Below are positions 1-64,000 of a stretch of 64,000 nt of DNA, piece after piece. The stretch comes from Candidatus Heimdallarchaeota archaeon. GTDB lineage: Archaea > Asgardarchaeota > Heimdallarchaeia > Heimdallarchaeales > Heimdallarchaeaceae. A model generated the notes under the pieces. That model saw only the letters and a program-made list of their open reading frames with translations. It had not been told where the DNA came from and searched no databases. Numbering within the stretch: position 1 is the stretch's first letter; every line of letters starts with the position of its first letter. The stretch covers positions 125,298 through 189,297 of the forward strand of contig JAHLWR010000006.1 in the NCBI GenBank assembly GCA_019057815.1, written 5' to 3'. Position numbers and translations under genes: made by a program.

Positions 1-160
1 CTTACTGAGTTTTTAATATATGACAATTGTGTTTATCTGCTTAATTAGTTTGTTTACTTCTAGTAATTTAGTTTAAAATAGCATAGAATTTTCCATTTAA
101 GTTTTATCAGTTTATCGTTCTAGCCACTAGATTTTTGAATGAAATTTCTTTCAGTATATT

Positions 161-1324
161 ATGGACAGACAACAAATTCAACTTCAACTGTCCGAAGTTC
201 AAGATAAAGTACTTTTAAGCGAGGGTGTACGAGGACTACTCAAATTTTTAGCTGTTATTGATCGCTTTCCAAATTCGGGAATACGAAGAATATCACGAGA
301 AACAGGTTTTCCAGTTCCTATTTGCGTCGCAATAAGAAATGAGTTCGTAAAGAAAGGTTGGTGTAAGAAAGGTAACGGAACTGTTGTGACTTCTGAAGGA
401 AAAGATATTTTTCTATTTTTCAGCTCGCAGAATACAAGTTTTAGATGTGGAAACTGCGAAGAATATGGTGTGTTTTTCCCATTAAAGAACTATGAAAAAG
501 AGTTAGAATTAATTAAGAAGTACACCCAATTAAGAGGACAACCAGATACAAAAATAGATCAGTCTTTCGCTACATCTCGAACTAGTCTATATAGAGCGCT
601 CTATATGATTCATAACTATGATCTGTTTTCAGGTGATTTTGCTTTAGTAGGTGATAGTGATTTAACAAGCATTGCAATCTCTCAATTTATCCCGAAATCT
701 TCGAGAATAACGGTGTTTGATATTGACTCTAAACTTGAAAATATTATTAACACTGCAAACAAGGAACTTTCAAACAAGATTGAGTTTGTAAAACACGATT
801 TGTACCAACCTATACTAGAATCTTATCATGGAAAGTTTACGTGTATACATACAGATCCACCTTATACCAAGCAAGGATGTAAATTATTTATATCGAGAAG
901 TGTAGATTTGATTAACAAAAAAACAGGTGGAGCAATATATTTGTCTTTTGGGAATAAACCACCAGTTGAAATGAAACAAATACAAGAAGATCTTCTAAAA
1001 ATGGGTTGTGTAATAACTAATATTCTCCCTAATTTCAACAAATATATTGGTGCTCAAAAACTAGGCGGTGTTTCGACCTTTTATAGATTACAAGTTATTC
1101 CTTCAGCAATCCCTATCATAGATGGTAGATATGAAGGTATGCTTTACACAGGGGAAGTCAACCCCACTATTAGAAAATATAAATGTCAAAATTGCAATAG
1201 GACAACAACTGTTGGAATTACAGAAGAGTTTTCAACAATTGAAGAGCTAAAAAATAAAGGGTGTCCCAAGTGTAAGATGAGCTCTTTTACAAAGATTAGC
1301 GAAAAAAAGAGGGAAGAATTTTAA
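161..1324 (+). CDS. BpsA-like branched-chain polyamine synthase / aminopropyltransferase (DUF43-type) with N-terminal HTH-like region and CxxC Zn-ribbon motifs
   Basis: Motifs DQSFAT, VGDSDLTSIA (cf. BpsA GDDDL), VFDID, HDL and TDPPYT; CGNC internally and CQNC...CPKC at the C-terminus. Confidence 0.75.
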   Translation: MDRQQIQLQLSEVQDKVLLSEGVRGLLKFLAVIDRFPNSGIRRISRETGFPVPICVAIRNEFVKKGWCKKGNGTVVTSEGKDIFLFFSSQNTSFRCGNCEEYGVFFPLKNYEKELELIKKYTQLRGQPDTKIDQSFATSRTSLYRALYMIHNYDLFSGDFALVGDSDLTSIAISQFIPKSSRITVFDIDSKLENIINTANKELSNKIEFVKHDLYQPILESYHGKFTCIHTDPPYTKQGCKLFISRSVDLINKKTGGAIYLSFGNKPPVEMKQIQEDLLKMGCVITNILPNFNKYIGAQKLGGVSTFYRLQVIPSAIPIIDGRYEGMLYTGEVNPTIRKYKCQNCNRTTTVGITEEFSTIEELKNKGCPKCKMSSFTKISEKKREEF

Positions 1325-1350
1325 AACCATTAGAAGCTATTATTGTTATA

Positions 1351-2028
1351 ATGAGGATATTTGAGACTATCCACCCAATAATGGGTGTGGGTAATTCTTA
1401 TTTAATTTTACGTGAAGCTGAATGTGTTTTAATAGATACGGGATACTCCAGAAGTGCAAAAAAAATAATTAATGCAGTGAAATCATTTGCCTCTGATAGA
1501 CCTCTTGCAACAATAATAGTAACCCATGCACATCTTGACCATATTAGAGGGTTGGAAACACTGAGTATCCTATTTGGAGCAGAAGTAGTTGTTCATAAAG
1601 ATGAAGGCAATTTTATAATGAAATTAGAAAAATTTCCTCGCGCACAAGGATTTTTGTCAAATATTGTCACAAAATTAACTGAGTTAATGTCTCCCCCCCC
1701 ATATCCTATTGATCGTGTGGTAACAAATGGAGAAGTAATACATGGACTGAAAATTATACATGTCCCGGGGCACACCCCGGGTTCAATAGCTTTGCTGGAC
1801 AGCGTGACTGGTGTATTGTTCTCGGGTGATGCAATTACAACTAATAATAAAGGCTCTAAGATCTTGCCACCCCACAGACTGTTTTGCATTGATATTAAAG
1901 AAGCTAGGAAATCTGCATTACGGTTAATAAATGACACTCAACCTAGTGCAATATTACCTGGACATGGAAAACCAATTTTGGATCCAGAGGAGCACATGTC
2001 GGCATATAAAACTAAGTTTGGTGGATGA
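1351..2028 (+). CDS. Metallo-beta-lactamase-fold hydrolase
   Basis: LIDTG, THAHLDH (HxHxDH), PGHTPGS, FSGDA and LPGHG motifs. Confidence 0.9.
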   Translation: MRIFETIHPIMGVGNSYLILREAECVLIDTGYSRSAKKIINAVKSFASDRPLATIIVTHAHLDHIRGLETLSILFGAEVVVHKDEGNFIMKLEKFPRAQGFLSNIVTKLTELMSPPPYPIDRVVTNGEVIHGLKIIHVPGHTPGSIALLDSVTGVLFSGDAITTNNKGSKILPPHRLFCIDIKEARKSALRLINDTQPSAILPGHGKPILDPEEHMSAYKTKFGG

Positions 2029-2032
2029 TTTC

Positions 2033-3679
2033 GTGACCAAAAAATCATTCGTAACATTCCTGATTCTAAGTGAGATTATCGCACTATTTCTAATCCTGTT
2101 TTTTAATATTGGAATGTTTGGTTTTGATGCTTACATCCATCTCCAATACTGCAGCGCGATTTTAGAGAACAAACATATTTTACAACTAAGTATAGCAAAG
2201 AGTTATTATGACTTCGTAGGCTTCCATATCTTTATTTCTGCTATCGCTTCTTTAACAAGTATCCCTGTATCTGCAATTTATAAATTTGCGAGCGTAATCG
2301 TGCCTATATTGGTTTTTAATCTAACAATAATCGCATTTATTCGTCATGTTGAAAAGAAAAGGAAAGGTTACATTTCAAATGGTATTAATTTACAATACTT
2401 GTCACTTGTTCTCTTGTTTCCTTCTTTGATAGGAATCCAGATGTTTTTTGGTCGACCAAACTCTCTTGGTATCGCATTTTTTAGTCTTTGTCTCTATCTT
2501 TATCTGTGTAAAACAAAAAGTTTCAAATCTCAATTATTGGCAGGATTGTTAGTTATTGTCACTGTAAAAATTCATCATTTATCTGCTATATTCTTACTAC
2601 CTGTTATATTCTTTACAAGTATATTTTTAGCAAGTAATTACAAAACTATATTGTCTTTAATCTACACTTTTCCAGCGGTTATAGTCGTAAATACAATTCT
2701 TGATTCAAGAGAGTTTAATATTGTTAACTTTTACTTATCAAAAAATGAAAATTATGTCATTTTTTATGATATTTTTATCTCAAATCTTGCTGTTTTTCTA
2801 ATTGTATGGTTAGCATTAACTTTGTTAGGATATATCGTCCGTTCAAAATATCAAGAAAAGGTTGTTAACTTCTTTGCACAACGTAAATTGAGTAGAAAAT
2901 TATTTATTTTATTTATCGGAAGTATAACAATATTAGAAGTTGTGGGGTTGTATCTTTACACAACTCAACTTTCATCGTGGTATATCAGTGTTGAATTAAC
3001 AATCTTATTTATTTTAAGTGGAATAGCTTTGTTACCCTCAAATAATGTCAGGAATTCTCTTTTTACTTTAGGGTTCATCTTTTATGGTTTAACCGTTGTG
3101 TTCTCTCTTGTTTTCAGTTCTACACAGCACGAGCTTTCATGGATTGCTCCAAGAACTTTTATTTTCGCGATTATTTTCTTTAGTATTTTATCATATGTAT
3201 CTATTTCAGACTTTCTTATCTTTTTGAAGAAAAAATGGGTGGTATTATTTATACCAATTCTTCTTTTCAATGTGTATGTAAGTTTTTCTTATATTGGTAG
3301 TCATTACATTCCAGAATATAATCTGAATAATAGTTACGAGAATTTAACTTTCGCTTACTGGATTGAAGCAAACACTAACACTTCTACTTTTACAGCTAGC
3401 ATCCCTTTTTCTATAGCGAAATTTATTGATGGTGTTGATATTTATAGACTGCAAGTGTTGCTAGATATACATTCCACTATCTCGCAGAATACTATTAGGT
3501 TAACATCTTCGTATCTAACGTATATTACAATTGGAGCAACAATGGATCAATGGTTGGGCTCACCTTTACGTCTTTCTTCAGAAAATATAACCTATTACAT
3601 AAATACATTATATTATAATCAACCAACTTTTCACTGTATACTTAGCAATGGGAAAAACTGTCTCATGTACAATTGGTGA
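2033..3679 (+). CDS. Polytopic membrane protein, possibly GT-C-like glycosyltransferase/polymerase; likely start GTG 2033 (or 2021) rather than 1931
   Basis: More than 10 hydrophobic segments; GFDAYIH loop after TM1, HHLSA motif, soluble C-terminal domain; next to a GT4; the ORF-track start overlaps the upstream gene by ~100 nt. Confidence 0.55.
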   Translation: MTKKSFVTFLILSEIIALFLILFFNIGMFGFDAYIHLQYCSAILENKHILQLSIAKSYYDFVGFHIFISAIASLTSIPVSAIYKFASVIVPILVFNLTIIAFIRHVEKKRKGYISNGINLQYLSLVLLFPSLIGIQMFFGRPNSLGIAFFSLCLYLYLCKTKSFKSQLLAGLLVIVTVKIHHLSAIFLLPVIFFTSIFLASNYKTILSLIYTFPAVIVVNTILDSREFNIVNFYLSKNENYVIFYDIFISNLAVFLIVWLALTLLGYIVRSKYQEKVVNFFAQRKLSRKLFILFIGSITILEVVGLYLYTTQLSSWYISVELTILFILSGIALLPSNNVRNSLFTLGFIFYGLTVVFSLVFSSTQHELSWIAPRTFIFAIIFFSILSYVSISDFLIFLKKKWVVLFIPILLFNVYVSFSYIGSHYIPEYNLNNSYENLTFAYWIEANTNTSTFTASIPFSIAKFIDGVDIYRLQVLLDIHSTISQNTIRLTSSYLTYITIGATMDQWLGSPLRLSSENITYYINTLYYNQPTFHCILSNGKNCLMYNW

Positions 3680-3685
3680 TTACTT

Positions 3686-4837
3686 ATGACCCCCTTACGT
3701 ATCGTTCAAGTGACACCTTTTTTTGGTTACAGACAATATGGTGGAACAGAGCGCTTTGTTATGAATTTGTCTGAAGAACTAGCTGATAGAGGACATCACA
3801 TCGATGTTTTTTCCACAAAACATTCAACAGAAATCCCTTATCAAGAATATTATAAGAACTTAACAATTCATAGGTTTTATAGCCCAGTAAATTTTTTTGG
3901 TATAAATCCTGCTTGTATAATGTTACATAAATTATTGAAAGTTAAAGAAATTGATGTTTTTCATGTACATTCTTATATCTATTTTACAAGCATTCAAGCT
4001 GCATTAGCGAAACTATTCAGGAGAATTCCTATTCTTTTGCATATTCATGGTGGGATTGGACGTCCACCCTATAAGACGAGCATGTTGCGTCATTTTGCCA
4101 AGCTATTTTATGATCAGACTTTTGGTAGTTTTGTATTACATCAATCAGATCTTATTGCCTCAGTAAGTGCTTGTGATGCTGAAATATTGAAAATTTCCGC
4201 TCCTAAGAAAAATGCTAGTATTTTTATTATTAATAATGCTATTAATGTAGAAAATTTTCCTGAAGTAACTCCAAGAGTGCAAGATAATTTTGTTGTAACA
4301 TATATAGGAGATCTTGAACCTTGGAAGGGCGTTGTATATTATGCCCGAGTGATTAAAGAAGTATTGAAGAATAACAAGAAAGTAGTTTTTTGGTTTATTG
4401 GAAGCGGTTCTCTGTCCTCATCACTTCAAGATTTCTTCAAAGGTCAACAAAGGGTAAAATTCTTTGGCACTGTTAACCACAAAACAATACCTTCATTATT
4501 ATCAAAGACTAATTTACTTGTTCACCCCAGTTACTGGGAAGGTTCTCCAACAACAATTATTGAAGCAATGACTATGGGTATCCCTATAATTGGGTCAAAA
4601 GTTGGAGATATTCCACGTCTTCTTAGATATGGCAAAGCTGGAACTTTATTTGTTGCAGGCAATGAAACCCAACTAAGAGAAAAAATAGAGGATGCGCTTA
4701 CAAATTATGACGAAATGATCTCTACTGCTCAAAAATATCGAAGAGGGTTTAGAGAGGACTTTTCACTCAAAGTTGTTACTGACAAAATCGAAAAATTATA
4801 TTATACACTTAGCACCAAAGAGAACTTAAAACGTTAA
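3686..4837 (+). CDS. Glycosyltransferase family 4 (GT-B)
   Basis: GGTER, HVHS, HIHG, KG motif and PSYWEGSPTTIIEAM (ExxxxxxxE). Confidence 0.92.
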   Translation: MTPLRIVQVTPFFGYRQYGGTERFVMNLSEELADRGHHIDVFSTKHSTEIPYQEYYKNLTIHRFYSPVNFFGINPACIMLHKLLKVKEIDVFHVHSYIYFTSIQAALAKLFRRIPILLHIHGGIGRPPYKTSMLRHFAKLFYDQTFGSFVLHQSDLIASVSACDAEILKISAPKKNASIFIINNAINVENFPEVTPRVQDNFVVTYIGDLEPWKGVVYYARVIKEVLKNNKKVVFWFIGSGSLSSSLQDFFKGQQRVKFFGTVNHKTIPSLLSKTNLLVHPSYWEGSPTTIIEAMTMGIPIIGSKVGDIPRLLRYGKAGTLFVAGNETQLREKIEDALTNYDEMISTAQKYRRGFREDFSLKVVTDKIEKLYYTLSTKENLKR

Positions 4838-5178
4838 ACAGAGCAAATTAATAGACATTGGACTCCAACAGATTTTTAAATAATCATATATCAAATCTAT
4901 CTGGAGTGTGATTAAGTGGTCTTATCGAGGGCTTGCGAAATGCTCGTACAATAGCAAATTTGACTTATCTAATCAAGCTATTGAAGATCACAACATTCGT
5001 AAATATTTGCAATGCTTTTTTATTTCATATGATACTATTAGATTATGTTCTTCAACCAAAATGTTGAGATATCTAAAATTTTTTAGACATGTTCAAAATA
5101 GTGCCAAATCAGTGTTGTCTAACGGAAAAAAATAGTGTTCAAATAAAAAAGTAAGAATCTATAGCGAGGTAATGAAAA

Positions 5179-6897
5179 GTGAGTGAAAGATGGGTAATAA
5201 CAGCTGCATGGCCATATGTAAACACAGTACCACATCTAGGTACTATGTTACAATTGTTGAGCGGAGATGTGGTTACTAGATACCACAAATTAAGAAAACA
5301 TGAAGTATTGTATGTGAGTGGTAGTGATATACATGGTACTCCTATTGTAGTGGCAGCTGAAGCTGAAGGAATAACCCCAAAGGAACTAGCATTAAAATAT
5401 CATAAAATAATTTTACAATTATTAAAAGACTGGAATATCGAGTTTGATAGATATACAACTACTGGTAATGAAACACACATCACTTTTGTACAAGAATTTC
5501 ATAAAAAAATACATGAAAACGGGTATTTTGATCTAAGAGAAACTGAGCAATATTTTTGTGAATACTGTAAAAAATTCCTTCCAGATCGTTTTGTTGAAGG
5601 CACTTGCCCAACATGTGGTGAAGAAGGAGCAAGAGGAGATCAATGCACCAATCATGAATGTGGAGTAGTACTTAAACCAGTTGACTTAATTAATCCATAC
5701 TGCTCAACATGTAATAATACTCCAATTCTAAAAAAAACAGAACATTGGTATTTTGACTTACCCGCATTTTCAGAAGAACTCAGAAAATTTATTGAAGAGA
5801 ATCCTCATATCCCCTCTTTTGCAAAAAAGAAAGTTTTGAGCATGATTGATAAAGGGTTAAAAGAACGACCTATTTCAAGAGATATGCAATGGGGGATACC
5901 AATTGCGCCTATCTTTGGTGAGGAATTCAAGAAAAAAGTCATATATGTTTGGTTTGAAAATGTTTTAGGATATCTTAGCACAGTCAAGTTAATAGCCAAG
6001 GAACAAGGAAAAACCGATTTATTTGAAAATTTCTGGTTAAATAAGAACACCAAAACCGTTTTCTGTATTGGAAAGGATAATATAATTTTTCATGCATTAT
6101 TATTCCCTGCAATGTTGATGGCGACAAAAGATTCGTATCCACTGCCACATGCAGTAGCAACAACGAATTTCCTAATGTTTAAAGAAGGTCCATTTTCGAA
6201 GTCAAAAGGAATCGGGATATGGGGAGATGAAGCCATTGAAATTGAAAAAGCTGATTATTGGCGTTATTATCTTATTTCGACTAGACCAGAGATGAAAGAT
6301 ACATATTTTGATTGGAGAGAATTTGGTAATGCTATTAATGTTGATTTGAATGATGTTATTGGTAATTTTATTCATCGAACAGTTACATTCATCTCTCAAC
6401 ACTTTGACGGAAAGATTCCTGAAAGAGGAAAGTTAGGAGATGAAGAAGAAAAATTACTTTCAGAAATTGAGAAAAGTGTTCAAGACTATAAGAATGCAAT
6501 GGATTCTTTCAAACTAAAGGAGGCAGCTAACGCAACCCTAGTTTTAGCAAGAAAAGGCAATTTGTATCTCTCAACTACACAACCTTGGCATTTAATAAAA
6601 AAAGATAAAGCGAAAGCTGGGCAAGTGTTGAATATATCTGCAAAAATCGCTGAGACTGTTTCATTGCTTTTATGGCCCATTGTTCCAAGTGCAAGTGAAA
6701 AACTGTGGGAAGTTATTGGATTTAAGGGTATACCACCAGACACAGGGATTGATTATCTAGATATAAATTTAACTAATGATGGTCAAGAAGTAAAAAAAAG
6801 CCAACCTATATTTGGAAAAGTAAAAGTAAAAGAAGTGGAAGAAAAATTAACAAAACTAAAGGAAGAAGCAAAAAGGAGAAATGAAAATGGAAGATAA
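5179..6897 (+). CDS. metG: Methionine--tRNA ligase (catalytic subunit, no C-terminal OB domain)
   Basis: AWPYVN..PHLG (HIGH-like), SGSDIHGTP, Zn knuckles, YVWFE, IGKDNI and FSKSKG (KMSKS-like). Confidence 0.96.
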   Translation: MSERWVITAAWPYVNTVPHLGTMLQLLSGDVVTRYHKLRKHEVLYVSGSDIHGTPIVVAAEAEGITPKELALKYHKIILQLLKDWNIEFDRYTTTGNETHITFVQEFHKKIHENGYFDLRETEQYFCEYCKKFLPDRFVEGTCPTCGEEGARGDQCTNHECGVVLKPVDLINPYCSTCNNTPILKKTEHWYFDLPAFSEELRKFIEENPHIPSFAKKKVLSMIDKGLKERPISRDMQWGIPIAPIFGEEFKKKVIYVWFENVLGYLSTVKLIAKEQGKTDLFENFWLNKNTKTVFCIGKDNIIFHALLFPAMLMATKDSYPLPHAVATTNFLMFKEGPFSKSKGIGIWGDEAIEIEKADYWRYYLISTRPEMKDTYFDWREFGNAINVDLNDVIGNFIHRTVTFISQHFDGKIPERGKLGDEEEKLLSEIEKSVQDYKNAMDSFKLKEAANATLVLARKGNLYLSTTQPWHLIKKDKAKAGQVLNISAKIAETVSLLLWPIVPSASEKLWEVIGFKGIPPDTGIDYLDINLTNDGQEVKKSQPIFGKVKVKEVEEKLTKLKEEAKRRNENGR

Positions 6898-7237
6898 AAG
6901 AAAGGTAAAACAAGAAAGGATAAGTTTCACTGAATTTCAAAAGATGAAATTAAAAGTTGCCACAATTAAACATGCTGAAGAAATAGAAAAGAGTAGGAAT
7001 TTGATTAAACTAATAGTAGATCTTGGAATTGAAGAAAGACAAATACTAGCAGGAATCAAACAATATTACAAAGCTAAAGATCTAATAGGAAGACAGATCG
7101 TTGTTATTGTAAACCTAGAACCTGCAACATTAATGGGAGAAAAATCTGATGGTATGCTAATGGCTGCGGATATTGATGGAGAGCCCATACTACTTCAACC
7201 AGAGAGAGAAGTTCCACCTGGTACACCAATCAAGTAG
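6881..7237 (+). CDS. Stand-alone tRNA-binding OB-fold protein (MetRS beta subunit / Trbp111-like)
   Basis: ISFTEFQKMKLKVA, VDLG..ERQILAGI, NLEPATLMGEKSDGM; overlaps the metG end. Confidence 0.9.
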   Translation: MKMEDKRKVKQERISFTEFQKMKLKVATIKHAEEIEKSRNLIKLIVDLGIEERQILAGIKQYYKAKDLIGRQIVVIVNLEPATLMGEKSDGMLMAADIDGEPILLQPEREVPPGTPIK

Positions 7238-7476
7238 AATGCAATTAGCCGTTATTATATCTTAACATTTTTTCTCCTTCTCTCCTTACTTCTTTCTCTG
7301 AAAATGTATTCCTTTGTTTATCACTCCATTTTCAATTTAAAACGAGTAAAATGGTATTTTCGTTGGTTTTGCAAACCCAAAGACTACACCTGGATGATAG
7401 CTGAAGTAAGTTTGATATGTTCGCAGAGTATTACATTAGCTCATAATTAGTCACACAAGAAATAATTAGGTGATAA

Positions 7477-7635
7477 ATGATGAAACTAGTAACAGTTCAT
7501 CTTCCAAGTGAATTCCTCCATGACCTTGATGAATTAGTAAGACAAAAAAGATATCCTAATAGAAGCGAATGTATTCGTGTAGCGATTAGAGACTTGCTTA
7601 AAGAAGAAGCATGGACAAAAAGGGCCGCAATCTAA
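7477..7635 (+). CDS. Small ribbon-helix-helix (CopG/CdrS-like) transcription regulator, 52 aa, absent from the ORF track
   Basis: Hand translation MMKLVTVHLPSEFLHDLDELVRQKRYPNRSECIRVAIRDLLKEEAWTKRAAI*; SD-like AGGTGA at 7468-7473. Confidence 0.88.
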   Translation: MMKLVTVHLPSEFLHDLDELVRQKRYPNRSECIRVAIRDLLKEEAWTKRAAI

Positions 7636-7670
7636 TCATAAATAAGGGCTAGTAGTGCACGTACTTTCTA

Positions 7671-8327
7671 CTATAAGTGAATTTGAAAAGCTCTGATGAA
7701 CTTTTCGGGTAGAGATAAGTGTGCTCCTTCTCCTTTTGTTTTTCTTCTCCTGATAGATTCTAGTAAGTCATCAATTGATTCAATTCCTTTTGGACAAATT
7801 GTATATGCCATTCCTACATCTTGAATTCTATGGGAATCACTTCCCCCTGTTTCTGGTAAATTTTTTCTTCTGGCGAAGTTTTTTGCTCTGTTATTGAAAT
7901 ATTGGAGCCAACATGAACCATTTTGTGTCTCTACAAAAATTTTTTCTAATTTAAAGATCCTTTTACCTATTCCTTTCCTAGTAACATCAAAAGGGTGGGG
8001 TACTATCACTTCTCCCCCAAAATCTAGTATGTTTTCAATTGTTTCTTCAATTGAGAGCCTTTTTGGGATGGTGTTTTTAATACCTAAACCAATAATGTGT
8101 CCTTTATTAGTAGAAACCTCAATACCGGGTATTATTAGTAAATCGGTTTCTATTCTTACTTTATAATGAAAATCTGTAGTGTTGTGATCAGTTATAGCTA
8201 AACCTGATAAACCGCGTCTTTCAGCTTCTTTAATTATACTCTTTGGGTTACTTTTACAATCTCTGGAGTAGTGACTGTGAACGTGTAAATCAAAAAAATC
8301 TTTTTCTTCATTCCTCCAGTTTTCCAT
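7671..8327 (-). CDS. PHP-domain phosphoesterase (likely start ATG 8327)
   Basis: DLHVHS, AITDHN, PGIEVST, VPHPF and GGSDSH motifs. Confidence 0.9.
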   Translation of the reverse strand: MENWRNEEKDFFDLHVHSHYSRDCKSNPKSIIKEAERRGLSGLAITDHNTTDFHYKVRIETDLLIIPGIEVSTNKGHIIGLGIKNTIPKRLSIEETIENILDFGGEVIVPHPFDVTRKGIGKRIFKLEKIFVETQNGSCWLQYFNNRAKNFARRKNLPETGGSDSHRIQDVGMAYTICPKGIESIDDLLESIRRRKTKGEGAHLSLPEKFIRAFQIHL

Positions 8328-8343
8328 TCTTCCCCTTCTCTCC

Positions 8344-9000
8344 CTATTCGCTACTCTTATTTTCTTGTTTTTCTTGTTCAAATACTATTCTTTCCAACTC
8401 ATTCAAATCTGAAATTGAAGCTAAATCTTCTTCACTGTCTGCTGCAATCCACATTTTTTGTTTATTCTCTTTCAATTCTCTCATTTTACGCTCTATGAAA
8501 CCATAAACTTTGGTGTGTTTCGAACCATTAATTAATTGAATTATTGCTTCTCTAACTATATGCATTTTTTGGAATTCTCCAATTATACTAATAGTATTCC
8601 CAAAAACTGATAGGAAAACACCTGTTGATTGTTCAATAGTGTTTCTTGTTCGTCCCTTTTTTCCAATAACTCTAGATCTTACCTCTTGAAGGGCGCTTGG
8701 CTTTGTACCTATTATATCTCTAATTTGGATTAATTCAAAACCGAAATCTGATCGCATTATCTTATATACTTTATGAGGGCTAAAACCTCTTCCTATAGCT
8801 TTAACCATATCTCTTGCTTTCCATAAAGCAATAGGATCATCAATTTCATCTTCCATTACCACTAGTACATTACCATTATCGCTGTTGACAATCAATTTGC
8901 AACCAGTTAGCTCTTCTAGACGCTTCTTTGTAGAACCCTTGGGTCCAATAAGGACAGCTACTCGTTCCATTGGTACTCTAACTAGAAACTCACTGGTCAT
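8344..9000 (-). CDS. dim2: KH-domain pre-rRNA processing protein Dim2/Pno1/KRR1 family (likely start ATG 9000 with GGTGA SD)
   Basis: LIGPKG, AIGRGFS, RVIGKKG KH motifs; conserved position after RIO1. Confidence 0.9.
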   Translation of the reverse strand: MTSEFLVRVPMERVAVLIGPKGSTKKRLEELTGCKLIVNSDNGNVLVVMEDEIDDPIALWKARDMVKAIGRGFSPHKVYKIMRSDFGFELIQIRDIIGTKPSALQEVRSRVIGKKGRTRNTIEQSTGVFLSVFGNTISIIGEFQKMHIVREAIIQLINGSKHTKVYGFIERKMRELKENKQKMWIAADSEEDLASISDLNELERIVFEQEKQENKSSE

Positions 9001-9004
9001 TATA

Positions 9005-9811
9005 TCACCGATCGATTTCATATAATTCTAATCTGGGGTTAGGTTTAACTCCCGTTATTTGTTCAAAAAGGTCACTATTGTTAAGAGTTTTTACGCCCAA
9101 TGATGAGAAGTATCTATTGATATTGCTAACATCACGGTATAAGAAAAATGCTGCTTGAGGATGATCTAGCAAAACAGCTTGAGACACGTCAATTATAATG
9201 GGTTTATTGTTGTGATATAAAATATTGTACTCACTTAAATCAGCGTGTACCAACTTAGCCTCATTGTACATTAGCGATAGAATATCCAGGATTTCTGAGT
9301 AAACTTTTCCTGGTTTCTTTAAATTCACTTCACGTATGAGTGGGGCCGCATTCTGTTTTTCCCCTATAAAACTCATAATAAGAATATTTTTGTTAACAAT
9401 TTCTGGTTTAGGAACAGGAATGCCTGCATTTAACATCCTTTTCAGATTTTTAAATTCCTTTTTTGCCCATGTGTATATGAAAGAATATGTGCCTTTTTTG
9501 TATTTTTTAAAACGAGGATCACCTTGAACATAAATCCAGTTTCTTTTAAATTCAGCAGTGGTTGTGCGGTAAATTTTAATCGCAAATTCTTCTTTTTTTG
9601 AGCCATATGCGTGATAAACATTAGCTTCTTTACCAGTAGAAATAACAAAACTGATATCCTTGAAAATTCCTTTATTCATTAGCTTTACCAATACCATACT
9701 TGTCTGAAAATCAAATACACTTTCAATGACTTTTCGAGCATTACTATCTTTCTCACGAATCCGCTCTTTGTCAATTTTTCCATCAATTTTGTTAAGATCT
9801 TTATATGACAT
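9005..9811 (-). CDS. rio1: RIO1 serine/threonine kinase/ATPase
   Basis: ISTGKEANVY, AIKIYRT, WAKKEFKNL, LVHADLSEYNIL and IIDVSQAV. Confidence 0.95.
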   Translation of the reverse strand: MSYKDLNKIDGKIDKERIREKDSNARKVIESVFDFQTSMVLVKLMNKGIFKDISFVISTGKEANVYHAYGSKKEEFAIKIYRTTTAEFKRNWIYVQGDPRFKKYKKGTYSFIYTWAKKEFKNLKRMLNAGIPVPKPEIVNKNILIMSFIGEKQNAAPLIREVNLKKPGKVYSEILDILSLMYNEAKLVHADLSEYNILYHNNKPIIIDVSQAVLLDHPQAAFFLYRDVSNINRYFSSLGVKTLNNSDLFEQITGVKPNPRLELYEIDR

Positions 9812-10042
9812 TGGTGCCTAGGGTCCTCCTTTTCACTTATTGATTTATTTGGCTATAGATTACTATTAGGAGAGTAGGAAGTGCAACTTTGCTATGCCTT
9901 TTCTAATATTTCGTGCTGTTTATAATAAAACTATTGCTTTGGCTGAAAATAAAGAAATATTAAATAAAGTTATAATTGTTTCCATCTATTAAGAAATTTT
10001 GTACAAAATTACAGTCATGCTTGTTAAAAGGGATGTTTGAAG

Positions 10043-10438
10043 TTAGGAAACAAAATCACCTGGGACATATTTATTAGCAACCAACCACTGTACCTGGTTT
10101 TTACGGAAACGATGAACTAGCTCTCCTTTTTCATCAGGTTTCATCCCATATAGCGGCATGATTATAACTAAATCACCAATACGACACCACATACGTTTTC
10201 TGTACTTTCCTGGAATGCGAATTTGACGCGTAAATCCATCCATACATTTAACAAGTAGTATACTAGCACCAAGAATTTGTAATACAATACCAAAAACTTC
10301 TCCTTCCCCTGGCAACTGAGCTCTTATAGCATCTGAATCTTGAGTTACCCAGTCTGAACTAACTTTTCTATATCCCTTGCCTTTCGAAGGTTTTTTGCCT
10401 TTCTTGCCTTTCTTACCTTTCTTACCTTTTTTACTCAC
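10043..10438 (-). CDS. eif1a: Translation initiation factor aIF-1A with a Lys/Gly-rich N-terminal tail
   Basis: LPGEGEVFGIVLQILG...CMDG..RIPGKYRKRMW.RIGDLVI OB fold; synteny with rio1-dim2. Confidence 0.92.
   Translation of the reverse strand: MSKKGKKGKKGKKGKKPSKGKGYRKVSSDWVTQDSDAIRAQLPGEGEVFGIVLQILGASILLVKCMDGFTRQIRIPGKYRKRMWCRIGDLVIIMPLYGMKPDEKGELVHRFRKNQVQWLVANKYVPGDFVS
10391..10435 (-). repeat. Imperfect 9-bp tandem repeat encoding (KKG)x4
   Basis: Plus strand ttttttgcctttcttgcctttcttacctttcttaccttttttact, with synonymous variation between units. Confidence 0.85.
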
Positions 10439-10583
10439 ATGAAATCCTCATTTACTATTCTACTGATATTTTAAGAACTCGTCCTTAAAATACTTTTGTT
10501 CTATTAAGCGGAAATAATGAGTAAATAAAAACTATCTCATATGAGGAAAAACTTTAATGTTTAAACGATTAAACACAACTGCC

Positions 10584-10994
10584 ATGGAATACAAAGATTT
10601 GCTTGCAAGAGCAAGGAAACAACTGCCTGAAAAGGTATTTGAAAAATTCAGATTCGAGATTCCAAATGTTCAATCCGTAATCGAAGGAAACAAAACTTTC
10701 GTTGTTAATCTCAGAGACATTCTAGAGATCATCAATAGAGATGAAAATCACTTCCTTAAATTTCTAGCGGGAGAACTAGCTACATCAGTAACAGTAGAAG
10801 GTCATAGAGCTATTTTTGCAGGAAAACACGCTAAAGTTACTTTGCAAACATTACTTGAGCGTTATACAAAAGAATTTGTTATCTGTAATGAATGCACAAA
10901 GCCAGATACAATTCTTGAGTCACGTGATAGAATATTATGGAAAGTATGTCACGCTTGTGGCGCACAATCCGCAGTAAAACCCTTAAGAAAGTAA
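10584..10994 (+). CDS. eif2b: Translation initiation factor aIF-2 beta subunit (likely start ATG 10584)
   Basis: RFEIP, EGNKT, HFLKFLAGELAT and the Zn ribbon CNEC.KPDT...CHACGA. Confidence 0.95.
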   Translation: MEYKDLLARARKQLPEKVFEKFRFEIPNVQSVIEGNKTFVVNLRDILEIINRDENHFLKFLAGELATSVTVEGHRAIFAGKHAKVTLQTLLERYTKEFVICNECTKPDTILESRDRILWKVCHACGAQSAVKPLRK

Positions 10995-11022
10995 TATAAA
11001 ATCCCTTCAAGGTGTTATAATA

Positions 11023-11340
11023 ATGACTTCATTCTTTATGAAAGTACTTAATCAACGTGCAGAGCGCTTGATTACAGCATGTGATGAAGAAATAATGAAC
11101 ATACCCTTGATGTCTCATGGTGTTAAAATTTGTGCAACACCAAGATTTTATGGAAATGAGCTTGTTACAGAGTCTGAATTACTTGAGGAAATTAAAGAAT
11201 GTACTTCAGCTAATGTTATAGGTACACGTGTAATAGAATTGCTTCTCAAAAATAGAATGATACATAAAGATGCGATTCTATGGTTAGAATACTCAGATGA
11301 CAAAAAAAAGAAAGTGGGACATGCCATTATAATAAAGTGA
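11023..11340 (+). CDS. DUF424 family protein
   Basis: LITACDEEI, FYG, ANVIG and HA motifs; conserved position between aIF-2beta and NMD3. Confidence 0.85.
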   Translation: MTSFFMKVLNQRAERLITACDEEIMNIPLMSHGVKICATPRFYGNELVTESELLEEIKECTSANVIGTRVIELLLKNRMIHKDAILWLEYSDDKKKKVGHAIIIK

Positions 11341-12485
11341 ATGTACATTTCCTCAGAAAAAAAGGTGTAAAACTAATTTCAAGACAATTTTGTGCAATTT
11401 GCGGAACCTCCGAGGATCCTTTTGTTGACAATTTGTGTGAGACATGCTATAAAAAGGAGAAACCATTGGATGTTGAAACCGTCAAACAAGTTGAAGTGGA
11501 GTTATGCTCATCCTGTGGAACAATGAGAATCCAAGGAAAACGATTTGATCCTGAAGACTTTGCGAATATAGAGGAAGCTATAAGAGAAATAGTTAGAGGT
11601 GTAATTTTAGAAAAATTAAGGATTGATGGTCCTTACAAACATGATTATTCAGATGATATTGATGAAGAAAAAATTAATTATAAACGATTAAAGCGATTCA
11701 ATGTGTCGACAACCATTACTGCGAAACCGCTTGGAGAATTTGGTGAATTCACGGCTATTTTGGATACAAATGTAAACATTAGTCGAATGACTTGTGATAC
11801 TTGTTCAAAATATAAAGCTGGTTATTTTGAAGCAATTCTCCAGGTGAGGGGAGAAAATCGCCAAATTACTGAAAAGGAAGAAGCCAGACTAGAAGAACTA
11901 ATTAACATAATAATGAAAAAATATGAAGGCTCAAGAATGGCTTACATACTGGAGTATGATATTGATAAAAAAGGTATAACAGCTAAAATTAGTACCAAAA
12001 TGTTAGCAGAAGAATTGGCTAGAGCTATCAAACAGAAAACAGCAGGAAAATCTACAACTGCTTATGAATTGAAAACAAAAGCGAGAGATGGAACTGATGT
12101 TTATCAAAACACTTACTTAGTCAGATTACCTAAATATGCAATGGAAGATGTTATTGAATTCGAAAACGAAATTTGGGTGATTAGAGGTATAATAGAAAAC
12201 CAAATCAAATTAGAATCATTAGAGAATCATATAATCAAGAAATTTGATAGAAGAAGAGTGGAAACAAATGGGAGAAGAAGATTTTACCAAATTGTAGAAA
12301 GAAAGTTTATGGTGATATCCTTCAAAGGAAATCTGGCTACAATAATGGCTATGGATAATTATGAGAACTTTGAAGAGAAAATAGAAAAATTACCGAAAAG
12401 TGTTAAAGAAGGGCAAAGTGTCAAAGGTTTTCTTTATGAAGATAGAAATTATTACTTAACACTTATAGAATCTGAAGATGTCTGA
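11337..12485 (+). CDS. nmd3: NMD3 large-subunit maturation factor with a C-terminal eIF5A-like OB domain
   Basis: FCAICG, LCETC, CSSCG, CDTC and YFEAILQVRG; C-terminal VISFKGNLATIMAMDNYENFE. Confidence 0.92.
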   Translation: MNVHFLRKKGVKLISRQFCAICGTSEDPFVDNLCETCYKKEKPLDVETVKQVEVELCSSCGTMRIQGKRFDPEDFANIEEAIREIVRGVILEKLRIDGPYKHDYSDDIDEEKINYKRLKRFNVSTTITAKPLGEFGEFTAILDTNVNISRMTCDTCSKYKAGYFEAILQVRGENRQITEKEEARLEELINIIMKKYEGSRMAYILEYDIDKKGITAKISTKMLAEELARAIKQKTAGKSTTAYELKTKARDGTDVYQNTYLVRLPKYAMEDVIEFENEIWVIRGIIENQIKLESLENHIIKKFDRRRVETNGRRRFYQIVERKFMVISFKGNLATIMAMDNYENFEEKIEKLPKSVKEGQSVKGFLYEDRNYYLTLIESEDV

Positions 12486-12590
12486 TTTAAAACATAGAAC
12501 ATCCTCTTCTTTTTGATTCTATGTGAGTTGATTTATAGGAATTATTTCTTCTAGGAATAATTAAAATATCTAATATTGTTAATATAATTA

Positions 12591-13535
12591 ATGAATGAAA
12601 ACAAAACCATTGAAGAGAAGATAGTAACTACAATAAAAGGGCATAAATCTCAAGTAAACGACATCTTTACAGATAAAAATTTTGTATACTCTGGTTCAAA
12701 AGACGGTTTCATTAAGGTATGGGACAAAAAGAAATGGGACGAGAAACATTCTATCTCTGTTGGAAGATGGTGGATAAATTCTATTGTTGTTGATTCACAA
12801 CATGTTTTCATTGGCTCAAGTGATGCTGTAGTTAGTGTTTTTGATAAAAAAAATTGGAAAGATGTAGCAAATTTTAAACATTCAAGATTTTCAACTATCA
12901 ATTCAATTTCTATTGATAAAACCTATGTATTTGTTGCTTTAAACGATAGAACAATAAGAATTTGGAACCGTGAAAATTGTGAAGAAGAGCACAAATTGAA
13001 GCATAAAGCTATTGTTCAATCAGTGTTCTCCAATACTAAGAATCTTTACGTTGCTTTAAGTAATGGAATGGTAAATATTTGGAATAAAAAATCTTGGTCA
13101 CTTGAATATACAATACAGCACTCAACCTTTCGAACATTACATTCCATTGCAATTGATAAGAGTTTTATTTTTACAGCAACAAGTAAGGAAATAAAAGTAT
13201 GGGATAAGAAAACAAAAAATTTAGTTGTTAAATTAGATGGAATGAAAGGAATAAAATCAATAATTATTGATGCAGATTATGTTTTTGTGGGATCTAGCGA
13301 TAAATTCATCAGAATCTGGGATAAAAATAGTTGGAATGAAATTCAGCGACTAAAACCCACTAGTAAAATAACCTCTTTGTGTGTTGATGATTTGTATGTG
13401 TATTCTGGAGATTCTAAAGGGTTCATTACAGTTTGGAAGCATCCTTTATATGATCGAAAAATGAAGCAAAAAGAAACAAAGACGACTAAAAAATCTCCAA
13501 CAAAGAAGAAAGTAAAGAAAAAAGAGGAAACTTAG
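12591..13535 (+). CDS. WD40-repeat beta-propeller protein (~7 blades) with a Lys-rich tail
   Basis: Seven ~40-aa repeats ending IKVWD/VSVFD/IRIWN/VNIWN/IKVWD/IRIWD/ITVWK. Confidence 0.93.
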   Translation: MNENKTIEEKIVTTIKGHKSQVNDIFTDKNFVYSGSKDGFIKVWDKKKWDEKHSISVGRWWINSIVVDSQHVFIGSSDAVVSVFDKKNWKDVANFKHSRFSTINSISIDKTYVFVALNDRTIRIWNRENCEEEHKLKHKAIVQSVFSNTKNLYVALSNGMVNIWNKKSWSLEYTIQHSTFRTLHSIAIDKSFIFTATSKEIKVWDKKTKNLVVKLDGMKGIKSIIIDADYVFVGSSDKFIRIWDKNSWNEIQRLKPTSKITSLCVDDLYVYSGDSKGFITVWKHPLYDRKMKQKETKTTKKSPTKKKVKKKEET

Positions 13536-13642
13536 AAAATCATTAGATGTCTACTTTTCAACTTTTCACTGATGTAGAGCAAATTTTAAGAGATGTTCAA
13601 AAATATAAGGAGATATACTATTAAGAATAGATAATTAAATCA

Positions 13643-15109
13643 GTGGTGCTTAGTATTTCAGCTAGTGCAATAATAATTTCTATCTGCTTTATTGTTGTTA
13701 TAGTTATTATTTTCACTGAAAAAATAAATAGGGCAGTTGTTACTATTACTGCGGCTTTAATTACTTACTTTACTTTAATATTCATAGAACATCTTGAGTT
13801 TTCAACACTCGTTGATTTATTAATTGGAACAAAAGATGATGGTTTTGTAAATTTACATACACTAATTTTGATTGTGGGGATGATGTTCATTGTACAGATT
13901 TCTGATGAAGCAGGTCTTTTTCAATTCATCGGAGTTCTTGCAATAAAAATGTCAAAAGGAAAACCAATAGCTTTAATGGCAATATTGTGCACTTTATCTA
14001 CGGTTTTTTCTGCTGTTATAAGTAATATTTTAGCTGTTATGATTCTAATACCTCTTACTATAACAATATCAAGAATGCTGAATATTGATCCGACACCTTT
14101 TATCTTAACAGAAGCTATAATGGTTAATGTCGGTGGAACCTTCTTTTCTATTTCATCAATACCTAATATATTAATTGTGACTGATACTGGAATTAGTTTC
14201 AATGAATTCTTTATCAACGTTGGGTTGTTTTCATTGCTTGTAGCTGGTTTAACACTGTTATTTTTTATTTTTCTCTATAAAAAAGAATTGAAACCCCCTA
14301 CAAAAGGCATGGTTAGTACTTTAAAAGAATTCAATGTTTGGAACTTTGTGCAGAATCGTCGTTTATTATATGCGTCAATGTGTTCTATAGTTGTTCTTAT
14401 GATTTCATTCGTTGCTATTCCTTCCGATATTATTCCTCCTGATATTATCGCATTAACAATTGCTATGTTTCTAACACTTTTTAGCACTTTTAATGGTTTA
14501 AACCCAAAAACAATAATACAAAAATTTGATTTTGAATTGCTCTTCTATCTATTAGGAATTTTTGTGGTTGCAGGAGGGCTAGAAGTTACTGGAGTAATTG
14601 ACATTATTGGAGGAGCTCTGTTCAGGATTGGTGCTATAAGCCCCTTCCTTAATGTAATAGTAATAATATGGGCTGCTGCGTTTCTAAGTTCCTTAATTGA
14701 TAATATTCCAATAACAAAAATTATGATCCCAGTCGTGGGGCTTATGTCAGACCCTAAAACTTCAACTCCAAATCAAAATTATTACGCACTAAGTTTTGGA
14801 GCTAATTGGGGAGATAATTTAACACCAATGGGTGACAATATTTTAGTTATGAATATAGCTGAACAACATAAACGACCTATAAAAATGAAGGCTTTTTGGA
14901 AATTAGGTTTTACAACTACAATTGTCCAACTAATTTTAGTAACAATCTATTACACTGTAATCTATTATACAATCATTGGAATTACAATAATATTGACTAT
15001 AATTATCCTACTTGGAACAGTTTTTATATTTTCAAAGTATGGTAATGAACAGACAAAAAGAATAATTGAAAAAACCTTTGCAAAATTTAGAACTAAAGTA
15101 ATAGGGTAG
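13643..15109 (+). CDS. ArsB/NhaD/SLC13 (IT superfamily, P-protein-like) anion or Na+/H+ transporter
   Basis: ~12-13 TM segments; TLILIVGMM, SAVISN, NVGG...SIPNI, SSLIDNIP and GANWGDNLTPMG. Confidence 0.85.
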   Translation: MVLSISASAIIISICFIVVIVIIFTEKINRAVVTITAALITYFTLIFIEHLEFSTLVDLLIGTKDDGFVNLHTLILIVGMMFIVQISDEAGLFQFIGVLAIKMSKGKPIALMAILCTLSTVFSAVISNILAVMILIPLTITISRMLNIDPTPFILTEAIMVNVGGTFFSISSIPNILIVTDTGISFNEFFINVGLFSLLVAGLTLLFFIFLYKKELKPPTKGMVSTLKEFNVWNFVQNRRLLYASMCSIVVLMISFVAIPSDIIPPDIIALTIAMFLTLFSTFNGLNPKTIIQKFDFELLFYLLGIFVVAGGLEVTGVIDIIGGALFRIGAISPFLNVIVIIWAAAFLSSLIDNIPITKIMIPVVGLMSDPKTSTPNQNYYALSFGANWGDNLTPMGDNILVMNIAEQHKRPIKMKAFWKLGFTTTIVQLILVTIYYTVIYYTIIGITIILTIIILLGTVFIFSKYGNEQTKRIIEKTFAKFRTKVIG

Positions 15110-15117
15110 AAACAAAG

Positions 15118-16806
15118 ATGATGGTAATAAAGACTATTGAAAGAATTAAGAAAACCTTACCTGAAGTTGAACACGTAATTCTATTTTATAATGATGGTAC
15201 AGTTTACCAAACAACGTTTGAACAATTCGAAGAATCGGTCAATATACCTAAACTTGGTGAGAATCTATCTGAATTACTCACACATTTACGTACGTTATAT
15301 TCACTTAGTAATTATAAGTTCAAGGGCTTTAATCAACTCCTATTTAATACAGATGATATAAGTGTTTTAATTATAAAACTAGGTGAAGATAGTAACCTTG
15401 CGCTATTTTACCGAACAACCATGGAGAAAGAAGAACTTCAACTAGAATCTATTCAACGTTATCTTGTTAGGATTCAAAAGTTGACAGATATTGGAAGAAT
15501 AGAATTAATAGAACGAGAAATAAAGGCTAATAAAAAGTTTCTTAAGGAGTTACACGGTGAATTAGATAAAAAATTAGAAAAACATAAATCTATACAGAGT
15601 CTGCTGGTAGTATCAACAAATGATCAGAACAACATTGAAAAAATTGAGCAAGATATAGAAGATATAACAATTGAAATTACAAAAAAAGAGAGTGAAGAAT
15701 ACCTAAAAGATGAACAAATAGAAAAATTAAATGAAAAGTTAAAATCAGAAAAGGAGCAAATTCAGTTAGTTATTCAAGAAATAAAGCTTAAAAAGGAGAA
15801 TGTAAGAGATTTAAACAAAAGCTTAAAAGAAAGAAGACAAAAGCTAAGAAACTTAGAAAACATACTTGATGAGGAAAAAGAAGAAGATAAAATCAAGAAG
15901 AATATTGAGGAAATCGAAGTTCTAGAAAGCGATATTGAAAAAGCTAAAACGCAAAAGAAAGAGGAAGAAGCCCAATTAGAATCTCTACAGATAAAATTAG
16001 AGGAAGAGGAAAAAAGAATAGTTCAAGCAATTCAATCAAAAAAGGATTTAGAAAAGGAAAAGCAAGAACTATATAAGGAATTGGAAGAGAAAATAGAGAA
16101 TGAGAGGAAACTCAAAATCAAGATTGAATTGAAAAAAGATGATGATAAGCTTGAAGAAGTAGAAGGTGAAAAAATAGAACGCTTAAAACTACATATGAAA
16201 GAAGTTAAGGATAGTGCCGCTGAAAAAAATGAACAAATAAAAGATTTGAAAACAAGAGTGGAAGACATAGAAAAGAAAATTGAAAAAATTAAAAAAGACG
16301 AATGTAATCGATTAAGAGACAAAGAAGACTTAGAAAAATGTATTGAAAATGTAAATGAGAAATTGCTAGATTTAAAAACACAACTAGAAGAAGTAGAAGT
16401 AAACGAGAAAAAAGCGAATAAATTAGAGAAGGAAATAGAGAAATGCAATGACGAAATAAAAAATTATCAAGAAACTGTTAGGCATAACGAAAAAACCGAA
16501 CCAAAGGCGAAGGAGCAATTAAGTGAGTTGCAGGATCAAGTGGAGAAGGAAAGAGGGAGAATAAATCGAGCAGAGCAAGAAGTAGATCTTAAAGATAAAC
16601 AAATACAAGAATTATATCGACAAGTAGAAGCAGAAATAGAAATACAGAAAGTTCTTATCGATAGACAAGATAAAGAAAGTGAATATAGGAAATCTCGAAA
16701 AATATCAGAAGAAATAGATGATTTGAATAATGAGATTAAAACTGTGAGAGAGGCTATAAAAACTAATCTTGAAGAAATAGAAGAATTGGAAAAGAAATTA
16801 GAATAG
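15118..16806 (+). CDS. N-terminal roadblock/longin-like domain fused to a ~440-aa coiled coil
   Basis: First ~115 aa show an alpha-beta-beta-alpha-beta-beta-beta pattern (HVILFYNDG; QLLFNTDDISVLIIKL..LALF); the rest is E/K-rich heptads. Confidence 0.6.
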   Translation: MMVIKTIERIKKTLPEVEHVILFYNDGTVYQTTFEQFEESVNIPKLGENLSELLTHLRTLYSLSNYKFKGFNQLLFNTDDISVLIIKLGEDSNLALFYRTTMEKEELQLESIQRYLVRIQKLTDIGRIELIEREIKANKKFLKELHGELDKKLEKHKSIQSLLVVSTNDQNNIEKIEQDIEDITIEITKKESEEYLKDEQIEKLNEKLKSEKEQIQLVIQEIKLKKENVRDLNKSLKERRQKLRNLENILDEEKEEDKIKKNIEEIEVLESDIEKAKTQKKEEEAQLESLQIKLEEEEKRIVQAIQSKKDLEKEKQELYKELEEKIENERKLKIKIELKKDDDKLEEVEGEKIERLKLHMKEVKDSAAEKNEQIKDLKTRVEDIEKKIEKIKKDECNRLRDKEDLEKCIENVNEKLLDLKTQLEEVEVNEKKANKLEKEIEKCNDEIKNYQETVRHNEKTEPKAKEQLSELQDQVEKERGRINRAEQEVDLKDKQIQELYRQVEAEIEIQKVLIDRQDKESEYRKSRKISEEIDDLNNEIKTVREAIKTNLEEIEELEKKLE

Positions 16807-16901
16807 GTTAACAAAAATTAAGATTTCTTTCAAAGTACTTTTTAAGATTATTATGAATAACAATGTTTTTTACTATTATCTAGTTCTATTCTTAGATTGC
16901 A

Positions 16902-18701
16902 ATGAGCGAAAAAGAGGATATTTCGTGGGATTTAACTGGTATGTTCTCCAGTACTGAAGACCCTGAAATCAATGAAACGATGGAAACTCTAGCAAAACGC
17001 GCAGATGATTTCATAATAAAATACAAAGGAAAAATTTCAACTCAAGGTTTTGCTGCAGAAGATATGTTGAAATTAATCAGTGAATATGAAGATTTCCTTG
17101 CTGATTTGTTCGAAGTAAATCAATTTGCAAGTCTTTCCTTCTCAGCAAATATGACAATAAAAGAAAACCAAGTTTTGTATAACAAATCAAGGGATTTTTC
17201 AACTACAATACAAAAAAAATTGACATTCATCGACCTTGAAATTGGACAGCTCTTATGCGATAAGGAAGATATGATTTCTGACCCTAAAATGGGTGATTAT
17301 AAGCACTATCTTGAGAAATTAAGTAGAAAACACACATACAAATTGTCAGAGGTTGAAGAACAGCTAGTTCTCGAAAAAGATAGGTATGGAGTGCAGGGTT
17401 GGCATGAAATACAAAGCAAATGGTTGAATACCAGAATGTTCGAAGTTGAAGTCGAAGGCGAACTCAAAAAACTACCTTATGGTGAGGCAAATGGTTTACT
17501 TAATCATCCTAATAGAGCAACGAGAAGATCAGCGAATAAATCAATATATGGCTTGTTGGGAAAAGATGAAGAAATTTTTTCAACTGCTATTAGGAATATT
17601 TGTGGAGATTGGGTAACTATTGCTAAAAGAAGAAAATATCCTTCGCAAATGGAACAAAGTCTTTCAGCTAATGATGTAGATCAAGAAACCATCGATAATT
17701 TGATGAAAGCTATCGAAGATCATGTAGTTCTATATCAAAGATATCTAAAATTAAAAGCAAAAATTATGAACCTACCAAAACTCAGTTGTGAGGACGTAAT
17801 TGCTCCTTTACCTGATGCTCCACCAACAACTTACACATGGGAAAAAGCTCAGGAACTCGTCAAGAAAGCTTATGGGAATTTTGATGAATCGTTCTTAGAA
17901 GTCGCAAAAGAAATGTTTGAAAAGAGCCATATAGATGCAAGACCAAGATTCGGAAAAAGGAATGGAGCCTTTTGTTCAACATGGTATAAGGGTAAAACTT
18001 CTTTCATTTTACAGACTTTTACGGGGACGCTGGCAAACATCTACACATTAGCTCATGAATTAGGACATGCAGTACATGGGTATAAGGTAACGAGAAACCA
18101 AACAATAGTAAACGCAAGGTATCCAATGGTAGCAGCAGAAACAGCTTCAATATTTGGAGAGTTATTGTTAACACGGCTTTTGCTAAGTGAAGCCGAAACT
18201 AAAGAAGAGAAGAAAACCATTCTTTCAAGAGTTCTGGACGGAGCGGGAATGGCACTCTTTCAAGTGAGTTCAAGATTGTGGTTTGAACAGAGTATGTACG
18301 ATGCAATAGAAAAAGGACAATTTTTGGATGGTAAGACCATATCCAAACTATGGCTGGCAGGGCGAGATAAGGTATATGGAGACGCAGTAGAGTGGTTTGA
18401 GGAAATGGATTGGGAATGGACAATGAAAGGGCATTATTACATGCCTAACTTCAGATTCTACAATTATCCATATGTATTTGGGCAACTGTTTACCTATGCA
18501 CTCTATCAAGTATATCAAAAAGAAGGAGAAGCATTCATTCCAAAATTCAATGCGATGTTGGAAGCAGGAGGAAGTAAGTCGCCAAAAAAAATGGCTGAAA
18601 TGGTAGGATTAGATATAACAAAACCCGAGTTTTGGTCGCTAGGAATGAAACAATATGAATATTTTGTAAACGAACTAGAAAAGTTAGTAGAAGATAATTA
18701 A
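16902..18701 (+). CDS. pepF: Oligoendopeptidase F (peptidase M3B)
   Basis: WDL N-terminus, GKRNGAFC, TLAHELGHAVH, AETASIFGE and FYNYPYVFG. Confidence 0.93.
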   Translation: MSEKEDISWDLTGMFSSTEDPEINETMETLAKRADDFIIKYKGKISTQGFAAEDMLKLISEYEDFLADLFEVNQFASLSFSANMTIKENQVLYNKSRDFSTTIQKKLTFIDLEIGQLLCDKEDMISDPKMGDYKHYLEKLSRKHTYKLSEVEEQLVLEKDRYGVQGWHEIQSKWLNTRMFEVEVEGELKKLPYGEANGLLNHPNRATRRSANKSIYGLLGKDEEIFSTAIRNICGDWVTIAKRRKYPSQMEQSLSANDVDQETIDNLMKAIEDHVVLYQRYLKLKAKIMNLPKLSCEDVIAPLPDAPPTTYTWEKAQELVKKAYGNFDESFLEVAKEMFEKSHIDARPRFGKRNGAFCSTWYKGKTSFILQTFTGTLANIYTLAHELGHAVHGYKVTRNQTIVNARYPMVAAETASIFGELLLTRLLLSEAETKEEKKTILSRVLDGAGMALFQVSSRLWFEQSMYDAIEKGQFLDGKTISKLWLAGRDKVYGDAVEWFEEMDWEWTMKGHYYMPNFRFYNYPYVFGQLFTYALYQVYQKEGEAFIPKFNAMLEAGGSKSPKKMAEMVGLDITKPEFWSLGMKQYEYFVNELEKLVEDN

Positions 18702-18902
18702 TATCAGTTGTCTCTTTACTATCATTTTGATAACAAAAGAACATGGATTATCTTAAAGGTACAATAAAGGCAAGAATATTGATAATGAGATTTTGTCGTT
18801 GTGTTCTTAGAATCAGCTTCCTAGGGGTGCTAGTAATGCTAGTATCATTTCAAGAACAAACTATTTAAGACAATTAGCTATTAATTTATTAGGTGTTATT
18901 GA

Positions 18903-19481
18903 GTGGATTTTGAACAAGAAAATAACAAAGAAAAAATAGTTGAGAACCTTATAGTTAGTATTAACAATGATCTTGACGATGGTCAACTAAAAGAAATTTT
19001 ACAAGAAATTATAAATGAGGATGAAAAGGTTGTTTTACAATTTTCAAAGCAAATAGCAACTAAAATTGATCAAATAAGTAATCTTGACAAAATTGGTTTT
19101 TGTCTTTCCGTTCTTAGTTTAAAAAGTAAGTTGGTATCCTTTTCTGTAGTCAATAATATTGATATTGAAATACTAAAAAATAAAATAGATCAAAATAACA
19201 TTTTTAGAATAAGAGACTTAATAATCGCAATAATTAAGATAAGTGAGGAAATAGCCTTACAATTAGTAGGGAATTTGGCTAGGAGAATCGATCAAACGAA
19301 AGACATGGTGGCTATAGCTTACTGTATTTGCGATATTGAGAAAGTGAGTGAAAAGGTAGCATATGCACTAGTTGACCAAATAGACTTTGAACGTAACTTG
19401 AAGATGATGAAAGGGAAGGGAGATATTGAACATTTATCTAATCATAAAGGTGGTCACTACTATGTAAGATTTACTGAATAA
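18903..19481 (+). CDS. Hypothetical alpha-helical repeat protein
   Basis: Three repeats of ~35-40 aa marked by KIDQ/KIDQ/RIDQ; SD-like AGGTG before the GTG start. Confidence 0.6.
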   Translation: MDFEQENNKEKIVENLIVSINNDLDDGQLKEILQEIINEDEKVVLQFSKQIATKIDQISNLDKIGFCLSVLSLKSKLVSFSVVNNIDIEILKNKIDQNNIFRIRDLIIAIIKISEEIALQLVGNLARRIDQTKDMVAIAYCICDIEKVSEKVAYALVDQIDFERNLKMMKGKGDIEHLSNHKGGHYYVRFTE

Positions 19482-19499
19482 TTAAAGAAATAAATTTTT

Positions 19500-19574
19500 A
19501 ATTAAATATAATTTTAAGGGAGTAATTTAGAAAAAGAGGGTGAGAAGAAAATAAAAAGATATATTCTTTTAGTA
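19500..19574 (-). terminator. Probable oligo-T terminator region for the giant operon, in the convergent gap
   Basis: Minus strand reads ATCTTTTTATTTTCTTCTCACCCTCTTTTTCT just after the 19575 stop; archaeal-type U-tract. Confidence 0.4.
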
Positions 19575-22500
19575 TTATTTTCTTGATATTCGATCCCATT
19601 GTTTCATAAATTCTTGAACATTAACCCAAGAAATGATCCATCTAGCATTAGATAATGCGTTCTTATTAGTACCAAATGTTGATTGAAAATCATCAAACAT
19701 TTTAGACATTGCATTAAATTTATCGCTGATACTTGCTCTTGCTCCTATTTCTCGTAATGATTCCCAAGCATTTACTAGAGCCATCCCTGTCCATAGTTCA
19801 AACTTATTCCATGGTGTAGTATTGTCATTTATTGCTTTAAGTTGTTTTTCTGAACGTACTAATTCATATAACACATGGTAGAACTTTGCAGTCTCCGAAA
19901 CCACAAATCCTATTTCTCGTCCATTTGCATCTTTTCTTATTAATCTGTTTGGAACCGTTGCAAAGGGGTTTAGTGCTAATTGTATCGCTTTCAATATATT
20001 ATATTCTGTAGTATCTTTTGCAGTATCCTTAATTTTTTCGTCAATATACTCAGCATAACTTAACTTCTTTTGTGTTGATGCTTGTCTGACAGTTTGTCTA
20101 TAATACTCTATAGCAATACTTTCCTTATTTGTTGCTAATTTAACAAAAAGTGGGGTATCATCTTTCCAAACTATCACGTCTTTGCCAAATTCCTGTTCCA
20201 TTATACTTCTACTCACTGGTCTCCATTGTCCCCCATTGGTGATAGCATCATATATTCTGGATATGAATGGGGCGATAAGAATGTTTGCTAGTTTTTTATA
20301 TTCAAGTTCATTTAAGATTGAATCTGGACCTCTTCCGAATGTATATCCGTGCTGACCCATACGCATTATTTCTACTATTATATCAATCATTTCTTTTATT
20401 GTTTTAATTTGATCTGTATTTGATATATATTTACCTTCAGAATAATATCTTTTATTAGATAGATAGATTTGGAGGGCACCCTTTAATTCGATTTCATTAT
20501 CGAGTATGTCCCTAACAGTTAACTCTTGGGGTGTTAACGTCCCTTTATATATATCATATGTTTGTTTTATTTTCTCATGTGCGTTCTCTTTATTGAAATA
20601 ATAAGGCCCAAATTTGCATCTTCTTGGTATTTCATCTTTTAACAGAGCATATTTTAATAACCTCCTCGCACCAGGTATTGACCAACCTAATCTCGTGGGG
20701 CTTCCTTCTTCAGTTTGTGTTCTGAAAGGAGTATCAAATGGCATTTCACCATCATTTCCAAAACTTATACTTTTTGTTTCTATGTTTTCTATTGCATTGA
20801 TAATATACTGATCTAAGGTTCCACCCTTATTATACTCTTTTAAGTATTCTAGTTTTATTATATTAGTACCTTCGGTTTGTATATACTCTTCATTACTTGT
20901 ATAAACTTTTGGAGCGTTACTCTTAGTCATTTGTGACATATGTGATATTAAGTCATCTAGACAGATTCGGTCTTCTTCTCCTATTTTTCTCTTTGATATT
21001 TCAAGAAATTGCATAATATTCCCTTGAGAGTTTCTAACCACTATACATTGCGTACTACCACCTGCATACAGTGTTGTTTCAGCTAATCTTATTAAAAGAA
21101 CAGTAGATGATACTGCACTTACAAGATTATTTATTTTTCCCATTTCTTCTAATTTCTTTATTTGGTCTTGGAACCTTTTGTTTGTAGTTCGCATATGGGT
21201 ATTTTCACTATCTATATTTTTTGTCGATATAGTGATTTTTTCTCCCAACATTTGGTCCATTTCCGAGTCAAAATCCAACGAACCTTGGACATTCATTAAC
21301 ATTTTATCAGTAGTACTATAGCGTCCTACACTGCTAGTATAGTCAGTAAAAGCATTTGCACCATAAAGAAGTTCTGCTCTAGTCCTTCTACTGCTTTGTG
21401 GTGTTTCAAACATCCCATTTTCATTCGTTTGACGTTGTAATAGTAATGATGTATGTGTATCTACATTTGGTGAATAGTCAAGGTCGGAATGAGCTTTATG
21501 TACTGTTTCAAACAGATTTAGTTCCCATCCTCTTCTAGTGTTTACGTTATCATAGTAACCATTTGTAAGTCCGTTAATCAATCCTGTTATCATTTGTCTC
21601 TCAAATTGTTCATTTATTGCCATATATTGTTTCGCTACAGAAGATATAGCGGGTAAGTTATTTTCCATGTTTATATCTAGCACTGTTTTTAATTCATCGA
21701 TTATTTGTGCTCTTAGGTTTTGTGCACTATCAGCTAACCACACACTTCCATCTTGTTTGAAAGTATAGTACTTTCCACTTTCTTCAGCATAAAAAATTGC
21801 AGGCGTAACTTGGTATTTTGTTCCATCTTTTGATTTAAATTCTAGTACGTTTCTATGTGTAGGATTGTTTGAACGAACAAATGATTCAGCATGAAGATTT
21901 ATGCTTGATGTCTTACCATCAAATTCTACTTCAGTTATCTCTGTAGTTGTACCTGGTAATCTTATTGAATAGACTTCAGTATGGGCTCTATATTTTATCA
22001 TGTCAATGTTTGTGCCTAGATTGTCCGAAGAATGAGAAAGATGGAGTCTATAATCGCTGGGGGTTCCTCCGCTATCATACTCAATGATAAAACCATTTTC
22101 ATCCCTAATAGGAGCTAATTCTCCTTGTGCAAAAGCGGTTAAATCAGATATAATGGCTTGTTTTTGTAAGTGTTGAATGATATTATACCCAGCATCCGCG
22201 TTTTTAGCATCTAATGCAACAATAAGATCTGCTACTGTCCATCTATTATTTTTTCCTGGGAAGACATCGTATTCTCTCTGTACTGTACCTATAATATTTT
22301 TTGTGTTTAGTGTTCCACCATTAGGTGTAGAATATTGTTTAACGAATAATTCATTTTTTTCTGTTACGCCATATATTATACCCGCATGTCTTAAGAAAGA
22401 TTGTGCATCTAGAGATAATTCATTCACAAATATGGTGTTTTTAGTACCAGTCAAATCACTTATGCTGTATTCACCTGAATAACATTTAGCTTCAACGTTT

Positions 22501-25500
22501 ATCATAACATCAATTTGTTCATAAGTTATTGTTGTCTTATGTGTTTCAGAATTATAATGATATGTAGGAATAAGCTTCTTACCTGCTATGAACGCATCTT
22601 TACCTTGTTTTTCTCCATGATATTTTTGGTCATCGGTTTTTTCAAACAACCATTTCAAGGATTCTGTTGTAACTCTTCCTGTACCATCTACTTCGAAAGA
22701 AGGAATAATATCAGTAACTTTACCATTTTCATCAACTACAGCTCTCAACCAAGGACTTATCAAATCGTTTGAAGGCAAATCTTTTTCCGCACGATCGTGA
22801 ATTGTATGTTCGACTTTTTCCATCATTTGTTGTTTTAGAAGTGGTTCTTGTAAGACCATCATATCTCTGTAGAAAGTTGATGCAAAATGTATCTTTTCTT
22901 TAGAACCAGTATGTTCGAATCTGAACTCATAATAAAGGTTCATCATTTCCTGTACTAGGTTTCTAAAACCTATCTTATATATATCATTAGTATTGTATTT
23001 TTTACTTTTTTTAACCCATTCAATAAAATCTTTATATCCAGCTTGTTCTGATTCCACCCATTTTCCAAACTCCTTCATAGAGACTTTCTGACCAACATTG
23101 TTTAGAAAGTCGTCAGTGATTACTTGTTCGAGATCTTGAGCTTTTTTAATAATGTATAACATATCAAAGAGAGGGGTATTTTCATAATCCTCTGCAGAAG
23201 ACCATTTTATGAAATTATTAACAGGAACATTTCCAGGTATTATTTTATCAAGAGGAATTAGAACCCTACCATCACTTGTAGTTATGAAAGAAGATTGTTT
23301 AGATGTAGTATCTTTCATTATCCAAATATTTAGAAGTTCATCTTCTGGCTTTGTTCCTGAATCTTCCCAATACCTTTCATGTGCAGACATCCACTCTTTC
23401 GTAATGTCTCCCTTTTTAACAGTATCTCGAAGCTCTTGAATATACGTTTCGTCATAGATTATTCCACGTGAGGTTACACTTCTAAGATACTGTAGATAGA
23501 AGTTCAGTCTTTCTCTTTCACAAATAGACTCTTTAAAAAGTTCTTTATAAGTAGGCCTTTTTGGTTCACTTTCATCTACAGGATTAACTTTATAGTTTTC
23601 TATTTCAATACTGCCATCTGTAGGAACATCTGTATTCAAACTAAATTTATAATTAGGTGGTGGTACGTAATGATCCCAATCTTCAATTTCTATACCAAGA
23701 GTGGGCAAGATACTTTCTAGTTCACTTATATCTTGGAGATCATACATCCATTCCATGACATTATGGAACCAGAAAGTATGACCAAATGATTGACCTAATT
23801 TCCAAGCATTATTTCCTCTTAATTTCTGAGGATCCATTCCTGAAACTATTCTCGCTAGTTTTGTCTTGCTCAATGGACGCATCTTGCAGAAAAGTTGTAA
23901 TCCAGTCATAACAAGAGCTTCAGGAAGTCCCATTACCCCTCCTAAAACTTTTTGATAAAGCATTTGAGGGAGAAATATACCCCAATTAAGAAATTGCATT
24001 ACTGCACTGGCTGTTAGAAGGGAGTAGAGTTTCCTATTTCTAATGGTTTTTTGAATATTCTTGTTGTTTTCCCAAACATCAGAAATAGTTTCGAATCCAT
24101 CTCTCACTATCTTCCTTTGGGGATGAACAGGAACAGAAAGTTTAGGAGACAAACCTAAATCTTTCATATCCTCAGTAACTTGACCCATGTATTTCCTCCA
24201 TGCTTGTCCATCTTTCAGCTGTTGTTGTAAGACGTTTTGAGCTTCTGCAATTGGATCAGGACCACGACTGACTAATGCAGCAATATCTCCAGGTATTTGA
24301 GCCATAGCAAGTCTTCGATAAAAATCATCAGGATCAAGGAACATATCTCTGATATCTTGCCATAAAGCAATAATGTCGAATTTAGCTAGAAACATTTCCA
24401 TTACTCCCATAAAAGTAGACTCTCCCATTCCAAGACCAAAACCTCCGGGAAGTATGGCATTATCACTTAATCCCATAAACCACTCATAATGCCAAGTAGA
24501 GTCAGGATTTGATTCATCATCATAAACTTTGTAAATGACTATATCAGATTCTCTTACTGTTCCATCGGGAAGATAATTAGAGGAATTGTTCTTGGTGAAA
24601 GGAACATAAATAGAACTTGTATTAGCGCCAACAGTTTCACTAATGGAAACCACAAATCCAAGATTGCGTAAAAGTTCAGCTGCTGCTGCAACACGCGTAT
24701 CATTACTCTCCCAATGTTCGTCATCATAAAAACCGATTTCATAATTGCCATTACCTTGTTCTTTTTGAACATACAATCGTGCAAAATTAACTAAAAGAGC
24801 CATAAAGGCGTTTTCTTCTCCCACTTGCCATTCATGAGAACCAAAATGTTCGTCAACAAATTCAACGTTATGAGCTCTATAATTTAAATGTAATAGTTCA
24901 TCAGTATTGGAATTAACAAATGGATATTCATAAACACTTGAACCCCCAGTACATCCCCCGATCGTCAAAACCCAAAACAGTAGAAAAGTAAATTTTCTAA
25001 GTATAGCTAGTTGAGTATCAGCATCACCGGACATAGATTTAACACCTGCTTTAGCCCATCCAGCAATGGCTTTCCAAGCAATAGTTAATTTCTTCCAAAT
25101 ATTCTGGAAGAATCCAGAAACACTCTGCCAAGAACGTTCGGCTACACCTTTCAAATAAGCCATTTTATTGTTGAAACTGAGTTCATGGGAGAACAAAACA
25201 TTAAATGTTGTTGTAATGAACTTCCAAGCATCAGAGAACCAAGCAACTATTTTATCAATCATCACTTGGAATTGGTAAGTTAGCCCCTCAGCTATGAAAT
25301 TAGGATAATTGAGCATATCAAGAACGATCATCCCTACAAAGAGAGCTCCTTCAATCCACAGACCTATAACAAAAGCACTACCTATCATCCCCATAAATGG
25401 TAACCCAACAGTTGCTAAGTATGGACATACAACAAATCCTACAAGATAAGTAACAAACATTAATCCTGCCATAATCGCATAAGCATCCTTATGTTCCCAA

Positions 25501-28500
25501 ATGTTCTGCCAGAAGGTGCTATTAGGAGTGAATAATTCATTAAAGATGAATTTAAAGGCGTTAAAAACTTGTTTTATAGGACAAAGGACTTCTCGTTGAA
25601 TAAAATCATGTAATTGTCTATAAAGAGACTTACTTAAAGCTATGAAAGCACCGAAATAGTCGATACTTGTAAGATATTCACTGAGTGTTATACAAGCTTT
25701 TGATAGAGTTTGTGATGGAGAAAGTGGTCGTGAATCAACATCGTCTACAGTGATATCAGTAATAATAAACAAACCAGTGGAGCTTAATATAGCATCTCCA
25801 TAAGAGGATGAGACAGATATTGAAGCTTTACCTATTTCATAAGCGAGAGCATTGCTCCCATATAGAATATGTAGTTGTTTAGTAAGCAAATTTATAGTTA
25901 TAACTCTATTATGGAGAGTTATTCGCATCTGAGAGCCGGAAAAATCAGTGAAGGAGCCATTTTTAATGGTAATTGTAAAACTATCCTTAATTCCCAAATG
26001 AACATGTTGCTTGCCTACATCCCAAATTTCAATATCTACAACATTTTGTAGTTCAATATTCATACTGCTTCCAATACTTTGAATATTGAAATCACTTTCT
26101 TGAAGTGTTAAAACGTTAGAGCTTTCGCCCGTAATAGTATTAACAGCTTGAGAAACAAAAATCTCAGTATAACCTAAAATATGTGAATTGTAAGTAGAAG
26201 ATTCTAACCCTAAACTCTTCATTTTCGCTAAAGAGTTAGTTTCAAGACCACAAGGAGCAGTGGATTGAACTTCTACCTTCTGAATATATATCTCTTGAGC
26301 TTCATGATTGGTGGATTGATCATAAATAATTGCTGCAACTACATATCCAACCTTATCAGTATCATCATAATCAGCGACACCTATCCACACCATTCTTGTA
26401 ACATGAAACATGAAACCATCGTAATTGACACTGGAATAGAGATAATCTTTAGAAGTATAAGGTCGTCTAGCAACGTCTGTAGTAGAAGAATAGGGGATGT
26501 TTAATCCGCCTTTATATTCATCTAGAACTAGATATAACCTGTTTTGTGAGAGTTTTTCAGAAAGGTCCAGACTATAATCGGTAGGACCAGCAAAGGGTAT
26601 AATAGCATCAGTTAATCCTTCAATAGATATAGAGAAGTTGAGAGTTTCACTATTAATTCTATTTAGGAAGAAACTGAAAGAATGGAAACCCTTTCTATGC
26701 CAAGAAGTATTGAAAGTATCTCCAAGATAGGAATCATAAATAGAATAAGGTTCTCCCATTATTTCAAGTTTGAATTTATCATTAGTATCTGTAATAGGAA
26801 GCAAAGTATCAAAAGAAGTACCATTATATGCTGTGGGATAATGAATAGCGACACCATCAACAAAAATAGCAGCAAGTTGATCAATATTTAAGTTAGAATG
26901 TAGTATAAATGAGTAAGGATCAACTATATCAGCTAAAAGGTAGAGATAGAAGGTACATAAAATTTGAGAGTTGTTATCATATTCTTCGATATCTCCAAGA
27001 GACATAATATTCCCATATTCGTTGATTTTAGAGCGCTCAAAATATACTTCTGCTTTTGAAACATTGTTAACTAATATATCTCCAGGAAGAGGAACAGCTC
27101 GTTGTAAGAAATCATAAATTCCAAAAGACATAGAATTATTATCATAGAAATTGATCCATGGAGAACCATTGGGTGCCCATTCTCCTTCCATATCAATCCA
27201 AGTACTAGGTGTAGAGACAACATATTCTGGTATGAAAGTGTTATTTAGTTCATCTCTCTGTAGTTCAATTGAGTTTAATTGAGGGAGAAAGACATGGTCA
27301 AGAATAACATCTACTTGGAAGAATAGAGTGGTATCAAGAGAGATATTCTGCATACCATGATTCATGACTCTGAAGATAAACCTGGATAACCCACCATAGA
27401 CATGAATTGGAAGAATATGTATTACACTATCATATTCTCCCAGAATAGGTGGTTGATAAGAATACATCGTTGGGATAAGTAGTTCAAATTCCATATTAGT
27501 ATTAATGACAAGTGAACCATAACATTCAGAGACAGTTTTAGTCGTGAACGAAAGATAGAAGGAAGTATCGTTTCCAGGATAAATATTGAATAAATCAGTG
27601 AAATCAATTCTTCCAAGATTATTTGCAGAAATCTCCTTCCAATGTGAAGCAACAGGCATAGATACGCTCTCTAAATCTTCTGAAGGCCAAACAGCTGCAG
27701 GAGGAACATAGAGAGCAAAATTATCAACAAAAATAGAAGAACCAGTATTTGCTGTAATAGAGAGAGGGTAACTTCCAAAAGAGGTATATTTAGCAATGGT
27801 ATAACAATTCTTAACTAAAGCCATGGGTTCTGATGCATCTAATTCTGTAAGGAGATCAATTAATTTAGATTCTCCAACAGGAAGATATTCAACATATTGA
27901 AGATAAGTGGTAAAAAGAGATTGATAATGGTGCCAAGAATCATCATCAACGATAGTATCATAGATTCTTACGAGTTGATAATCATTAAAACCTTCAGTGT
28001 AAATTTGCTTATCTAATGAGCTATCTCCTGAAAGAACAAGTTCAATTAAGAGATTCCTTGAATCGTAGTTATAATCATTAATATACATAGCTAGAGTAGG
28101 AATAGAGATAATAATACTGTCCCCATTTGGGATCTTGTAGTAAATCTCTAATGCTGTAGCTGGTTTGATGTCAAGAATGAAATCACAATAATTATCACCG
28201 TTGAATAACTCTGTTACATTCCCCATTGTTTCATCATTTACAATTGAGATAATATACTCTTCAGGTGAATTGAAATCTATTTTATATATAGAATCGATTA
28301 ACTCATCTACATCTTCATCAGGAGCTGTATACAACCAGTCGGTTATTGGTATAGACTCTCCTAAAGCCAACCTATCGAGTTCAATAAGGTTATCAAAATG
28401 TAAAGTATACAAATGTAACCCTACAGTATCAAAATTTTGTAAACTTATTAATATTGGATGGAAACTTGCCATAGGTGAATATTTAACCATTTTTTCACCT

Positions 28501-31500
28501 ATTAATTGTCCATCACCATAGACAGTTATCTTTGTAGGACCTAGTAAGGGGTTGGCAAAAACTTGTAAATAACATGTAGTATTAGAATACTCATTAGAGA
28601 AGAGGGGTTCATTAAGTTGGGTGTCATATACCCAATTATCCATATTACAAGTGGTGAAATAACTATTAAGAGTATCAATAATAACTTCTGCTAGAAAGAG
28701 CATTCCTTTAGTAGCAGATATTTCAATATCGTAGAGATATCCTTCAATAAGGGTAGTATTTTCAGTGAAAGACCAACTTATAGGTTCTTGTGAGTTTTTG
28801 GTCGTGTCGATAATTGTTAATTCTTGATGTGTTTGATTGAAAGAATAAGATAGATCGTAAAAATGCTCATTTAAAAAGATAAAATCTAAGTAACTATTAT
28901 TGAAATAGAGATAATTATCAATAATAGAGATGTTGAACAGATTTAAACTATTATAAGAACTAATAAAACTTGCATCAGTGGTACCGTTCATAAGGAATAG
29001 AGCATTAAAAATATTAAGTGTTGCATTATACATGGTGTAAGTAGAAGAGATAGAGCTCTCATCTAGTAATAAGGAATATTTGCTATCACCTTTCAACCAG
29101 TAAGAAACTTCTCCAGCACCCCATAGTCCTCTACCATAAGCGTAGACCAAGTCACTTGCTTGCATTTTTCCATTTGAAATGTAATCAATATATGCTAAAC
29201 TATTAACAGTTGAAATGGATAATCTTACATCTGCAACAGAATCCATACCAAACATGCCTGTATAATACTTAGTTTCCCGATGTTCATAATCACCGGCTTT
29301 CCAGACAGTAAAAATCACATCTCCGTGATTTACACTAACAGCAACAAAATAGGGTTTATCATATTCGTTAGGATTAATCTCATAAAAGGCATCAACGGTT
29401 CTGTAACCAAAGAAATCTAAACTATAAAGATGATCATCAACATAAGTTCCCCATCCATATCTACTGAAAATAATTTCCCTTTCTTGACCAAGGTTATTTT
29501 CAATAGCAATCTTGATGTATTTTTCTTTGTCGAAGGAAACAATATTTTGTTGAGGGTTAAGGATTGAAATTATAAAGTTTGTATCGGTATTATCTTGATA
29601 AGGTGTTTCAATAGTTCCATCTAACCACAATCCATCACTTGAAACATGGCTTGAGCCACTATTAAGGTTGACATAATCTCCTGAATCGTTAGCTAAAAGG
29701 GGTGAGATAGAAAGGTAATTGTAAGTGAAATTAGTATTGTTAGCATACAAACCTATTTGTCCTTTACTTCGCATGTCGTAATCTATTTTACTATTATCAC
29801 CGAACCAACCATTATGACACTCATATATTCCATCGTCCAAATATTGAATTTCTAATAATTCTTCAATACCATATCTGGGATAAGTTCTATAAGTCTTAGC
29901 GAAGATATTTAGACTTATTCCTGTTTCTGAAAAAGTTTTAACAATTGTAAGTTTTAAGGGAACTATTATATCTTTATTACCATCAAACGAATTACCAAGT
30001 TTAGTTATTTCATTTAGATACAGGATATCATAAGATGAATCAGAATAATATCTTGCAACGATTAATGACACAGGATAAGTCCAATCATCATAACTGTAGC
30101 CTTTTACAGTAAAACCGACGAAAATGGAATCAAAGAACAAGTTATCTGGATCGCTTTCAGGAATATTAATCATTATTCCTGCTGTAGAATTGTAATAATT
30201 CCTCGGATATACCCCCATTTCAAGTTGTATAACACAATCACCGTAGCTTTGAGTGTTAAGATAAGCAGAAGAATAACCCGTTGAACTATTTTGAACAAGA
30301 ACATAATCATTATTCGAATACATAAAATCACCATAAGTTGGGACGAAGTTATGGTCATATTCTAATTTATCAGGTTCATCAAAATTAAAGATATGTGGAG
30401 AAGTGTCTATATTTTCAGTGATAAAAGATATTTCATCAATAGAAACCATCATGGTTTCATTCACCACAATAGAATATCCACTAATTTGTTGAATGTCATA
30501 TTTATTCAATTCAATTACATCACTAGTAACAAAAGAGATATTTTGACTTTCAATCTCGAAAATAACCTTATCGGAAGTGCCAACAAACATGAATTTGTAA
30601 GGATTAGTAAAACTGAACTCTTTTTCAAGTTTAATGGGACCTCTTAAAAGAAGATTACCGAAAATTACGTCATCATCGGTAGGGGGTATAAAGACTTTAT
30701 CTAACAAACACATGAATATAGTGATATCCGTTTGAGCCATGAATCCATAACCATATCCAATGAACGTAGAAAGCCAATTTTCGTAGAACATTAGAGGATT
30801 AGTGATTATTAAGTCTCCATGTTCAGTTTCATTGTATTCGACTCCTTCAAGATTGACATATCCTCCTACCCATTCTCCTATTGATGATGGAAGACTTGAA
30901 GCATTAACTAACCAAGTAGCTTCATATTGATCCATACCTATATCCATACCAAACGAACTAATGTTAATCGCTACAGAACCACCTATTTGTGCAGAATCAA
31001 TTAGTCTCCCGCTAAATTTCTTATAATCATCATATGTTAGTAAATGAAGCGAACCGTCCTCATCAACTCCTCTCATAAAGGGTTCTGTACCTACCCATAG
31101 CAAGTAGTTTCCTACATATTGCCATTCTTCCAAAAGAGTTGTAATAAAAGGTCTTCCAAAATGGTCATAGATGTAATATTCTTCTATTAGTTTTGTAGGA
31201 ATCTCATCAAAAATAGTAAGAATAACTTGTTTATTAATATTAATCGAATTATTAAACCACTGGATAAATTCTGGATCGTCAGAGTCGAAAGAAATAACTG
31301 GGACTTCATAAAGTGATTGGATCATTGTAACAAAATCTTGTTCTTCAGCATATCTTTCAGGTGTGCAATGACTTCCAAGCAAAAACGTCAAAATAGTATT
31401 AGTACTATAGTGCACTCCAACATCTGCTATTGAGTCAACGGTTGATACAACAGAAGAATCGTCGTAATGGAGGTAATTATATCCATAGATTTTGTATATC

Positions 31501-34500
31501 ATAAAGTTGCGTAGAAAGATTTTACACGGAGATGTAACCTTAATTGTTATTTCCCCTAAGAGATTATTTGTGAAGGGATAAAGGATCTCGTAAAGATTTT
31601 TCTTAATTGAAACAAAACCTAATGTAGTATCAATATTTGGAGTTATATCAAATGTCATGTTTTCGATAACAAGATAAATTGTTCCTTCAGGGAATTTTTC
31701 CTCTGTCATAATATCAAAGGAGAAAAAGGGATAATTGCTTACATTAAGAGGAGGGATATGCAAAGTTGCTTGGCAAGTTTGTGTAGTTGTGTGATCAATA
31801 ATCATAAGATTGTTGGAAAATTGAATTTCCATTCCAGATGCTGTCCAAAGTGAACTACTAAGTGTTTGTTGAGATAGAAAAATCTCTTTTGTCCACACAG
31901 ACTCATCCCATCCAGTAGGAGAAAGATAGCCTTCGAACTCTTCTTCCCATCCAAACATATCAGAAGAATAAACATAATCCTCTTCAGCCTCTGCCCATGA
32001 TTGAGGATAGCCTGTTTCCAACATGTAAAGACTGATGGGGATCATTCTATCAATACATATTATTACCTCAAACAATCCATTGTACCCTATAATCATTAAT
32101 GAATGAGTGTAAGTGTCAATATCATTATCCAAGAAAATTATGCCACCAACAAAATAAGCACTATTGATATCAAAAGACTCTCCAATAGGTAGCAAATAGA
32201 CTAACAACTGTAACCTTTCTGTGATATTTTCAAAAGAATAATAGTTTGACAGTGCAGTTATGCTTAATTTTGTTTCTTCCTCTATCCACATATCATAAGA
32301 AGCAATAAAGTTTTGTTCTGTGGGTATTTCCCTACTTAATAATCCTGTCTCATCTTGTTGAGCAGTATTAATCATGATATTACTGATGATAAATTCGTTA
32401 GGTGTAATTATTCCAGTATAAGGAGCAGCTTGAGTGATTCGTAATCCGAAAATGTCAGAATGTAATGAAGGAAGAGATTCTAAATCATAATCAAATGTTT
32501 CTGATACAGGTATGAAATAATCTCCTCTACAAATCGCAAAAAGAAGATTATCTCCCTTTCTAGCAAACCTAAACCATTTATTTACCTCTGTTATACCATC
32601 ATCCTCGTAAGATAAGACAAGTTTGTCATATAGATAGATATCAACTTGTAAAGTGTCATTAAACACCATTAATATCGTAAATACTGTTTGATAAGAATTA
32701 TCTAAGAGTTCAATTTTTAAAATCCCAATATTATTATATTCAAGATCGACTAAGGGTTTAAAAGATAGGATAAAATCTTCGACACATATAATATCTTTGA
32801 AATAGCTTCTACCTCTAAGTCCTTCTGAAGGAGTGTTGAAATTGAATAGAGTTTTAAGTCCTCCAGAATGAGAAAAGGGAACATCATCTGTTGATGTTTC
32901 ACCATAGGTATGAGTTGAAAAGTCATCCATAATTACAAAATCAGTTTCATATATTCTTGGAACAAATTCTGCAACAGTTATTGGAGGAACAGGGTTAGAA
33001 ACAGGCATATTTCTTGCATTAAGATAAATTGCATCAATTAACATCGTATGAGCCGTGTAACTTTTAGCTAATTGTTTGAGTTTTATTCTATCAATATTAA
33101 TATTTTCTATTTCATTAGTATATTCGAATATTTTATTGAGTTGATTAGAGGAAATATCGCTGTATATGGAAAGAGTATTCCCTATTCGTTCAATACGAAA
33201 AACGTTTTGATCAAGTTTTTGACTTGTAACGTATGTATCTTGTTTAATTCCATCAATTAATAAAATGATTTCTATACTACTTTGAGATGTGGATATTATA
33301 TCTAGTTGGAATAAATTGTGATGACGGATGGAATTTTCTAATACTAAAGATATTATTCCTTCCGAACCATCAAGTAGAAAAGATAATCTTATATCAAAAT
33401 AGAAATCTCTCTGGAACGAGTGTTTGTAAGAGTAAGTGTTGCCATACCAATTACTTTTGTTCACTCCAAAATCAGTTAGAAGTTTTGTTCCATCGATAAG
33501 TGAATAACTGTTAGTATAATATCCAATACCATTTACATCCCAATTCAAGGTTTGAAAATGGTCATTAATAATGATATGTCCATCAGACCAAGGAGATAAA
33601 TAAGCATTAGCAGCAGAGTCACTAAAAACAACATTCCCAAAGGCGAAGGTAATAGGATTATTAGAAGGGTTTGTGGTAATCTCAAGTTTAATATTGTTTA
33701 TTGCCTCACTGTTTGAACTTATTGAAATCATGGGTTCAAGCGAATATAAATGCAAAATGTCCGAATATAGCACAACAGATGTTCCACTTTTTGTTATTCG
33801 TAGTGTATTGTAATTTAATATAGTTTTATCAAGAGTAATGGTACTTGTATCAGTATTAGACTCTAAAGTGAATATCATATTTGTTCCACTAAAAACAACT
33901 GTAAGTTTAAGTGTTTCATCATTTAATAAAAGCCTAAATTGTCCAGTATTTAAGTTGGCAATAGCACTCATTAATATATCAATTGTGAAATCGGTATCAG
34001 AGGCATTAAGATTTCTAGTAAATGTTACATTTGCTGTAGTAAGTGAAGGATTAGTGGGAATAATATATAATAAGTCATCTTTATTGCTAATTGAAAAATC
34101 TGTTTCTGCACAGTTTGTATATGTTTCTTCCCATATACCTGATAACCATGCTGGATAAAGATCATCGTTGAATATTGTATTAATGGAAGATGTTTCATAA
34201 CCCATCTTATAATAATATTCGTCAATTATAAGATCGTTAACATAAGCATCGATATAAGGAGTATTCTCATAAGCTGTTTGTTTAAGTTTTATTTCATCGA
34301 AGATAAGTTCACTAAAAGATAAATCTATAGTAACCAAATCACTCCATGAATCCCTATCATAAAGACTTATTTTACAATCATATTCTTCTTTTACTATCCT
34401 GACAACATAGTTTAGTATTTTGTTCTCTATTATGTTTTGATAAACGATGGTTTCACCGTGATGTATCATAAGATATGTAGCTTTTGAATTCTCATCAGCA

Positions 34501-37500
34501 TCCTGTAAAGTAATCGATATGACATCGTTTCCTCCAGAACTAAGAATAAATGTTTGTTTTCCTTTAAATGCTGGGTATTCTTGTAGTACATCAAAACCAT
34601 ATTCAATAATTAAATTAGGTGAAAAAGCTTCTTCATGAGTAAGTTCTATACCGTGCCACCCTGTACCATAATCAAATGAAGGTATCAATTGGGAGTTAGA
34701 TAATGTAACGTTGTCATTATTTTGAGTATTTAACGACCATTGTGACAAATTATCATTGAATCGTTCTTCAAATACTCTGTGCCTTAAAATAGTATAGCCA
34801 TTCTTATACGAAGCTGTTACAGCTCCTACAGCTATTGAAAAACCATCTTCAGTACCTAAAATTATCTCCATCATTTTTGATTGTTGATATAAAGATGGTT
34901 CGTCTAGTACCACTTCAAAAATAGTTGTACCAGATGTTTCAAATTTGAGAGAATCATTAGTTTTAGTTAGTTTAAATGTAAATTGACCTCCACTGAAACT
35001 AGTAGTATCTTGAATATATCTCTCATATCCGTCGACCAAAATATAATAACGATTCCCCTTTCGACCAGCAGCTAAAAATGTTTCATCCTCATCATTAACT
35101 AAGCCTAATTGTATAATATCAGATGAAGAGATTTCTTGAGCAGTAAAGGTTATTTCAATTTTTACGTCGCCTGCAACATTAAAGTCAATATAAATTTTTG
35201 ATCCATAGGTTTCTATACTTGTTTTATTAAAATCAAAAGATAATTGTGTTTCACCAGTAGGTGCACCTTCCCAATCCCCAAAATTAGTAATGTTTGAAGC
35301 TATTTCTCCACAATAATCGTTGTAAACCGTTTGCCAAGTCTGTGTGGAGAATTTTGGATAATAAATTTCATTAGTGGAATCAGTGTAGTCAAAAAGCGAA
35401 ACATATCCTGATGGTTCATCTCCAGCATATATTAACATGTCATGATCAATATAAGTTGCTGTTCCTCTTCTATAGTAATCCCATGCAAATCTTGAATTTC
35501 CGAAAGGAGTAGCGCCAGTAAAACCTATAGTGTCAAGATAAATAGGCCAAATGAAAGGTGTTATGATTTCTATTGTAAGAATAGCTCTGAAGTTTAGATA
35601 TTCAGGGTTAATTGGTGTAATATATTGGTTGAGTCCTTTTCCATGTTCTATGTTCATTTTAGCAATTAATCTTCTACTTAGACCTGTACCATCAATATTA
35701 TCAATGTAAAAAACTACTTCTACATCTTCAGGTCCAGCATTCATAGCTCTTAGATGTAATCTGTCAGCTGCGAAGTCATCTTTCATTTCTATCTCTATAT
35801 TATTGACATTAACATCGATGTATTGTGAATAGATGCCAATATATCCTTTGTTGAAGGAAGTATCAATTAGATTTATTGATTCAGAATTAGGAATTAGAAT
35901 AGATATACTATACTCGCTGTAGATTATAGAAACAGTATAAACAAAGTTTTTTGTTATTGTTTCTTGTCTCTCATATAATATAGTAGTGGCACCATTGTTT
36001 TTCCTACAAAGTTTTATGAAACCATCATTTGAACCACCAATACCAAACTCTAGAAGATAGCCATCATTCGTTTGATTGTTATAATTAAACCATATACCAA
36101 AAATTGATTGGAATAGATCAGTGTAGTCAATGATTTTAAATTCAAATGTAGCAATATATGAATCGTTAAATTCTTCATTTAAATGAGCGTTTGTATTCCA
36201 ATAGTCAGAAAGTGTATCGGTCTTTAAAACACCATCAGAAATGTGTGTAAAATTCTCATTATATTCCCAATTATCTAGATCGTAGGTTTCAAATGACGAA
36301 GTATAAACAGGAATAGTGTTTTGGATTAAATAAGACACATACCCTCCATCTATATTATTGTCTATCATTAAAGTAGGATTATTATAAGAAGAATATCCGT
36401 AACTTTCATCATAAACGAAATCATCTACTTCCTTGACTATGGAGTTATATAACGACTTTGAATAGTCTTCAGCTTGAATAGTTTCCCCAGGGGTATAATA
36501 ATCATCAAATATTTCTCCATCAATGAATAAATAGTGTAATATTAACCCATTATCGGTAAGATCAATATTATCCCACCATGAGAGTTTTATTATGAGGTTT
36601 ACATAATGACCAGCAAATTCCGATAGATCTATGTTATTAACAGCTGGATAACCATCAACATATTCATATTCTGAAACAATGTTGATATATCCTCCTCGAT
36701 TATCCAAATCAAAAATATCAAATTCTATTTTAAAAGTTGTATTGAGACTCTCAGTAAAAGAGGAGAACAAATAAGATAATGTTGGGTTGTAAACGGAAGG
36801 AACACAAAAATAAAATGACATTTCTTTCCAACTTGCTTGAATACCATTGGTTTTTACAACTCTAGCATTATGTCCAAGATATTCTCCAGTAACATATCCT
36901 ATCTCAGAAGTTAGTCCTCTAGCAAGAGGATATATATCTTCAGAAAGCGTTTCTTTTGTGAGAAGATCAACTTGATGAAGTGCTGAAGTATATAATGAAA
37001 CCTCTTTAACTGAAACATCATAAAGATTCTCATCATTATCGATTATTTCGATAGTTACAAAATCAACATTTGGAAAGATGTAATAGTCTATTCTAACGGA
37101 ACGAAGAGAGTTAAAGTTTGTTTCTTCATATATTAATTGTGATGTGTTACTATCATAAATACGAATTTTATTAATAGAGTCAGACGTTTCAGTGTTTGTT
37201 AATACAGTTAGCAAAAGAGGAGAATATCCGTTCCATAAGCTTATATCTACCGACTTTTTAGTAAATTTATCATCGGATAAAATCAAGCAATTATACTTTG
37301 TTGAAAGACTGTTTCCCATCCACCCTTTATATTCCTCATTCTCAAAAAGTATATCGTGAACAAAATAATACTCATTTGTTGAATATAGACCTGTTTCACA
37401 CAATATTTGTGACACACTAGATAGCGTTACAAATAAAACCAATATTACAGAAAATGTTTTTGTTATACCTTTTTTTCTATTTTTCGCAATAATATTTCCA

Positions 37501-37511
37501 ATGTTTTTCAT
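19575..37511 (-). CDS. Giant 5978-aa secreted/membrane protein: signal peptide, tandem lectin/ConA-like beta domains, internal hydrophobic-amphipathic segment, large C-terminal region
   Basis: Uninterrupted 17.9-kb ORF; basic n-region then hydrophobic FSVILVLFVTLSSV; acidic beta-rich aa ~40-3950; hydrophobic aa ~4010-4070, ~4173-4186 and ~4494-4540; K-rich C-terminus; AGGAGG upstream. Confidence 0.85.
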   Translation of the reverse strand: MKNIGNIIAKNRKKGITKTFSVILVLFVTLSSVSQILCETGLYSTNEYYFVHDILFENEEYKGWMGNSLSTKYNCLILSDDKFTKKSVDISLWNGYSPLLLTVLTNTETSDSINKIRIYDSNTSQLIYEETNFNSLRSVRIDYYIFPNVDFVTIEIIDNDENLYDVSVKEVSLYTSALHQVDLLTKETLSEDIYPLARGLTSEIGYVTGEYLGHNARVVKTNGIQASWKEMSFYFCVPSVYNPTLSYLFSSFTESLNTTFKIEFDIFDLDNRGGYINIVSEYEYVDGYPAVNNIDLSEFAGHYVNLIIKLSWWDNIDLTDNGLILHYLFIDGEIFDDYYTPGETIQAEDYSKSLYNSIVKEVDDFVYDESYGYSSYNNPTLMIDNNIDGGYVSYLIQNTIPVYTSSFETYDLDNWEYNENFTHISDGVLKTDTLSDYWNTNAHLNEEFNDSYIATFEFKIIDYTDLFQSIFGIWFNYNNQTNDGYLLEFGIGGSNDGFIKLCRKNNGATTILYERQETITKNFVYTVSIIYSEYSISILIPNSESINLIDTSFNKGYIGIYSQYIDVNVNNIEIEMKDDFAADRLHLRAMNAGPEDVEVVFYIDNIDGTGLSRRLIAKMNIEHGKGLNQYITPINPEYLNFRAILTIEIITPFIWPIYLDTIGFTGATPFGNSRFAWDYYRRGTATYIDHDMLIYAGDEPSGYVSLFDYTDSTNEIYYPKFSTQTWQTVYNDYCGEIASNITNFGDWEGAPTGETQLSFDFNKTSIETYGSKIYIDFNVAGDVKIEITFTAQEISSSDIIQLGLVNDEDETFLAAGRKGNRYYILVDGYERYIQDTTSFSGGQFTFKLTKTNDSLKFETSGTTIFEVVLDEPSLYQQSKMMEIILGTEDGFSIAVGAVTASYKNGYTILRHRVFEERFNDNLSQWSLNTQNNDNVTLSNSQLIPSFDYGTGWHGIELTHEEAFSPNLIIEYGFDVLQEYPAFKGKQTFILSSGGNDVISITLQDADENSKATYLMIHHGETIVYQNIIENKILNYVVRIVKEEYDCKISLYDRDSWSDLVTIDLSFSELIFDEIKLKQTAYENTPYIDAYVNDLIIDEYYYKMGYETSSINTIFNDDLYPAWLSGIWEETYTNCAETDFSISNKDDLLYIIPTNPSLTTANVTFTRNLNASDTDFTIDILMSAIANLNTGQFRLLLNDETLKLTVVFSGTNMIFTLESNTDTSTITLDKTILNYNTLRITKSGTSVVLYSDILHLYSLEPMISISSNSEAINNIKLEITTNPSNNPITFAFGNVVFSDSAANAYLSPWSDGHIIINDHFQTLNWDVNGIGYYTNSYSLIDGTKLLTDFGVNKSNWYGNTYSYKHSFQRDFYFDIRLSFLLDGSEGIISLVLENSIRHHNLFQLDIISTSQSSIEIILLIDGIKQDTYVTSQKLDQNVFRIERIGNTLSIYSDISSNQLNKIFEYTNEIENINIDRIKLKQLAKSYTAHTMLIDAIYLNARNMPVSNPVPPITVAEFVPRIYETDFVIMDDFSTHTYGETSTDDVPFSHSGGLKTLFNFNTPSEGLRGRSYFKDIICVEDFILSFKPLVDLEYNNIGILKIELLDNSYQTVFTILMVFNDTLQVDIYLYDKLVLSYEDDGITEVNKWFRFARKGDNLLFAICRGDYFIPVSETFDYDLESLPSLHSDIFGLRITQAAPYTGIITPNEFIISNIMINTAQQDETGLLSREIPTEQNFIASYDMWIEEETKLSITALSNYYSFENITERLQLLVYLLPIGESFDINSAYFVGGIIFLDNDIDTYTHSLMIIGYNGLFEVIICIDRMIPISLYMLETGYPQSWAEAEEDYVYSSDMFGWEEEFEGYLSPTGWDESVWTKEIFLSQQTLSSSLWTASGMEIQFSNNLMIIDHTTTQTCQATLHIPPLNVSNYPFFSFDIMTEEKFPEGTIYLVIENMTFDITPNIDTTLGFVSIKKNLYEILYPFTNNLLGEITIKVTSPCKIFLRNFMIYKIYGYNYLHYDDSSVVSTVDSIADVGVHYSTNTILTFLLGSHCTPERYAEEQDFVTMIQSLYEVPVISFDSDDPEFIQWFNNSININKQVILTIFDEIPTKLIEEYYIYDHFGRPFITTLLEEWQYVGNYLLWVGTEPFMRGVDEDGSLHLLTYDDYKKFSGRLIDSAQIGGSVAINISSFGMDIGMDQYEATWLVNASSLPSSIGEWVGGYVNLEGVEYNETEHGDLIITNPLMFYENWLSTFIGYGYGFMAQTDITIFMCLLDKVFIPPTDDDVIFGNLLLRGPIKLEKEFSFTNPYKFMFVGTSDKVIFEIESQNISFVTSDVIELNKYDIQQISGYSIVVNETMMVSIDEISFITENIDTSPHIFNFDEPDKLEYDHNFVPTYGDFMYSNNDYVLVQNSSTGYSSAYLNTQSYGDCVIQLEMGVYPRNYYNSTAGIMINIPESDPDNLFFDSIFVGFTVKGYSYDDWTYPVSLIVARYYSDSSYDILYLNEITKLGNSFDGNKDIIVPLKLTIVKTFSETGISLNIFAKTYRTYPRYGIEELLEIQYLDDGIYECHNGWFGDNSKIDYDMRSKGQIGLYANNTNFTYNYLSISPLLANDSGDYVNLNSGSSHVSSDGLWLDGTIETPYQDNTDTNFIISILNPQQNIVSFDKEKYIKIAIENNLGQEREIIFSRYGWGTYVDDHLYSLDFFGYRTVDAFYEINPNEYDKPYFVAVSVNHGDVIFTVWKAGDYEHRETKYYTGMFGMDSVADVRLSISTVNSLAYIDYISNGKMQASDLVYAYGRGLWGAGEVSYWLKGDSKYSLLLDESSISSTYTMYNATLNIFNALFLMNGTTDASFISSYNSLNLFNISIIDNYLYFNNSYLDFIFLNEHFYDLSYSFNQTHQELTIIDTTKNSQEPISWSFTENTTLIEGYLYDIEISATKGMLFLAEVIIDTLNSYFTTCNMDNWVYDTQLNEPLFSNEYSNTTCYLQVFANPLLGPTKITVYGDGQLIGEKMVKYSPMASFHPILISLQNFDTVGLHLYTLHFDNLIELDRLALGESIPITDWLYTAPDEDVDELIDSIYKIDFNSPEEYIISIVNDETMGNVTELFNGDNYCDFILDIKPATALEIYYKIPNGDSIIISIPTLAMYINDYNYDSRNLLIELVLSGDSSLDKQIYTEGFNDYQLVRIYDTIVDDDSWHHYQSLFTTYLQYVEYLPVGESKLIDLLTELDASEPMALVKNCYTIAKYTSFGSYPLSITANTGSSIFVDNFALYVPPAAVWPSEDLESVSMPVASHWKEISANNLGRIDFTDLFNIYPGNDTSFYLSFTTKTVSECYGSLVINTNMEFELLIPTMYSYQPPILGEYDSVIHILPIHVYGGLSRFIFRVMNHGMQNISLDTTLFFQVDVILDHVFLPQLNSIELQRDELNNTFIPEYVVSTPSTWIDMEGEWAPNGSPWINFYDNNSMSFGIYDFLQRAVPLPGDILVNNVSKAEVYFERSKINEYGNIMSLGDIEEYDNNSQILCTFYLYLLADIVDPYSFILHSNLNIDQLAAIFVDGVAIHYPTAYNGTSFDTLLPITDTNDKFKLEIMGEPYSIYDSYLGDTFNTSWHRKGFHSFSFFLNRINSETLNFSISIEGLTDAIIPFAGPTDYSLDLSEKLSQNRLYLVLDEYKGGLNIPYSSTTDVARRPYTSKDYLYSSVNYDGFMFHVTRMVWIGVADYDDTDKVGYVVAAIIYDQSTNHEAQEIYIQKVEVQSTAPCGLETNSLAKMKSLGLESSTYNSHILGYTEIFVSQAVNTITGESSNVLTLQESDFNIQSIGSSMNIELQNVVDIEIWDVGKQHVHLGIKDSFTITIKNGSFTDFSGSQMRITLHNRVITINLLTKQLHILYGSNALAYEIGKASISVSSSYGDAILSSTGLFIITDITVDDVDSRPLSPSQTLSKACITLSEYLTSIDYFGAFIALSKSLYRQLHDFIQREVLCPIKQVFNAFKFIFNELFTPNSTFWQNIWEHKDAYAIMAGLMFVTYLVGFVVCPYLATVGLPFMGMIGSAFVIGLWIEGALFVGMIVLDMLNYPNFIAEGLTYQFQVMIDKIVAWFSDAWKFITTTFNVLFSHELSFNNKMAYLKGVAERSWQSVSGFFQNIWKKLTIAWKAIAGWAKAGVKSMSGDADTQLAILRKFTFLLFWVLTIGGCTGGSSVYEYPFVNSNTDELLHLNYRAHNVEFVDEHFGSHEWQVGEENAFMALLVNFARLYVQKEQGNGNYEIGFYDDEHWESNDTRVAAAAELLRNLGFVVSISETVGANTSSIYVPFTKNNSSNYLPDGTVRESDIVIYKVYDDESNPDSTWHYEWFMGLSDNAILPGGFGLGMGESTFMGVMEMFLAKFDIIALWQDIRDMFLDPDDFYRRLAMAQIPGDIAALVSRGPDPIAEAQNVLQQQLKDGQAWRKYMGQVTEDMKDLGLSPKLSVPVHPQRKIVRDGFETISDVWENNKNIQKTIRNRKLYSLLTASAVMQFLNWGIFLPQMLYQKVLGGVMGLPEALVMTGLQLFCKMRPLSKTKLARIVSGMDPQKLRGNNAWKLGQSFGHTFWFHNVMEWMYDLQDISELESILPTLGIEIEDWDHYVPPPNYKFSLNTDVPTDGSIEIENYKVNPVDESEPKRPTYKELFKESICERERLNFYLQYLRSVTSRGIIYDETYIQELRDTVKKGDITKEWMSAHERYWEDSGTKPEDELLNIWIMKDTTSKQSSFITTSDGRVLIPLDKIIPGNVPVNNFIKWSSAEDYENTPLFDMLYIIKKAQDLEQVITDDFLNNVGQKVSMKEFGKWVESEQAGYKDFIEWVKKSKKYNTNDIYKIGFRNLVQEMMNLYYEFRFEHTGSKEKIHFASTFYRDMMVLQEPLLKQQMMEKVEHTIHDRAEKDLPSNDLISPWLRAVVDENGKVTDIIPSFEVDGTGRVTTESLKWLFEKTDDQKYHGEKQGKDAFIAGKKLIPTYHYNSETHKTTITYEQIDVMINVEAKCYSGEYSISDLTGTKNTIFVNELSLDAQSFLRHAGIIYGVTEKNELFVKQYSTPNGGTLNTKNIIGTVQREYDVFPGKNNRWTVADLIVALDAKNADAGYNIIQHLQKQAIISDLTAFAQGELAPIRDENGFIIEYDSGGTPSDYRLHLSHSSDNLGTNIDMIKYRAHTEVYSIRLPGTTTEITEVEFDGKTSSINLHAESFVRSNNPTHRNVLEFKSKDGTKYQVTPAIFYAEESGKYYTFKQDGSVWLADSAQNLRAQIIDELKTVLDINMENNLPAISSVAKQYMAINEQFERQMITGLINGLTNGYYDNVNTRRGWELNLFETVHKAHSDLDYSPNVDTHTSLLLQRQTNENGMFETPQSSRRTRAELLYGANAFTDYTSSVGRYSTTDKMLMNVQGSLDFDSEMDQMLGEKITISTKNIDSENTHMRTTNKRFQDQIKKLEEMGKINNLVSAVSSTVLLIRLAETTLYAGGSTQCIVVRNSQGNIMQFLEISKRKIGEEDRICLDDLISHMSQMTKSNAPKVYTSNEEYIQTEGTNIIKLEYLKEYNKGGTLDQYIINAIENIETKSISFGNDGEMPFDTPFRTQTEEGSPTRLGWSIPGARRLLKYALLKDEIPRRCKFGPYYFNKENAHEKIKQTYDIYKGTLTPQELTVRDILDNEIELKGALQIYLSNKRYYSEGKYISNTDQIKTIKEMIDIIVEIMRMGQHGYTFGRGPDSILNELEYKKLANILIAPFISRIYDAITNGGQWRPVSRSIMEQEFGKDVIVWKDDTPLFVKLATNKESIAIEYYRQTVRQASTQKKLSYAEYIDEKIKDTAKDTTEYNILKAIQLALNPFATVPNRLIRKDANGREIGFVVSETAKFYHVLYELVRSEKQLKAINDNTTPWNKFELWTGMALVNAWESLREIGARASISDKFNAMSKMFDDFQSTFGTNKNALSNARWIISWVNVQEFMKQWDRISRK

Positions 37512-40500
37512 TTTTTAATCATCCTCCTTAAAAAAAGCTTAATGTCATTAGGTCTCAATTTTTTTGTAAAAATAAGTGAAATAGAAGCTACAGAAATAGT
37601 TACCCCTATTAATATTGGGATTAATATTTTAACATAATCATTTTTACCGCTTAAGTCCTCAATGACAGGTTCTATTGTAATATTCTTAGTGGAAGCATAA
37701 AGTTGGTTAATGTTGTTTTCCCATACTTCAGCAAAAACAGTAACATTCTTCTGAGGATAAAAAACATATGTTAAACTTTTCTCGTAATATCTATCTATTG
37801 TTATCCACTTACTATCGTTACCATATTTAAGTGAAAGTCTAATCTTGTATATTCCGCTATCTGAAGAAGTAGTAACGTCAATTATGTATTTATTACCTTC
37901 TTCTTGTTTGGTTATATAGACAGTTGGTGGACTTATATCTGGTTCTAATTGAAAATTGAAAAGTGTTATATTGAACTCATCAGAATAAGTCATGATTTTG
38001 CCATCAGTAGCCCTAAAGGAGTAAATATCGGCAAACAACTCACAATTATTCGGTAATCTGTTTAATGATAAAGTAGTGATCCATTCATTTCCTATAGTTC
38101 TTGTAAGAGGTAAAAATATGTCCATACTGCTAGCTGATGAACCAACAACAATACCCATAGGCATATATGACGTTATATATTTTGGAACACTAAAAGTAAC
38201 TAGAACATTTTCTACATCTTCATCGTAAGAATACTCAATTGGAACAATATCAAAATTATTATCTACACTATGAGAAGAATCTGTAGAATTGAGAGACACC
38301 TTAGGTATTGAAGGACATTGTACAAAACCTCCACCAAATGAAACTAAATAATAATGCCAAGTAATCCCCCAACCTGGATAATCGTCGTTACCAAAGGTGT
38401 CTACTGCATAAATAGTGAAATAAACTGTTTTACCTGCTGGAGCCCCGGGGATATACCCACGCCAAGTACCATCCCAATATGAACCTGAAATTTTAGACAT
38501 AGTTACAGAGTAAGGACTTGTAGATGAACCATGACCGCTCCAATAATATTTAACTTGAGCGTAATCAATTCCTACATTATCGGATAAATCTGCGTAGATG
38601 GGAACAGAAGTATATTTTGGTTGGGGAGGAAGTGTACCTGTCCAACTATCGATAACAGGATCATCACCATCATACCAGACGAAGTCTTGTGTTGCACTGT
38701 ACCATACGTCGCCACCATAATGGTTAGCTGAATCGATTTTATATCTATATGTTAGTGAAATATCGGGTCTATATCCATAATTGTACTCCATGAGATAAAC
38801 TATGTAATGGTAAATATTCCCACTACCTACACTTGTACCAGAATAACTGTATCCATTAAGATTAACCCAAGCAGTATCGTATTTATACTGCAATTTTGTA
38901 TTACCACCTGGACAACTGGTGAAACTTTCTGGTGGTGCGTTATCTTCATACTCTAAAGAATAAGAAGCAGTATTACCGAATGTTGTAGATGTTAAATAAA
39001 GCGAGTTTGGATAGAGATAAGGTGCATTATCAGATATGAAATGTATTAGTTGGCATTGTATAGATGAAGACCCACCCGCATAATAGATCTTGATATCTGC
39101 TCTACCATCTACTGGATAAATATTTGTACTTCCACTATGGAACTTTCTAAAACTAGGAATCATAGTGAAACGCCATTTAGAAGTATAAGTATCTACTTGT
39201 GTTTTAGACCCATACCAACTATAACGAATGCAGCCATAAGAAGAACTATATTGATAAGGTGTAAAAACATAATCAATTCTTACAGTCTGATGTTGCGACC
39301 AATGAGTATCTGGATCATTAACAATGACTTCAAAATAGAAACTGTTCTTAAATTCATTTTGATGATCATAAATATATTTTGTTGTAGTATCAAGGTTCCA
39401 CGTTGCGGAAACGAATTGTTGAGCATGTGTATCATCCAAAGTTATATCAACAGAGTAAGTGCACGATGAAGCACCACCATCATTTTGTGTGACTGTAATT
39501 GTAATATAAATCATGTCCCCTCCACTGACAGCTTCATTTCCTGAAAACAAATCTGTAAGTACATAGTATTCATCGAAATACGCAAAACCGTTGTGAATGG
39601 AATGTAGGTCGTTAAATGTTACAAAATAACCCGTAGTATAGTCTGTTATTGTTAAATCAACAGTATATGCGCTAGCTTCGTAGATTTTGTAAAAAACTTT
39701 GTAAGTGTCATCTATACAATGGTCTCCTCCATTATTGTCACTAAAACTTAGGTAGAAAATATTTGGTTCAGCACTGTCACTAAATGTTATTACATCCCAT
39801 GGAGATGTTCCTGACGAAAATTCTTTTGTGTCTGAATAAAACGCACCTGTGTGATCAATAAATTCCCATCTATATGTTATAGTAAGGTCATAATTCCATT
39901 CACAGACTGTATCAGTCTGATAAATAGAACCATCCCACAAGATAGCGTCATGTAAATCAATGGTGATATACAGATGATTTCCTGCAGCGTAGCTTGTTGA
40001 GATATCGTTGATAACAGCTGTACGTATGTGACTTTTAGTTGTGTCCCAATCTGCCCAATACTCAAGAGTAATTGCTATTTCATTATCATAGTTATAAGTT
40101 AAACTAGTAGTTAATTCAGCATACTCAAGAAAACCAAACTGTGAAGTAATACAAAAAGATAATTCAGCATAACTATCAACATTAATATCTCCTGTTGTAG
40201 TGCTTACACCACCGACACCGAGATGAATAGCCCCATAAGAACGAGAAGCGCAAATGAATGGTTCCCAAATAATAGGTGGTTCGCTACCTGTTTGGCTATA
40301 TGAACCCAAATTATCAAGTACAGTATAAGAACATCCATAATCAACAACTAAGAAATAGTATTCTATACCATTAGGTCCTAGAATGTTTGTTTCGAGTTCA
40401 GCTTTGAAAGTAAAAATAGGTGACACTAAATCAGTCATTACAACTTTGGTAAAGGGAGTGTCTGGGTTATAAGGATCATAAGGTCTCCAACAGAACCATA

Positions 40501-43500
40501 CAATATCTGTATAAAAGGCAGCATCATCACTTTTACAATAAAATTCAACAGTTGTTGAACCGCCCCATAGGTAAGTATTTGGTAGAGGGTGATTAGAATC
40601 AAGATATAAGTTTGGTGGATTGAGGTCTTCAATATATAACGTAATCGGATCTGGGGGAAGTGCATAATTTACACAAGGGTGACCCTCAAGAATATTAACT
40701 ATTTGTTTTAGTTCTGTTACCTCTAAAGTAGCAGTACCTGGATGACTAATCTCAGCAAGTATGTCATCAACAATGATAGTTACATATACTTGCATTACTC
40801 TCCGGTATGGGTCGGCAACAGTGCCCTCACCACATGTCTCATGTCTAACATATTCACTTACAATTGCTATACTTGTCAAAGTATACAGCTCTTCGTCAAG
40901 TGTATAACTTTCAGAACCAAGTGTTATTGTAATAGTTGCATAAATCCTATAATCTATACCAAAATCTGTAGTAGTTATATAATCATCTTGTATGCACATA
41001 AAGACGATAAGATCATTAAATGAATCTTCTGATATTGCAGCATCTCCATAGTTAGTCTTAACTTTTGGATCTCCCCAAGCCGGAACGAAGTGGGGACTAG
41101 TAATATCGTCAACTATAACATATGAACTAATACTACTTTCTCTACTATCTACATGTCCTGATGCATAACCAATCTCAGTATACCACAATATAAAGTATAA
41201 TTCGTGTTGTCCAGGATATCTGAAAAACATATCAGGTTGGTCGTCCATATCTCTTTCCAGTTCTAAGCTGATCATGCCCTCTGCTGGATAAGGTAATACA
41301 CCTGAGAATAGTTTTACCTCATCATCAGGTCTATATGTGTTTGTACCTTCTTCACCTATCTTATAAATAACAAAGATTTCCAGCGTTACAGCATATAAAA
41401 TATTAGGAATAATAACTAGTATCTTACCACCATTATCTAAACCAATACTTTGTTCGACCACATATACTTCATAATCTCCTGCTGCTGTTCCATCAGGATA
41501 GAGAATATCAAAACTTACTATATTATTTTGTATCTCTACGTAATTAGTTTCTATTTCAATACTAAAATATGGCTCTCCTATGAATACTTCTGCATATTTT
41601 CCTGCCTCTATGTTTATTATTAAAGCAAAAGTGTATTCGTCGAACTCTACCAAATCTGCCCAAACAATTGTCCAAGAAATATCCCAACAAAAGTCTTCTA
41701 AGGCACTTTCAACCGTTATATCCGTTGTTGATGCAATAAAATAAACAATATCGGTATTATCAGTATTTACTAATCTTATTTCTATATTATCTGCTACAAT
41801 AGGCCATATCTCGTATACTTGCATTTTTAATGTTGAATCGTAACCTGTTGCAAGTAATCTTCCTCCATCCCAAATATTACCGTCCTCATCTTCAAAATAA
41901 GGTTCTCCCTCACTCGAAAATATCCATGCATCTTGGTCAGATACTTGATAAATATAATCAAACTCTTCTCTTTGGTGAGTTAAGGCGTCTGTAATTATTA
42001 TTTTTAGTTTTACGTTTAAGATATAGTTGTTCTTCTCAACACTCCATTGTAAGTCACTATAATCTATATAATCACTGTTGTCGATAGTAATTTCTCTTGT
42101 CTCATAATTAGTTGTCCAATCGAAGTTTGCAAAATCTACTAGAGTATATGTGGTGGAAGTTCCTAAAGCCATTTTGATTTCTAAACTAGAACTACCATCT
42201 AGCACACATTCATCTTTAACTGTTACAAAAATTGATATTGTATTGGTATGTCCTATAGTAATACTGTCAAAGACTGTGTCTTTTGTTAAAGTGTATTTCT
42301 GACTATAAGGTTTTATTTGAACTAATTCTATATTGGGAGCATATTCATCTGTTAGCGAAAAAGTAAAATCATCTGTGTCCCCTGTATTAGGGGAAGAAGT
42401 ATATGTTCTAGAGTTATCACCTGTATCTTTAATTATTATTCGATATTTGATGTTATTTGTAGGTTGTGTAATATATGAATGTAAAGTTTCTTTAAATATA
42501 TTATAAGTATAGGCATAATTATAGCTGTCTATTTGGGAAGCTGTTGTTACTTCACCTACGTTAATACTCCAAGTTGAACCACCATCAATAGAAAAGTCTA
42601 CTATGATATCTTCATTAGTAATTCCAGTGCTAATATCCATCCCTGTTCCAGTTTCAAAAACAGTAAAACCTAATACTAGATTAACAATATCTTCAGGTTC
42701 AAGACCTTGTTGTAAATTATAATCAGAAGGGTTTACAAAAAATGTTCCATCAACTATTTCAGGAGGAGTAGTATCATCAACCGATAAGGTTTCAGGATTA
42801 CTACCGTAAAGGTTCCCACTTAATGTCACGCCAATTGTATAAGTTGTTGTTAGCGAAAAAAGGAAATAGTAATGGTAACTTCCACTTTCCCAACTAAACG
42901 ATGAATCAAATATTATATTATAGTCACAGTATTCTCCATTTGAACCATCGTAACTCATAGCATAAGCTGTATATGTTCCTGAACTTGGGGTATCTTCCAA
43001 CCAAATATCTACGTCCATATCACTGTGATAAGCAATATTATTCTCTTCTATTGTTATAGCAACTGACCATGGATCAGAAGAATCGATAGATACTGCAGCA
43101 CTATGACTTACTCCTACTGGAACTTCATCATCATAAACCCTCCACGAAGGAAGAGAACTGTCGATTGTTATATGGTTAGGAGTTGATGCTGTATCTTCAA
43201 TATAAATTGAAGTGATGATAATGTTATCATCAGGAACATAGTTATTACATTCAACAATAAAAATTGCTGTTGATGTACCATCAACTGTACTTATGTATGT
43301 AGTTCCTTCAATTTCATAGTTTACACGTATTAAACTTATACCTTCATTATCACTTGTAGTTACTACAAATTTAAAAGATGTACTACTAGTAGCTTGCAGT
43401 GTGCTGCTATGAGCTGAAGTTCCCACATATGCAGGAGGAGTTTTATCTTCAGATATAAATCCAATTTCGGGTGTTAAATCACTCCATTTATTGCAAATGT

Positions 43501-46500
43501 CTTTTGCTCTAATTTGGTAAGTATAACTTCCTTTAGGGATGTAATTAATTATTGTTTCATATCGTTCAGTTGCTCCATTCCAATTCATTGTGTGAATTAA
43601 TGGGTCTTCGCCTGTTTCATTTATGTATAATTGAACTAGAGCTATTTCTCCATCATCTGTAACATTAGCTGTGAAAAGTGTTTGAATGTTATCTGCTGTT
43701 GGATTTGCACTAATATTTCTTTCGTGAATTACTGGTGGTCCAAGATCAGTAATTGTTTCAGCAAAAGAACTGCTGTTACTATTTCCATAAATATCAATAA
43801 AAGTTGATTCTAAGACAAATTCTGTCAAAGCTGACATCTTAGGCAGTATGATGTAATGTCTCCCGTCATAATATACGTTTAAGTTATTTGGATCACCAGA
43901 GTTGATCGATAATGTTACTGTTCTAGACAATATTCCTGATATATCATAACAACGAGGTATCCAGACTTTAATAAAAGTGTCCGGATTAAGAGGTTCATTT
44001 AACCAATCGTTTGGAGTTATATCTGGTTTTGTGCTATCAGTAACATCTTTTGTTATAGGTGTGGAAACAAACTCGTTACCATACAAGTCTTTGACTTTGC
44101 AAACTATCTGTATAGTATTTGAACCGTAGAAGTTTTTAATAATTGATACATTTAGATTGTACTCTAATGTGTAATCATTAAAGCCATTGTTTTGAATAAT
44201 AATACCAGTCAAATTAATGATAGAATCGCCATTATGTAATAGTTCTATTAGGGCTGTCCCAACATCGATAGAAACATCATCTTGAAACTGTGCTGTAAAG
44301 TAAAGCGTGCCTGAATTAACTAACTCTAAAGTGGATGGAACGGTTATTAGTATGGCTGTTGGTTCATATATGTCATTAAAAAACAAATAAGTTGTATTAC
44401 TTATGCTATTACTTGTCCACAAAAACTCGTCTTGAGCTTCAAACCAGAAAGCACAACTAGAACGACCATCAGTGTCAATAGTCCCCAAAACAAAATGCAA
44501 TAAATAATTATAAGGAGAAACACTTTCATCAAAATTCATTGTTATCGTTTGAATATCTCCAAAATCAATTTGATATTTTAATTTCACAAAATTCAAAAGG
44601 CTAAAATCAGAAACTCTAACTCTTATGACTATTTCACTTAAATAAGATATATCATTACCTTCATACTCGAAAAGATTATTACTCCATATTGTGGGAGAAT
44701 CTCCATCTCCAATAACATATTCAATGGGCATATTGCTTATGAAATTATTATTTTTTATATCCCTAGTTTCTATCCATATTAATAAAACATCTCCACAATA
44801 ATAAAAAGAGTGATCAACAGTTCCTATGTAATGCGTTCCATTCGATGTTAACTGAGTAATAAACTCTGATCCTGCGTTAATTGTATATCTGAGTCTATAA
44901 ATATCTATTTCGTTAAAATCGTTGATAACTGTTATTATTTCACAATCTTGGGTTGATATTAGTGTCTCTGGAGCACTTACTACAGTAACTTCTGGTGGAG
45001 TCTTATCTTCAATAAGGAAAGTGTAATAATCATCAAAGATATTATAAAAAATATCAATAACTGTTACATGAAGGACTAATAATAGTTCTGTATGTTCGTG
45101 AAAATCATAAGATAATGTTTTATATCCGCTCCAAGTTGATCCTGATATGGTAAATTGACTTATTCCTCCATACCATGTAGTACTTTCACCATCTTGAATA
45201 CCTACTTGAAATCTTAATTGTGATAATCGACCATCATCAGCTAAATTGACATATACATCTAATTCTTCATCATAGTCGTTTGGAAAAGCTTGACAAGCCA
45301 ATAATTGTGGTATTTCACCATCAGAAACCATATAGTGACTTGAATAAGAGCAAGTATTATTTACTGCAGACCAATCAATAGCTGTAATTGTATAATAGAC
45401 TCTGTTAAGAGCTGTAGTATTTTCAAAAACATATGTAAAAGTAGTATTTCCTAAATCAGTCATTGTGCCACTGTAACTATAAATTAATTCAAGATCATAG
45501 TTTTTAACATCGATTTGAATTTGTACAGTGACATTATTATCGTCAATAACATCACATTTTATGGTAACTGAATCGTTTGCTGTAATAAGATTATTAGGTG
45601 TAATATGTACATTTTGTATTATAGGAGCAATACCGTCTACCCATACAATGGTAGTGTTTTCACTATAAATTTGATTACCCCACACATCTTCTGAATCAAT
45701 CCAATAAGTTGTATTTTCTCCAATTTCTTGACATGGAATTACCCCCCACCAAGTGTTAGGTGGTGCTCCTGTACTATATTCGACTAATATATTTCCTTCT
45801 CTGATTTGATGAGTACCATTCCAGCAAATGTACCAGAGAATGTTTCGATTAAAAACAGATGCATCAATAATTGTAGCATTCACTCTCATTTCCCCTCCAG
45901 GAATATATCCTGGGTTTCCGTTAACGATATTAGAAATAATAGGGGGAACATTATCTTCTATTGTTAAAGTAAAGTTGTATGTGCAAGAAGAATAATGAAA
46001 AACTGAACTATCTTCAGCAATAAAACTAAATGTGATCACAACATTTTCATCTGTACCAGGAAGAACTTTATACCAGAGATTGGTATCAGTTTCTTGTGTC
46101 ATTAAATATTCATATATTGTTCCAGGTTCGTAACTATATTCTACTTCAACTTTAACATTGTCAATTCCAGAATTGTCCCAAGCCTCAGCATATAGTGTGA
46201 AATCTTGATTAGCTTTAGGAGATACAGGCACACATCCCATATATGCAATATATGGATGTAGACCATCTGTAACAAAAATTGAAAATATTTGTGATTTCTT
46301 TATATTGGTTATTGTTGAATTATCTTTGGCTACAATTTGATACTCTAATTTTGTTCCTTTTTCCATTGGTGGAAGTTCTACACTGTAAAAATTGGGTTCA
46401 GTTGTAGAATTACTCATAAGTATATCAGTATAATCTTCGGAGTCGGAGTTATTTACCCAAGTTCTCAATTTAACTGATTCAACTTTGACATTATCTGTAA

Positions 46501-46981
46501 CCCAAACTGAGATTGTGGTAACATTAGAGTTAGTAACAATTGATGGAGTTTGATGTATATCTGCTACATGCGGTAAACCCCCATCATCCACTCTTAATGG
46601 ACCAATGGGTAGACTATATTCAACATTGTTGTGTATATCTGTTGCAACAATCCAATATGTTACCTCACTATAGAGAGGCAAATTAGGAAGTTCAGCTTCA
46701 TAATAGTTATACATATAAGATAACATCTTTATCGAATGGTTTTCGGAGTTATCTACGTTATAAATCAGAATAACAGATGAAATTTTACTATCATCCTTAA
46801 CATCACAATATATCATTGTTGTTAATTCAGCTCGAAGAATATCGAAATTTCTTCCAATATTTGTTATACTTGGTGCTGTAATATCTGTATCTCCCATAAC
46901 AGAGATAGTGTTAACTGTTGAAAATATTTGAACTATAAACAATGCTATAATTATATACAAGATTTTATTTCCTTTATTCAT
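37508..46981 (-). CDS. 3157-aa membrane-anchored surface protein with more than 20 Ig-like beta-sandwich repeats
   Basis: Signal peptide; recurring linkers DITAP, EDNVPP, DGIAP, EDKTPP (x2), DSTKP, DLGPP, DDTTPP, DEYAP, DDITSP, EDLNPP, DISPP; C-terminal TM ILIPILIGVTISVASISLIF plus a basic tail. Confidence 0.85.
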   Translation of the reverse strand: MNKGNKILYIIIALFIVQIFSTVNTISVMGDTDITAPSITNIGRNFDILRAELTTMIYCDVKDDSKISSVILIYNVDNSENHSIKMLSYMYNYYEAELPNLPLYSEVTYWIVATDIHNNVEYSLPIGPLRVDDGGLPHVADIHQTPSIVTNSNVTTISVWVTDNVKVESVKLRTWVNNSDSEDYTDILMSNSTTEPNFYSVELPPMEKGTKLEYQIVAKDNSTITNIKKSQIFSIFVTDGLHPYIAYMGCVPVSPKANQDFTLYAEAWDNSGIDNVKVEVEYSYEPGTIYEYLMTQETDTNLWYKVLPGTDENVVITFSFIAEDSSVFHYSSCTYNFTLTIEDNVPPIISNIVNGNPGYIPGGEMRVNATIIDASVFNRNILWYICWNGTHQIREGNILVEYSTGAPPNTWWGVIPCQEIGENTTYWIDSEDVWGNQIYSENTTIVWVDGIAPIIQNVHITPNNLITANDSVTIKCDVIDDNNVTVQIQIDVKNYDLELIYSYSGTMTDLGNTTFTYVFENTTALNRVYYTITAIDWSAVNNTCSYSSHYMVSDGEIPQLLACQAFPNDYDEELDVYVNLADDGRLSQLRFQVGIQDGESTTWYGGISQFTISGSTWSGYKTLSYDFHEHTELLLVLHVTVIDIFYNIFDDYYTFLIEDKTPPEVTVVSAPETLISTQDCEIITVINDFNEIDIYRLRYTINAGSEFITQLTSNGTHYIGTVDHSFYYCGDVLLIWIETRDIKNNNFISNMPIEYVIGDGDSPTIWSNNLFEYEGNDISYLSEIVIRVRVSDFSLLNFVKLKYQIDFGDIQTITMNFDESVSPYNYLLHFVLGTIDTDGRSSCAFWFEAQDEFLWTSNSISNTTYLFFNDIYEPTAILITVPSTLELVNSGTLYFTAQFQDDVSIDVGTALIELLHNGDSIINLTGIIIQNNGFNDYTLEYNLNVSIIKNFYGSNTIQIVCKVKDLYGNEFVSTPITKDVTDSTKPDITPNDWLNEPLNPDTFIKVWIPRCYDISGILSRTVTLSINSGDPNNLNVYYDGRHYIILPKMSALTEFVLESTFIDIYGNSNSSSFAETITDLGPPVIHERNISANPTADNIQTLFTANVTDDGEIALVQLYINETGEDPLIHTMNWNGATERYETIINYIPKGSYTYQIRAKDICNKWSDLTPEIGFISEDKTPPAYVGTSAHSSTLQATSSTSFKFVVTTSDNEGISLIRVNYEIEGTTYISTVDGTSTAIFIVECNNYVPDDNIIITSIYIEDTASTPNHITIDSSLPSWRVYDDEVPVGVSHSAAVSIDSSDPWSVAITIEENNIAYHSDMDVDIWLEDTPSSGTYTAYAMSYDGSNGEYCDYNIIFDSSFSWESGSYHYYFLFSLTTTYTIGVTLSGNLYGSNPETLSVDDTTPPEIVDGTFFVNPSDYNLQQGLEPEDIVNLVLGFTVFETGTGMDISTGITNEDIIVDFSIDGGSTWSINVGEVTTASQIDSYNYAYTYNIFKETLHSYITQPTNNIKYRIIIKDTGDNSRTYTSSPNTGDTDDFTFSLTDEYAPNIELVQIKPYSQKYTLTKDTVFDSITIGHTNTISIFVTVKDECVLDGSSSLEIKMALGTSTTYTLVDFANFDWTTNYETREITIDNSDYIDYSDLQWSVEKNNYILNVKLKIIITDALTHQREEFDYIYQVSDQDAWIFSSEGEPYFEDEDGNIWDGGRLLATGYDSTLKMQVYEIWPIVADNIEIRLVNTDNTDIVYFIASTTDITVESALEDFCWDISWTIVWADLVEFDEYTFALIINIEAGKYAEVFIGEPYFSIEIETNYVEIQNNIVSFDILYPDGTAAGDYEVYVVEQSIGLDNGGKILVIIPNILYAVTLEIFVIYKIGEEGTNTYRPDDEVKLFSGVLPYPAEGMISLELERDMDDQPDMFFRYPGQHELYFILWYTEIGYASGHVDSRESSISSYVIVDDITSPHFVPAWGDPKVKTNYGDAAISEDSFNDLIVFMCIQDDYITTTDFGIDYRIYATITITLGSESYTLDEELYTLTSIAIVSEYVRHETCGEGTVADPYRRVMQVYVTIIVDDILAEISHPGTATLEVTELKQIVNILEGHPCVNYALPPDPITLYIEDLNPPNLYLDSNHPLPNTYLWGGSTTVEFYCKSDDAAFYTDIVWFCWRPYDPYNPDTPFTKVVMTDLVSPIFTFKAELETNILGPNGIEYYFLVVDYGCSYTVLDNLGSYSQTGSEPPIIWEPFICASRSYGAIHLGVGGVSTTTGDINVDSYAELSFCITSQFGFLEYAELTTSLTYNYDNEIAITLEYWADWDTTKSHIRTAVINDISTSYAAGNHLYITIDLHDAILWDGSIYQTDTVCEWNYDLTITYRWEFIDHTGAFYSDTKEFSSGTSPWDVITFSDSAEPNIFYLSFSDNNGGDHCIDDTYKVFYKIYEASAYTVDLTITDYTTGYFVTFNDLHSIHNGFAYFDEYYVLTDLFSGNEAVSGGDMIYITITVTQNDGGASSCTYSVDITLDDTHAQQFVSATWNLDTTTKYIYDHQNEFKNSFYFEVIVNDPDTHWSQHQTVRIDYVFTPYQYSSSYGCIRYSWYGSKTQVDTYTSKWRFTMIPSFRKFHSGSTNIYPVDGRADIKIYYAGGSSSIQCQLIHFISDNAPYLYPNSLYLTSTTFGNTASYSLEYEDNAPPESFTSCPGGNTKLQYKYDTAWVNLNGYSYSGTSVGSGNIYHYIVYLMEYNYGYRPDISLTYRYKIDSANHYGGDVWYSATQDFVWYDGDDPVIDSWTGTLPPQPKYTSVPIYADLSDNVGIDYAQVKYYWSGHGSSTSPYSVTMSKISGSYWDGTWRGYIPGAPAGKTVYFTIYAVDTFGNDDYPGWGITWHYYLVSFGGGFVQCPSIPKVSLNSTDSSHSVDNNFDIVPIEYSYDEDVENVLVTFSVPKYITSYMPMGIVVGSSASSMDIFLPLTRTIGNEWITTLSLNRLPNNCELFADIYSFRATDGKIMTYSDEFNITLFNFQLEPDISPPTVYITKQEEGNKYIIDVTTSSDSGIYKIRLSLKYGNDSKWITIDRYYEKSLTYVFYPQKNVTVFAEVWENNINQLYASTKNITIEPVIEDLSGKNDYVKILIPILIGVTISVASISLIFTKKLRPNDIKLFLRRMIKK

Positions 46982-49739
46982 TTGCTTTTCCTCGTTTCGT
47001 TTTTTTATGTTTTAACATGTATTTACGACTTAGAGATAATATTATCACTCCCAGAATCATAATAAACGCAGAAACAGAATATTTTAGATCTTGAGTGGTA
47101 ATAATTCCCTCCGTAACTGTCTCTGTTGTATTTACTCCCTTAGATGTTTCAGTTGTACTAATGGTCTCTGTTGTATCAGTTGCATCTGTAGTTTCTGTAG
47201 TCTCTATATTAAATACAAACTGTACCAAATATTCTCTGTCAAATATATCATACGATATTATTGACAAATTATGATATCCCTTAGGAATGTTTGAAATATT
47301 TAACATTAGTGTGAAACTGTTGAAAACTGGTTCCAATATAACAGAGTAATATTTCTGTTGATCAATATATATTGAGAAATTTACTGTTGAATAATCATAA
47401 GAACTAAAATAGATGTAAATTGAGTTTGAAATTATTGTATTATTAGTAAAATCTGTGAATATTTGTGGTTTAGATAAATCTACATATATTTTAATCCCTT
47501 TTGAATATTCTTCATTTTCTACTTTGATTGTAAAAAGTATATAGTGTTCTCCTTCCTGAACATTGTCAATACTACATATCTGATCTGTTTCCATTACCTC
47601 ATTTATGTTAAGTTGAACATTATCAAGTGAGATATTGGTTATTCGACCATGATTATACGACAGATGAAGTTTGACTGTTTTAGTGTTGAAGTAGGGCATA
47701 TTATTAGAAAAACCTATGTTCAAGGAGAGATTATATGAAGAAATATAAGAAACAGATATATTACATAAGAGATTTCTTAAAGCGTTTTTATTGAAAACGT
47801 CTAACGATGTCCAATTAACTTTTAATGAGACTGTTAGAAAATAAGTATTATTAGGCTCTAAAACATATTCCTCTATGTTAGAGTTGTCTATATATACAGG
47901 ATTACCATATTGGTCATATGACTTGGATAACTTTGTAATTAGTTCATATCTATCATCACTATTTTCTATATTTGCAGACTGTATTTTAATTGAATACGAT
48001 AATGTACCATTGTTTGGAGTAATTACTTTGGTAAAATACGTTCTTTGATATAATTTGGATAATGGAGATAATATTGCATTTTGATTGAAAGATTCTGATG
48101 TCTCATTTATTAATATCTTTTTCTCCCATCCTTCACCAAAAACTCCCCAACCTTCAACTCTATCTTTTTGTATAACACCGTCTTCTGGTATTTGAGCTAT
48201 ATTATCATAATCACCATTATAGTAATTGGGAAAAGCAGGAAATGTTTGTTGTAATATTTTATATTTTATCTCTTTTATTTCACTCCATGTATAGTTCCAA
48301 TTTTCTTTTATTATATAGGAATATACAACACCTGACATAAGTGCTGTAGAAAAACTAGTTCCTTGTACTTGGCATAATGAGTTAAGTTGGTTGGTATCCG
48401 CCACTTTTATACATTGATAAACCACCCCCAAACTGCCACCTGGTACAACTATATCGGGTTTGATGTCTCGAAGGGGACAATAGCATCCATGAGCGCTATA
48501 ATAAGCTATTTCTTGTAAACTATTAACTGCTCCAACAGTTAAGGCATAAGGAGAACTTCCTGGGGATTCTACTTCGCCAGATGTACCAGTATTTCCTGCG
48601 GCAATAACAGGAAAAATACCATTTTCAGCGATTATTCTAATAGCATCATCTATAACAGCAAGTCTCTCATCAAAACCTAAAGATAAATTAACTATTTTTA
48701 TATTGTAAATATCTTTAATTTCAAGTAAGTAATCCAAAGCTTTCAACAATACTGTAGTATTACCATATCCTTGATCATCTAAGACTTTTAAAACAATCAA
48801 CTTAGCTCCAGGTACTACACCTTTTATGGATTGTAATTTGGGATAATCAATTGTTCCTGTAACAGATGTTGTGAGTTCTCCTGCTCTGTTTGAAACAAAT
48901 GCAACTATGTTATTCCCAAAAAACATAAGAGATGTCCATGTAAACGAACCATTGTTGAATATTGGTGACTCTGCAATAATTTGTTCAGTGTCGAGATTGT
49001 ATAAACCTACAGAAATTTGATTACCATTTTCCCATTCTACACTTATTTTTATTTCCCTTACATCCTCTTTTTCAATATATCCTAAGAATCTAAGAGTGTT
49101 TCGATGGACAGTAGTGTTAAAACAATAAACACCATTACTTGTACAATTACCTGCAATAATAGAACAAACAGCAGTTCCATGCCCGAATGTGTCACAAGGT
49201 TCATAATACAGATTCCCTTCATTTTCCTCTTTACCTATGAAATCTTTCCAGTGCAGAAGTTGATTCTTTTCAAACTTGCTATGATTTATATTAATACCAG
49301 TATCCAAAATGGCAATAGATGTATCTTCATCTGGTTCGTAAGATTGAGATATTCTTAAGCCTATTTGCTCTTGTGCTGACATCATAGATGATGTCATTTG
49401 TGCTGTCAAATCAACTTTGTAGAATTCTACATTTGAACATCCAATATCTCTTAAAAACAATTTTTTATCGATTATTTTCACAACTGATAAGTCAAGATTT
49501 TCATAATAGTCAAGAATTTGAATTCCATCTATGTTATTAGTGACCTTTTTGATAATAACAATGTCTCCATCTCTAAAAGTCTCTCTGAAATCTGGTTGAC
49601 AATTAGTACATCTATCTTGCGTAGTAATATTATTAATTTGTAGTAATATTATTAGACTTGTAATTAAAATACCGGTTAAAGTTAGAATTATGAATAGTTT
49701 AATCATTTTATACTTGTATTTTTTGTATAATGAACTCAT
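46974..49739 (-). CDS. Membrane-anchored subtilisin-like (S8) serine protease
   Basis: Triad AILDTG / GHGTAV / QGTSFS, NLSLG, oxyanion AAGN; signal peptide, Thr-rich linker, C-terminal TM and basic tail. Confidence 0.93.
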   Translation of the reverse strand: MSSLYKKYKYKMIKLFIILTLTGILITSLIILLQINNITTQDRCTNCQPDFRETFRDGDIVIIKKVTNNIDGIQILDYYENLDLSVVKIIDKKLFLRDIGCSNVEFYKVDLTAQMTSSMMSAQEQIGLRISQSYEPDEDTSIAILDTGININHSKFEKNQLLHWKDFIGKEENEGNLYYEPCDTFGHGTAVCSIIAGNCTSNGVYCFNTTVHRNTLRFLGYIEKEDVREIKISVEWENGNQISVGLYNLDTEQIIAESPIFNNGSFTWTSLMFFGNNIVAFVSNRAGELTTSVTGTIDYPKLQSIKGVVPGAKLIVLKVLDDQGYGNTTVLLKALDYLLEIKDIYNIKIVNLSLGFDERLAVIDDAIRIIAENGIFPVIAAGNTGTSGEVESPGSSPYALTVGAVNSLQEIAYYSAHGCYCPLRDIKPDIVVPGGSLGVVYQCIKVADTNQLNSLCQVQGTSFSTALMSGVVYSYIIKENWNYTWSEIKEIKYKILQQTFPAFPNYYNGDYDNIAQIPEDGVIQKDRVEGWGVFGEGWEKKILINETSESFNQNAILSPLSKLYQRTYFTKVITPNNGTLSYSIKIQSANIENSDDRYELITKLSKSYDQYGNPVYIDNSNIEEYVLEPNNTYFLTVSLKVNWTSLDVFNKNALRNLLCNISVSYISSYNLSLNIGFSNNMPYFNTKTVKLHLSYNHGRITNISLDNVQLNINEVMETDQICSIDNVQEGEHYILFTIKVENEEYSKGIKIYVDLSKPQIFTDFTNNTIISNSIYIYFSSYDYSTVNFSIYIDQQKYYSVILEPVFNSFTLMLNISNIPKGYHNLSIISYDIFDREYLVQFVFNIETTETTDATDTTETISTTETSKGVNTTETVTEGIITTQDLKYSVSAFIMILGVIILSLSRKYMLKHKKTKRGKANE

Positions 49740-49745
49740 CTATTG

Positions 49746-50213
49746 TCACTTCCCTTTAAAGATTGCATCTTTTTTATTGATTTCAAGTTCAGAAAGAATG
49801 GTTGTTTGTTTCCCTATGTGAATATTCTTCACCCCATCGCATATTTTCACACTTATCGGAAGATAAGGTTGAGTAGAGTAGGACTTAATGTTGTCAACCT
49901 CCAATGTAGCCAATTGATTTATAAAGGAGGTAAATTTTTTTAGAAAAATACTTAAAAATATTTGAAGATTTAAGGAAAAGAAGAATAAAATCCGTCGAGA
50001 ACTATCTCCTTCCCAAACCCAATTTTCTTCTTTTTTACCTCTCTTCAAAAAATGATGTAGCATGTCTTGAGGAAAGAGTGAAACACAAAATAGCGATAAT
50101 ACTTGTTCACTATCAATCGTAGTGTTGAAGAAAGACTTTTCGCTTCCACATTCTAATGAACTCAAAATAAGATTGTTAGTTAGATTGCAGTCTAAGTTTT
50201 TCTTTGTGAACAC
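49746..50213 (-). CDS. Hypothetical protein; may be partly non-coding leader
   Basis: Co-oriented and ends 6 nt before the protease start, but the composition is atypical and no motif is recognisable. Confidence 0.3.
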   Translation of the reverse strand: MFTKKNLDCNLTNNLILSSLECGSEKSFFNTTIDSEQVLSLFCVSLFPQDMLHHFLKRGKKEENWVWEGDSSRRILFFFSLNLQIFLSIFLKKFTSFINQLATLEVDNIKSYSTQPYLPISVKICDGVKNIHIGKQTTILSELEINKKDAIFKGK

Positions 50214-50216
50214 TTG

Positions 50217-50534
50217 TCATAACCTTCGTATTTGATTGAAAATAATCTCCAATATCCTTTCAATTTGGGAATTGTCTTTTATATTCCCTTGATTCAAAAG
50301 TTTGGACAGCTCTTTGATCTCTTTTATTTCTTTTCCTTGTAGTTCTAGTATCCCTCCAATAATCTGCAACAATTGTTTAATCCTTGAAAGCAATCTCTTC
50401 TTTACTTCCTCTTTCTGTATTTCATTCAAGAGTATCAGATGTTCTTTGAGTTCCTCCCATCTACATGTTAAATGCTCTGAAAGCCCTTTCTTTGTTAATT
50501 CTTCTCCTTGTAGTTTTTCTATCATACTTTTCAT
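50217..50534 (-). CDS. Small helical hypothetical protein
   Basis: 105-aa L/E/K-rich amphipathic helices; divergent from the wHTH gene. Confidence 0.55.
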   Translation of the reverse strand: MKSMIEKLQGEELTKKGLSEHLTCRWEELKEHLILLNEIQKEEVKKRLLSRIKQLLQIIGGILELQGKEIKEIKELSKLLNQGNIKDNSQIERILEIIFNQIRRL

Positions 50535-50650
50535 TTCTTTTCAAATTCAGTATATATTCGAAGAGGTTTTTAAGATTTGTGTTTCACACAACCGTTATCG
50601 CATTCATAAATCCTAACAAGACTTATTTGTTCATTCTTTATTATTCCTTT

Positions 50651-50941
50651 GTGTCATCTCTTGCACTTATCCAAGCTTTAGAGCAAAAAACTTCTATTCA
50701 GATTTTGCTTTATCTTCTTTCCAAGAAAGATCAAAAAGATAATGTTACATCTATTTTCCGTTCAGGCGTTATTAAAGGCGGACAAACAGCAATGTATACA
50801 GCTTTAAATAAGTTAGAAGAAGCCGGACTTGTAAAAAGTCACCAGTGGGCAGAAAGAACATTGAGGCTAATTTCTTTGACTCCTGAAGGAGAAAAAATAG
50901 CTCAACAAATAGAGAGAATTATCTCAAATTATCTGAAATAG
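50651..50941 (+). CDS. Winged-helix transcriptional regulator (MarR/PadR/HxlR-like; likely start GTG 50651)
   Basis: IQILLYL...TAMYTALNKLEEAGLVKS...RLISLTPEGEKIA signature. Confidence 0.85.
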   Translation: MSSLALIQALEQKTSIQILLYLLSKKDQKDNVTSIFRSGVIKGGQTAMYTALNKLEEAGLVKSHQWAERTLRLISLTPEGEKIAQQIERIISNYLK

Positions 50942-51034
50942 AATATATTTTGAAATTATTTGTATATATTTAAATAGAATGCTTTCCTTTTCTAGATTGA
51001 TGGCATAAAGTCATCTAATTGATATGTGATAAAA

Positions 51035-51172
51035 ATGGCTAATAAAGCAAAAATGACTCAAAAAGCAGCGAGTCGTATACAAAGTCATGCAGATCGTACA
51101 GGACGAAATCAAGGATGGAAAGAAAGATCTGCAAAAGTAGTAGCAAAAAGTAATTTAAGTAAAAAGAAATAA
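51035..51172 (+). CDS. 45-aa basic microprotein with an AASRIQSHADR motif, absent from the ORF track
   Basis: Hand translation MANKAKMTQKAASRIQSHADRTGRNQGWKERSAKVVAKSNLSKKK*; GTGAT upstream; T-tract downstream. Confidence 0.7.
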   Translation: MANKAKMTQKAASRIQSHADRTGRNQGWKERSAKVVAKSNLSKKK

Positions 51173-51221
51173 ACTACTTCTTTTTACTATGAAGCTAAAA
51201 GGGAACAATGTTCCTAATTTT

Positions 51222-51431
51222 TTATCTTTTAAAATAATAAGCATTTAACAAGCATTTGTCAAGTTCCTCTGATATCCGAGTAATATCATTTTTATAGTTA
51301 TTTAAGTCAGAAATTGATGGAACTGGAAATTTGTCCAATAGGGATCTGGGAAAATCTTGTAAGTTTCCATATGTTGACCAATATAAATAAAATAATGATG
51401 AATTTAATACCACTAGGCAAAAGTCTCTATC
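51222..51431 (-). pseudogene. Remnant resembling the C-terminal target-recognition region of an Eco57I/TaqI-like DNA methyltransferase
   Basis: In-frame DRDFCLVVLNSSLFYLYWSTYGNLQDFPRSLLDKFPVP (LNSxLF.Y...FPxP pattern); no catalytic part; abuts the GHKL gene stop. Confidence 0.55.
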
Positions 51432-52822
51432 TATTTTTGTTTTTCTAATAATATTTGCGTTAATTTTCCAATATAGTCAGATAGTTGATTTTCAAAAAGT
51501 CTAGTACAATCACTAGCTAAACTTTCTGCATGTGATAGTTCATGAAAGTAGGTTTTTGAAAATCTGTAAATGCTCTCTAAAGTTTTCCTTAAAATGATTA
51601 TTCGTCCCGTTTTAGGTTCCCAGACACCTTCTGTATCTTCTGTAATACGTATTCTTTCAGAAATTAGTATATCTTTTACTGTTTTAGGTGGTGGAATAAT
51701 TTCCTTCATTAATTCAAGATATAAAAATACCTTTTTTTCCTCAGCAGTTAACTGATCTATATCAACAAAAAGATATTCAAAGGATTCATCATATTCTTTT
51801 CCTACTTGAATGAGATCTCTAATAGGATTTCCTGATAAATCTGAAATATTAGTGATCTTGTGCCTTATATTCTGAGGTATGTAAATTGGATTATAACCAC
51901 TTTCAATTGCAATATTCCTTAAATCCGTTTGTGTATCTGTTTCACTAGCTGATAAAAAGAAGTATTTACCACTAGTATTTAGAATTTGGACAGCTTTGAT
52001 TGATACTTCAGTCCATAGAACTTCATCACAATTTGTCCCTCTTTCTATATTTTCTAAATCATTTGCTAGTTTATCCATAATATGATGTGTTTTACATTCA
52101 AGAAGTATGTCTTTCACTCTCTGTGAATAAGCTGATCTTCCAACATTTGTTCTTTCCCGATTAAGTGCTCTTCTCATTGTAGCTGTCATTTTTTGTATAT
52201 TATATGAGAACATAAAATTCTCTTCTTCAGCAACTTTTAGTCCATGTACGTAGATTTTAGCTTTTTCATTTTGTTCCTTCTGGTAAACTGTACCAAATTT
52301 AGTTTCTTCTAATTTTTTTGCTCTAGAAAACTGTACGAAAAATTGTTTAGCTTGTTCAATCTCTTTTTCTGTAATTCCTTTTATTATAACTTCTGTCCCT
52401 ACTTCTGTCATTAATTGATTATTATCATCTATTTCTACATGTAATGTAATTATGTCATCGAAATCACTTTTTGAAGTTTTAATTAATTTGAACACACCAT
52501 TTGGAGAACATATTGTTACATTTACTTTTCTTCTGTCAAAAGTTGCTAAAGCGTCTTTTAATCCTACACCAAATTTTCCAATTACAACATCTTTTCTTCT
52601 AAGCTTCTCTTCATCTTCATTCTGGGTAAGATGTTTATGATGTAATCCTCTACCGTAATCCTTTATGTGCCAGCCATCCTCATCTTCGAAAATTTCTATT
52701 TGAGCTGTGTTGCTTAGTTTCTGTTCATCCAAAGCATTTGCTATAATCTCTCTTACTGAGTCTGCTTTATCCCAATGTTCCAAAACAGTCTCCACATTTA
52801 AATCAAATCTTTTTATTGCCAA
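51431..52822 (-). CDS. GHKL (HATPase_c) ATPase with a C-terminal HEXXH zincin-like domain (MPN635-like)
   Basis: REIIANALDE, IKDYGRG, IGKFGVGLK, GTEV; C-terminal GVW...FHELSHAES. Confidence 0.8.
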   Translation of the reverse strand: MAIKRFDLNVETVLEHWDKADSVREIIANALDEQKLSNTAQIEIFEDEDGWHIKDYGRGLHHKHLTQNEDEEKLRRKDVVIGKFGVGLKDALATFDRRKVNVTICSPNGVFKLIKTSKSDFDDIITLHVEIDDNNQLMTEVGTEVIIKGITEKEIEQAKQFFVQFSRAKKLEETKFGTVYQKEQNEKAKIYVHGLKVAEEENFMFSYNIQKMTATMRRALNRERTNVGRSAYSQRVKDILLECKTHHIMDKLANDLENIERGTNCDEVLWTEVSIKAVQILNTSGKYFFLSASETDTQTDLRNIAIESGYNPIYIPQNIRHKITNISDLSGNPIRDLIQVGKEYDESFEYLFVDIDQLTAEEKKVFLYLELMKEIIPPPKTVKDILISERIRITEDTEGVWEPKTGRIIILRKTLESIYRFSKTYFHELSHAESLASDCTRLFENQLSDYIGKLTQILLEKQK

Positions 52823-53104
52823 TCCTATCCCTAACTATAACTCTATCAGGAACACTATGTGCATCTGCTTAATAAAAATTACACTAATCTCAACTGATTT
52901 TCTTGTAGTTTAAATAGTCAAAAATCCTTTTCTCATGTAGAAACAGGTACTAGCTTTGTGTGACAATCATAGGTTTTCTACTAGTACGATTGTTCCTAGT
53001 TCCTATGTATCTCCTTACTTAGATTATGAAAATTTGTTTTTTCTTGATTAAAAAAGATAATTTCATTAAGAAACTTTAAGTTTAGTACTATGTACACAAA
53101 ATAG

Positions 53105-53638
53105 ATGACATTAAGAAGGGATATCAGTAAAGAAGTTAGATCCTTAATTTTCAGCAGAGATAATAATAAATGCCGTTTTTGTGGTCGTAGCAGTGAGGAT
53201 AACATAAAATTGACTGTTGACCATTTCATTCCAATTTCTAAGGGAGGTAAAGATGATTTAGACAATCTTTGGACTTTGTGTCAAGAATGTAATCAAGGAA
53301 AAAGAGATATGATTTTGAAAAAACCAACTAAAGAAATATCATCTGTTGGGATTCCTGTTCCTAAGGAATATTCAATCGAGCAAGTCACTCAAGCTCTACA
53401 GTATTATAAGAAAAGTACTAATCAAGAGCAATTAACTATTTACCAAGCAATTATTGTTGTTCAAACTCCTGGGTTAACTGATAGGATTAATCCTTTGTTC
53501 TATCCTTTACCAGCTCAAGCAATTGCGAATGCTATTCATTCTTTAGAGAAACAAGGAAAACTAAAAATAGAAAAAGCAATGTTAGATGTTTCCAATCTAT
53601 GCTCGAGAGAATCTACATTTTTACAGAAATCTGAGTAA
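53105..53638 (+). CDS. HNH endonuclease (McrA-like) with an extra C-terminal domain
   Basis: RDNNKCRFCG...VDHFIPISKGG...NLWTLCQECNQGK. Confidence 0.92.
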   Translation: MTLRRDISKEVRSLIFSRDNNKCRFCGRSSEDNIKLTVDHFIPISKGGKDDLDNLWTLCQECNQGKRDMILKKPTKEISSVGIPVPKEYSIEQVTQALQYYKKSTNQEQLTIYQAIIVVQTPGLTDRINPLFYPLPAQAIANAIHSLEKQGKLKIEKAMLDVSNLCSRESTFLQKSE

Positions 53639-53693
53639 TTTCAAAAAATTGAAATACTCCTGAAACTAAGTAGTTTTTAAATAAATTTGAGAT

Positions 53694-54719
53694 GTGATTA
53701 TATTAGATATTCAAGTACTATTCAATTTTGAACACTTTTTAATCCAAAATCAATATGCAAACAACACTCATGGATTCATTTCAAGTTTTTTATCAAATTG
53801 TCAATATAACAGTTGTTATAACAAAATAATGGAATTTGATAATAATTTAAATTCATGGATAAATAACAGGAAACAGATAGAACCACCAATAGGTTTGTTT
53901 CTTGAGTTAAGGTTGTTTAACTATTTACATAATCTGAATGTATCTTTTATTAATTCAAGTTCAAATGAAATTGCGGATATTGAAGTAAGAACTGATGAAA
54001 TAGTCTTCCAGATTGAATGCACTCATTCTTTAAGAAAAAATATGAGAGACTTTGATAATAAAACTACCTTAAGAATCACTAATCCTCTCAACGAAAAAGA
54101 AGGAATGCAAAAAATTAATGAAACTATTGGTGCTGTAGATCCTTTCTATACTGATTGGCCAATTAGAAAAAGACTAGCTGAAAAAGCATACAAACATATT
54201 CAACAACCTTTTATCATCTATTTTTGGTATCCTTCTAATGGATTTAGTCTTGATTCTACGGATTTCAAAGACATACTGAATATTGACTTCCATAGGATAA
54301 TTACTTCTGAGCGTAGTCAATGGGGTAAGATTGATGAACTATTGGATAAATTAGAAAAAAATATGAATTTGATGGATTATAAAGAAGCAAGTGAAGATTT
54401 AGATGAGAGTACAAGAAAGCAATTCTACGACCTTATTACTCAAGAGAGAGTAAAACACGAACATGATCATCTTGCAAATCTTTGGCAAACAGGGGGGAAT
54501 GTCGAACTTTATCGAAAACATAAACCTACTGATGAACAAATTAAGGAATATATAATCAATTCATTGATATTCACATACATGATTCAAACATCTGAAAATC
54601 TTGCAGGTATTATTATTGATAATTCAAAATTAGATCTATCTCCAAATCTCCAACCAATAGTCAATAATAAGAAAAAAGATATGTTTAGTATAATAATGAA
54701 TGTGATAAAGAATGCATAA
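53694..54719 (+). CDS. Hypothetical protein with a putative PD-(D/E)XK-like nuclease motif
   Basis: FLELRL...IADIEVRTDEIVFQIECT pattern (E..D..ExT). Confidence 0.5.
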   Translation: MIILDIQVLFNFEHFLIQNQYANNTHGFISSFLSNCQYNSCYNKIMEFDNNLNSWINNRKQIEPPIGLFLELRLFNYLHNLNVSFINSSSNEIADIEVRTDEIVFQIECTHSLRKNMRDFDNKTTLRITNPLNEKEGMQKINETIGAVDPFYTDWPIRKRLAEKAYKHIQQPFIIYFWYPSNGFSLDSTDFKDILNIDFHRIITSERSQWGKIDELLDKLEKNMNLMDYKEASEDLDESTRKQFYDLITQERVKHEHDHLANLWQTGGNVELYRKHKPTDEQIKEYIINSLIFTYMIQTSENLAGIIIDNSKLDLSPNLQPIVNNKKKDMFSIIMNVIKNA

Positions 54720-54827
54720 AGGACAAGAAGTGAGAAGAAATAAAAGAGTGATAATATGGCAGAAGAAACGAAGAAACTATGTGAGAGTTATTTTTCGAAA
54801 TCGTCTTCATTCTATTTAATGTGAAAA

Positions 54828-55307
54828 TTACAATTCTTTTTCCATTATACAATCTATTGCCCATTCTCTCTCTATTTTTTCTACAATCTTAAAACCTGAT
54901 TTTTCATAAAATCTTATTACCTTTTGATTATTACTCCAAATTGTTAACAATCGAAGCTTCCTTAGATTAAGTTTTTTTGCTTTTATTTCGAGATATTCCA
55001 TTAGTCTAGTTCCTATTCCTTTATTTTGATATTCAAGAAGAATATACAACTTACATATAACGCCAATATTTTCATTAATCATCAAAGCTGAAATACCAAC
55101 AGTTTCTGATTCTATTTTAAAAAGGTAAAAATCCAATTTATTAAAATCCTCTAAAATCTCTTCAAGAGATACAACTGGGTCTTTGAAGTATTTCAATGAA
55201 ATTATGTTTTTGTAATGATCTCTATTACTTTTGTTAATTACATAAGTAATTCTTTCTGCATCGTTGATAGTAGCTTTTTCAATCATTATTTCTAAAACTA
55301 GTTTCAT
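54828..55307 (-). CDS. GNAT family N-acetyltransferase
   Basis: LYILLEYQNKGIGTRL (motif A) and N.KVIRFYEKSGF (motif B). Confidence 0.92.
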   Translation of the reverse strand: MKLVLEIMIEKATINDAERITYVINKSNRDHYKNIISLKYFKDPVVSLEEILEDFNKLDFYLFKIESETVGISALMINENIGVICKLYILLEYQNKGIGTRLMEYLEIKAKKLNLRKLRLLTIWSNNQKVIRFYEKSGFKIVEKIEREWAIDCIMEKEL

Positions 55308-55526
55308 GTATTTATAAATTAGTTTTTTGAGTTTTTCAAATAAATTAATTTGATGCTTAATATCTATTTTTTTTTTTATAATATGAGATTAGAACTAGTA
55401 TTAGCAAGAAATTCTGTTGGTGAAGAAATATCCTGAAAAAGAAGAATTTTATCTGAAATGTACAACAGAGGAAATAGATTTCTGCAAAGAGAATAAAAAT
55501 AGAGTGTCACATAAAGTAAGGCACAA

Positions 55527-56501
55527 TTAGTCCAATGATTTAACATCTTCAATTTTTTTTGTGGTTTTCATCCTCTGTAATTTTGTCTCAACTAATTTCT
55601 TAAGCTCATTCTTGATTTTTTCAAAATCGACTTCTTCAATTATCTCATCTATAATACCTTCAAGTAGATATTGACTATAAAATTGACCTTCAAGATTATC
55701 CTCTAGCCAATTTATTGCATTCTGTGTCAGTTTTGCTATTCGTGGAAAATTCTTTATAATCTCTGAATCTTCATTTAACTGACTGATATAGAGCATTTCA
55801 TTTGGGTATCTCGTTACAGCTTCATATGGTGCTGTAAGGATTGTTAGAAGGATAACAGGCACAAATCGTTCAGACATATCCAAGCTATATTCTTCTATAA
55901 AAGATATGATATAATCTCCTATTTTTTTGTATTTGTCTGGTAATCTGATTGAAAAAGAAGAGATAACCATTTCAAGAAAAGAAATCATTAGTAAGCTGTA
56001 TTCTCTTGAATTTTCAGCATAATCAACTAATTGCTGAACAATTCCATCTTGTTGACTTGATTCTAAGATATCTTTTGACATCTGTTTGTATATTGATTTC
56101 AGCTTATCTGGCTTCTTCTCAATTATGTGTTTGAAATATTTGCCTTCTATGTTTTTTGTTGATGTCATCTGATTCAATAGTTGATTATATGAATCTTCTA
56201 GGTCTTCGTTACCAATCAGTTTGAATAATCTTGTGAAGATATCTGTTAACCTAGGTAATCCTTCTTCAATCATCAATAAGATAACCCTATGTGAATCATG
56301 CCCTATTCTATGCATCAATTTCTCATGTTCCAGTCTAGTATAAGTTGTTAAAGCCAAAGCCTTCATAATTTTTTCAACGGCTTGCTGCACATGATATAGA
56401 GCATTTCCATAGGATTGTGTGTTGTAGAGAGTGTTAGCGTCCGCTATGTCTTGTTTTGCAATTGTAATTAATTCAGTGATGGTATCTTGTCTATTCTTCA
56501 T
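55527..56501 (-). CDS. HEPN-domain protein with a large helical insertion
   Basis: AKQDIADA...ALYHVQQAVEKIMKAL...IGHD...YEAVTRYP. Confidence 0.8.
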   Translation of the reverse strand: MKNRQDTITELITIAKQDIADANTLYNTQSYGNALYHVQQAVEKIMKALALTTYTRLEHEKLMHRIGHDSHRVILLMIEEGLPRLTDIFTRLFKLIGNEDLEDSYNQLLNQMTSTKNIEGKYFKHIIEKKPDKLKSIYKQMSKDILESSQQDGIVQQLVDYAENSREYSLLMISFLEMVISSFSIRLPDKYKKIGDYIISFIEEYSLDMSERFVPVILLTILTAPYEAVTRYPNEMLYISQLNEDSEIIKNFPRIAKLTQNAINWLEDNLEGQFYSQYLLEGIIDEIIEEVDFEKIKNELKKLVETKLQRMKTTKKIEDVKSLD

Positions 56502-57478
56502 TTATATGGTTGTAAGAAGAGTGGCGTGTTTTTAAGATATTGATTGTTGATAGGATACAAGAAAGAATCCTTTTTTGTCTTAATTAAGTTAAACGAGTTT
56601 GAAAGATAATAGAACTTTTTTGTCAATGAAATTGATGAAATACTTGAGTTCTGAAAAACAAAAATACCAAAAAGAGTAAAGAAGATTAAAATTACTCTTT
56701 TTCATTTTTCTTTTGTGTTAGTTTTTCAAGTCTTTCTTGATGCTTTTTTGTCGTTCCTAGCTCGTCCTTTGTATATTTCTAGATAATTGTAGTACTGTAA
56801 TTTTTGATTTATACCAAAGTAAAACATCTAAATTCAAAATAATCCTTATCTAAAATCTTTTTTGAAGAACAATCCATATGTTCAACAACTTTTACTGGTT
56901 TATTCTTTATTCACCATTCTACTCGAATAAACTGTGATACTTATTTGAATTAACATTTGAAAAATTCGTAAATATCAAAAAAGTCAGATAGATACCTCTG
57001 GATCAAATGTTTATTATGCTTGAAGTTCAAATAGCTAGTGAAATTGAATTTGTTATTCTTTCAAAGAAAGAGATGGAAAGTCTTCTTGAATATTAGGAGT
57101 AATTAACCAATTTTAAGTTATAACTATCCAAAATATGAATCTAATCTGGATTGTCCTTCATGTTCTTCTTTACAGTTAGAAAATATTTCAGTCGTCAAAT
57201 CACAAAAATAGCTATTCAAGCAAAACGCCTTTGCTTTCGGAAAATTTATTTCATCAGGAAGAAATGGATTAGATTGTATGAAATCTTCTACGCTCAAAAT
57301 ATCTTCACTGTGATTACTAGTCATAAAATCACTAAGAAATTTATGTGTGAAATTAAATTACTAAGATATTAAAACATTGTGTGAGATAAATAAATATAAA
57401 CTAAATAATTGTAAGAAAATTTAAAAAAATACGGTTAATTTAAATACTTAAATCCGATTATTTTAATAATTCATTTGT

Positions 57479-60295
57479 GTGAATTATATGTCAAGACTAC
57501 TTATACTGGGAAGTGGTGAATCACCACAACAGAAAAATAATGCTAAAGGAAAACTGTTTGAGAAATTGATGTCAGAAGTCATAAAAAAACTTGGATATAG
57601 TATTGATAAATTGCCTAATATCAATTATGCAGGAATGGAAATCGACATTGAAGGAAAGGGTATTCTTAATAACATACCTTTTTATGCTGAATGTAAATAT
57701 CATGATACACTAATTGCAACCCCGAAATTACAAGCATTTCTTGGAAAATATATGGTAAAATGGATGCAAGACAATAGGAGTCAAGCAGTGTTCATCGCAA
57801 TCCCTGATGTAAATAGTAGTGCAAAAGGATATTATAAAGAATATATCGAATCAAATGAAAAAATAGCTTTTAATTTAATAAATGAAGACGAAATAATACA
57901 ACTTTTATTTTCTTCAGAAGTTATAGTTAATCCAATTATTTTCACATCTTCTGTATCTGAGAGTTTAGGAAGTACTGGTGATAATATATTGATGTATACA
58001 GAAAAAGGATTTTTTTGGATACAATTTATAATCCCAAAAGGCGGAAGCATTGCTAGTAGTATTATTATTTATGACAGAAAGGGGTATGAAGTCACAGATA
58101 AAGGTTCACACGAATATTTAGCTGATTTGTGGACTGAGCTGTCCAACTATGATATAGTATCATCCAAGGATAGTGAATTTGTTCATGAAACAATGTTACC
58201 AAAAAAAGTTGAAGAAGAAATTGTTGAAGTTCAAGGGAGCTCCTCCTGTTTTGAATATCAATTCCCCGCATCACCAGAATTTTTCATAGGTCGATCGCAG
58301 ATTCTGTCTGAAGTGGAGGATTTCTTTGAATCAGTAATAAACAAGAAAACGACCTCTAGATCAATTTTATATATTGCAAATTCTGGTTGGGGAAAAAGCT
58401 CGTTGACTTTATCAACAATTGCAAAACTACAAGAAAAAGGTCATTTTGCTATTGCAATCGATTCAAGATCAGCAAGCTCTACTCAATTCGTTCTTAAAAC
58501 AGTTGAATATACTTTAAACAAATTTAACAACTTTGATGGACTAATGGATGAAAATATAGATGTTCAGTTAGTAAGTGGTTTCGAAAGTGCAGCGTCTGCT
58601 TTGACAGAAATAGGGAAAATACTTGAAAAAAAAGGAAAACTTCTTTGTATTTTCTTTGATCAATTTGAGAATATATTCTTTCAAAAAGATATATTAAATC
58701 GTGTTAAAAATCTTTTTCTTAAATTACAAGATTCACAAACAAATCTTATTTTAGGCTTTTCATGGAAAACTGATTTAGTAGGTTTTACTGATGAATTTCC
58801 CTATAAAATTAGAGATTTAATATTTGATTCCTCAAATGTGATTTCAGTTCATGTATTCTCAAATTTAGAAATTAATGAACTTGTGGATCGACTAAGTAAA
58901 GAAATAAGAAAAAAACTGAGAGAAGACCTTAGGTTCTTTCTATCAGAATTTTCGCAAGGATATCCATGGTTATTAAAAAAATTGTGTTTTCATGTCAAAA
59001 ACCAAATAGAACAAGGCGCTTCTCAAGTAGATATAGCTAATAGTTTGCTTAATATCAAAGAGCTTTTTCAAGAAGATCTTGATGGTCTTTCAGCTGATCA
59101 AGAAGATGCTCTAAGAAAAATCTCATTTGAAGCTCCCATTAGTGTGCGATCAATTGATGAAGAATTTTCACCTGAAATAATACAAAGCTTAGTGCATAGG
59201 CGTATACTTGTTCGAATTGGAAGCAAATATGATATTTATTGGGATGTATTCAAAGATTTCCTGAACTCAGGAAAAGTTCCAGTTCAAGTGAATTATATCC
59301 CTCGTATTGGTATAAGAAGAATATTTCAGAGTACTAAATTATTACTTGAAAATAAAGGTTCTATGGAAATTTCAAAATATCAGGAAACACATGGAATTAC
59401 AACTAAATCCATGTATAATATCCTTCGAGATCTTAAAATAACTGGAATAGCCACTGTTGAGGATGGAAGAGTAAAAATTAACAGTAACCTAATTGTCAAA
59501 TCAAACAAAATCGAAGAACAGTTGAGATTATATTTGAAAGAAAAACTTCCTCAGAACAGGCTTGTTTGGAGTTTATTAAAGGTCCTTGATGAAAAAGATG
59601 AAATCTCAGTAAATGAAGCAGCTTCTTATCTTGAACAATCGTGCCCTTTTATCTCAGCTTTGAATAAAACTTGGTTGTATTATGCTAAATTAGTAGCAGA
59701 ATGGATGGATTTCTCAGATTTAGCAATCTATGAAACAAAAGAAGAACTAATATCTAAATATACATTAGAGGAAGGAGAAAAAAGGAGAAGAGATCCAATT
59801 TTAAGCAAAAGATTTCGTTCTGAGTTAACATTACCTCCTATTCAATATGGTGCTATCAAAGAGGTTGCAACAAGAATTGTAACAGCCTATTTAGAGAGAG
59901 AAGAAGTCAACTGGAAGCATTTAAGTAGAACTACAATAGGAAGAGCACTCTCTACACTTGAAAAGTTTGATTTTATTAAAAGAGGAGGTGGTTCTATTGT
60001 TCTTAAAGATGGTATTCTTAAATTTATATTATCTCCAGAAGGAAAGAAATTATTTGCAGATGAGGCGCTAAAAATAAAATCTTTTAATACATTTATTAAT
60101 CTACTTTATCAAACAAAAGATAATCCCCTAAATATGACTGAACTTGCAAAAAGAACTAGAGAAATCCTAAATGCAAGTTGGAAAATTAGCACCTCTATAT
60201 ATTATACTAAAGTTCTTTTAAACTGGGTTAGAAAAACAAATCTTGCACCTGATGAATACTTAATAACTAGAAGAAATAAGAAGTTTCCATCTTGA
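57479..60295 (+). CDS. Mrr-like restriction endonuclease fused to a STAND-type NTPase and C-terminal wHTH domains
   Basis: KGKLFE...EIDIEG...YAECK; FIGR, Walker A ANSGWGKS, Walker B FFDQFE, GYPWLL (GxP). Confidence 0.85.
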   Translation: MNYMSRLLILGSGESPQQKNNAKGKLFEKLMSEVIKKLGYSIDKLPNINYAGMEIDIEGKGILNNIPFYAECKYHDTLIATPKLQAFLGKYMVKWMQDNRSQAVFIAIPDVNSSAKGYYKEYIESNEKIAFNLINEDEIIQLLFSSEVIVNPIIFTSSVSESLGSTGDNILMYTEKGFFWIQFIIPKGGSIASSIIIYDRKGYEVTDKGSHEYLADLWTELSNYDIVSSKDSEFVHETMLPKKVEEEIVEVQGSSSCFEYQFPASPEFFIGRSQILSEVEDFFESVINKKTTSRSILYIANSGWGKSSLTLSTIAKLQEKGHFAIAIDSRSASSTQFVLKTVEYTLNKFNNFDGLMDENIDVQLVSGFESAASALTEIGKILEKKGKLLCIFFDQFENIFFQKDILNRVKNLFLKLQDSQTNLILGFSWKTDLVGFTDEFPYKIRDLIFDSSNVISVHVFSNLEINELVDRLSKEIRKKLREDLRFFLSEFSQGYPWLLKKLCFHVKNQIEQGASQVDIANSLLNIKELFQEDLDGLSADQEDALRKISFEAPISVRSIDEEFSPEIIQSLVHRRILVRIGSKYDIYWDVFKDFLNSGKVPVQVNYIPRIGIRRIFQSTKLLLENKGSMEISKYQETHGITTKSMYNILRDLKITGIATVEDGRVKINSNLIVKSNKIEEQLRLYLKEKLPQNRLVWSLLKVLDEKDEISVNEAASYLEQSCPFISALNKTWLYYAKLVAEWMDFSDLAIYETKEELISKYTLEEGEKRRRDPILSKRFRSELTLPPIQYGAIKEVATRIVTAYLEREEVNWKHLSRTTIGRALSTLEKFDFIKRGGGSIVLKDGILKFILSPEGKKLFADEALKIKSFNTFINLLYQTKDNPLNMTELAKRTREILNASWKISTSIYYTKVLLNWVRKTNLAPDEYLITRRNKKFPS

Positions 60296-60351
60296 AAAAT
60301 CTCTGACTTGCTATAGAAGAGTTCATACACAAAAGTATTACAACTGAATAA

Positions 60352-60975
60352 TCAGACATATATTCTTGATTTCCACGTAAAAGCATCTTTCTTAGCAGTT
60401 GCACCACAGAGATATGTGGTGTGGATTGAAATTACTCCAACTCCAAATTCTTCTTTTATATCTTTGGCAAGAGGAATAAAGTCTTCTATTCTGTTTGGAT
60501 TCACATGATAACTAATAAACCTTGCATGAACAATATTAGTAATGTTAGAACTTGGCTTCTTTTTAGGAATAGATGTTTGGATACCAATGGATGAACAAAT
60601 ACCTTCTTCTTTCAATTTATCTCGATATTCACCTAGAACGGTTTTTACATCTTCCTTCCCTATTAATCCATCTGCTGAACATTCGTAGTTAAATTCAATT
60701 AAAAATACATATCCTCCTAACCACACAAGTTCCGCAGGATATGGTTCTTGATTGTCTAGTGGTAAAAGATCTTTTTCATATCTGTTTTCTATTTCATCAA
60801 CTTGAACGCCATAAAATAATAGATTTTTCTCAATTGATTCTATAATGAAATCTTTTTTAGAGCCTCCAAATCTGTAAGAACGATTTCTTAAAAGAATTTC
60901 TAGATTGTCACATAAATTTTTAGGAAGAATATTTCTCAAAACTTCGTTAAATTTTCTATTTTTTTCCAGCTTCAT
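60352..60975 (-). CDS. Hypothetical protein
   Basis: 207-aa ORF with SD-like GAGGTG upstream; no motif recognised. Confidence 0.6.
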   Translation of the reverse strand: MKLEKNRKFNEVLRNILPKNLCDNLEILLRNRSYRFGGSKKDFIIESIEKNLLFYGVQVDEIENRYEKDLLPLDNQEPYPAELVWLGGYVFLIEFNYECSADGLIGKEDVKTVLGEYRDKLKEEGICSSIGIQTSIPKKKPSSNITNIVHARFISYHVNPNRIEDFIPLAKDIKEEFGVGVISIHTTYLCGATAKKDAFTWKSRIYV

Positions 60976-61161
60976 TCTTACACCTCATACATAATACTTA
61001 TTTCAAACATGTATTTAAATTTGTAATTTCTTACTATTATTTAAAAACAGTAACTGGTATTTATAGCAGAATAACAGCAAATAATTAGCAAGGCTAGAAT
61101 AACTTAATAGAAATAATTATGTATGTTTAGATATACAAGAAGACTATTTTGTATCTAGAAA

Positions 61162-61377
61162 TCATAAGCGAATCTCATTTCCAGTTGAATACGAACAATG
61201 GACAAAAGAAGACTTTGTATATTCGAAATCTAAGTTAGGTATTTCTTCAAATTGAAGCACTGAAGATTGCATATTATGTCCTTTAATAATTTGATTAACT
61301 TGTTCTTTTGATATTTTTTCAAGAGTGGTGAAAACAGGAATATTTTCTGTTTCAAAATTCATATCTCTAACATTCAT
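61162..61377 (-). CDS. Short hypothetical protein, possibly truncated
   Basis: 71-aa ATG-started ORF in the island; no motif. Confidence 0.3.
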   Translation of the reverse strand: MNVRDMNFETENIPVFTTLEKISKEQVNQIIKGHNMQSSVLQFEEIPNLDFEYTKSSFVHCSYSTGNEIRL

Positions 61378-61554
61378 AATATTAATCTATGAACTGAAAT
61401 TAATATAAATTTTATAATTAAAATAAAAGAGCTAGTAGCTCAACATTGACAAGGTGAGCTATTGTAAATAGAAACATCTGGATATTTATACTAAATGGAT
61501 ATCCATATTCTCTACCAACTTATTATTTAAATTAGGTGAATTATCCGTTTTAAT

Positions 61555-62607
61555 ATGCAAATTTTTGAGTATTTAAAGATCTATGATGTAATTTCAAACT
61601 TAAGAGATAATCGATTAAAAAGAAAATTTGAAGTTTTGGTAGGGTATATTATCCAAAGTATTCAAACACACAAAACTTTGTGGTATAAATCAGTTGATGA
61701 TGATATTAATAAAATTGTACAAACAAAAAAAAAGATTTTTCATAACACAGAATTGACAGAATCTGAGAAAATTGCTGAACTGATAATATTAATGGAAAAA
61801 GAAGCATATTATACAATGGAATCTATTGCAAAAACTAAAGATGAATTTGAATATCTTCTAAATCTAATCATTAGTATGAGTTTTGATTCTATGCCCAGAA
61901 TAATGAAGAGAATTCTTAAAGGGGATTTTGATAATTCAAATATACATTGTGAGAATTATTTAAAGAAGGGAATCGTTGAGAAAATATTAAGAGAATTATA
62001 CAGTAAAAAACATCTAGATTATCATAATGTTCAATCAAAAGATAAGAAGTTTATAAGAACGATTTACAACTATGAACTGGATTTTATTCTTGATTTCTTA
62101 GAATTTGTTAAAGATTATTTGAAATTCCTAAGAAAAGTAAGAAATAACATGTATCACAATTTTGCTTATATAACTCCAACAAACGAACAGCAAATAATGT
62201 ATCCTGAAAGTTGGATAAAAGAGAGTTCTCCTATTTTTGTTTTTAATCCAAGTTTGAATAAAGGGTATTTTGATAGTTATTATTCAGGAAAAACAGTTAT
62301 TACTTATTACACAAGAATCATGAATTTATGTGTTATTTTAGAAAAAATACCCATATTGCAATATATTCGGAGTATGGAAAGAGATCAGCGATTAATAGAT
62401 GTATTAGTTAGTCCAGAAGCTATAAAACATAGTGAAAGGTATTTTCAAATCTTAAAGAAATATGGATTTCCAAGAGGAAAACCAGGTATGAAAATATCAG
62501 GAGACAAGATAGAACCAAGCAAAACGGGTGAAAACATGAAAATACAAAAGAGTCTAAATAAAAAATTTGAAGAATTTCTGAAAAAATATCCACCTCCTAT
62601 GAAATGA
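61555..62607 (+). CDS. Helical protein with a HEPN-like RxxxxH RNase motif
   Basis: LRKVRNNMYHN after a long amphipathic helix; defence-island context. Confidence 0.6.
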   Translation: MQIFEYLKIYDVISNLRDNRLKRKFEVLVGYIIQSIQTHKTLWYKSVDDDINKIVQTKKKIFHNTELTESEKIAELIILMEKEAYYTMESIAKTKDEFEYLLNLIISMSFDSMPRIMKRILKGDFDNSNIHCENYLKKGIVEKILRELYSKKHLDYHNVQSKDKKFIRTIYNYELDFILDFLEFVKDYLKFLRKVRNNMYHNFAYITPTNEQQIMYPESWIKESSPIFVFNPSLNKGYFDSYYSGKTVITYYTRIMNLCVILEKIPILQYIRSMERDQRLIDVLVSPEAIKHSERYFQILKKYGFPRGKPGMKISGDKIEPSKTGENMKIQKSLNKKFEEFLKKYPPPMK

Positions 62608-62762
62608 ACTTATTCTTCTCTCAAATGATTTCTTCTGATATAATTATTATCATTGTTCATGAATCTCTTCCTCCTATTCATACAAAACTAAAAGTATACT
62701 ATTAAATTTAAGAGTTTCTTTTAAAATCATGATACTTCTTAAGAGTACTATAGATTAAATAG

Positions 62763-63838
62763 CTAGTCATTTGTTTTTTTATAATAGCTATACTCTGACC
62801 AGAGATTATCACTTTCATAGTTAGGTTTTCCAGGAAAATTAGAAGCATTCCATAGATCATCAAAACTCTGTTTAAAAGCAATATTTAGATCCATTGCGTA
62901 ATCATCTATTATAATTTCAGATAATGTGATAATATTTTGTCTGATTCTGTGATTTCTTAAGTTTAATCCAATAAAATATTTTCCTTGAATATTGACTTCA
63001 ATCCTATAATTTTCAATACCAAATAGAGAAATAATGATTTCGATTGGTGGATTTATTTCTAGCACTTTATATAAATCGAGATATTCAGAAATTGAGTTTA
63101 GTATTGTTCTTTCAAAGAATGGATTTGATATGATTAAATTACTATCTATTTGCTTTAATAGAAAATCATCTTGTACCTCTATTATACCATTTTTGTACAT
63201 ACTTACACATGAAGAGAAATCCTCTTTTACTACAGCACTATGACAAACTGTGAATTTATTGCTATGAAATCTTTCTGATAGAGAATAATATCTTAGAGGT
63301 TTCAAGAACTCTCTGTTTTTAGCTATCTCATCCAAACTAATTATGTCATTTCTTTCAAATATATCCAAAGGTACTAGATGTATTATTAATGTTGCTTTGT
63401 TTTCTACAGAATTTAGAATGCTATTGTGGATTGATTTAATCCTTTCTGTGGAATCTTTGAAAAGGAAATCTAATGCAAGTATATCTGACGCCTCTTTTAT
63501 TGTTTTTATTTTTCTTTCATGATCTGATTTCATTTTATTTAAAAAATCCGTATCGTATTTTTCTAGATTAGTATCTATTATTCTATGGTGAGTTGGACAT
63601 AGCAAAATTAGATTGTTAATTACATGTCTCTCATCATCAGATTGTTTATGATCGTATCTAGGGGATCCAGGATTTTTTCCTTTAATATGACATACATCAC
63701 CTATAGCTCTTTCTCTTTCATCAGTCATTTCTTGGTTGCATTTTGGATGTAACATAAATTACCAGAAAGCGCAAATAATCTTTTTATTGTACCTATCTTA
63801 AGTTGCGTAATTTTTTTCTTCTTTAAATTCTCAGACAT
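62763..63838 (-). pseudogene. HNH endonuclease fused to a C-terminal domain like that of AlbA_2/Schlafen-associated proteins; 1-nt frameshift near 63750
   Basis: ATG 63838 gives MSENLKKKKITQLKIGTIKRLFALSGNLC, then the frame shifts to HPKCNQ...VCHIKG..PGSPRYD...NLILLCPTHHRIID; C-terminal LIIHLVP...KNGIIE...DDLWNAS. Confidence 0.75.
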
Positions 63839-63869
63839 TATGAACAACATTTCCATTTGATAATCTAAA

Positions 63870-64000
63870 TTATTTTTCTCCATTCAACTCCTCATAAATA
63901 CTTGTAAATTCCTCTAGAGCTGCTTGAAGGTTCTCAACAATCTCAGCTGCTATTTCTTCAGGAGGAGGAAGATTCTCTAAATCTTCTAAACTCTTATCTT
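63870..64000 (-). CDS. hsdM: 3' end of a type I restriction-modification methyltransferase subunit (partial, runs off the window)
   Basis: Hand translation DKSLEDLENLPPPEEIAAEIVENLQAALEEFTSIYEELNGEK*, the typical HsdM C-terminal helix. Confidence 0.8.
   Translation of the reverse strand, partial: DKSLEDLENLPPPEEIAAEIVENLQAALEEFTSIYEELNGEK

What the first reader, a model, noticed from the sequence alone, without database searches (positions are those of the whole stretch)
19575..49739. 30-kb three-gene operon (protease + Ig-repeat stalk + 5978-aa giant): candidate undescribed archaeal surface-delivery or cell-contact system
Seen: three co-oriented ORFs totalling 10,056 aa with overlapping junctions (8 nt at 46974-46981, ATGA at 37508-37511), all with signal peptides. 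The first two are C-terminally membrane-anchored with basic tails. The third has no C-terminal anchor but an internal membrane segment followed by ~1,400-1,800 aa. Known: overlapping start/stop codons indicate translational coupling, and S8 proteases mature secreted proteins. Inference: the protease processes or releases the giant protein, the Ig stalk holds it away from the cell, and the giant binds glycans on a target and inserts into a membrane. That would be a polymorphic-toxin-like or adhesion/fusion machine that I cannot match to a named system (no RHS, CdiA, RTX or tail genes are visible).
Basis: partly seen in the sequence, partly recalled or inferred. Interest (0 to 1): 0.92.

Follow-up and report, generated by a model that had tools for sequence, protein, structure and literature searches.

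The report
Aloposon-like twin-giant surface gene cassette
These three huge genes are real, but they belong to the already published "aloposon" twin-giant gene cassettes of Heimdall-group Asgard archaea; they most likely build a cell-surface device whose last 1,350 residues are exported, kept free of sugar-attachment sites and exchanged between strains, which gives a testable clue to what the unexplained giants do.

Summary
Three co-oriented minus-strand ORFs of 921, 3,157 and 5,978 aa have 8-nt and ATGA overlaps. Independent Logan contigs reproduce the sequence.

The system is not undescribed. The genome is a Heimdallarchaeaceae MAG. The stalk and giant are homologues of the tandem giant genes ("Otus" and "Ephialtes") of aloposons (Wu et al. 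2022, PMC8813620). Ca. Heimdallarchaeum endolithica PR6 has the same S8 + 3,170-aa + 6,099-aa trio. This genome holds three more paralogous cassettes. The window copy lacks two aloposon hallmarks: the ParA/MinD module and a downstream tRNA.

What I could add:
- The S8 catalytic triad is intact.
- The stalk starts with 12 tandem units of about 100 aa.
- The giant carries at least 4 ConA-like lectin-fold domains (Z up to 12.6).
- A hydrophobic helical region and a family-wide motif follow.
- The tail from aa 4625 is nearly free of N-x-S/T sequons (1 against 11.8 expected; the same in all 7 giants tested).
- Against the same-genus orthologue, dS and dN jump sharply at aa 4625. A second cassette shows the same pattern.

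Together these point to an exported, recombining "business end", either polymorphic-toxin-like or used for recognition. Delivery, cleavage by the S8 protease and nuclease activity remain inference. This scan reached the aloposon reading before, on other DNA.

The parts
46974..49739 (-). Membrane-anchored S8 subtilase, 921 aa. It has an N-terminal hydrophobic segment, a catalytic domain (about aa 140-500, nt 48240-49322) with an insertion of about 100 aa, a beta-rich C-terminal half, a Thr-rich linker, and a TM helix at aa 884-909 (nt 47013-47090) followed by a basic tail.
   Evidence: Pfam Peptidase_S8 E 3e-40. PHROG protease 6.8e-40. D (DTG), H (HGT), S (GTS) and N (AAGN) are conserved in all four cassette S8 proteins. 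Hydropathy.
37508..46981 (-). Otus-like 'stalk' protein, 3,157 aa, a type I membrane protein. It has 12 tandem units of 97-112 aa, each starting D-x3-P-x-I (aa 33-1280, nt 43142-46885). Larger irregular beta-rich domains follow. A TM helix lies at aa 3116-3140 (nt 37562-37636), followed by a basic tail.
   Evidence: Repeat spacing. No Pfam hit. Atlas feature leads to Big_7, Big_13 and Cadherin, all below 0.9. Full-length homology to the PR6 3,170-aa protein (29%) and the C39 3,224-aa protein (29%).
19575..37511 (-). Ephialtes-like giant protein, 5,978 aa: signal or anchor, beta-rich ectodomain of about 3,950 aa, helical hydrophobic region, conserved core, variable tail.
   Evidence: Translation. 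No Pfam hit. Colinear with the C39 6,010-aa paralogue (33%), the PR6 6,099-aa protein (44%) and the G005 6,210-aa protein (36%).
33093..35471 (-). Four tandem domains of about 195 aa (giant aa 681-1473) with a ConA-like lectin/glucanase jelly-roll fold. Weaker fifth and sixth copies flank them.
   Evidence: HMM of the repeats, alignment A4. AF2 pLDDT 70.7, pTM 0.70. All of the top 50 VIA rows I looked through have this fold; the best is 5ly8_A at Z 12.6, rmsd 3.0, 156 aligned. Foldseek top hits are GH16 lichenases, prob 1.0, E 1e-2.
23922..25481 (-). Helical, hydrophobic middle region (giant aa 4011-4530). It has two strong hydrophobic helices at 4011-4064 and weaker ones at 4168-4186 and about 4508-4530. 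It includes the family-wide motif E-x13-AL-x-QD(V/I)RD...P..F.R.LA..QIP.DI at aa 4372-4410 (nt 24282-24398).
   Evidence: Hydropathy. Invariant columns E423, D437, D440, R450, I457, P458 and D460 in 13 sequences, including distant paralogues and metagenome fragments. The AF2 model is helical but low in confidence.
19578..23639 (-). Variable tail of the giant (aa 4625-5978). It is sequon-depleted and recombinationally diverged, and contains an invariant D4972...E5007-x-K5009 motif (nt 22485-22598).
   Evidence: 1 sequon against 11.8 +/- 3.0 expected. Identity to the same-genus orthologue drops from 91-99% to 35-87% nt exactly at aa 4625. dS 0.31-0.69 against 0.04-0.18 upstream. Motif columns.
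49746..50213 (-). 155-aa ORF ending 6 nt before the S8 start. It may be a fourth gene or a leader region; coding status is uncertain.
   Evidence: ORF list. 86% aa identity in G001, no counterpart in PR6. No Pfam or PHROG hit.
18903..19481 (+). Convergent 192-aa acidic ORF ending 94 nt from the giant's stop. It is a candidate partner of the tail; this is a weak lead.
   Evidence: ORF list. No Pfam hit. In G001 only its last 46 aa are recognisable, at 48%, so it diverges together with the tail.

Best explanation
The locus is a cut-down member of the aloposon twin-giant cassette family of Heimdallarchaeaceae.

Shown:
- An active-looking, membrane-anchored S8 subtilase, an Otus-like 3,157-aa membrane protein with Ig-sized repeats, and an Ephialtes-like 5,978-aa protein are co-inherited.
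- The giant has an ectodomain of about 3,950 aa that includes at least four ConA-like lectin-fold domains.
- A helical hydrophobic region with a family-wide conserved motif follows.
- From aa 4625 a tail of about 1,350 aa is almost free of N-glycosylation sequons.
- The tail has a much older coalescence than the rest of the gene, which indicates allele exchange by recombination.

Inferred:
- All three proteins are displayed on the cell surface.
- The tail is exported through the Sec route, because avoiding sequons only makes sense if it meets the glycosylation enzyme.
- The tail must stay unglycosylated because it is the functional, strain-specific end. It may be an effector that is released (possibly by the S8 protease) and enters a neighbouring cell by way of the hydrophobic helices. 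Alternatively it may be a recognition determinant.

So the cassette works like a polymorphic-toxin or contact-dependent system, without being homologous to any known one.
For: - Homology and synteny with the PR6 trio (S8 40%, stalk 29%, giant 44%) and with paralogous cassettes on C39, C7 and C38. The organism was identified from record titles. Aloposon definition: PMC8813620.
- S8 triad intact.
- Lectin fold.
- Sequons: the tails of 7 giants have 0-2 observed against 7.9-12.2 expected. Four of the seven ectodomains are at expectation, G7 is above it, and C7 and G4 are moderately below (20 against 36.8; 24 against 39.0). 422 cytoplasmic-proxy ORFs have a ratio of 0.96 with a minimum of 0.55.
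- Against the same-genus orthologue, dS is 0.04-0.18 and dN 0.004-0.055 up to aa 4500, then dS 0.31-0.69 and dN 0.10-0.28. The break is sharp at aa 4625.
- The same pattern holds for the C39 giant against its G001 orthologue.
- Alignments between lineages end at about aa 4600-4680.
- Tail-type modules also occur on other carriers and as a stand-alone 494-aa ORF.
Against: - No known toxin, translocation or immunity domain was found by Pfam, PHROGs or PDB sequence search.
- The tails of paralogues remain weakly homologous and colinear, and are not unrelated modules.
- The hydrophobic region is not strongly conserved in distant paralogues C7 and G4, so its membrane role is uncertain.
- The AF2 model of the middle region and early tail is unusable (pLDDT 47.7).
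- S8 is absent from the C38 and G004 cassettes.
- No orphan tail arrays lie next to the locus.
- The downstream 192-aa ORF is only a weak immunity candidate.
- There are no expression or protein data.
Confidence: 0.6

Rival explanations
1. It is purely an adhesion or envelope apparatus. The giants are surface adhesins or spacers for attachment to partners or substrates, and the tail varies because it is exposed to viruses or other antagonists. Nothing is delivered.
For: Lectin-fold and Ig-sized repeats, membrane anchors and a co-encoded surface protease. No toxin or immunity domains were detected. The tails remain homologous between paralogues.
Against: It does not explain why only the tail avoids glycosylation sites, while the giants' ectodomains keep them at or much closer to the expected rate and secreted-proxy ORFs genome-wide are enriched (ratio 1.29). 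It also does not explain why the most membrane-distal N-terminal parts are the conserved ones, with dN/dS about 0.1.
Confidence: 0.2
2. The giants serve the mobile element itself. As aloposon cargo they mediate transfer, for example by cell contact or fusion for DNA passage, or element maintenance together with ParA. The window copy is a decayed or domesticated element.
For: The published reading of the cassettes is as transposon-like elements next to tRNAs with a ParA/MinD module. Sister loci have ParA plus a partner gene, and C39 and G004 have a tRNA 1.8 kb and 27 nt downstream. The PR6 orthologue lies 380 kb from the orthologue of the window's flanking M3 peptidase gene. A 7.4-kb upstream module is 90.6% identical between C38 and C7.
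Against: In the window there is no ParA, no tRNA, and no flanking repeats of 13 nt or more in the two flanks searched; the Pfam scan of most larger neighbouring ORFs showed no integrase or transposase. Strong purifying selection over 4,500 aa argues for a function used by the host.
Confidence: 0.12
3. The giant is a receptor-type protein. The ectodomain senses ligands, and the tail is a cytoplasmic enzymatic or scaffolding domain behind the membrane segment.
For: The tail is richer in Lys and Arg and less acidic than the ectodomain. An odd number of membrane passes cannot be excluded from hydropathy alone.
Against: Cytoplasmic proxies in this genome carry sequons at the expected rate (ratio 0.96; none of 21 with expectation above 6 falls below 0.55). 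All seven tails lie at 0-0.2. Recombinational exchange of a cytoplasmic domain alone would be unusual.
Confidence: 0.06
4. It is an artefact: a misassembly, or pseudogenes read through by chance.
For: None found.
Against: An 18-kb frame open by chance at 32% GC is not credible. Independent contigs reproduce the sequence, and a diverged strain keeps both junctions. Orthologues are under purifying selection.
Confidence: 0.01

Closest known systems
Aloposons and HeimV2 of Ca. Heimdallarchaeum endolithica PR6 and Ca. H. aukensis, with the giant proteins Otus and Ephialtes (Wu et al. 2022, Nat Microbiol 7:200, PMC8813620)
   Same: The tandem 3,000-6,000-aa genes in the same order are homologous to giant pairs in the PR6 chromosome CP084167.1 (stalk 29%, giant 44% over 5,800 aa), and PR6 has the same S8 gene in front. 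Sister cassettes in this genome carry the ParA/MinD module and, at C39, a downstream tRNA.
   Different: The window copy has no ParA/MinD module, no tRNA within 19.5 kb downstream and no flanking repeats. I could not determine which named PR6 element (HeimV2, Aloposon1 or Aloposon2) is the orthologue. In the passages I retrieved, the paper gives no function for the giants. The tail properties described here are not in those passages.
Bacterial polymorphic toxin and contact-dependent inhibition proteins (CdiA, Rhs/YD, MafB types)
   Same: Both have an N-terminal export signal, a very long repetitive extracellular trunk, a hydrophobic segment before the end, a conserved body with a sharply delimited C-terminal part that is exchanged between strains, and tail-type modules shared with other carriers.
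   Different: There is no sequence or domain homology: no FHA, RHS/YD, VENN, PT-HINT or known toxin domains. The tail is about 1,350 aa, ten times a typical toxin domain, and stays colinear between paralogues. No clear immunity gene or orphan array was found. It is archaeal and has no TpsB-like or T6SS partner.
Membrane-anchored archaeal subtilases (Peptidase S8)
   Same: It has the S8 catalytic domain with D/H/S and the oxyanion Asn, plus a C-terminal Thr-rich linker, TM helix and basic tail, as in many archaeal surface proteins.
   Different: It has an insertion of about 100 aa between the His and the following conserved block, and a C-terminal half of about 400 aa with no family match. In the genomes examined here, close relatives of this S8 were found only in front of the giant genes.

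Membership tests
Aloposon (Wu et al. 2022) | Tandem genes encoding 3,000-6,000-aa proteins (Otus, Ephialtes) | tested here: met
   3,157 aa plus 5,978 aa with an ATGA overlap. Homologous to the PR6 pair at 2409596-2437404 and to pairs on C39, C7, C38, G004 and G005.
Aloposon (Wu et al. 2022) | Integration at a tRNA gene downstream of the giant genes | tested here: not met
   ARAGORN and Rfam find no tRNA anywhere in the 64-kb window. For comparison, G004 has one 27 nt downstream, C39 at 1.8 kb and the PR6 orthologue at 11 kb. None was found for C7 or C38 within about 12 kb.
Aloposon (Wu et al. 2022) | [quoted passage not shown] | tested here: not met
   Upstream of the stalk lie only S8 and a 155-aa ORF. 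There is no ParA in the window by Pfam or tblastn. The module is present at C39, C7 and C38 (AAA_31 E 5e-26, 81-91% identical to each other).
Aloposon (Wu et al. 2022) | Mobility: different insertion sites in related genomes | tested here: inconclusive
   The PR6 orthologue is 380 kb from the orthologue of the window's M3 peptidase neighbour. The G001 flank after the M3 gene differs. No element ends or repeats were found.
Peptidase S8 (subtilase) | Catalytic Asp-His-Ser triad and oxyanion Asn in S8 order | tested here: met
   Pfam PF00082 at 138.8 bits against a cut-off of 21.8. DTG, HGT, GTS and AAGN are conserved in four cassette S8 proteins.
Concanavalin A-like lectin/glucanase fold | Jelly-roll beta-sandwich of about 12-13 strands that superposes on known members | tested here: met
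   AF2 pLDDT 70.7. VIA-align Z 8.8-12.6 over 133-165 residues; the rows I checked among the top 50 (lectins, GH16 enzymes and CBMs) all share this fold. Sugar binding itself was not tested. By my reading of alignment A4, no conserved GH16 catalytic E-x-D-x-x-E is seen.
Bacterial/archaeal Ig-like repeat (Big, cadherin-like) proteins | Tandem beta-sandwich units of about 100 aa recognised by a family model or fold | tested here: inconclusive
   12 units of 97-112 aa with a D-x3-P-x-I start. No Pfam hit. Atlas leads to Big_7, Big_13 and Cadherin at 0.84-0.89 only. The stalk was not folded.
Polymorphic toxin systems (CdiA/Rhs type) | Known trunk or pre-toxin domains (FHA, RHS/YD, VENN, PT-HINT and others) | tested here: not met
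   No Pfam family at E <= 0.1 in the window giant and none at E <= 0.01 in the ectodomains of the seven giants. No PDB sequence match.
Polymorphic toxin systems (CdiA/Rhs type) | Conserved body with a sharply delimited C-terminal module that is exchanged between strains | tested here: met
   Breakpoint at aa 4625 with a 3-5-fold jump in dS and a 10-20-fold jump in dN. Replicated in the C39 cassette.
Polymorphic toxin systems (CdiA/Rhs type) | Cognate immunity gene directly downstream | tested here: inconclusive
   A convergent 192-aa ORF of no known family diverges together with the tail in G001. No functional evidence.
PD-(D/E)xK nuclease superfamily | D...(D/E)-x-K catalytic motif on the restriction-endonuclease fold | tested here: inconclusive
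   D4972, E5007 and K5009 are invariant in five sequences that are otherwise 20-33% identical. No Pfam or PDB profile hit. The AF2 model is below pLDDT 45 there.

The most novel reading that the evidence does not exclude
The cassette is an archaeal contact-dependent polymorphic-effector system that evolved independently of the bacterial ones. Under this reading, the lectin-studded giant is held at the surface with the stalk protein. Its sequon-free tail of about 1,350 aa is cut off (perhaps by the S8 protease) and carried through the hydrophobic helices into a neighbouring cell. There a PD-(D/E)xK-like centre acts on nucleic acid. Strains differ in their tails and in a matching protective gene.
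Probability: 0.22. Interest if true: 0.85.

Novelty: new member of a known kind. Interest (0 to 1): 0.55.

Why it matters
Aloposon giants are among the largest proteins of Asgard archaea, the closest known relatives of eukaryotes, and the passages of the literature I read give no function for them. Four cassettes take up about 3% of this genome, so they are costly and under strong purifying selection. The tail is sequon-free and exchanged by recombination behind a conserved body. This gives a concrete, testable hypothesis: an exported, strain-specific effector or recognition module. It also marks the exact residues to test. If the delivery reading holds, it would mean contact-dependent competition or kin discrimination machinery in Asgard archaea, built from parts unrelated to the bacterial systems.

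Tried and rejected
- **Family searches.** Pfam on all three proteins, on seven giant ectodomains and on the motif region gave only Peptidase_S8. PHROGs gave only protease and ParA.
- **PDB sequence and profile searches.** The giant, stalk, repeat, middle region and motif region gave nothing significant.
- **ESM Atlas.** No usable hit for the giant's last 2,029 aa.
- **Large homology searches.** The 5.8-billion-protein word search with the middle region plus tail, the tail alone and the ectodomain found only the genome's own paralogue. A profile search of 1.84 billion representatives found 5 proteins. A first attempt failed on profile length.
- **AF2 of aa 3950-5149.** Mean pLDDT was 47.7, so I did not use it for fold search.
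- **Lipobox idea.** I considered a lipobox at 'IGGC' (about aa 4183) and dropped it, because the Cys is not kept in distant paralogues.
- **Internal repeats.** phmmer self-comparison found none. The repeats are only visible with a seeded HMM.
- **Flanking repeats.** No direct or inverted repeats of 13 nt or more flank the operon.
- **Orphan tails.** No orphan copies of the window's tail elsewhere in the genome.
- **Leader RNA.** The 251 nt upstream of S8 give z = +0.80 against shuffles, so there is no sign of a structured leader here.
- **RNA runs.** No RNA holder is listed for this DNA.
- **Paper supplements.** Searching them did not show which named PR6 element is the orthologue.
- **Tool failure.** One genome search failed and was repeated.
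- **Not used.** Complex prediction was not run, because I make no binding claim that a pass would change.
Full report
**Observation.** The window holds three co-oriented minus-strand ORFs exactly where stated: 46974-49739 (921 aa), 37508-46981 (3,157 aa) and 19575-37511 (5,978 aa). The junctions are an 8-nt overlap (ATGAATAA) and an ATGA overlap.

Hydropathy shows an N-terminal hydrophobic segment in each protein. The first two have a C-terminal helix plus a basic tail. In the giant, strongly hydrophobic helices lie at aa 4011-4064 and are followed by about 1,900 aa.

The assembly is sound. Two runs, probably the source sample, each carry 32001-52000 in a single Logan contig without a difference. 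Contigs of a diverged relative from another study bridge both gene junctions.

**Organism and context.** The neighbours (NMD3, RIO1, BpsA, MetRS, TFIIE-like) are archaeal. The window is contig C16 of a 3.74-Mb, 95%-complete genome. Related loci carry record titles naming Ca. Heimdallarchaeota 8H_bin2 (same genus) and Ca. Heimdallarchaeum endolithica PR6, CP084167.1.

**It is a known kind of locus.** Wu et al. 2022 (PMC8813620) described 'aloposons' in the two closed Heimdallarchaeum genomes. Their features are:
- tandem genes for 3,000-6,000-aa proteins (Otus and Ephialtes);
- a tRNA site downstream;
- four consecutive upstream genes that include a MinD/ParA-like ATPase.

The passages I retrieved give no function for the giants. 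A later paper still lists aloposons as the only non-viral integrated elements reported for Asgard archaea.

PR6 carries the same trio as the window: S8 943 aa, then 3,170 aa, then 6,099 aa, with an ATGA overlap. Identities are 40%, 29% and 44%. G005 and G004 carry stalk + giant pairs.

The window's own genome has three more cassettes:
- C39: ParA, a 202-aa gene, S8, 3,224 aa, 6,010 aa.
- C7: ParA, a 183-aa gene, S8, 1,551 aa, 2,566 aa, 5,235 aa.
- C38: ParA, a 249-aa gene, 2,071 aa, 4,628 aa.

The claim that the system is unnamed is not.

The family is narrow. It was found in 7 of 41 related genomes, G000 included. A profile search of 1.84 billion representative proteins found 5 hits. The word-based searches found nothing beyond the genome's own paralogue.

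**How the window copy differs.** There is no ParA and no partner gene. There is no tRNA anywhere in the window. No repeats flank the operon.

Sister or related loci do have a tRNA: G004 at 27 nt, C39 at 1.8 kb and PR6 at 11 kb.

The genomic context is not conserved. The window's downstream block (RIO1...NMD3, M3 peptidase) is syntenic in PR6 and G004, but there it lies 380 kb from the giants. In the same-genus genome G001, the M3 gene is followed by other DNA. This fits past mobility or rearrangement but does not show an active element here.

Between C38 and C7, a 7.4-kb upstream module is 90.6% identical and ends inside the gene that follows ParA. The giants behind it share only short, weak alignments of about 35% identity.

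**Anatomy.**
- **S8.** Asp, His, Ser and the oxyanion Asn are kept in all four cassette copies. There is an unusual insertion of about 100 aa, a Thr-rich linker and a membrane anchor. It is absent from the C38 and G004 cassettes, so it is an accessory part.
- **Stalk.** It begins with 12 tandem units of 97-112 aa, each opening with D-x3-P-x-I, and then has larger irregular domains. Pfam finds nothing. Atlas features point weakly to bacterial Ig-like and cadherin clusters. 'Ig-repeat' is therefore plausible for the first 1,250 aa but is not shown by a fold.
- **Giant ectodomain.** It has no Pfam domain in any of seven relatives. A seeded HMM shows four clear tandem domains of about 195 aa at aa 681-1473, plus weaker ones. 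A 16-sequence alignment of these repeats gave an AF2 model with pLDDT 70.7 and pTM 0.70. The model is a ConA-like lectin/glucanase jelly roll. The top-50 rows of a Foldseek-independent search are lectins, GH16 enzymes and CBMs of this fold. The best is the phage J-1 Dit CBM2 at Z 12.6, rmsd 3.0 A, 156 residues. Foldseek's best hits are GH16 lichenases. A shared fold does not prove sugar binding.
- **Middle region.** Behind the ectodomain come long helices (low-confidence model) with two strong and two weaker hydrophobic segments. The one motif kept across all distant paralogues and metagenome fragments lies here: E-x13-AL-x-QD(V/I)RD...P..F.R.LA..QIP.DI at aa 4372-4410. The strong hydrophobic helices are not kept in the C7 and G4 giants, so a membrane role is likely for this subfamily but is not general.

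**The tail.** Three independent observations single out the last 1,350 aa or so.

1. *Sequons.* The tail has 1 N-x-S/T site where 11.8 +/- 3.0 are expected from its own composition. The tails of all seven giants show 0-2 against 7.9-12.2. Four of the seven ectodomains (W, C39, G5, C38) are at expectation. G7 is above it. C7 and G4 are moderately below (20 against 36.8; 24 against 39.0). 422 ORFs without hydrophobic segments have a ratio of 0.96, and none with a comparable expectation falls below 0.55. Selection against sequons makes sense only for a polypeptide that meets the oligosaccharyltransferase outside the membrane. So the tail is probably exported and has to stay sugar-free. The depletion starts near aa 4500, just after the last hydrophobic helix. 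That would fit an even number of membrane passes.

2. *Divergence.* Against the same-genus orthologue, aa 1-4500 show dS 0.04-0.18 and dN 0.004-0.055. Beyond aa 4500, dS is 0.31-0.69 and dN 0.10-0.28. The switch is abrupt at aa 4625: 91-99% nucleotide identity before it and 35-87% after. A jump in synonymous divergence indicates a different history, that is import of a diverged allele by recombination, and not just relaxed constraint. The C39 giant and its G001 orthologue show the same pattern: 92-100% aa identity up to about aa 4500, 81% in the aa 4500-4699 window that spans the break, and 55-72% after it. Alignments between lineages stop at about the same place.

3. *Modularity.* The last 510 aa of the C7 tail are 63% identical to a stand-alone 494-aa ORF on C24. 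Parts of the C7 and C38 tails recur in 2,496-, 1,625- and 945-aa proteins of no known family.

Within the tail, D4972, E5007 and K5009 are invariant in five sequences that are otherwise 20-33% identical. This is the spacing of a PD-(D/E)xK centre. Neither Pfam, nor PDB profiles, nor the model support or exclude that fold.

The convergent 192-aa ORF behind the giant diverges together with the tail. It is at best a weak immunity candidate.

**Mechanism.** What is shown is a co-inherited set of surface-type proteins with a conserved body and an exported-looking, exchangeable end.

I infer, at about 0.6 for the general statement, that the tail is the functional, strain-specific part. The specific delivery scenario is protease release, entry through the hydrophobic helices and nuclease action. 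It is the most interesting reading, but I give it only about 0.2-0.25.

Rivals:
- Adhesion or recognition only, which does not explain sequon avoidance confined to the tail.
- A role in transfer or maintenance of the mobile element, for which the window copy lacks the hallmarks.
- A cytoplasmic receptor tail, which the sequon control contradicts.
- An artefact, which is excluded.

**Comparison and novelty.** It is a new member of the published aloposon-type cassette family, in a cut-down form without ParA and tRNA. It works like a bacterial polymorphic-toxin locus in architecture and evolutionary pattern, but it fails every homology-based membership test for those families.

Earlier notes of this scan on other DNA, and on other pieces of this genome, reached the same aloposon assignment and the 'sugar-site-free, swappable tail' idea. 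I re-derived both here with my own controls. The nuclease idea remains a motif-level lead.

Noticed in passing
window 53105-53638 (HNH gene) and G000:C7:64634-65254: A stretch of about 620 nt that includes the HNH endonuclease gene upstream of the operon is 94% identical to a copy about 14 kb upstream of the C7 cassette's ParA gene. It may be a small mobile or homing gene that travels near the cassettes.
   Followed up: no
G000:C38:178201-185600 and G000:C7:49682-57066: A 7.4-kb module upstream of two cassettes (a 629-aa repeat protein, a roughly 690-aa protein, ParA and its partner gene) is 90.6% identical in nucleotides and stops inside the partner gene. The giants behind it share only short, weak alignments of about 35% identity. 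This suggests recent duplication or gene conversion of the head module only.
   Followed up: partly
G000:C24:57216-58700 (L056:5217-6701, minus strand): A stand-alone 494-aa ORF with no hydrophobic segment is 63% identical to the last 510 aa or so of the C7 giant's tail. It may be an orphan tail module or the cytoplasmic ancestor of one.
   Followed up: partly
G000:C39:87553-90708, C7:54500-61201, C38:174476-180766, C1:62905-64923 and 80444-82318: A large paralogous family of 400-1,050-aa proteins with internal DNA repeats clusters around the giant cassettes. It shares a domain of about 90 aa with the N-terminal units of the stalk proteins.
   Followed up: no
window 49746-50941 against G001:C178: Upstream of S8, the same-genus genome has insertions of 232 nt and 813 nt relative to the window. 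The 155-aa ORF is kept at 86% aa identity but has no counterpart in PR6.
   Followed up: partly
G007 (PR6) 2024806-2026590: The PR6 orthologue of the window's M3 oligopeptidase gene is reported with one in-frame TAA.
   Followed up: no
G007 (PR6) 2399960-2401895 and G004 2022987-2024964: In both closed Heimdallarchaeum genomes, a different ParA-like gene (24% identical to the one in this genome's cassettes) sits a few kb upstream of the giants. It is preceded by a 378-397-aa gene; the PR6 copy has a weak linker-histone-like C-terminus.
   Followed up: no

What the first reader, a model, noticed from the sequence alone, without database searches (positions are those of the whole stretch)
23880..25680. 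Translocation- or pore-like hydrophobic hairpin and Trp-periodic amphipathic helices inside the giant protein
Seen: after ~3,950 aa of beta-rich sequence the protein switches abruptly to a ~57-aa almost uncharged Gly/Ala-rich stretch (YAIMAGLMFVTYLVGFVVCPYLATVGLPFMGMIGSAFVIGLWIEGALFVGMIVL, aa ~4010-4067). This is flanked by Trp-spaced amphipathic helices (FWQNIW, AWFSDAWKF, SWQSVSGFFQNIWKKLTIAWKAIAGW) and followed by further hydrophobic segments at aa ~4173-4186 and ~4494-4540. Known: such hairpins with W-periodic helices occur in pre-toxin/translocation regions of polymorphic toxins, pore-forming colicins and tape-measure proteins. Inference: a membrane-insertion module that delivers the C-terminus into a target cell. 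The alternative is a multi-pass anchor that makes the protein a giant receptor with a cytoplasmic effector.
Basis: partly seen in the sequence, partly recalled or inferred. Interest (0 to 1): 0.8.

Follow-up and report, generated by a model that had tools for sequence, protein, structure and literature searches.

The report
Hairpin membrane anchor of archaeal giant
The hydrophobic stretch is a two-helix membrane hairpin inside a strongly conserved junction piece of a 5,978-residue surface protein from a Heimdall-group Asgard archaeon. It most likely anchors the protein in its own cell's membrane and leaves both the huge front part and the variable, sugar-site-free tail outside the cell; a toxin-type pore is not shown.

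Summary
Residues 4010-4066 of the 5,978-aa ORF (19575-37511, minus strand) form two very hydrophobic helices joined by a tight Pro/Gly turn and flanked by strongly amphipathic, aromatic-rich helices. In all four diverged lineages that carry this module, only these two helices pass a transmembrane hydropathy threshold.

The hairpin lies in a ~680-aa junction module (aa ~3950-4632) with the lowest dN/dS of the protein (0.05-0.08). The module contains:
- an invariant basic / 13-hydrophobic / GGC(T/S)G motif;
- an orphan alpha/beta domain;
- an acidic helix-loop-helix core shared with other giant-protein types of the same archaeal family;
- a WGxFxPQ helix pair.

It ends at a recombination breakpoint (aa ~4611-4633). 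The tail beyond it almost lacks N-glycosylation sequons (1 seen, 12.6 expected). The plainly extracellular parts of the partner giants show the same depletion, and no protein without a predicted transmembrane segment does.

Best reading: a hairpin anchor with both arms outside the cell. A cytoplasmic effector is disfavoured and a pore or translocation role is unproven. No Pfam, PDB-sequence or fold match was found. The scan has already reported paralogous cassettes on other contigs of this genome.

The parts
19575..37511 (-). Giant gene 2 of the cassette, 5,978 aa (P0001)
   Evidence: Single open frame. No Pfam-A family at E<=0.1 over the four pieces scanned, which cover the whole protein.
37389..37469 (-). 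N-terminal signal anchor or signal peptide, aa 15-41, preceded by a basic N-terminus
   Evidence: KD19 up to 2.19. Residues 1-17 have a net charge of +5.
25488..25661 (-). Pre-hairpin amphipathic helices, aa 3951-4008, with an invariant C-P..K motif
   Evidence: Alignments. Hydrophobic moment peaks at 0.47-0.59 across the four lineages (0.59 in this protein).
25314..25484 (-). Transmembrane helical hairpin: TM2 aa 4010-4031, tight Pro/Gly turn 4032-4038, TM3 aa 4039-4066. It ends in the conserved G....GM..LD motif.
   Evidence: KD19 is 1.73-2.51 for both helices in all four lineages. AF2 draws two helices. The turn is K/R-bearing in three of the four lineages.
25011..25310 (-). Post-hairpin amphipathic, aromatic-rich helices, aa 4068-4167. 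They start with the conserved PN(F/W)I motif, and the Trp-rich stretch lies here.
24942..25010 (-). Basic residues, then a 13-residue hydrophobic run, then invariant G-G-C-(T/S)-G (Cys4187). This is a lipobox-like internal motif.
   Evidence: G246, G247, C248 and G250 are invariant in A1. The spacing is the same in all four lineages. KD19 is only 1.17-1.63.
24492..24953 (-). First half of an orphan alpha/beta domain, aa 4187-4340. It carries a conserved N-x-S site within the G-A-N-x-S motif (G-D-N-V-S in the extra metagenome allele).
   Evidence: Alignments A2 and A3. Sequons are at the neutral level, 9 seen against 7.0 expected over the four lineages. No PDB or Pfam hit.
24267..24491 (-). Acidic helix-loop-helix core, aa ~4341-4415. 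Invariant residues are E4372, D4386, D4389, F4397 and D4409; E4364, R4399 and P4407 are nearly invariant. Other giant-protein types of the same family share this core.
   Evidence: It is the best-conserved 50-aa window at depth, 60-72% identity.
23877..24023 (-). Conserved helix pair with a W-G-x-F-x-P-Q motif, aa 4497-4545
   Evidence: KD19 is 0.83-1.38, below the transmembrane threshold.
23616..23876 (-). Last conserved stretch, aa 4546-4632, ending at the H-Y-x-P-P junction, which is the recombination breakpoint
   Evidence: Identity between same-genus orthologs falls from 94-100% to 32-85% here in two independent pairs. dS rises from 0.10-0.26 to 1.54.
19578..23615 (-). Polymorphic, sequon-free tail, aa 4633-5978, with a conserved G-x-D...E-x-K motif near aa 4970-5010
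   Evidence: NxS/T is 1 seen against 12.6 expected, while the reversed motif is 11. Tail relatives also occur behind other membrane architectures and free-standing.
37508..46981 (-). Partner giant 1, 3,157 aa: signal, ectodomain, C-terminal TM plus a basic tail
   Evidence: It is the same operon order as in the complete genome G006.
46974..49739 (-). Membrane-anchored S8 subtilase, 921 aa, first large gene of the cassette
   Evidence: Peptidase_S8 at 3e-40. N-terminal anchor at aa 11-39 and C-terminal TM at aa 884-909 with a basic tail.

Best explanation
The hydrophobic stretch is a two-helix transmembrane hairpin that anchors the giant protein in the membrane of the cell that makes it.

How it would form (inferred from standard Sec insertion logic). 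The first helix stops export of the ~3,970-aa front arm. The short turn, basic in most relatives, stays in the cytoplasm. The second helix restarts export. The ~1,900-aa rear arm therefore also ends up outside.

What the hairpin belongs to (shown). It sits in a strongly constrained ~680-aa junction module with these elements:
- amphipathic aromatic helices that probably lie on the outer membrane face;
- an invariant basic / 13-hydrophobic / GGC(T/S)G motif;
- an orphan alpha/beta domain;
- an acidic helix-loop-helix core common to several giant types of this archaeal family;
- a WGxFxPQ helix pair.
The module ends at a recombination breakpoint, beyond which lies a variable tail that carries a nuclease-like motif and avoids glycosylation sites.

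What the module does (inferred). It holds the exchangeable tail at the cell surface. It may also process or release the tail, either through the invariant Cys or acidic core or through the co-encoded membrane-anchored subtilase.

Status of the steps. Shown: the hairpin, its conservation, the breakpoint and the sequon depletion. Inferred: the outside position of the rear arm, the interfacial role of the helices and any processing.
For: 1. Only the two hairpin helices exceed KD19 1.6 in all four lineages (1.73-2.51). The next candidates score 0.32-1.38, and the third segment passes only in this protein, at 1.63. Two spans put the rear arm on the same side as the ectodomain.
2. The turn is rich in P/G/N, and it carries K/R in three of the four lineages.
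3. The tail is depleted in NxS/T in all four lineages: 1/12.6, 3/13.1, 1/12.7 and 2/12.1 (seen/expected). Pooled with the free-standing relative P0004, the residue two positions after N is S 5 times against 28 expected and T 2 times against 31, while the other residues checked stay close to expectation. The reversed motif is not depleted comparably (8-12 seen against 12-13 expected) and non-coding frames show no depletion.
4. Genome-wide, the most sequon-depleted 1,000-aa windows lie almost only in these cassettes. They include ectodomains of partner giants that have just a signal and a C-terminal anchor (C39: none in aa 1204-3077; C38: none in aa 1027-1960; this window's giant 1: none in aa 1122-2897). 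None of the ORFs that lack a predicted TM segment is depleted beyond chance, and their overall O/E is 0.97.
5. The module has the lowest dN/dS of the protein (0.05-0.08), and a joint jump in dS and dN marks the tail boundary. A second ortholog pair shows the same boundary.
6. The first half of the domain after the Cys has an extracellular-like composition (score +0.03; cytoplasmic mean -0.067, sd 0.031) and keeps a conserved sequon.
Against: - No dedicated topology predictor could be run. The parity argument rests on a simple hydropathy threshold.
- Basic residues precede the 13-residue hydrophobic run and flank the WGxFxPQ helix pair. By the positive-inside rule, which this organism's anchored proteins obey, those flanks would sit in the cytoplasm.
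- The tail's composition is closer to cytoplasmic than to extracellular proteins (-0.034).
- The tail carries a PD-(D/E)xK-like motif that would need nucleic acid.
- A free-standing tail relative (P0004) has no signal peptide or TM segment.
- Both structure models are poor (pLDDT 40 and 49.5).
- No cleavage or release has been shown.
Confidence: 0.55

Rival explanations
1. Multi-pass anchor with a cytoplasmic tail. The hairpin plus the third hydrophobic segment (aa 4168-4186), or a larger odd number of spans, place the domain after Cys4187 and the nuclease-like tail in the producer's cytoplasm. The protein would then be a giant surface sensor coupled to an intracellular effector.
For: - The third segment reaches KD19 1.63 in this protein.
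- K/R-rich flanks lie around aa 4483-4496 and 4545-4565.
- The tail's composition leans cytoplasmic.
- A conserved G-x-D...E-x-K motif is present.
- Tail relative P0003 follows a multi-TM block that ends in a run of basic residues, and P0004 is free-standing without any signal.
Against: - The third segment scores only 1.17-1.31 in the other three lineages, and its basic flank is on the wrong side for an out-to-in span.
- Strong, frame-specific sequon depletion of the tail has no known cause in a purely cytoplasmic protein. In this genome it is otherwise seen in extracellular ectodomains only.
Confidence: 0.2
2. Translocation or pore module. After contact with another cell, the hairpin and the amphipathic helices insert into the target membrane, alone or as an oligomer, and carry the polymorphic tail across. 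This would resemble colicin or diphtheria-toxin translocation domains.
For: - The architecture is a hydrophobic hairpin embedded among strongly amphipathic helices.
- The module is highly constrained.
- An exchangeable tail follows a sharp breakpoint.
- The tail is free of glycosylation sites, as expected for a chain that must thread through a narrow path.
Against: - No Pfam family of pore or translocation domains matches at E<=0.1.
- The hairpin is hydrophobic enough to be captured in the producer's membrane during Sec export (inference).
- The first helix is conserved only in hydrophobicity.
- The only adjacent small ORF (192 aa, convergent) has no paralogue in the genome and no family hit, so no immunity gene has been identified.
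Confidence: 0.15
3. The hydrophobic stretch is the buried core of a soluble helical domain or a compositional accident, and it never enters a membrane.
For: Structure models are too poor to show membrane geometry. The flanking helices could in principle shield a hairpin.
Against: Two adjacent windows with KD19 of 1.73-2.51 are kept in four lineages even though only 20-33% of residues are identical in aa 4000-4049, the window with the first helix and the turn. The protein is exported behind an N-terminal signal, so such segments would meet the translocon.
Confidence: 0.05

Closest known systems
Aloposon giant proteins Otus and Ephialtes of Candidatus Heimdallarchaeum (Wu et al. 2022, PMC8813620)
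   Same: - Tandem giant genes of 3,000-6,000 aa in a Heimdall-group archaeon.
- The junction module is 50% identical to a 6,104-aa protein in a one-contig genome of a sister genus.
- That relative sits behind a subtilase, a 3,171-aa giant and a ParA/MinD-like gene ~5.6 kb upstream on the same strand.
   Different: - This window's cassette has no ParA/MinD gene; there is none on the whole contig.
- ARAGORN finds no tRNA gene anywhere in the 64 kb.
- The paper gives no topology, domain map or function for the giants.
Bacterial polymorphic toxin systems (CdiA, Rhs and related; from my own knowledge of Zhang et al. 2012 and Ruhe et al. 2018)
   Same: - A huge conserved surface-exposed body.
- A sharp junction followed by a recombining C-terminal tail with a nuclease-type motif.
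- Both ends of the exposed body are near the producer's envelope, as in the U-shaped CdiA model.
   Different: - Archaeal host.
- Alpha-helical hairpin anchor in the cytoplasmic membrane.
- No known pre-toxin, FHA or Rhs/YD domain.
- No immunity gene identified.
- No toxicity shown.
Pore-forming colicin domain and diphtheria toxin T domain
   Same: A hydrophobic helical hairpin of about 2 x 20-28 residues flanked by amphipathic helices.
   Different: - No HMM match and no structural match from the models available.
- The helices here are more hydrophobic.
- They lie in a Sec-exported protein.
- The first helix is not conserved in sequence.
Bacterial and archaeal lipoprotein signal peptides (lipobox)
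   Same: Basic residues, a 13-residue hydrophobic run, then (I/V)-G-G-C followed by small residues. This fits the lipobox pattern quoted in PMC12462473.
   Different: - The motif is internal, about 4,170 residues into the protein.
- Lipobox proteins are reported as few in Asgard archaea (PMC12462473).
- Only 14 of 711 signal-like N-termini in this genome end in a lipobox-like Cys, and most of those are followed by further hydrophobic residues.
Phage tape-measure proteins
   Same: Long helical stretch with aromatic residues on one face; Trp spacing in one helix is 11, 7 and 6 residues.
   Different: The Trp residues are not conserved in relatives, the region is only ~100 aa long, and Pfam finds no tape-measure family in the giant.

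Membership tests
Aloposon (Wu et al. 2022) | Tandem genes for proteins of 3,000-6,000 aa | tested here: met
   The 3,157-aa and 5,978-aa genes overlap by 4 nt on the minus strand.
Aloposon (Wu et al. 2022) | Four consecutive upstream genes including a MinD/ParA-like ATPase | tested here: not met
   PF13614 matches nine places in the genome, none on contig C16. The upstream ORFs scanned are a subtilase and two ORFs without a family hit; a further 105-aa ORF was not scanned. The G006 relative does have a ParA-like gene upstream.
Aloposon (Wu et al. 2022) | Integration at a tRNA gene downstream of the giants | tested here: not met
   ARAGORN finds no tRNA in the 64-kb window, nor within 7.6 kb downstream of the G006 relative. 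Intron-bearing archaeal tRNAs could be missed.
Aloposon (Wu et al. 2022) | Homology to the published giants | tested here: inconclusive
   The module is 50% identical to a 6,104-aa protein of a one-contig sister-genus genome. The genome's name is hidden, so identity with Otus or Ephialtes is inferred.
Pore-forming colicin / diphtheria T / clostridial toxin pore domains | Match to the family profile (Pfam) | tested here: not met
   hmmscan of aa 3900-4700 against Pfam-A found no family at E<=0.1.
Pore-forming colicin / diphtheria T / clostridial toxin pore domains | Shared fold | tested here: inconclusive
   The model of aa 3940-4620 was too poor to search (pLDDT 40). Only the downstream domain model was searched, and it gave no meaningful match.
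Pore-forming colicin / diphtheria T / clostridial toxin pore domains | Membrane permeabilisation | not testable with these tools
   Needs liposome or bilayer assays.
Polymorphic toxin system | Conserved body with a sharply bounded, recombining C-terminal domain | tested here: met
   Breakpoint at aa ~4611-4633 in two ortholog pairs, with dS rising about tenfold.
Polymorphic toxin system | Known pre-toxin or trafficking domain | tested here: not met
   No Pfam family anywhere in the protein.
Polymorphic toxin system | Cognate immunity gene next to the toxin end | tested here: inconclusive
   The only neighbour is a convergent 192-aa orphan ORF with no paralogue in the genome and no family.
Lipoprotein signal (lipobox) | Basic region, hydrophobic region and [LVI][ASTVIG][GAS]C | tested here: met
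   (I/V)-G-G-C is invariant, 13 residues after the last K/R in four lineages.
Lipoprotein signal (lipobox) | N-terminal position and a host that makes lipoproteins | tested here: not met
   The motif is internal. Few lipobox-like N-termini exist in this genome, and few are reported in Asgard archaea (PMC12462473).
Phage tape-measure protein | Conserved periodic aromatic repeats over a long helix, with a family profile match | tested here: not met
   Trp is not conserved and there is no Pfam hit.

The most novel reading that the evidence does not exclude
The junction module is a self-contained archaeal export-and-release device. The hairpin and amphipathic helices would hold, and on cell contact insert or release, an exchangeable glycan-free nuclease-type tail. 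These Heimdall-group giant pairs would then be the first contact-dependent polymorphic effector delivery system known in Asgard archaea. The invariant Cys or the acidic core would be the cleavage site.
Probability: 0.15. Interest if true: 0.85.

Novelty: new variant of a known kind. Interest (0 to 1): 0.55.

Why it matters
Twin giant genes of Heimdall-group Asgard archaea were published in 2022 with no domain map, topology or function. This analysis supplies a working anatomy for one family of them:
- a central hairpin anchor;
- a highly constrained junction module with three sharply defined motifs;
- an exact breakpoint for tail exchange;
- a topology marker, the sequon-free zones, that links the tail of giant 2 to the stalk of giant 1.

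Together these turn an unexplained gene class into testable hypotheses about how the closest archaeal relatives of eukaryotes display or exchange large surface proteins. If the tail is released or delivered, it would point to inter-cellular conflict or recognition in these syntrophic organisms.

Tried and rejected
- **Pfam-A.** No hit on four pieces covering the giant. For the six members of the domain alignment, only chance-level hits at E>=0.055.
- **PDB sequence search.** A profile search with the domain alignment found nothing at E<=10.
- **AlphaFold2.** Two jobs gave poor models: aa 3940-4620 with 6 rows (pLDDT 40) and aa 4187-4500 with 15 rows (pLDDT 49.5, pTM 0.44).
- **Fold searches.** Foldseek against PDB gave its best hit at E 0.48. 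The wide VIA-align search gave Z<=5.6 on a helical hairpin only. Neither is usable.
- **Complex prediction.** Four copies of aa 3998-4192 returned no verdict, score 0.00. This is not evidence either way.
- **Wider homologue searches.** The 1.84-billion-protein representative search found one other protein with the module. The 5.8-billion-protein search returned only this genome's own paralogue. A metagenome scan added only another allele of the C39 paralogue lineage. The family is therefore tiny and the alignments cannot be deepened.
- **Hint/intein or Hedgehog-type self-cleavage at GGC.** Considered and set aside. The conserved His lies about 21 residues after the Cys with no T-x-x-H block, and the domain is predicted alpha/beta rather than all-beta.
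- **Classical lipoprotein processing.** Set aside for the reasons given in the membership test.
- **Composition classifier.** An extracellular-versus-cytoplasmic classifier was ambiguous for aa 4068-4167 and for the whole 4187-4493 domain.
- **Positive-inside counting.** Counting around the candidate spans gave conflicting answers.
- **ORF192 as an immunity gene.** It has no paralogues in the genome and no family hit at E<=0.01.

Full report
**Setting.**
The window is contig C16, bases 125298-189297, of a 3.7-Mb, 48-contig genome. Neighbouring genes are archaeal: NMD3, a branched-chain polyamine synthase, a class I Met-tRNA ligase and WD40. Earlier notes of this scan call the organism a Heimdall-group Asgard archaeon.

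Three minus-strand genes form one cassette:
- a membrane-anchored S8 subtilase (46974-49739);
- giant 1 of 3,157 aa (37508-46981), with a signal, an ectodomain, and a C-terminal TM plus basic tail;
- giant 2 of 5,978 aa (19575-37511), which holds the finding.

The giant has no Pfam-A family at E<=0.1.

**The observation.**
Kyte-Doolittle scanning flags aa 15-41, 4009-4067 and 4168-4186. AlphaFold2 draws aa 4008-4034 and 4039-4066 as two helices, and these are the best-scored residues of a poor model. The flanking regions are strongly amphipathic in every lineage. The Trp enrichment is real here, with 6 W in ~100 aa, but relatives have 2. Aromatic content is conserved instead.

**Relatives.**
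The module is rare.
- A search of 1.84 billion representative proteins found one other protein with it, of 6,210 aa, plus three proteins that match only the tail.
- The 5.8-billion-protein search returned only this genome's own paralogue.
- Whole-genome searches of 47 genomes of the order and 83 of the class found full-length matches only in one family:
  - a 98% ortholog in the same genus;
  - a 6,104-aa protein at 50% identity in a one-contig genome (G006);
  - the 6,010-aa paralogue on contig C39 and its ortholog (37-39%);
  - the 6,211-aa frame of G004 (37%), apparently the 6,210-aa protein.
- A metagenome scan added only another C39-type allele.

That makes four diverged lineages. In G006 the gene order subtilase / 3,171 aa / 6,104 aa is the same, and a ParA/MinD-like gene lies 5.6 kb upstream. 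This matches the published aloposon description (PMC8813620). The present cassette has no ParA/MinD gene on its contig and no tRNA gene in 64 kb, so it is a cut-down variant.

**Anatomy of the module (alignments).**
- aa 3951-4008: amphipathic helices with an invariant C-P..K.
- aa 4010-4031: TM2, conserved only in hydrophobicity.
- aa 4032-4038: a P/G/N-rich turn that carries K/R in three of the four lineages.
- aa 4039-4066: TM3, ending in a conserved G....GM..LD followed by PN(F/W)I.
- aa 4068-4167: amphipathic helices.
- aa 4168-4190: basic residues, exactly 13 hydrophobic residues, then invariant G-G-C-(T/S)-G.
- aa 4187-4340: the first half of an alpha/beta domain with many invariant residues and a conserved N-x-S.
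- aa ~4341-4415: a hydrophobic helix, an acidic loop and an amphipathic helix. E4372, D4386, D4389, F4397 and D4409 are invariant across 15 sequences, which come from this family and several other giant types of the same archaeal family (5,237, 5,328, 5,545, 5,561 and 4,635 aa).
- aa 4497-4545: a helix pair with W-G-x-F-x-P-Q.
- aa 4546-4632: a last conserved stretch ending in H-Y-x-P-P.

**Evolutionary rates.**
Against the same-genus ortholog, aa 1-4600 are about 96-97% identical. Identity then falls to 50% in aa 4601-4700 and to 73-92% beyond.
- dS is 0.10-0.26 in the body, 1.54 in aa 4611-4700 and 0.3-0.5 in the rest of the tail. The tail therefore has a separate history (recombination) and is not merely under relaxed constraint.
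- dN/dS is lowest in the module, at 0.05-0.08.
- The second ortholog pair (C39 lineage) breaks at the same alignment position.
- Tail relatives occur behind a quite different membrane block (P0003, 2,438 aa) and as a free-standing gene (P0004, 1,203 aa).

**Topology, first line of evidence: hydropathy across lineages.**
Only TM2 and TM3 exceed KD19 1.6 in all four lineages (1.73-2.51). Scores for the other candidates:

| Segment | KD19 |
|---|---|
| Third segment (aa 4168-4186 here) | 1.63 here, 1.17-1.31 elsewhere |
| Core helix | 0.32-1.35 |
| WGxFxPQ helix pair | 0.83-1.38 |
| Highest stretch in the tails | 0.98-1.44 |

Two conserved spans return the chain to the side of the ectodomain.

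**Topology, second line of evidence: glycosylation sequons.**
- The front arm has NxS/T at the neutral level (48 seen, 46.7 expected). The tail has 1 against 12.6-12.7, while the reversed motif, DxS/T and QxS/T are normal.
- All four lineages show the same depletion: 1/12.6, 3/13.1, 1/12.7 and 2/12.1.
- Pooled with P0004, the residue two positions after N is S 5 times against 28 expected and T 2 times against 31. The other residues checked stay close to expectation.
- The matching DNA pattern is not depleted in the non-coding frames.
- Genome background: O/E is 0.97 for 875 ORFs of 300-2,000 aa without a predicted TM segment. The lowest value among the 29 of them with at least 6 expected sequons is 0.41.
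- In a genome-wide scan, nine of the ten most depleted ORFs are giant-cassette proteins. These include ectodomains of partner giants whose only hydrophobic segments are an N-terminal signal and a C-terminal anchor: C39 giant 1 has no sequon in aa 1204-3077 and C38 giant 1 has none in aa 1027-1960. This window's giant 1 has 23 sequons in aa 1-1121, none in aa 1122-2897 and 5 in the last 260 aa.
- No protein without a predicted TM segment is depleted beyond what multiple testing allows.

In this organism, then, sequon-free zones mark exported segments that must stay unglycosylated. The tail of giant 2 belongs to that class. Both lines of evidence agree that the rear arm is outside.

**Counter-evidence.**
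- Basic residues precede the 13-residue run and flank the helix pair, and the organism's anchored proteins obey the positive-inside rule.
- The tail's composition is nearer to cytoplasmic proteins.
- The alignment shows a conserved G-x-D...E-x-K motif, PD-(D/E)xK-like.
- P0004 has no signal peptide.

One reading that reconciles these points is an effector built to work in a cytoplasm but exported. That reading is speculation.

**The GGC motif.**
It fits the lipobox pattern. However, it is internal, this genome has few lipobox-like N-termini, and Asgard archaea are reported to have few lipoproteins (PMC12462473). A Hint-type self-cleavage site does not fit the downstream motifs. Its role is open: cleavage, acylation or structure.

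**Structure.**
Both models were poor and the fold searches gave nothing usable. The fold of the alpha/beta domain and of the acidic core remains unknown.

**Verdict.**
The hydrophobic stretch is a real, conserved transmembrane hairpin. It most likely acts as the central anchor of a protein whose two arms are both extracellular, and it is embedded in a constrained junction module that precedes an exchangeable, glycan-free tail. A pore or translocation role is neither excluded nor supported. A cytoplasmic effector is the less likely topology. The scan has already followed up paralogous cassettes on other contigs of this genome and reached compatible conclusions. What this report adds:
- the two-span parity argument across lineages;
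- the invariant motifs;
- the exact breakpoint for this locus;
- the sequon-free zone of giant 1 as a topology calibrator.

Noticed in passing
window 38291-43618 (-), giant 1 aa 1122-2897: The partner giant has 23 N-glycosylation sequons in its first 1,121 aa, none for the next ~1,775 aa and 5 in the last 260 aa. Its paralogues on contigs C39, C38 and C7 show the same pattern. This sequon-free zone may be a glycan-free interface for the equally sequon-free tail of giant 2.
   Followed up: partly
window 24267-24491 (-); also L029, L027, L032, L024, L031, L022, L023, L030, L033: A 75-90-aa acidic helix-loop-helix core (E...E...QD(V/I)(R/K)D...F.R...IP.D) is shared by several otherwise different giant-protein types of one archaeal family. 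It has no Pfam or PDB match.
   Followed up: partly
L034:10001-13612 (+): A free-standing 1,203-aa relative of the tail, with no signal peptide or TM segment, lies inside a 28.6-kb contig between a 69-aa gene just upstream (beyond it a divergently oriented glycosyltransferase gene) and an LRR gene. It has no sequon against 8.8 expected.
   Followed up: partly
G000 contig C18, plus-strand ORF from 33035, 1,011 aa: A protein with a signal peptide and a C-terminal anchor that has no N-glycosylation sequon against 10 expected. It is the most depleted ORF in the genome and lies outside the giant ORFs examined here.
   Followed up: no
window 37508-40900 (-) versus L036:2-3445: Between same-genus genomes, the last 1,148 aa of giant 1 are only 79-95% identical, while the body of giant 2 is 96-97% identical. 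Giant 1 therefore evolves faster than the conserved part of its partner.
   Followed up: partly
window 57479-60295 (+): A 938-aa protein combines an Mrr-type restriction endonuclease domain with weak similarity to a STAND NTPase domain (below Pfam's cut-off). It looks like a defence gene.
   Followed up: no
window 18903-19481 (+): An orphan 192-aa acidic ORF converges on the giant's stop codon across a 93-bp AT-rich gap. It has no paralogue in the genome and no family.
   Followed up: partly
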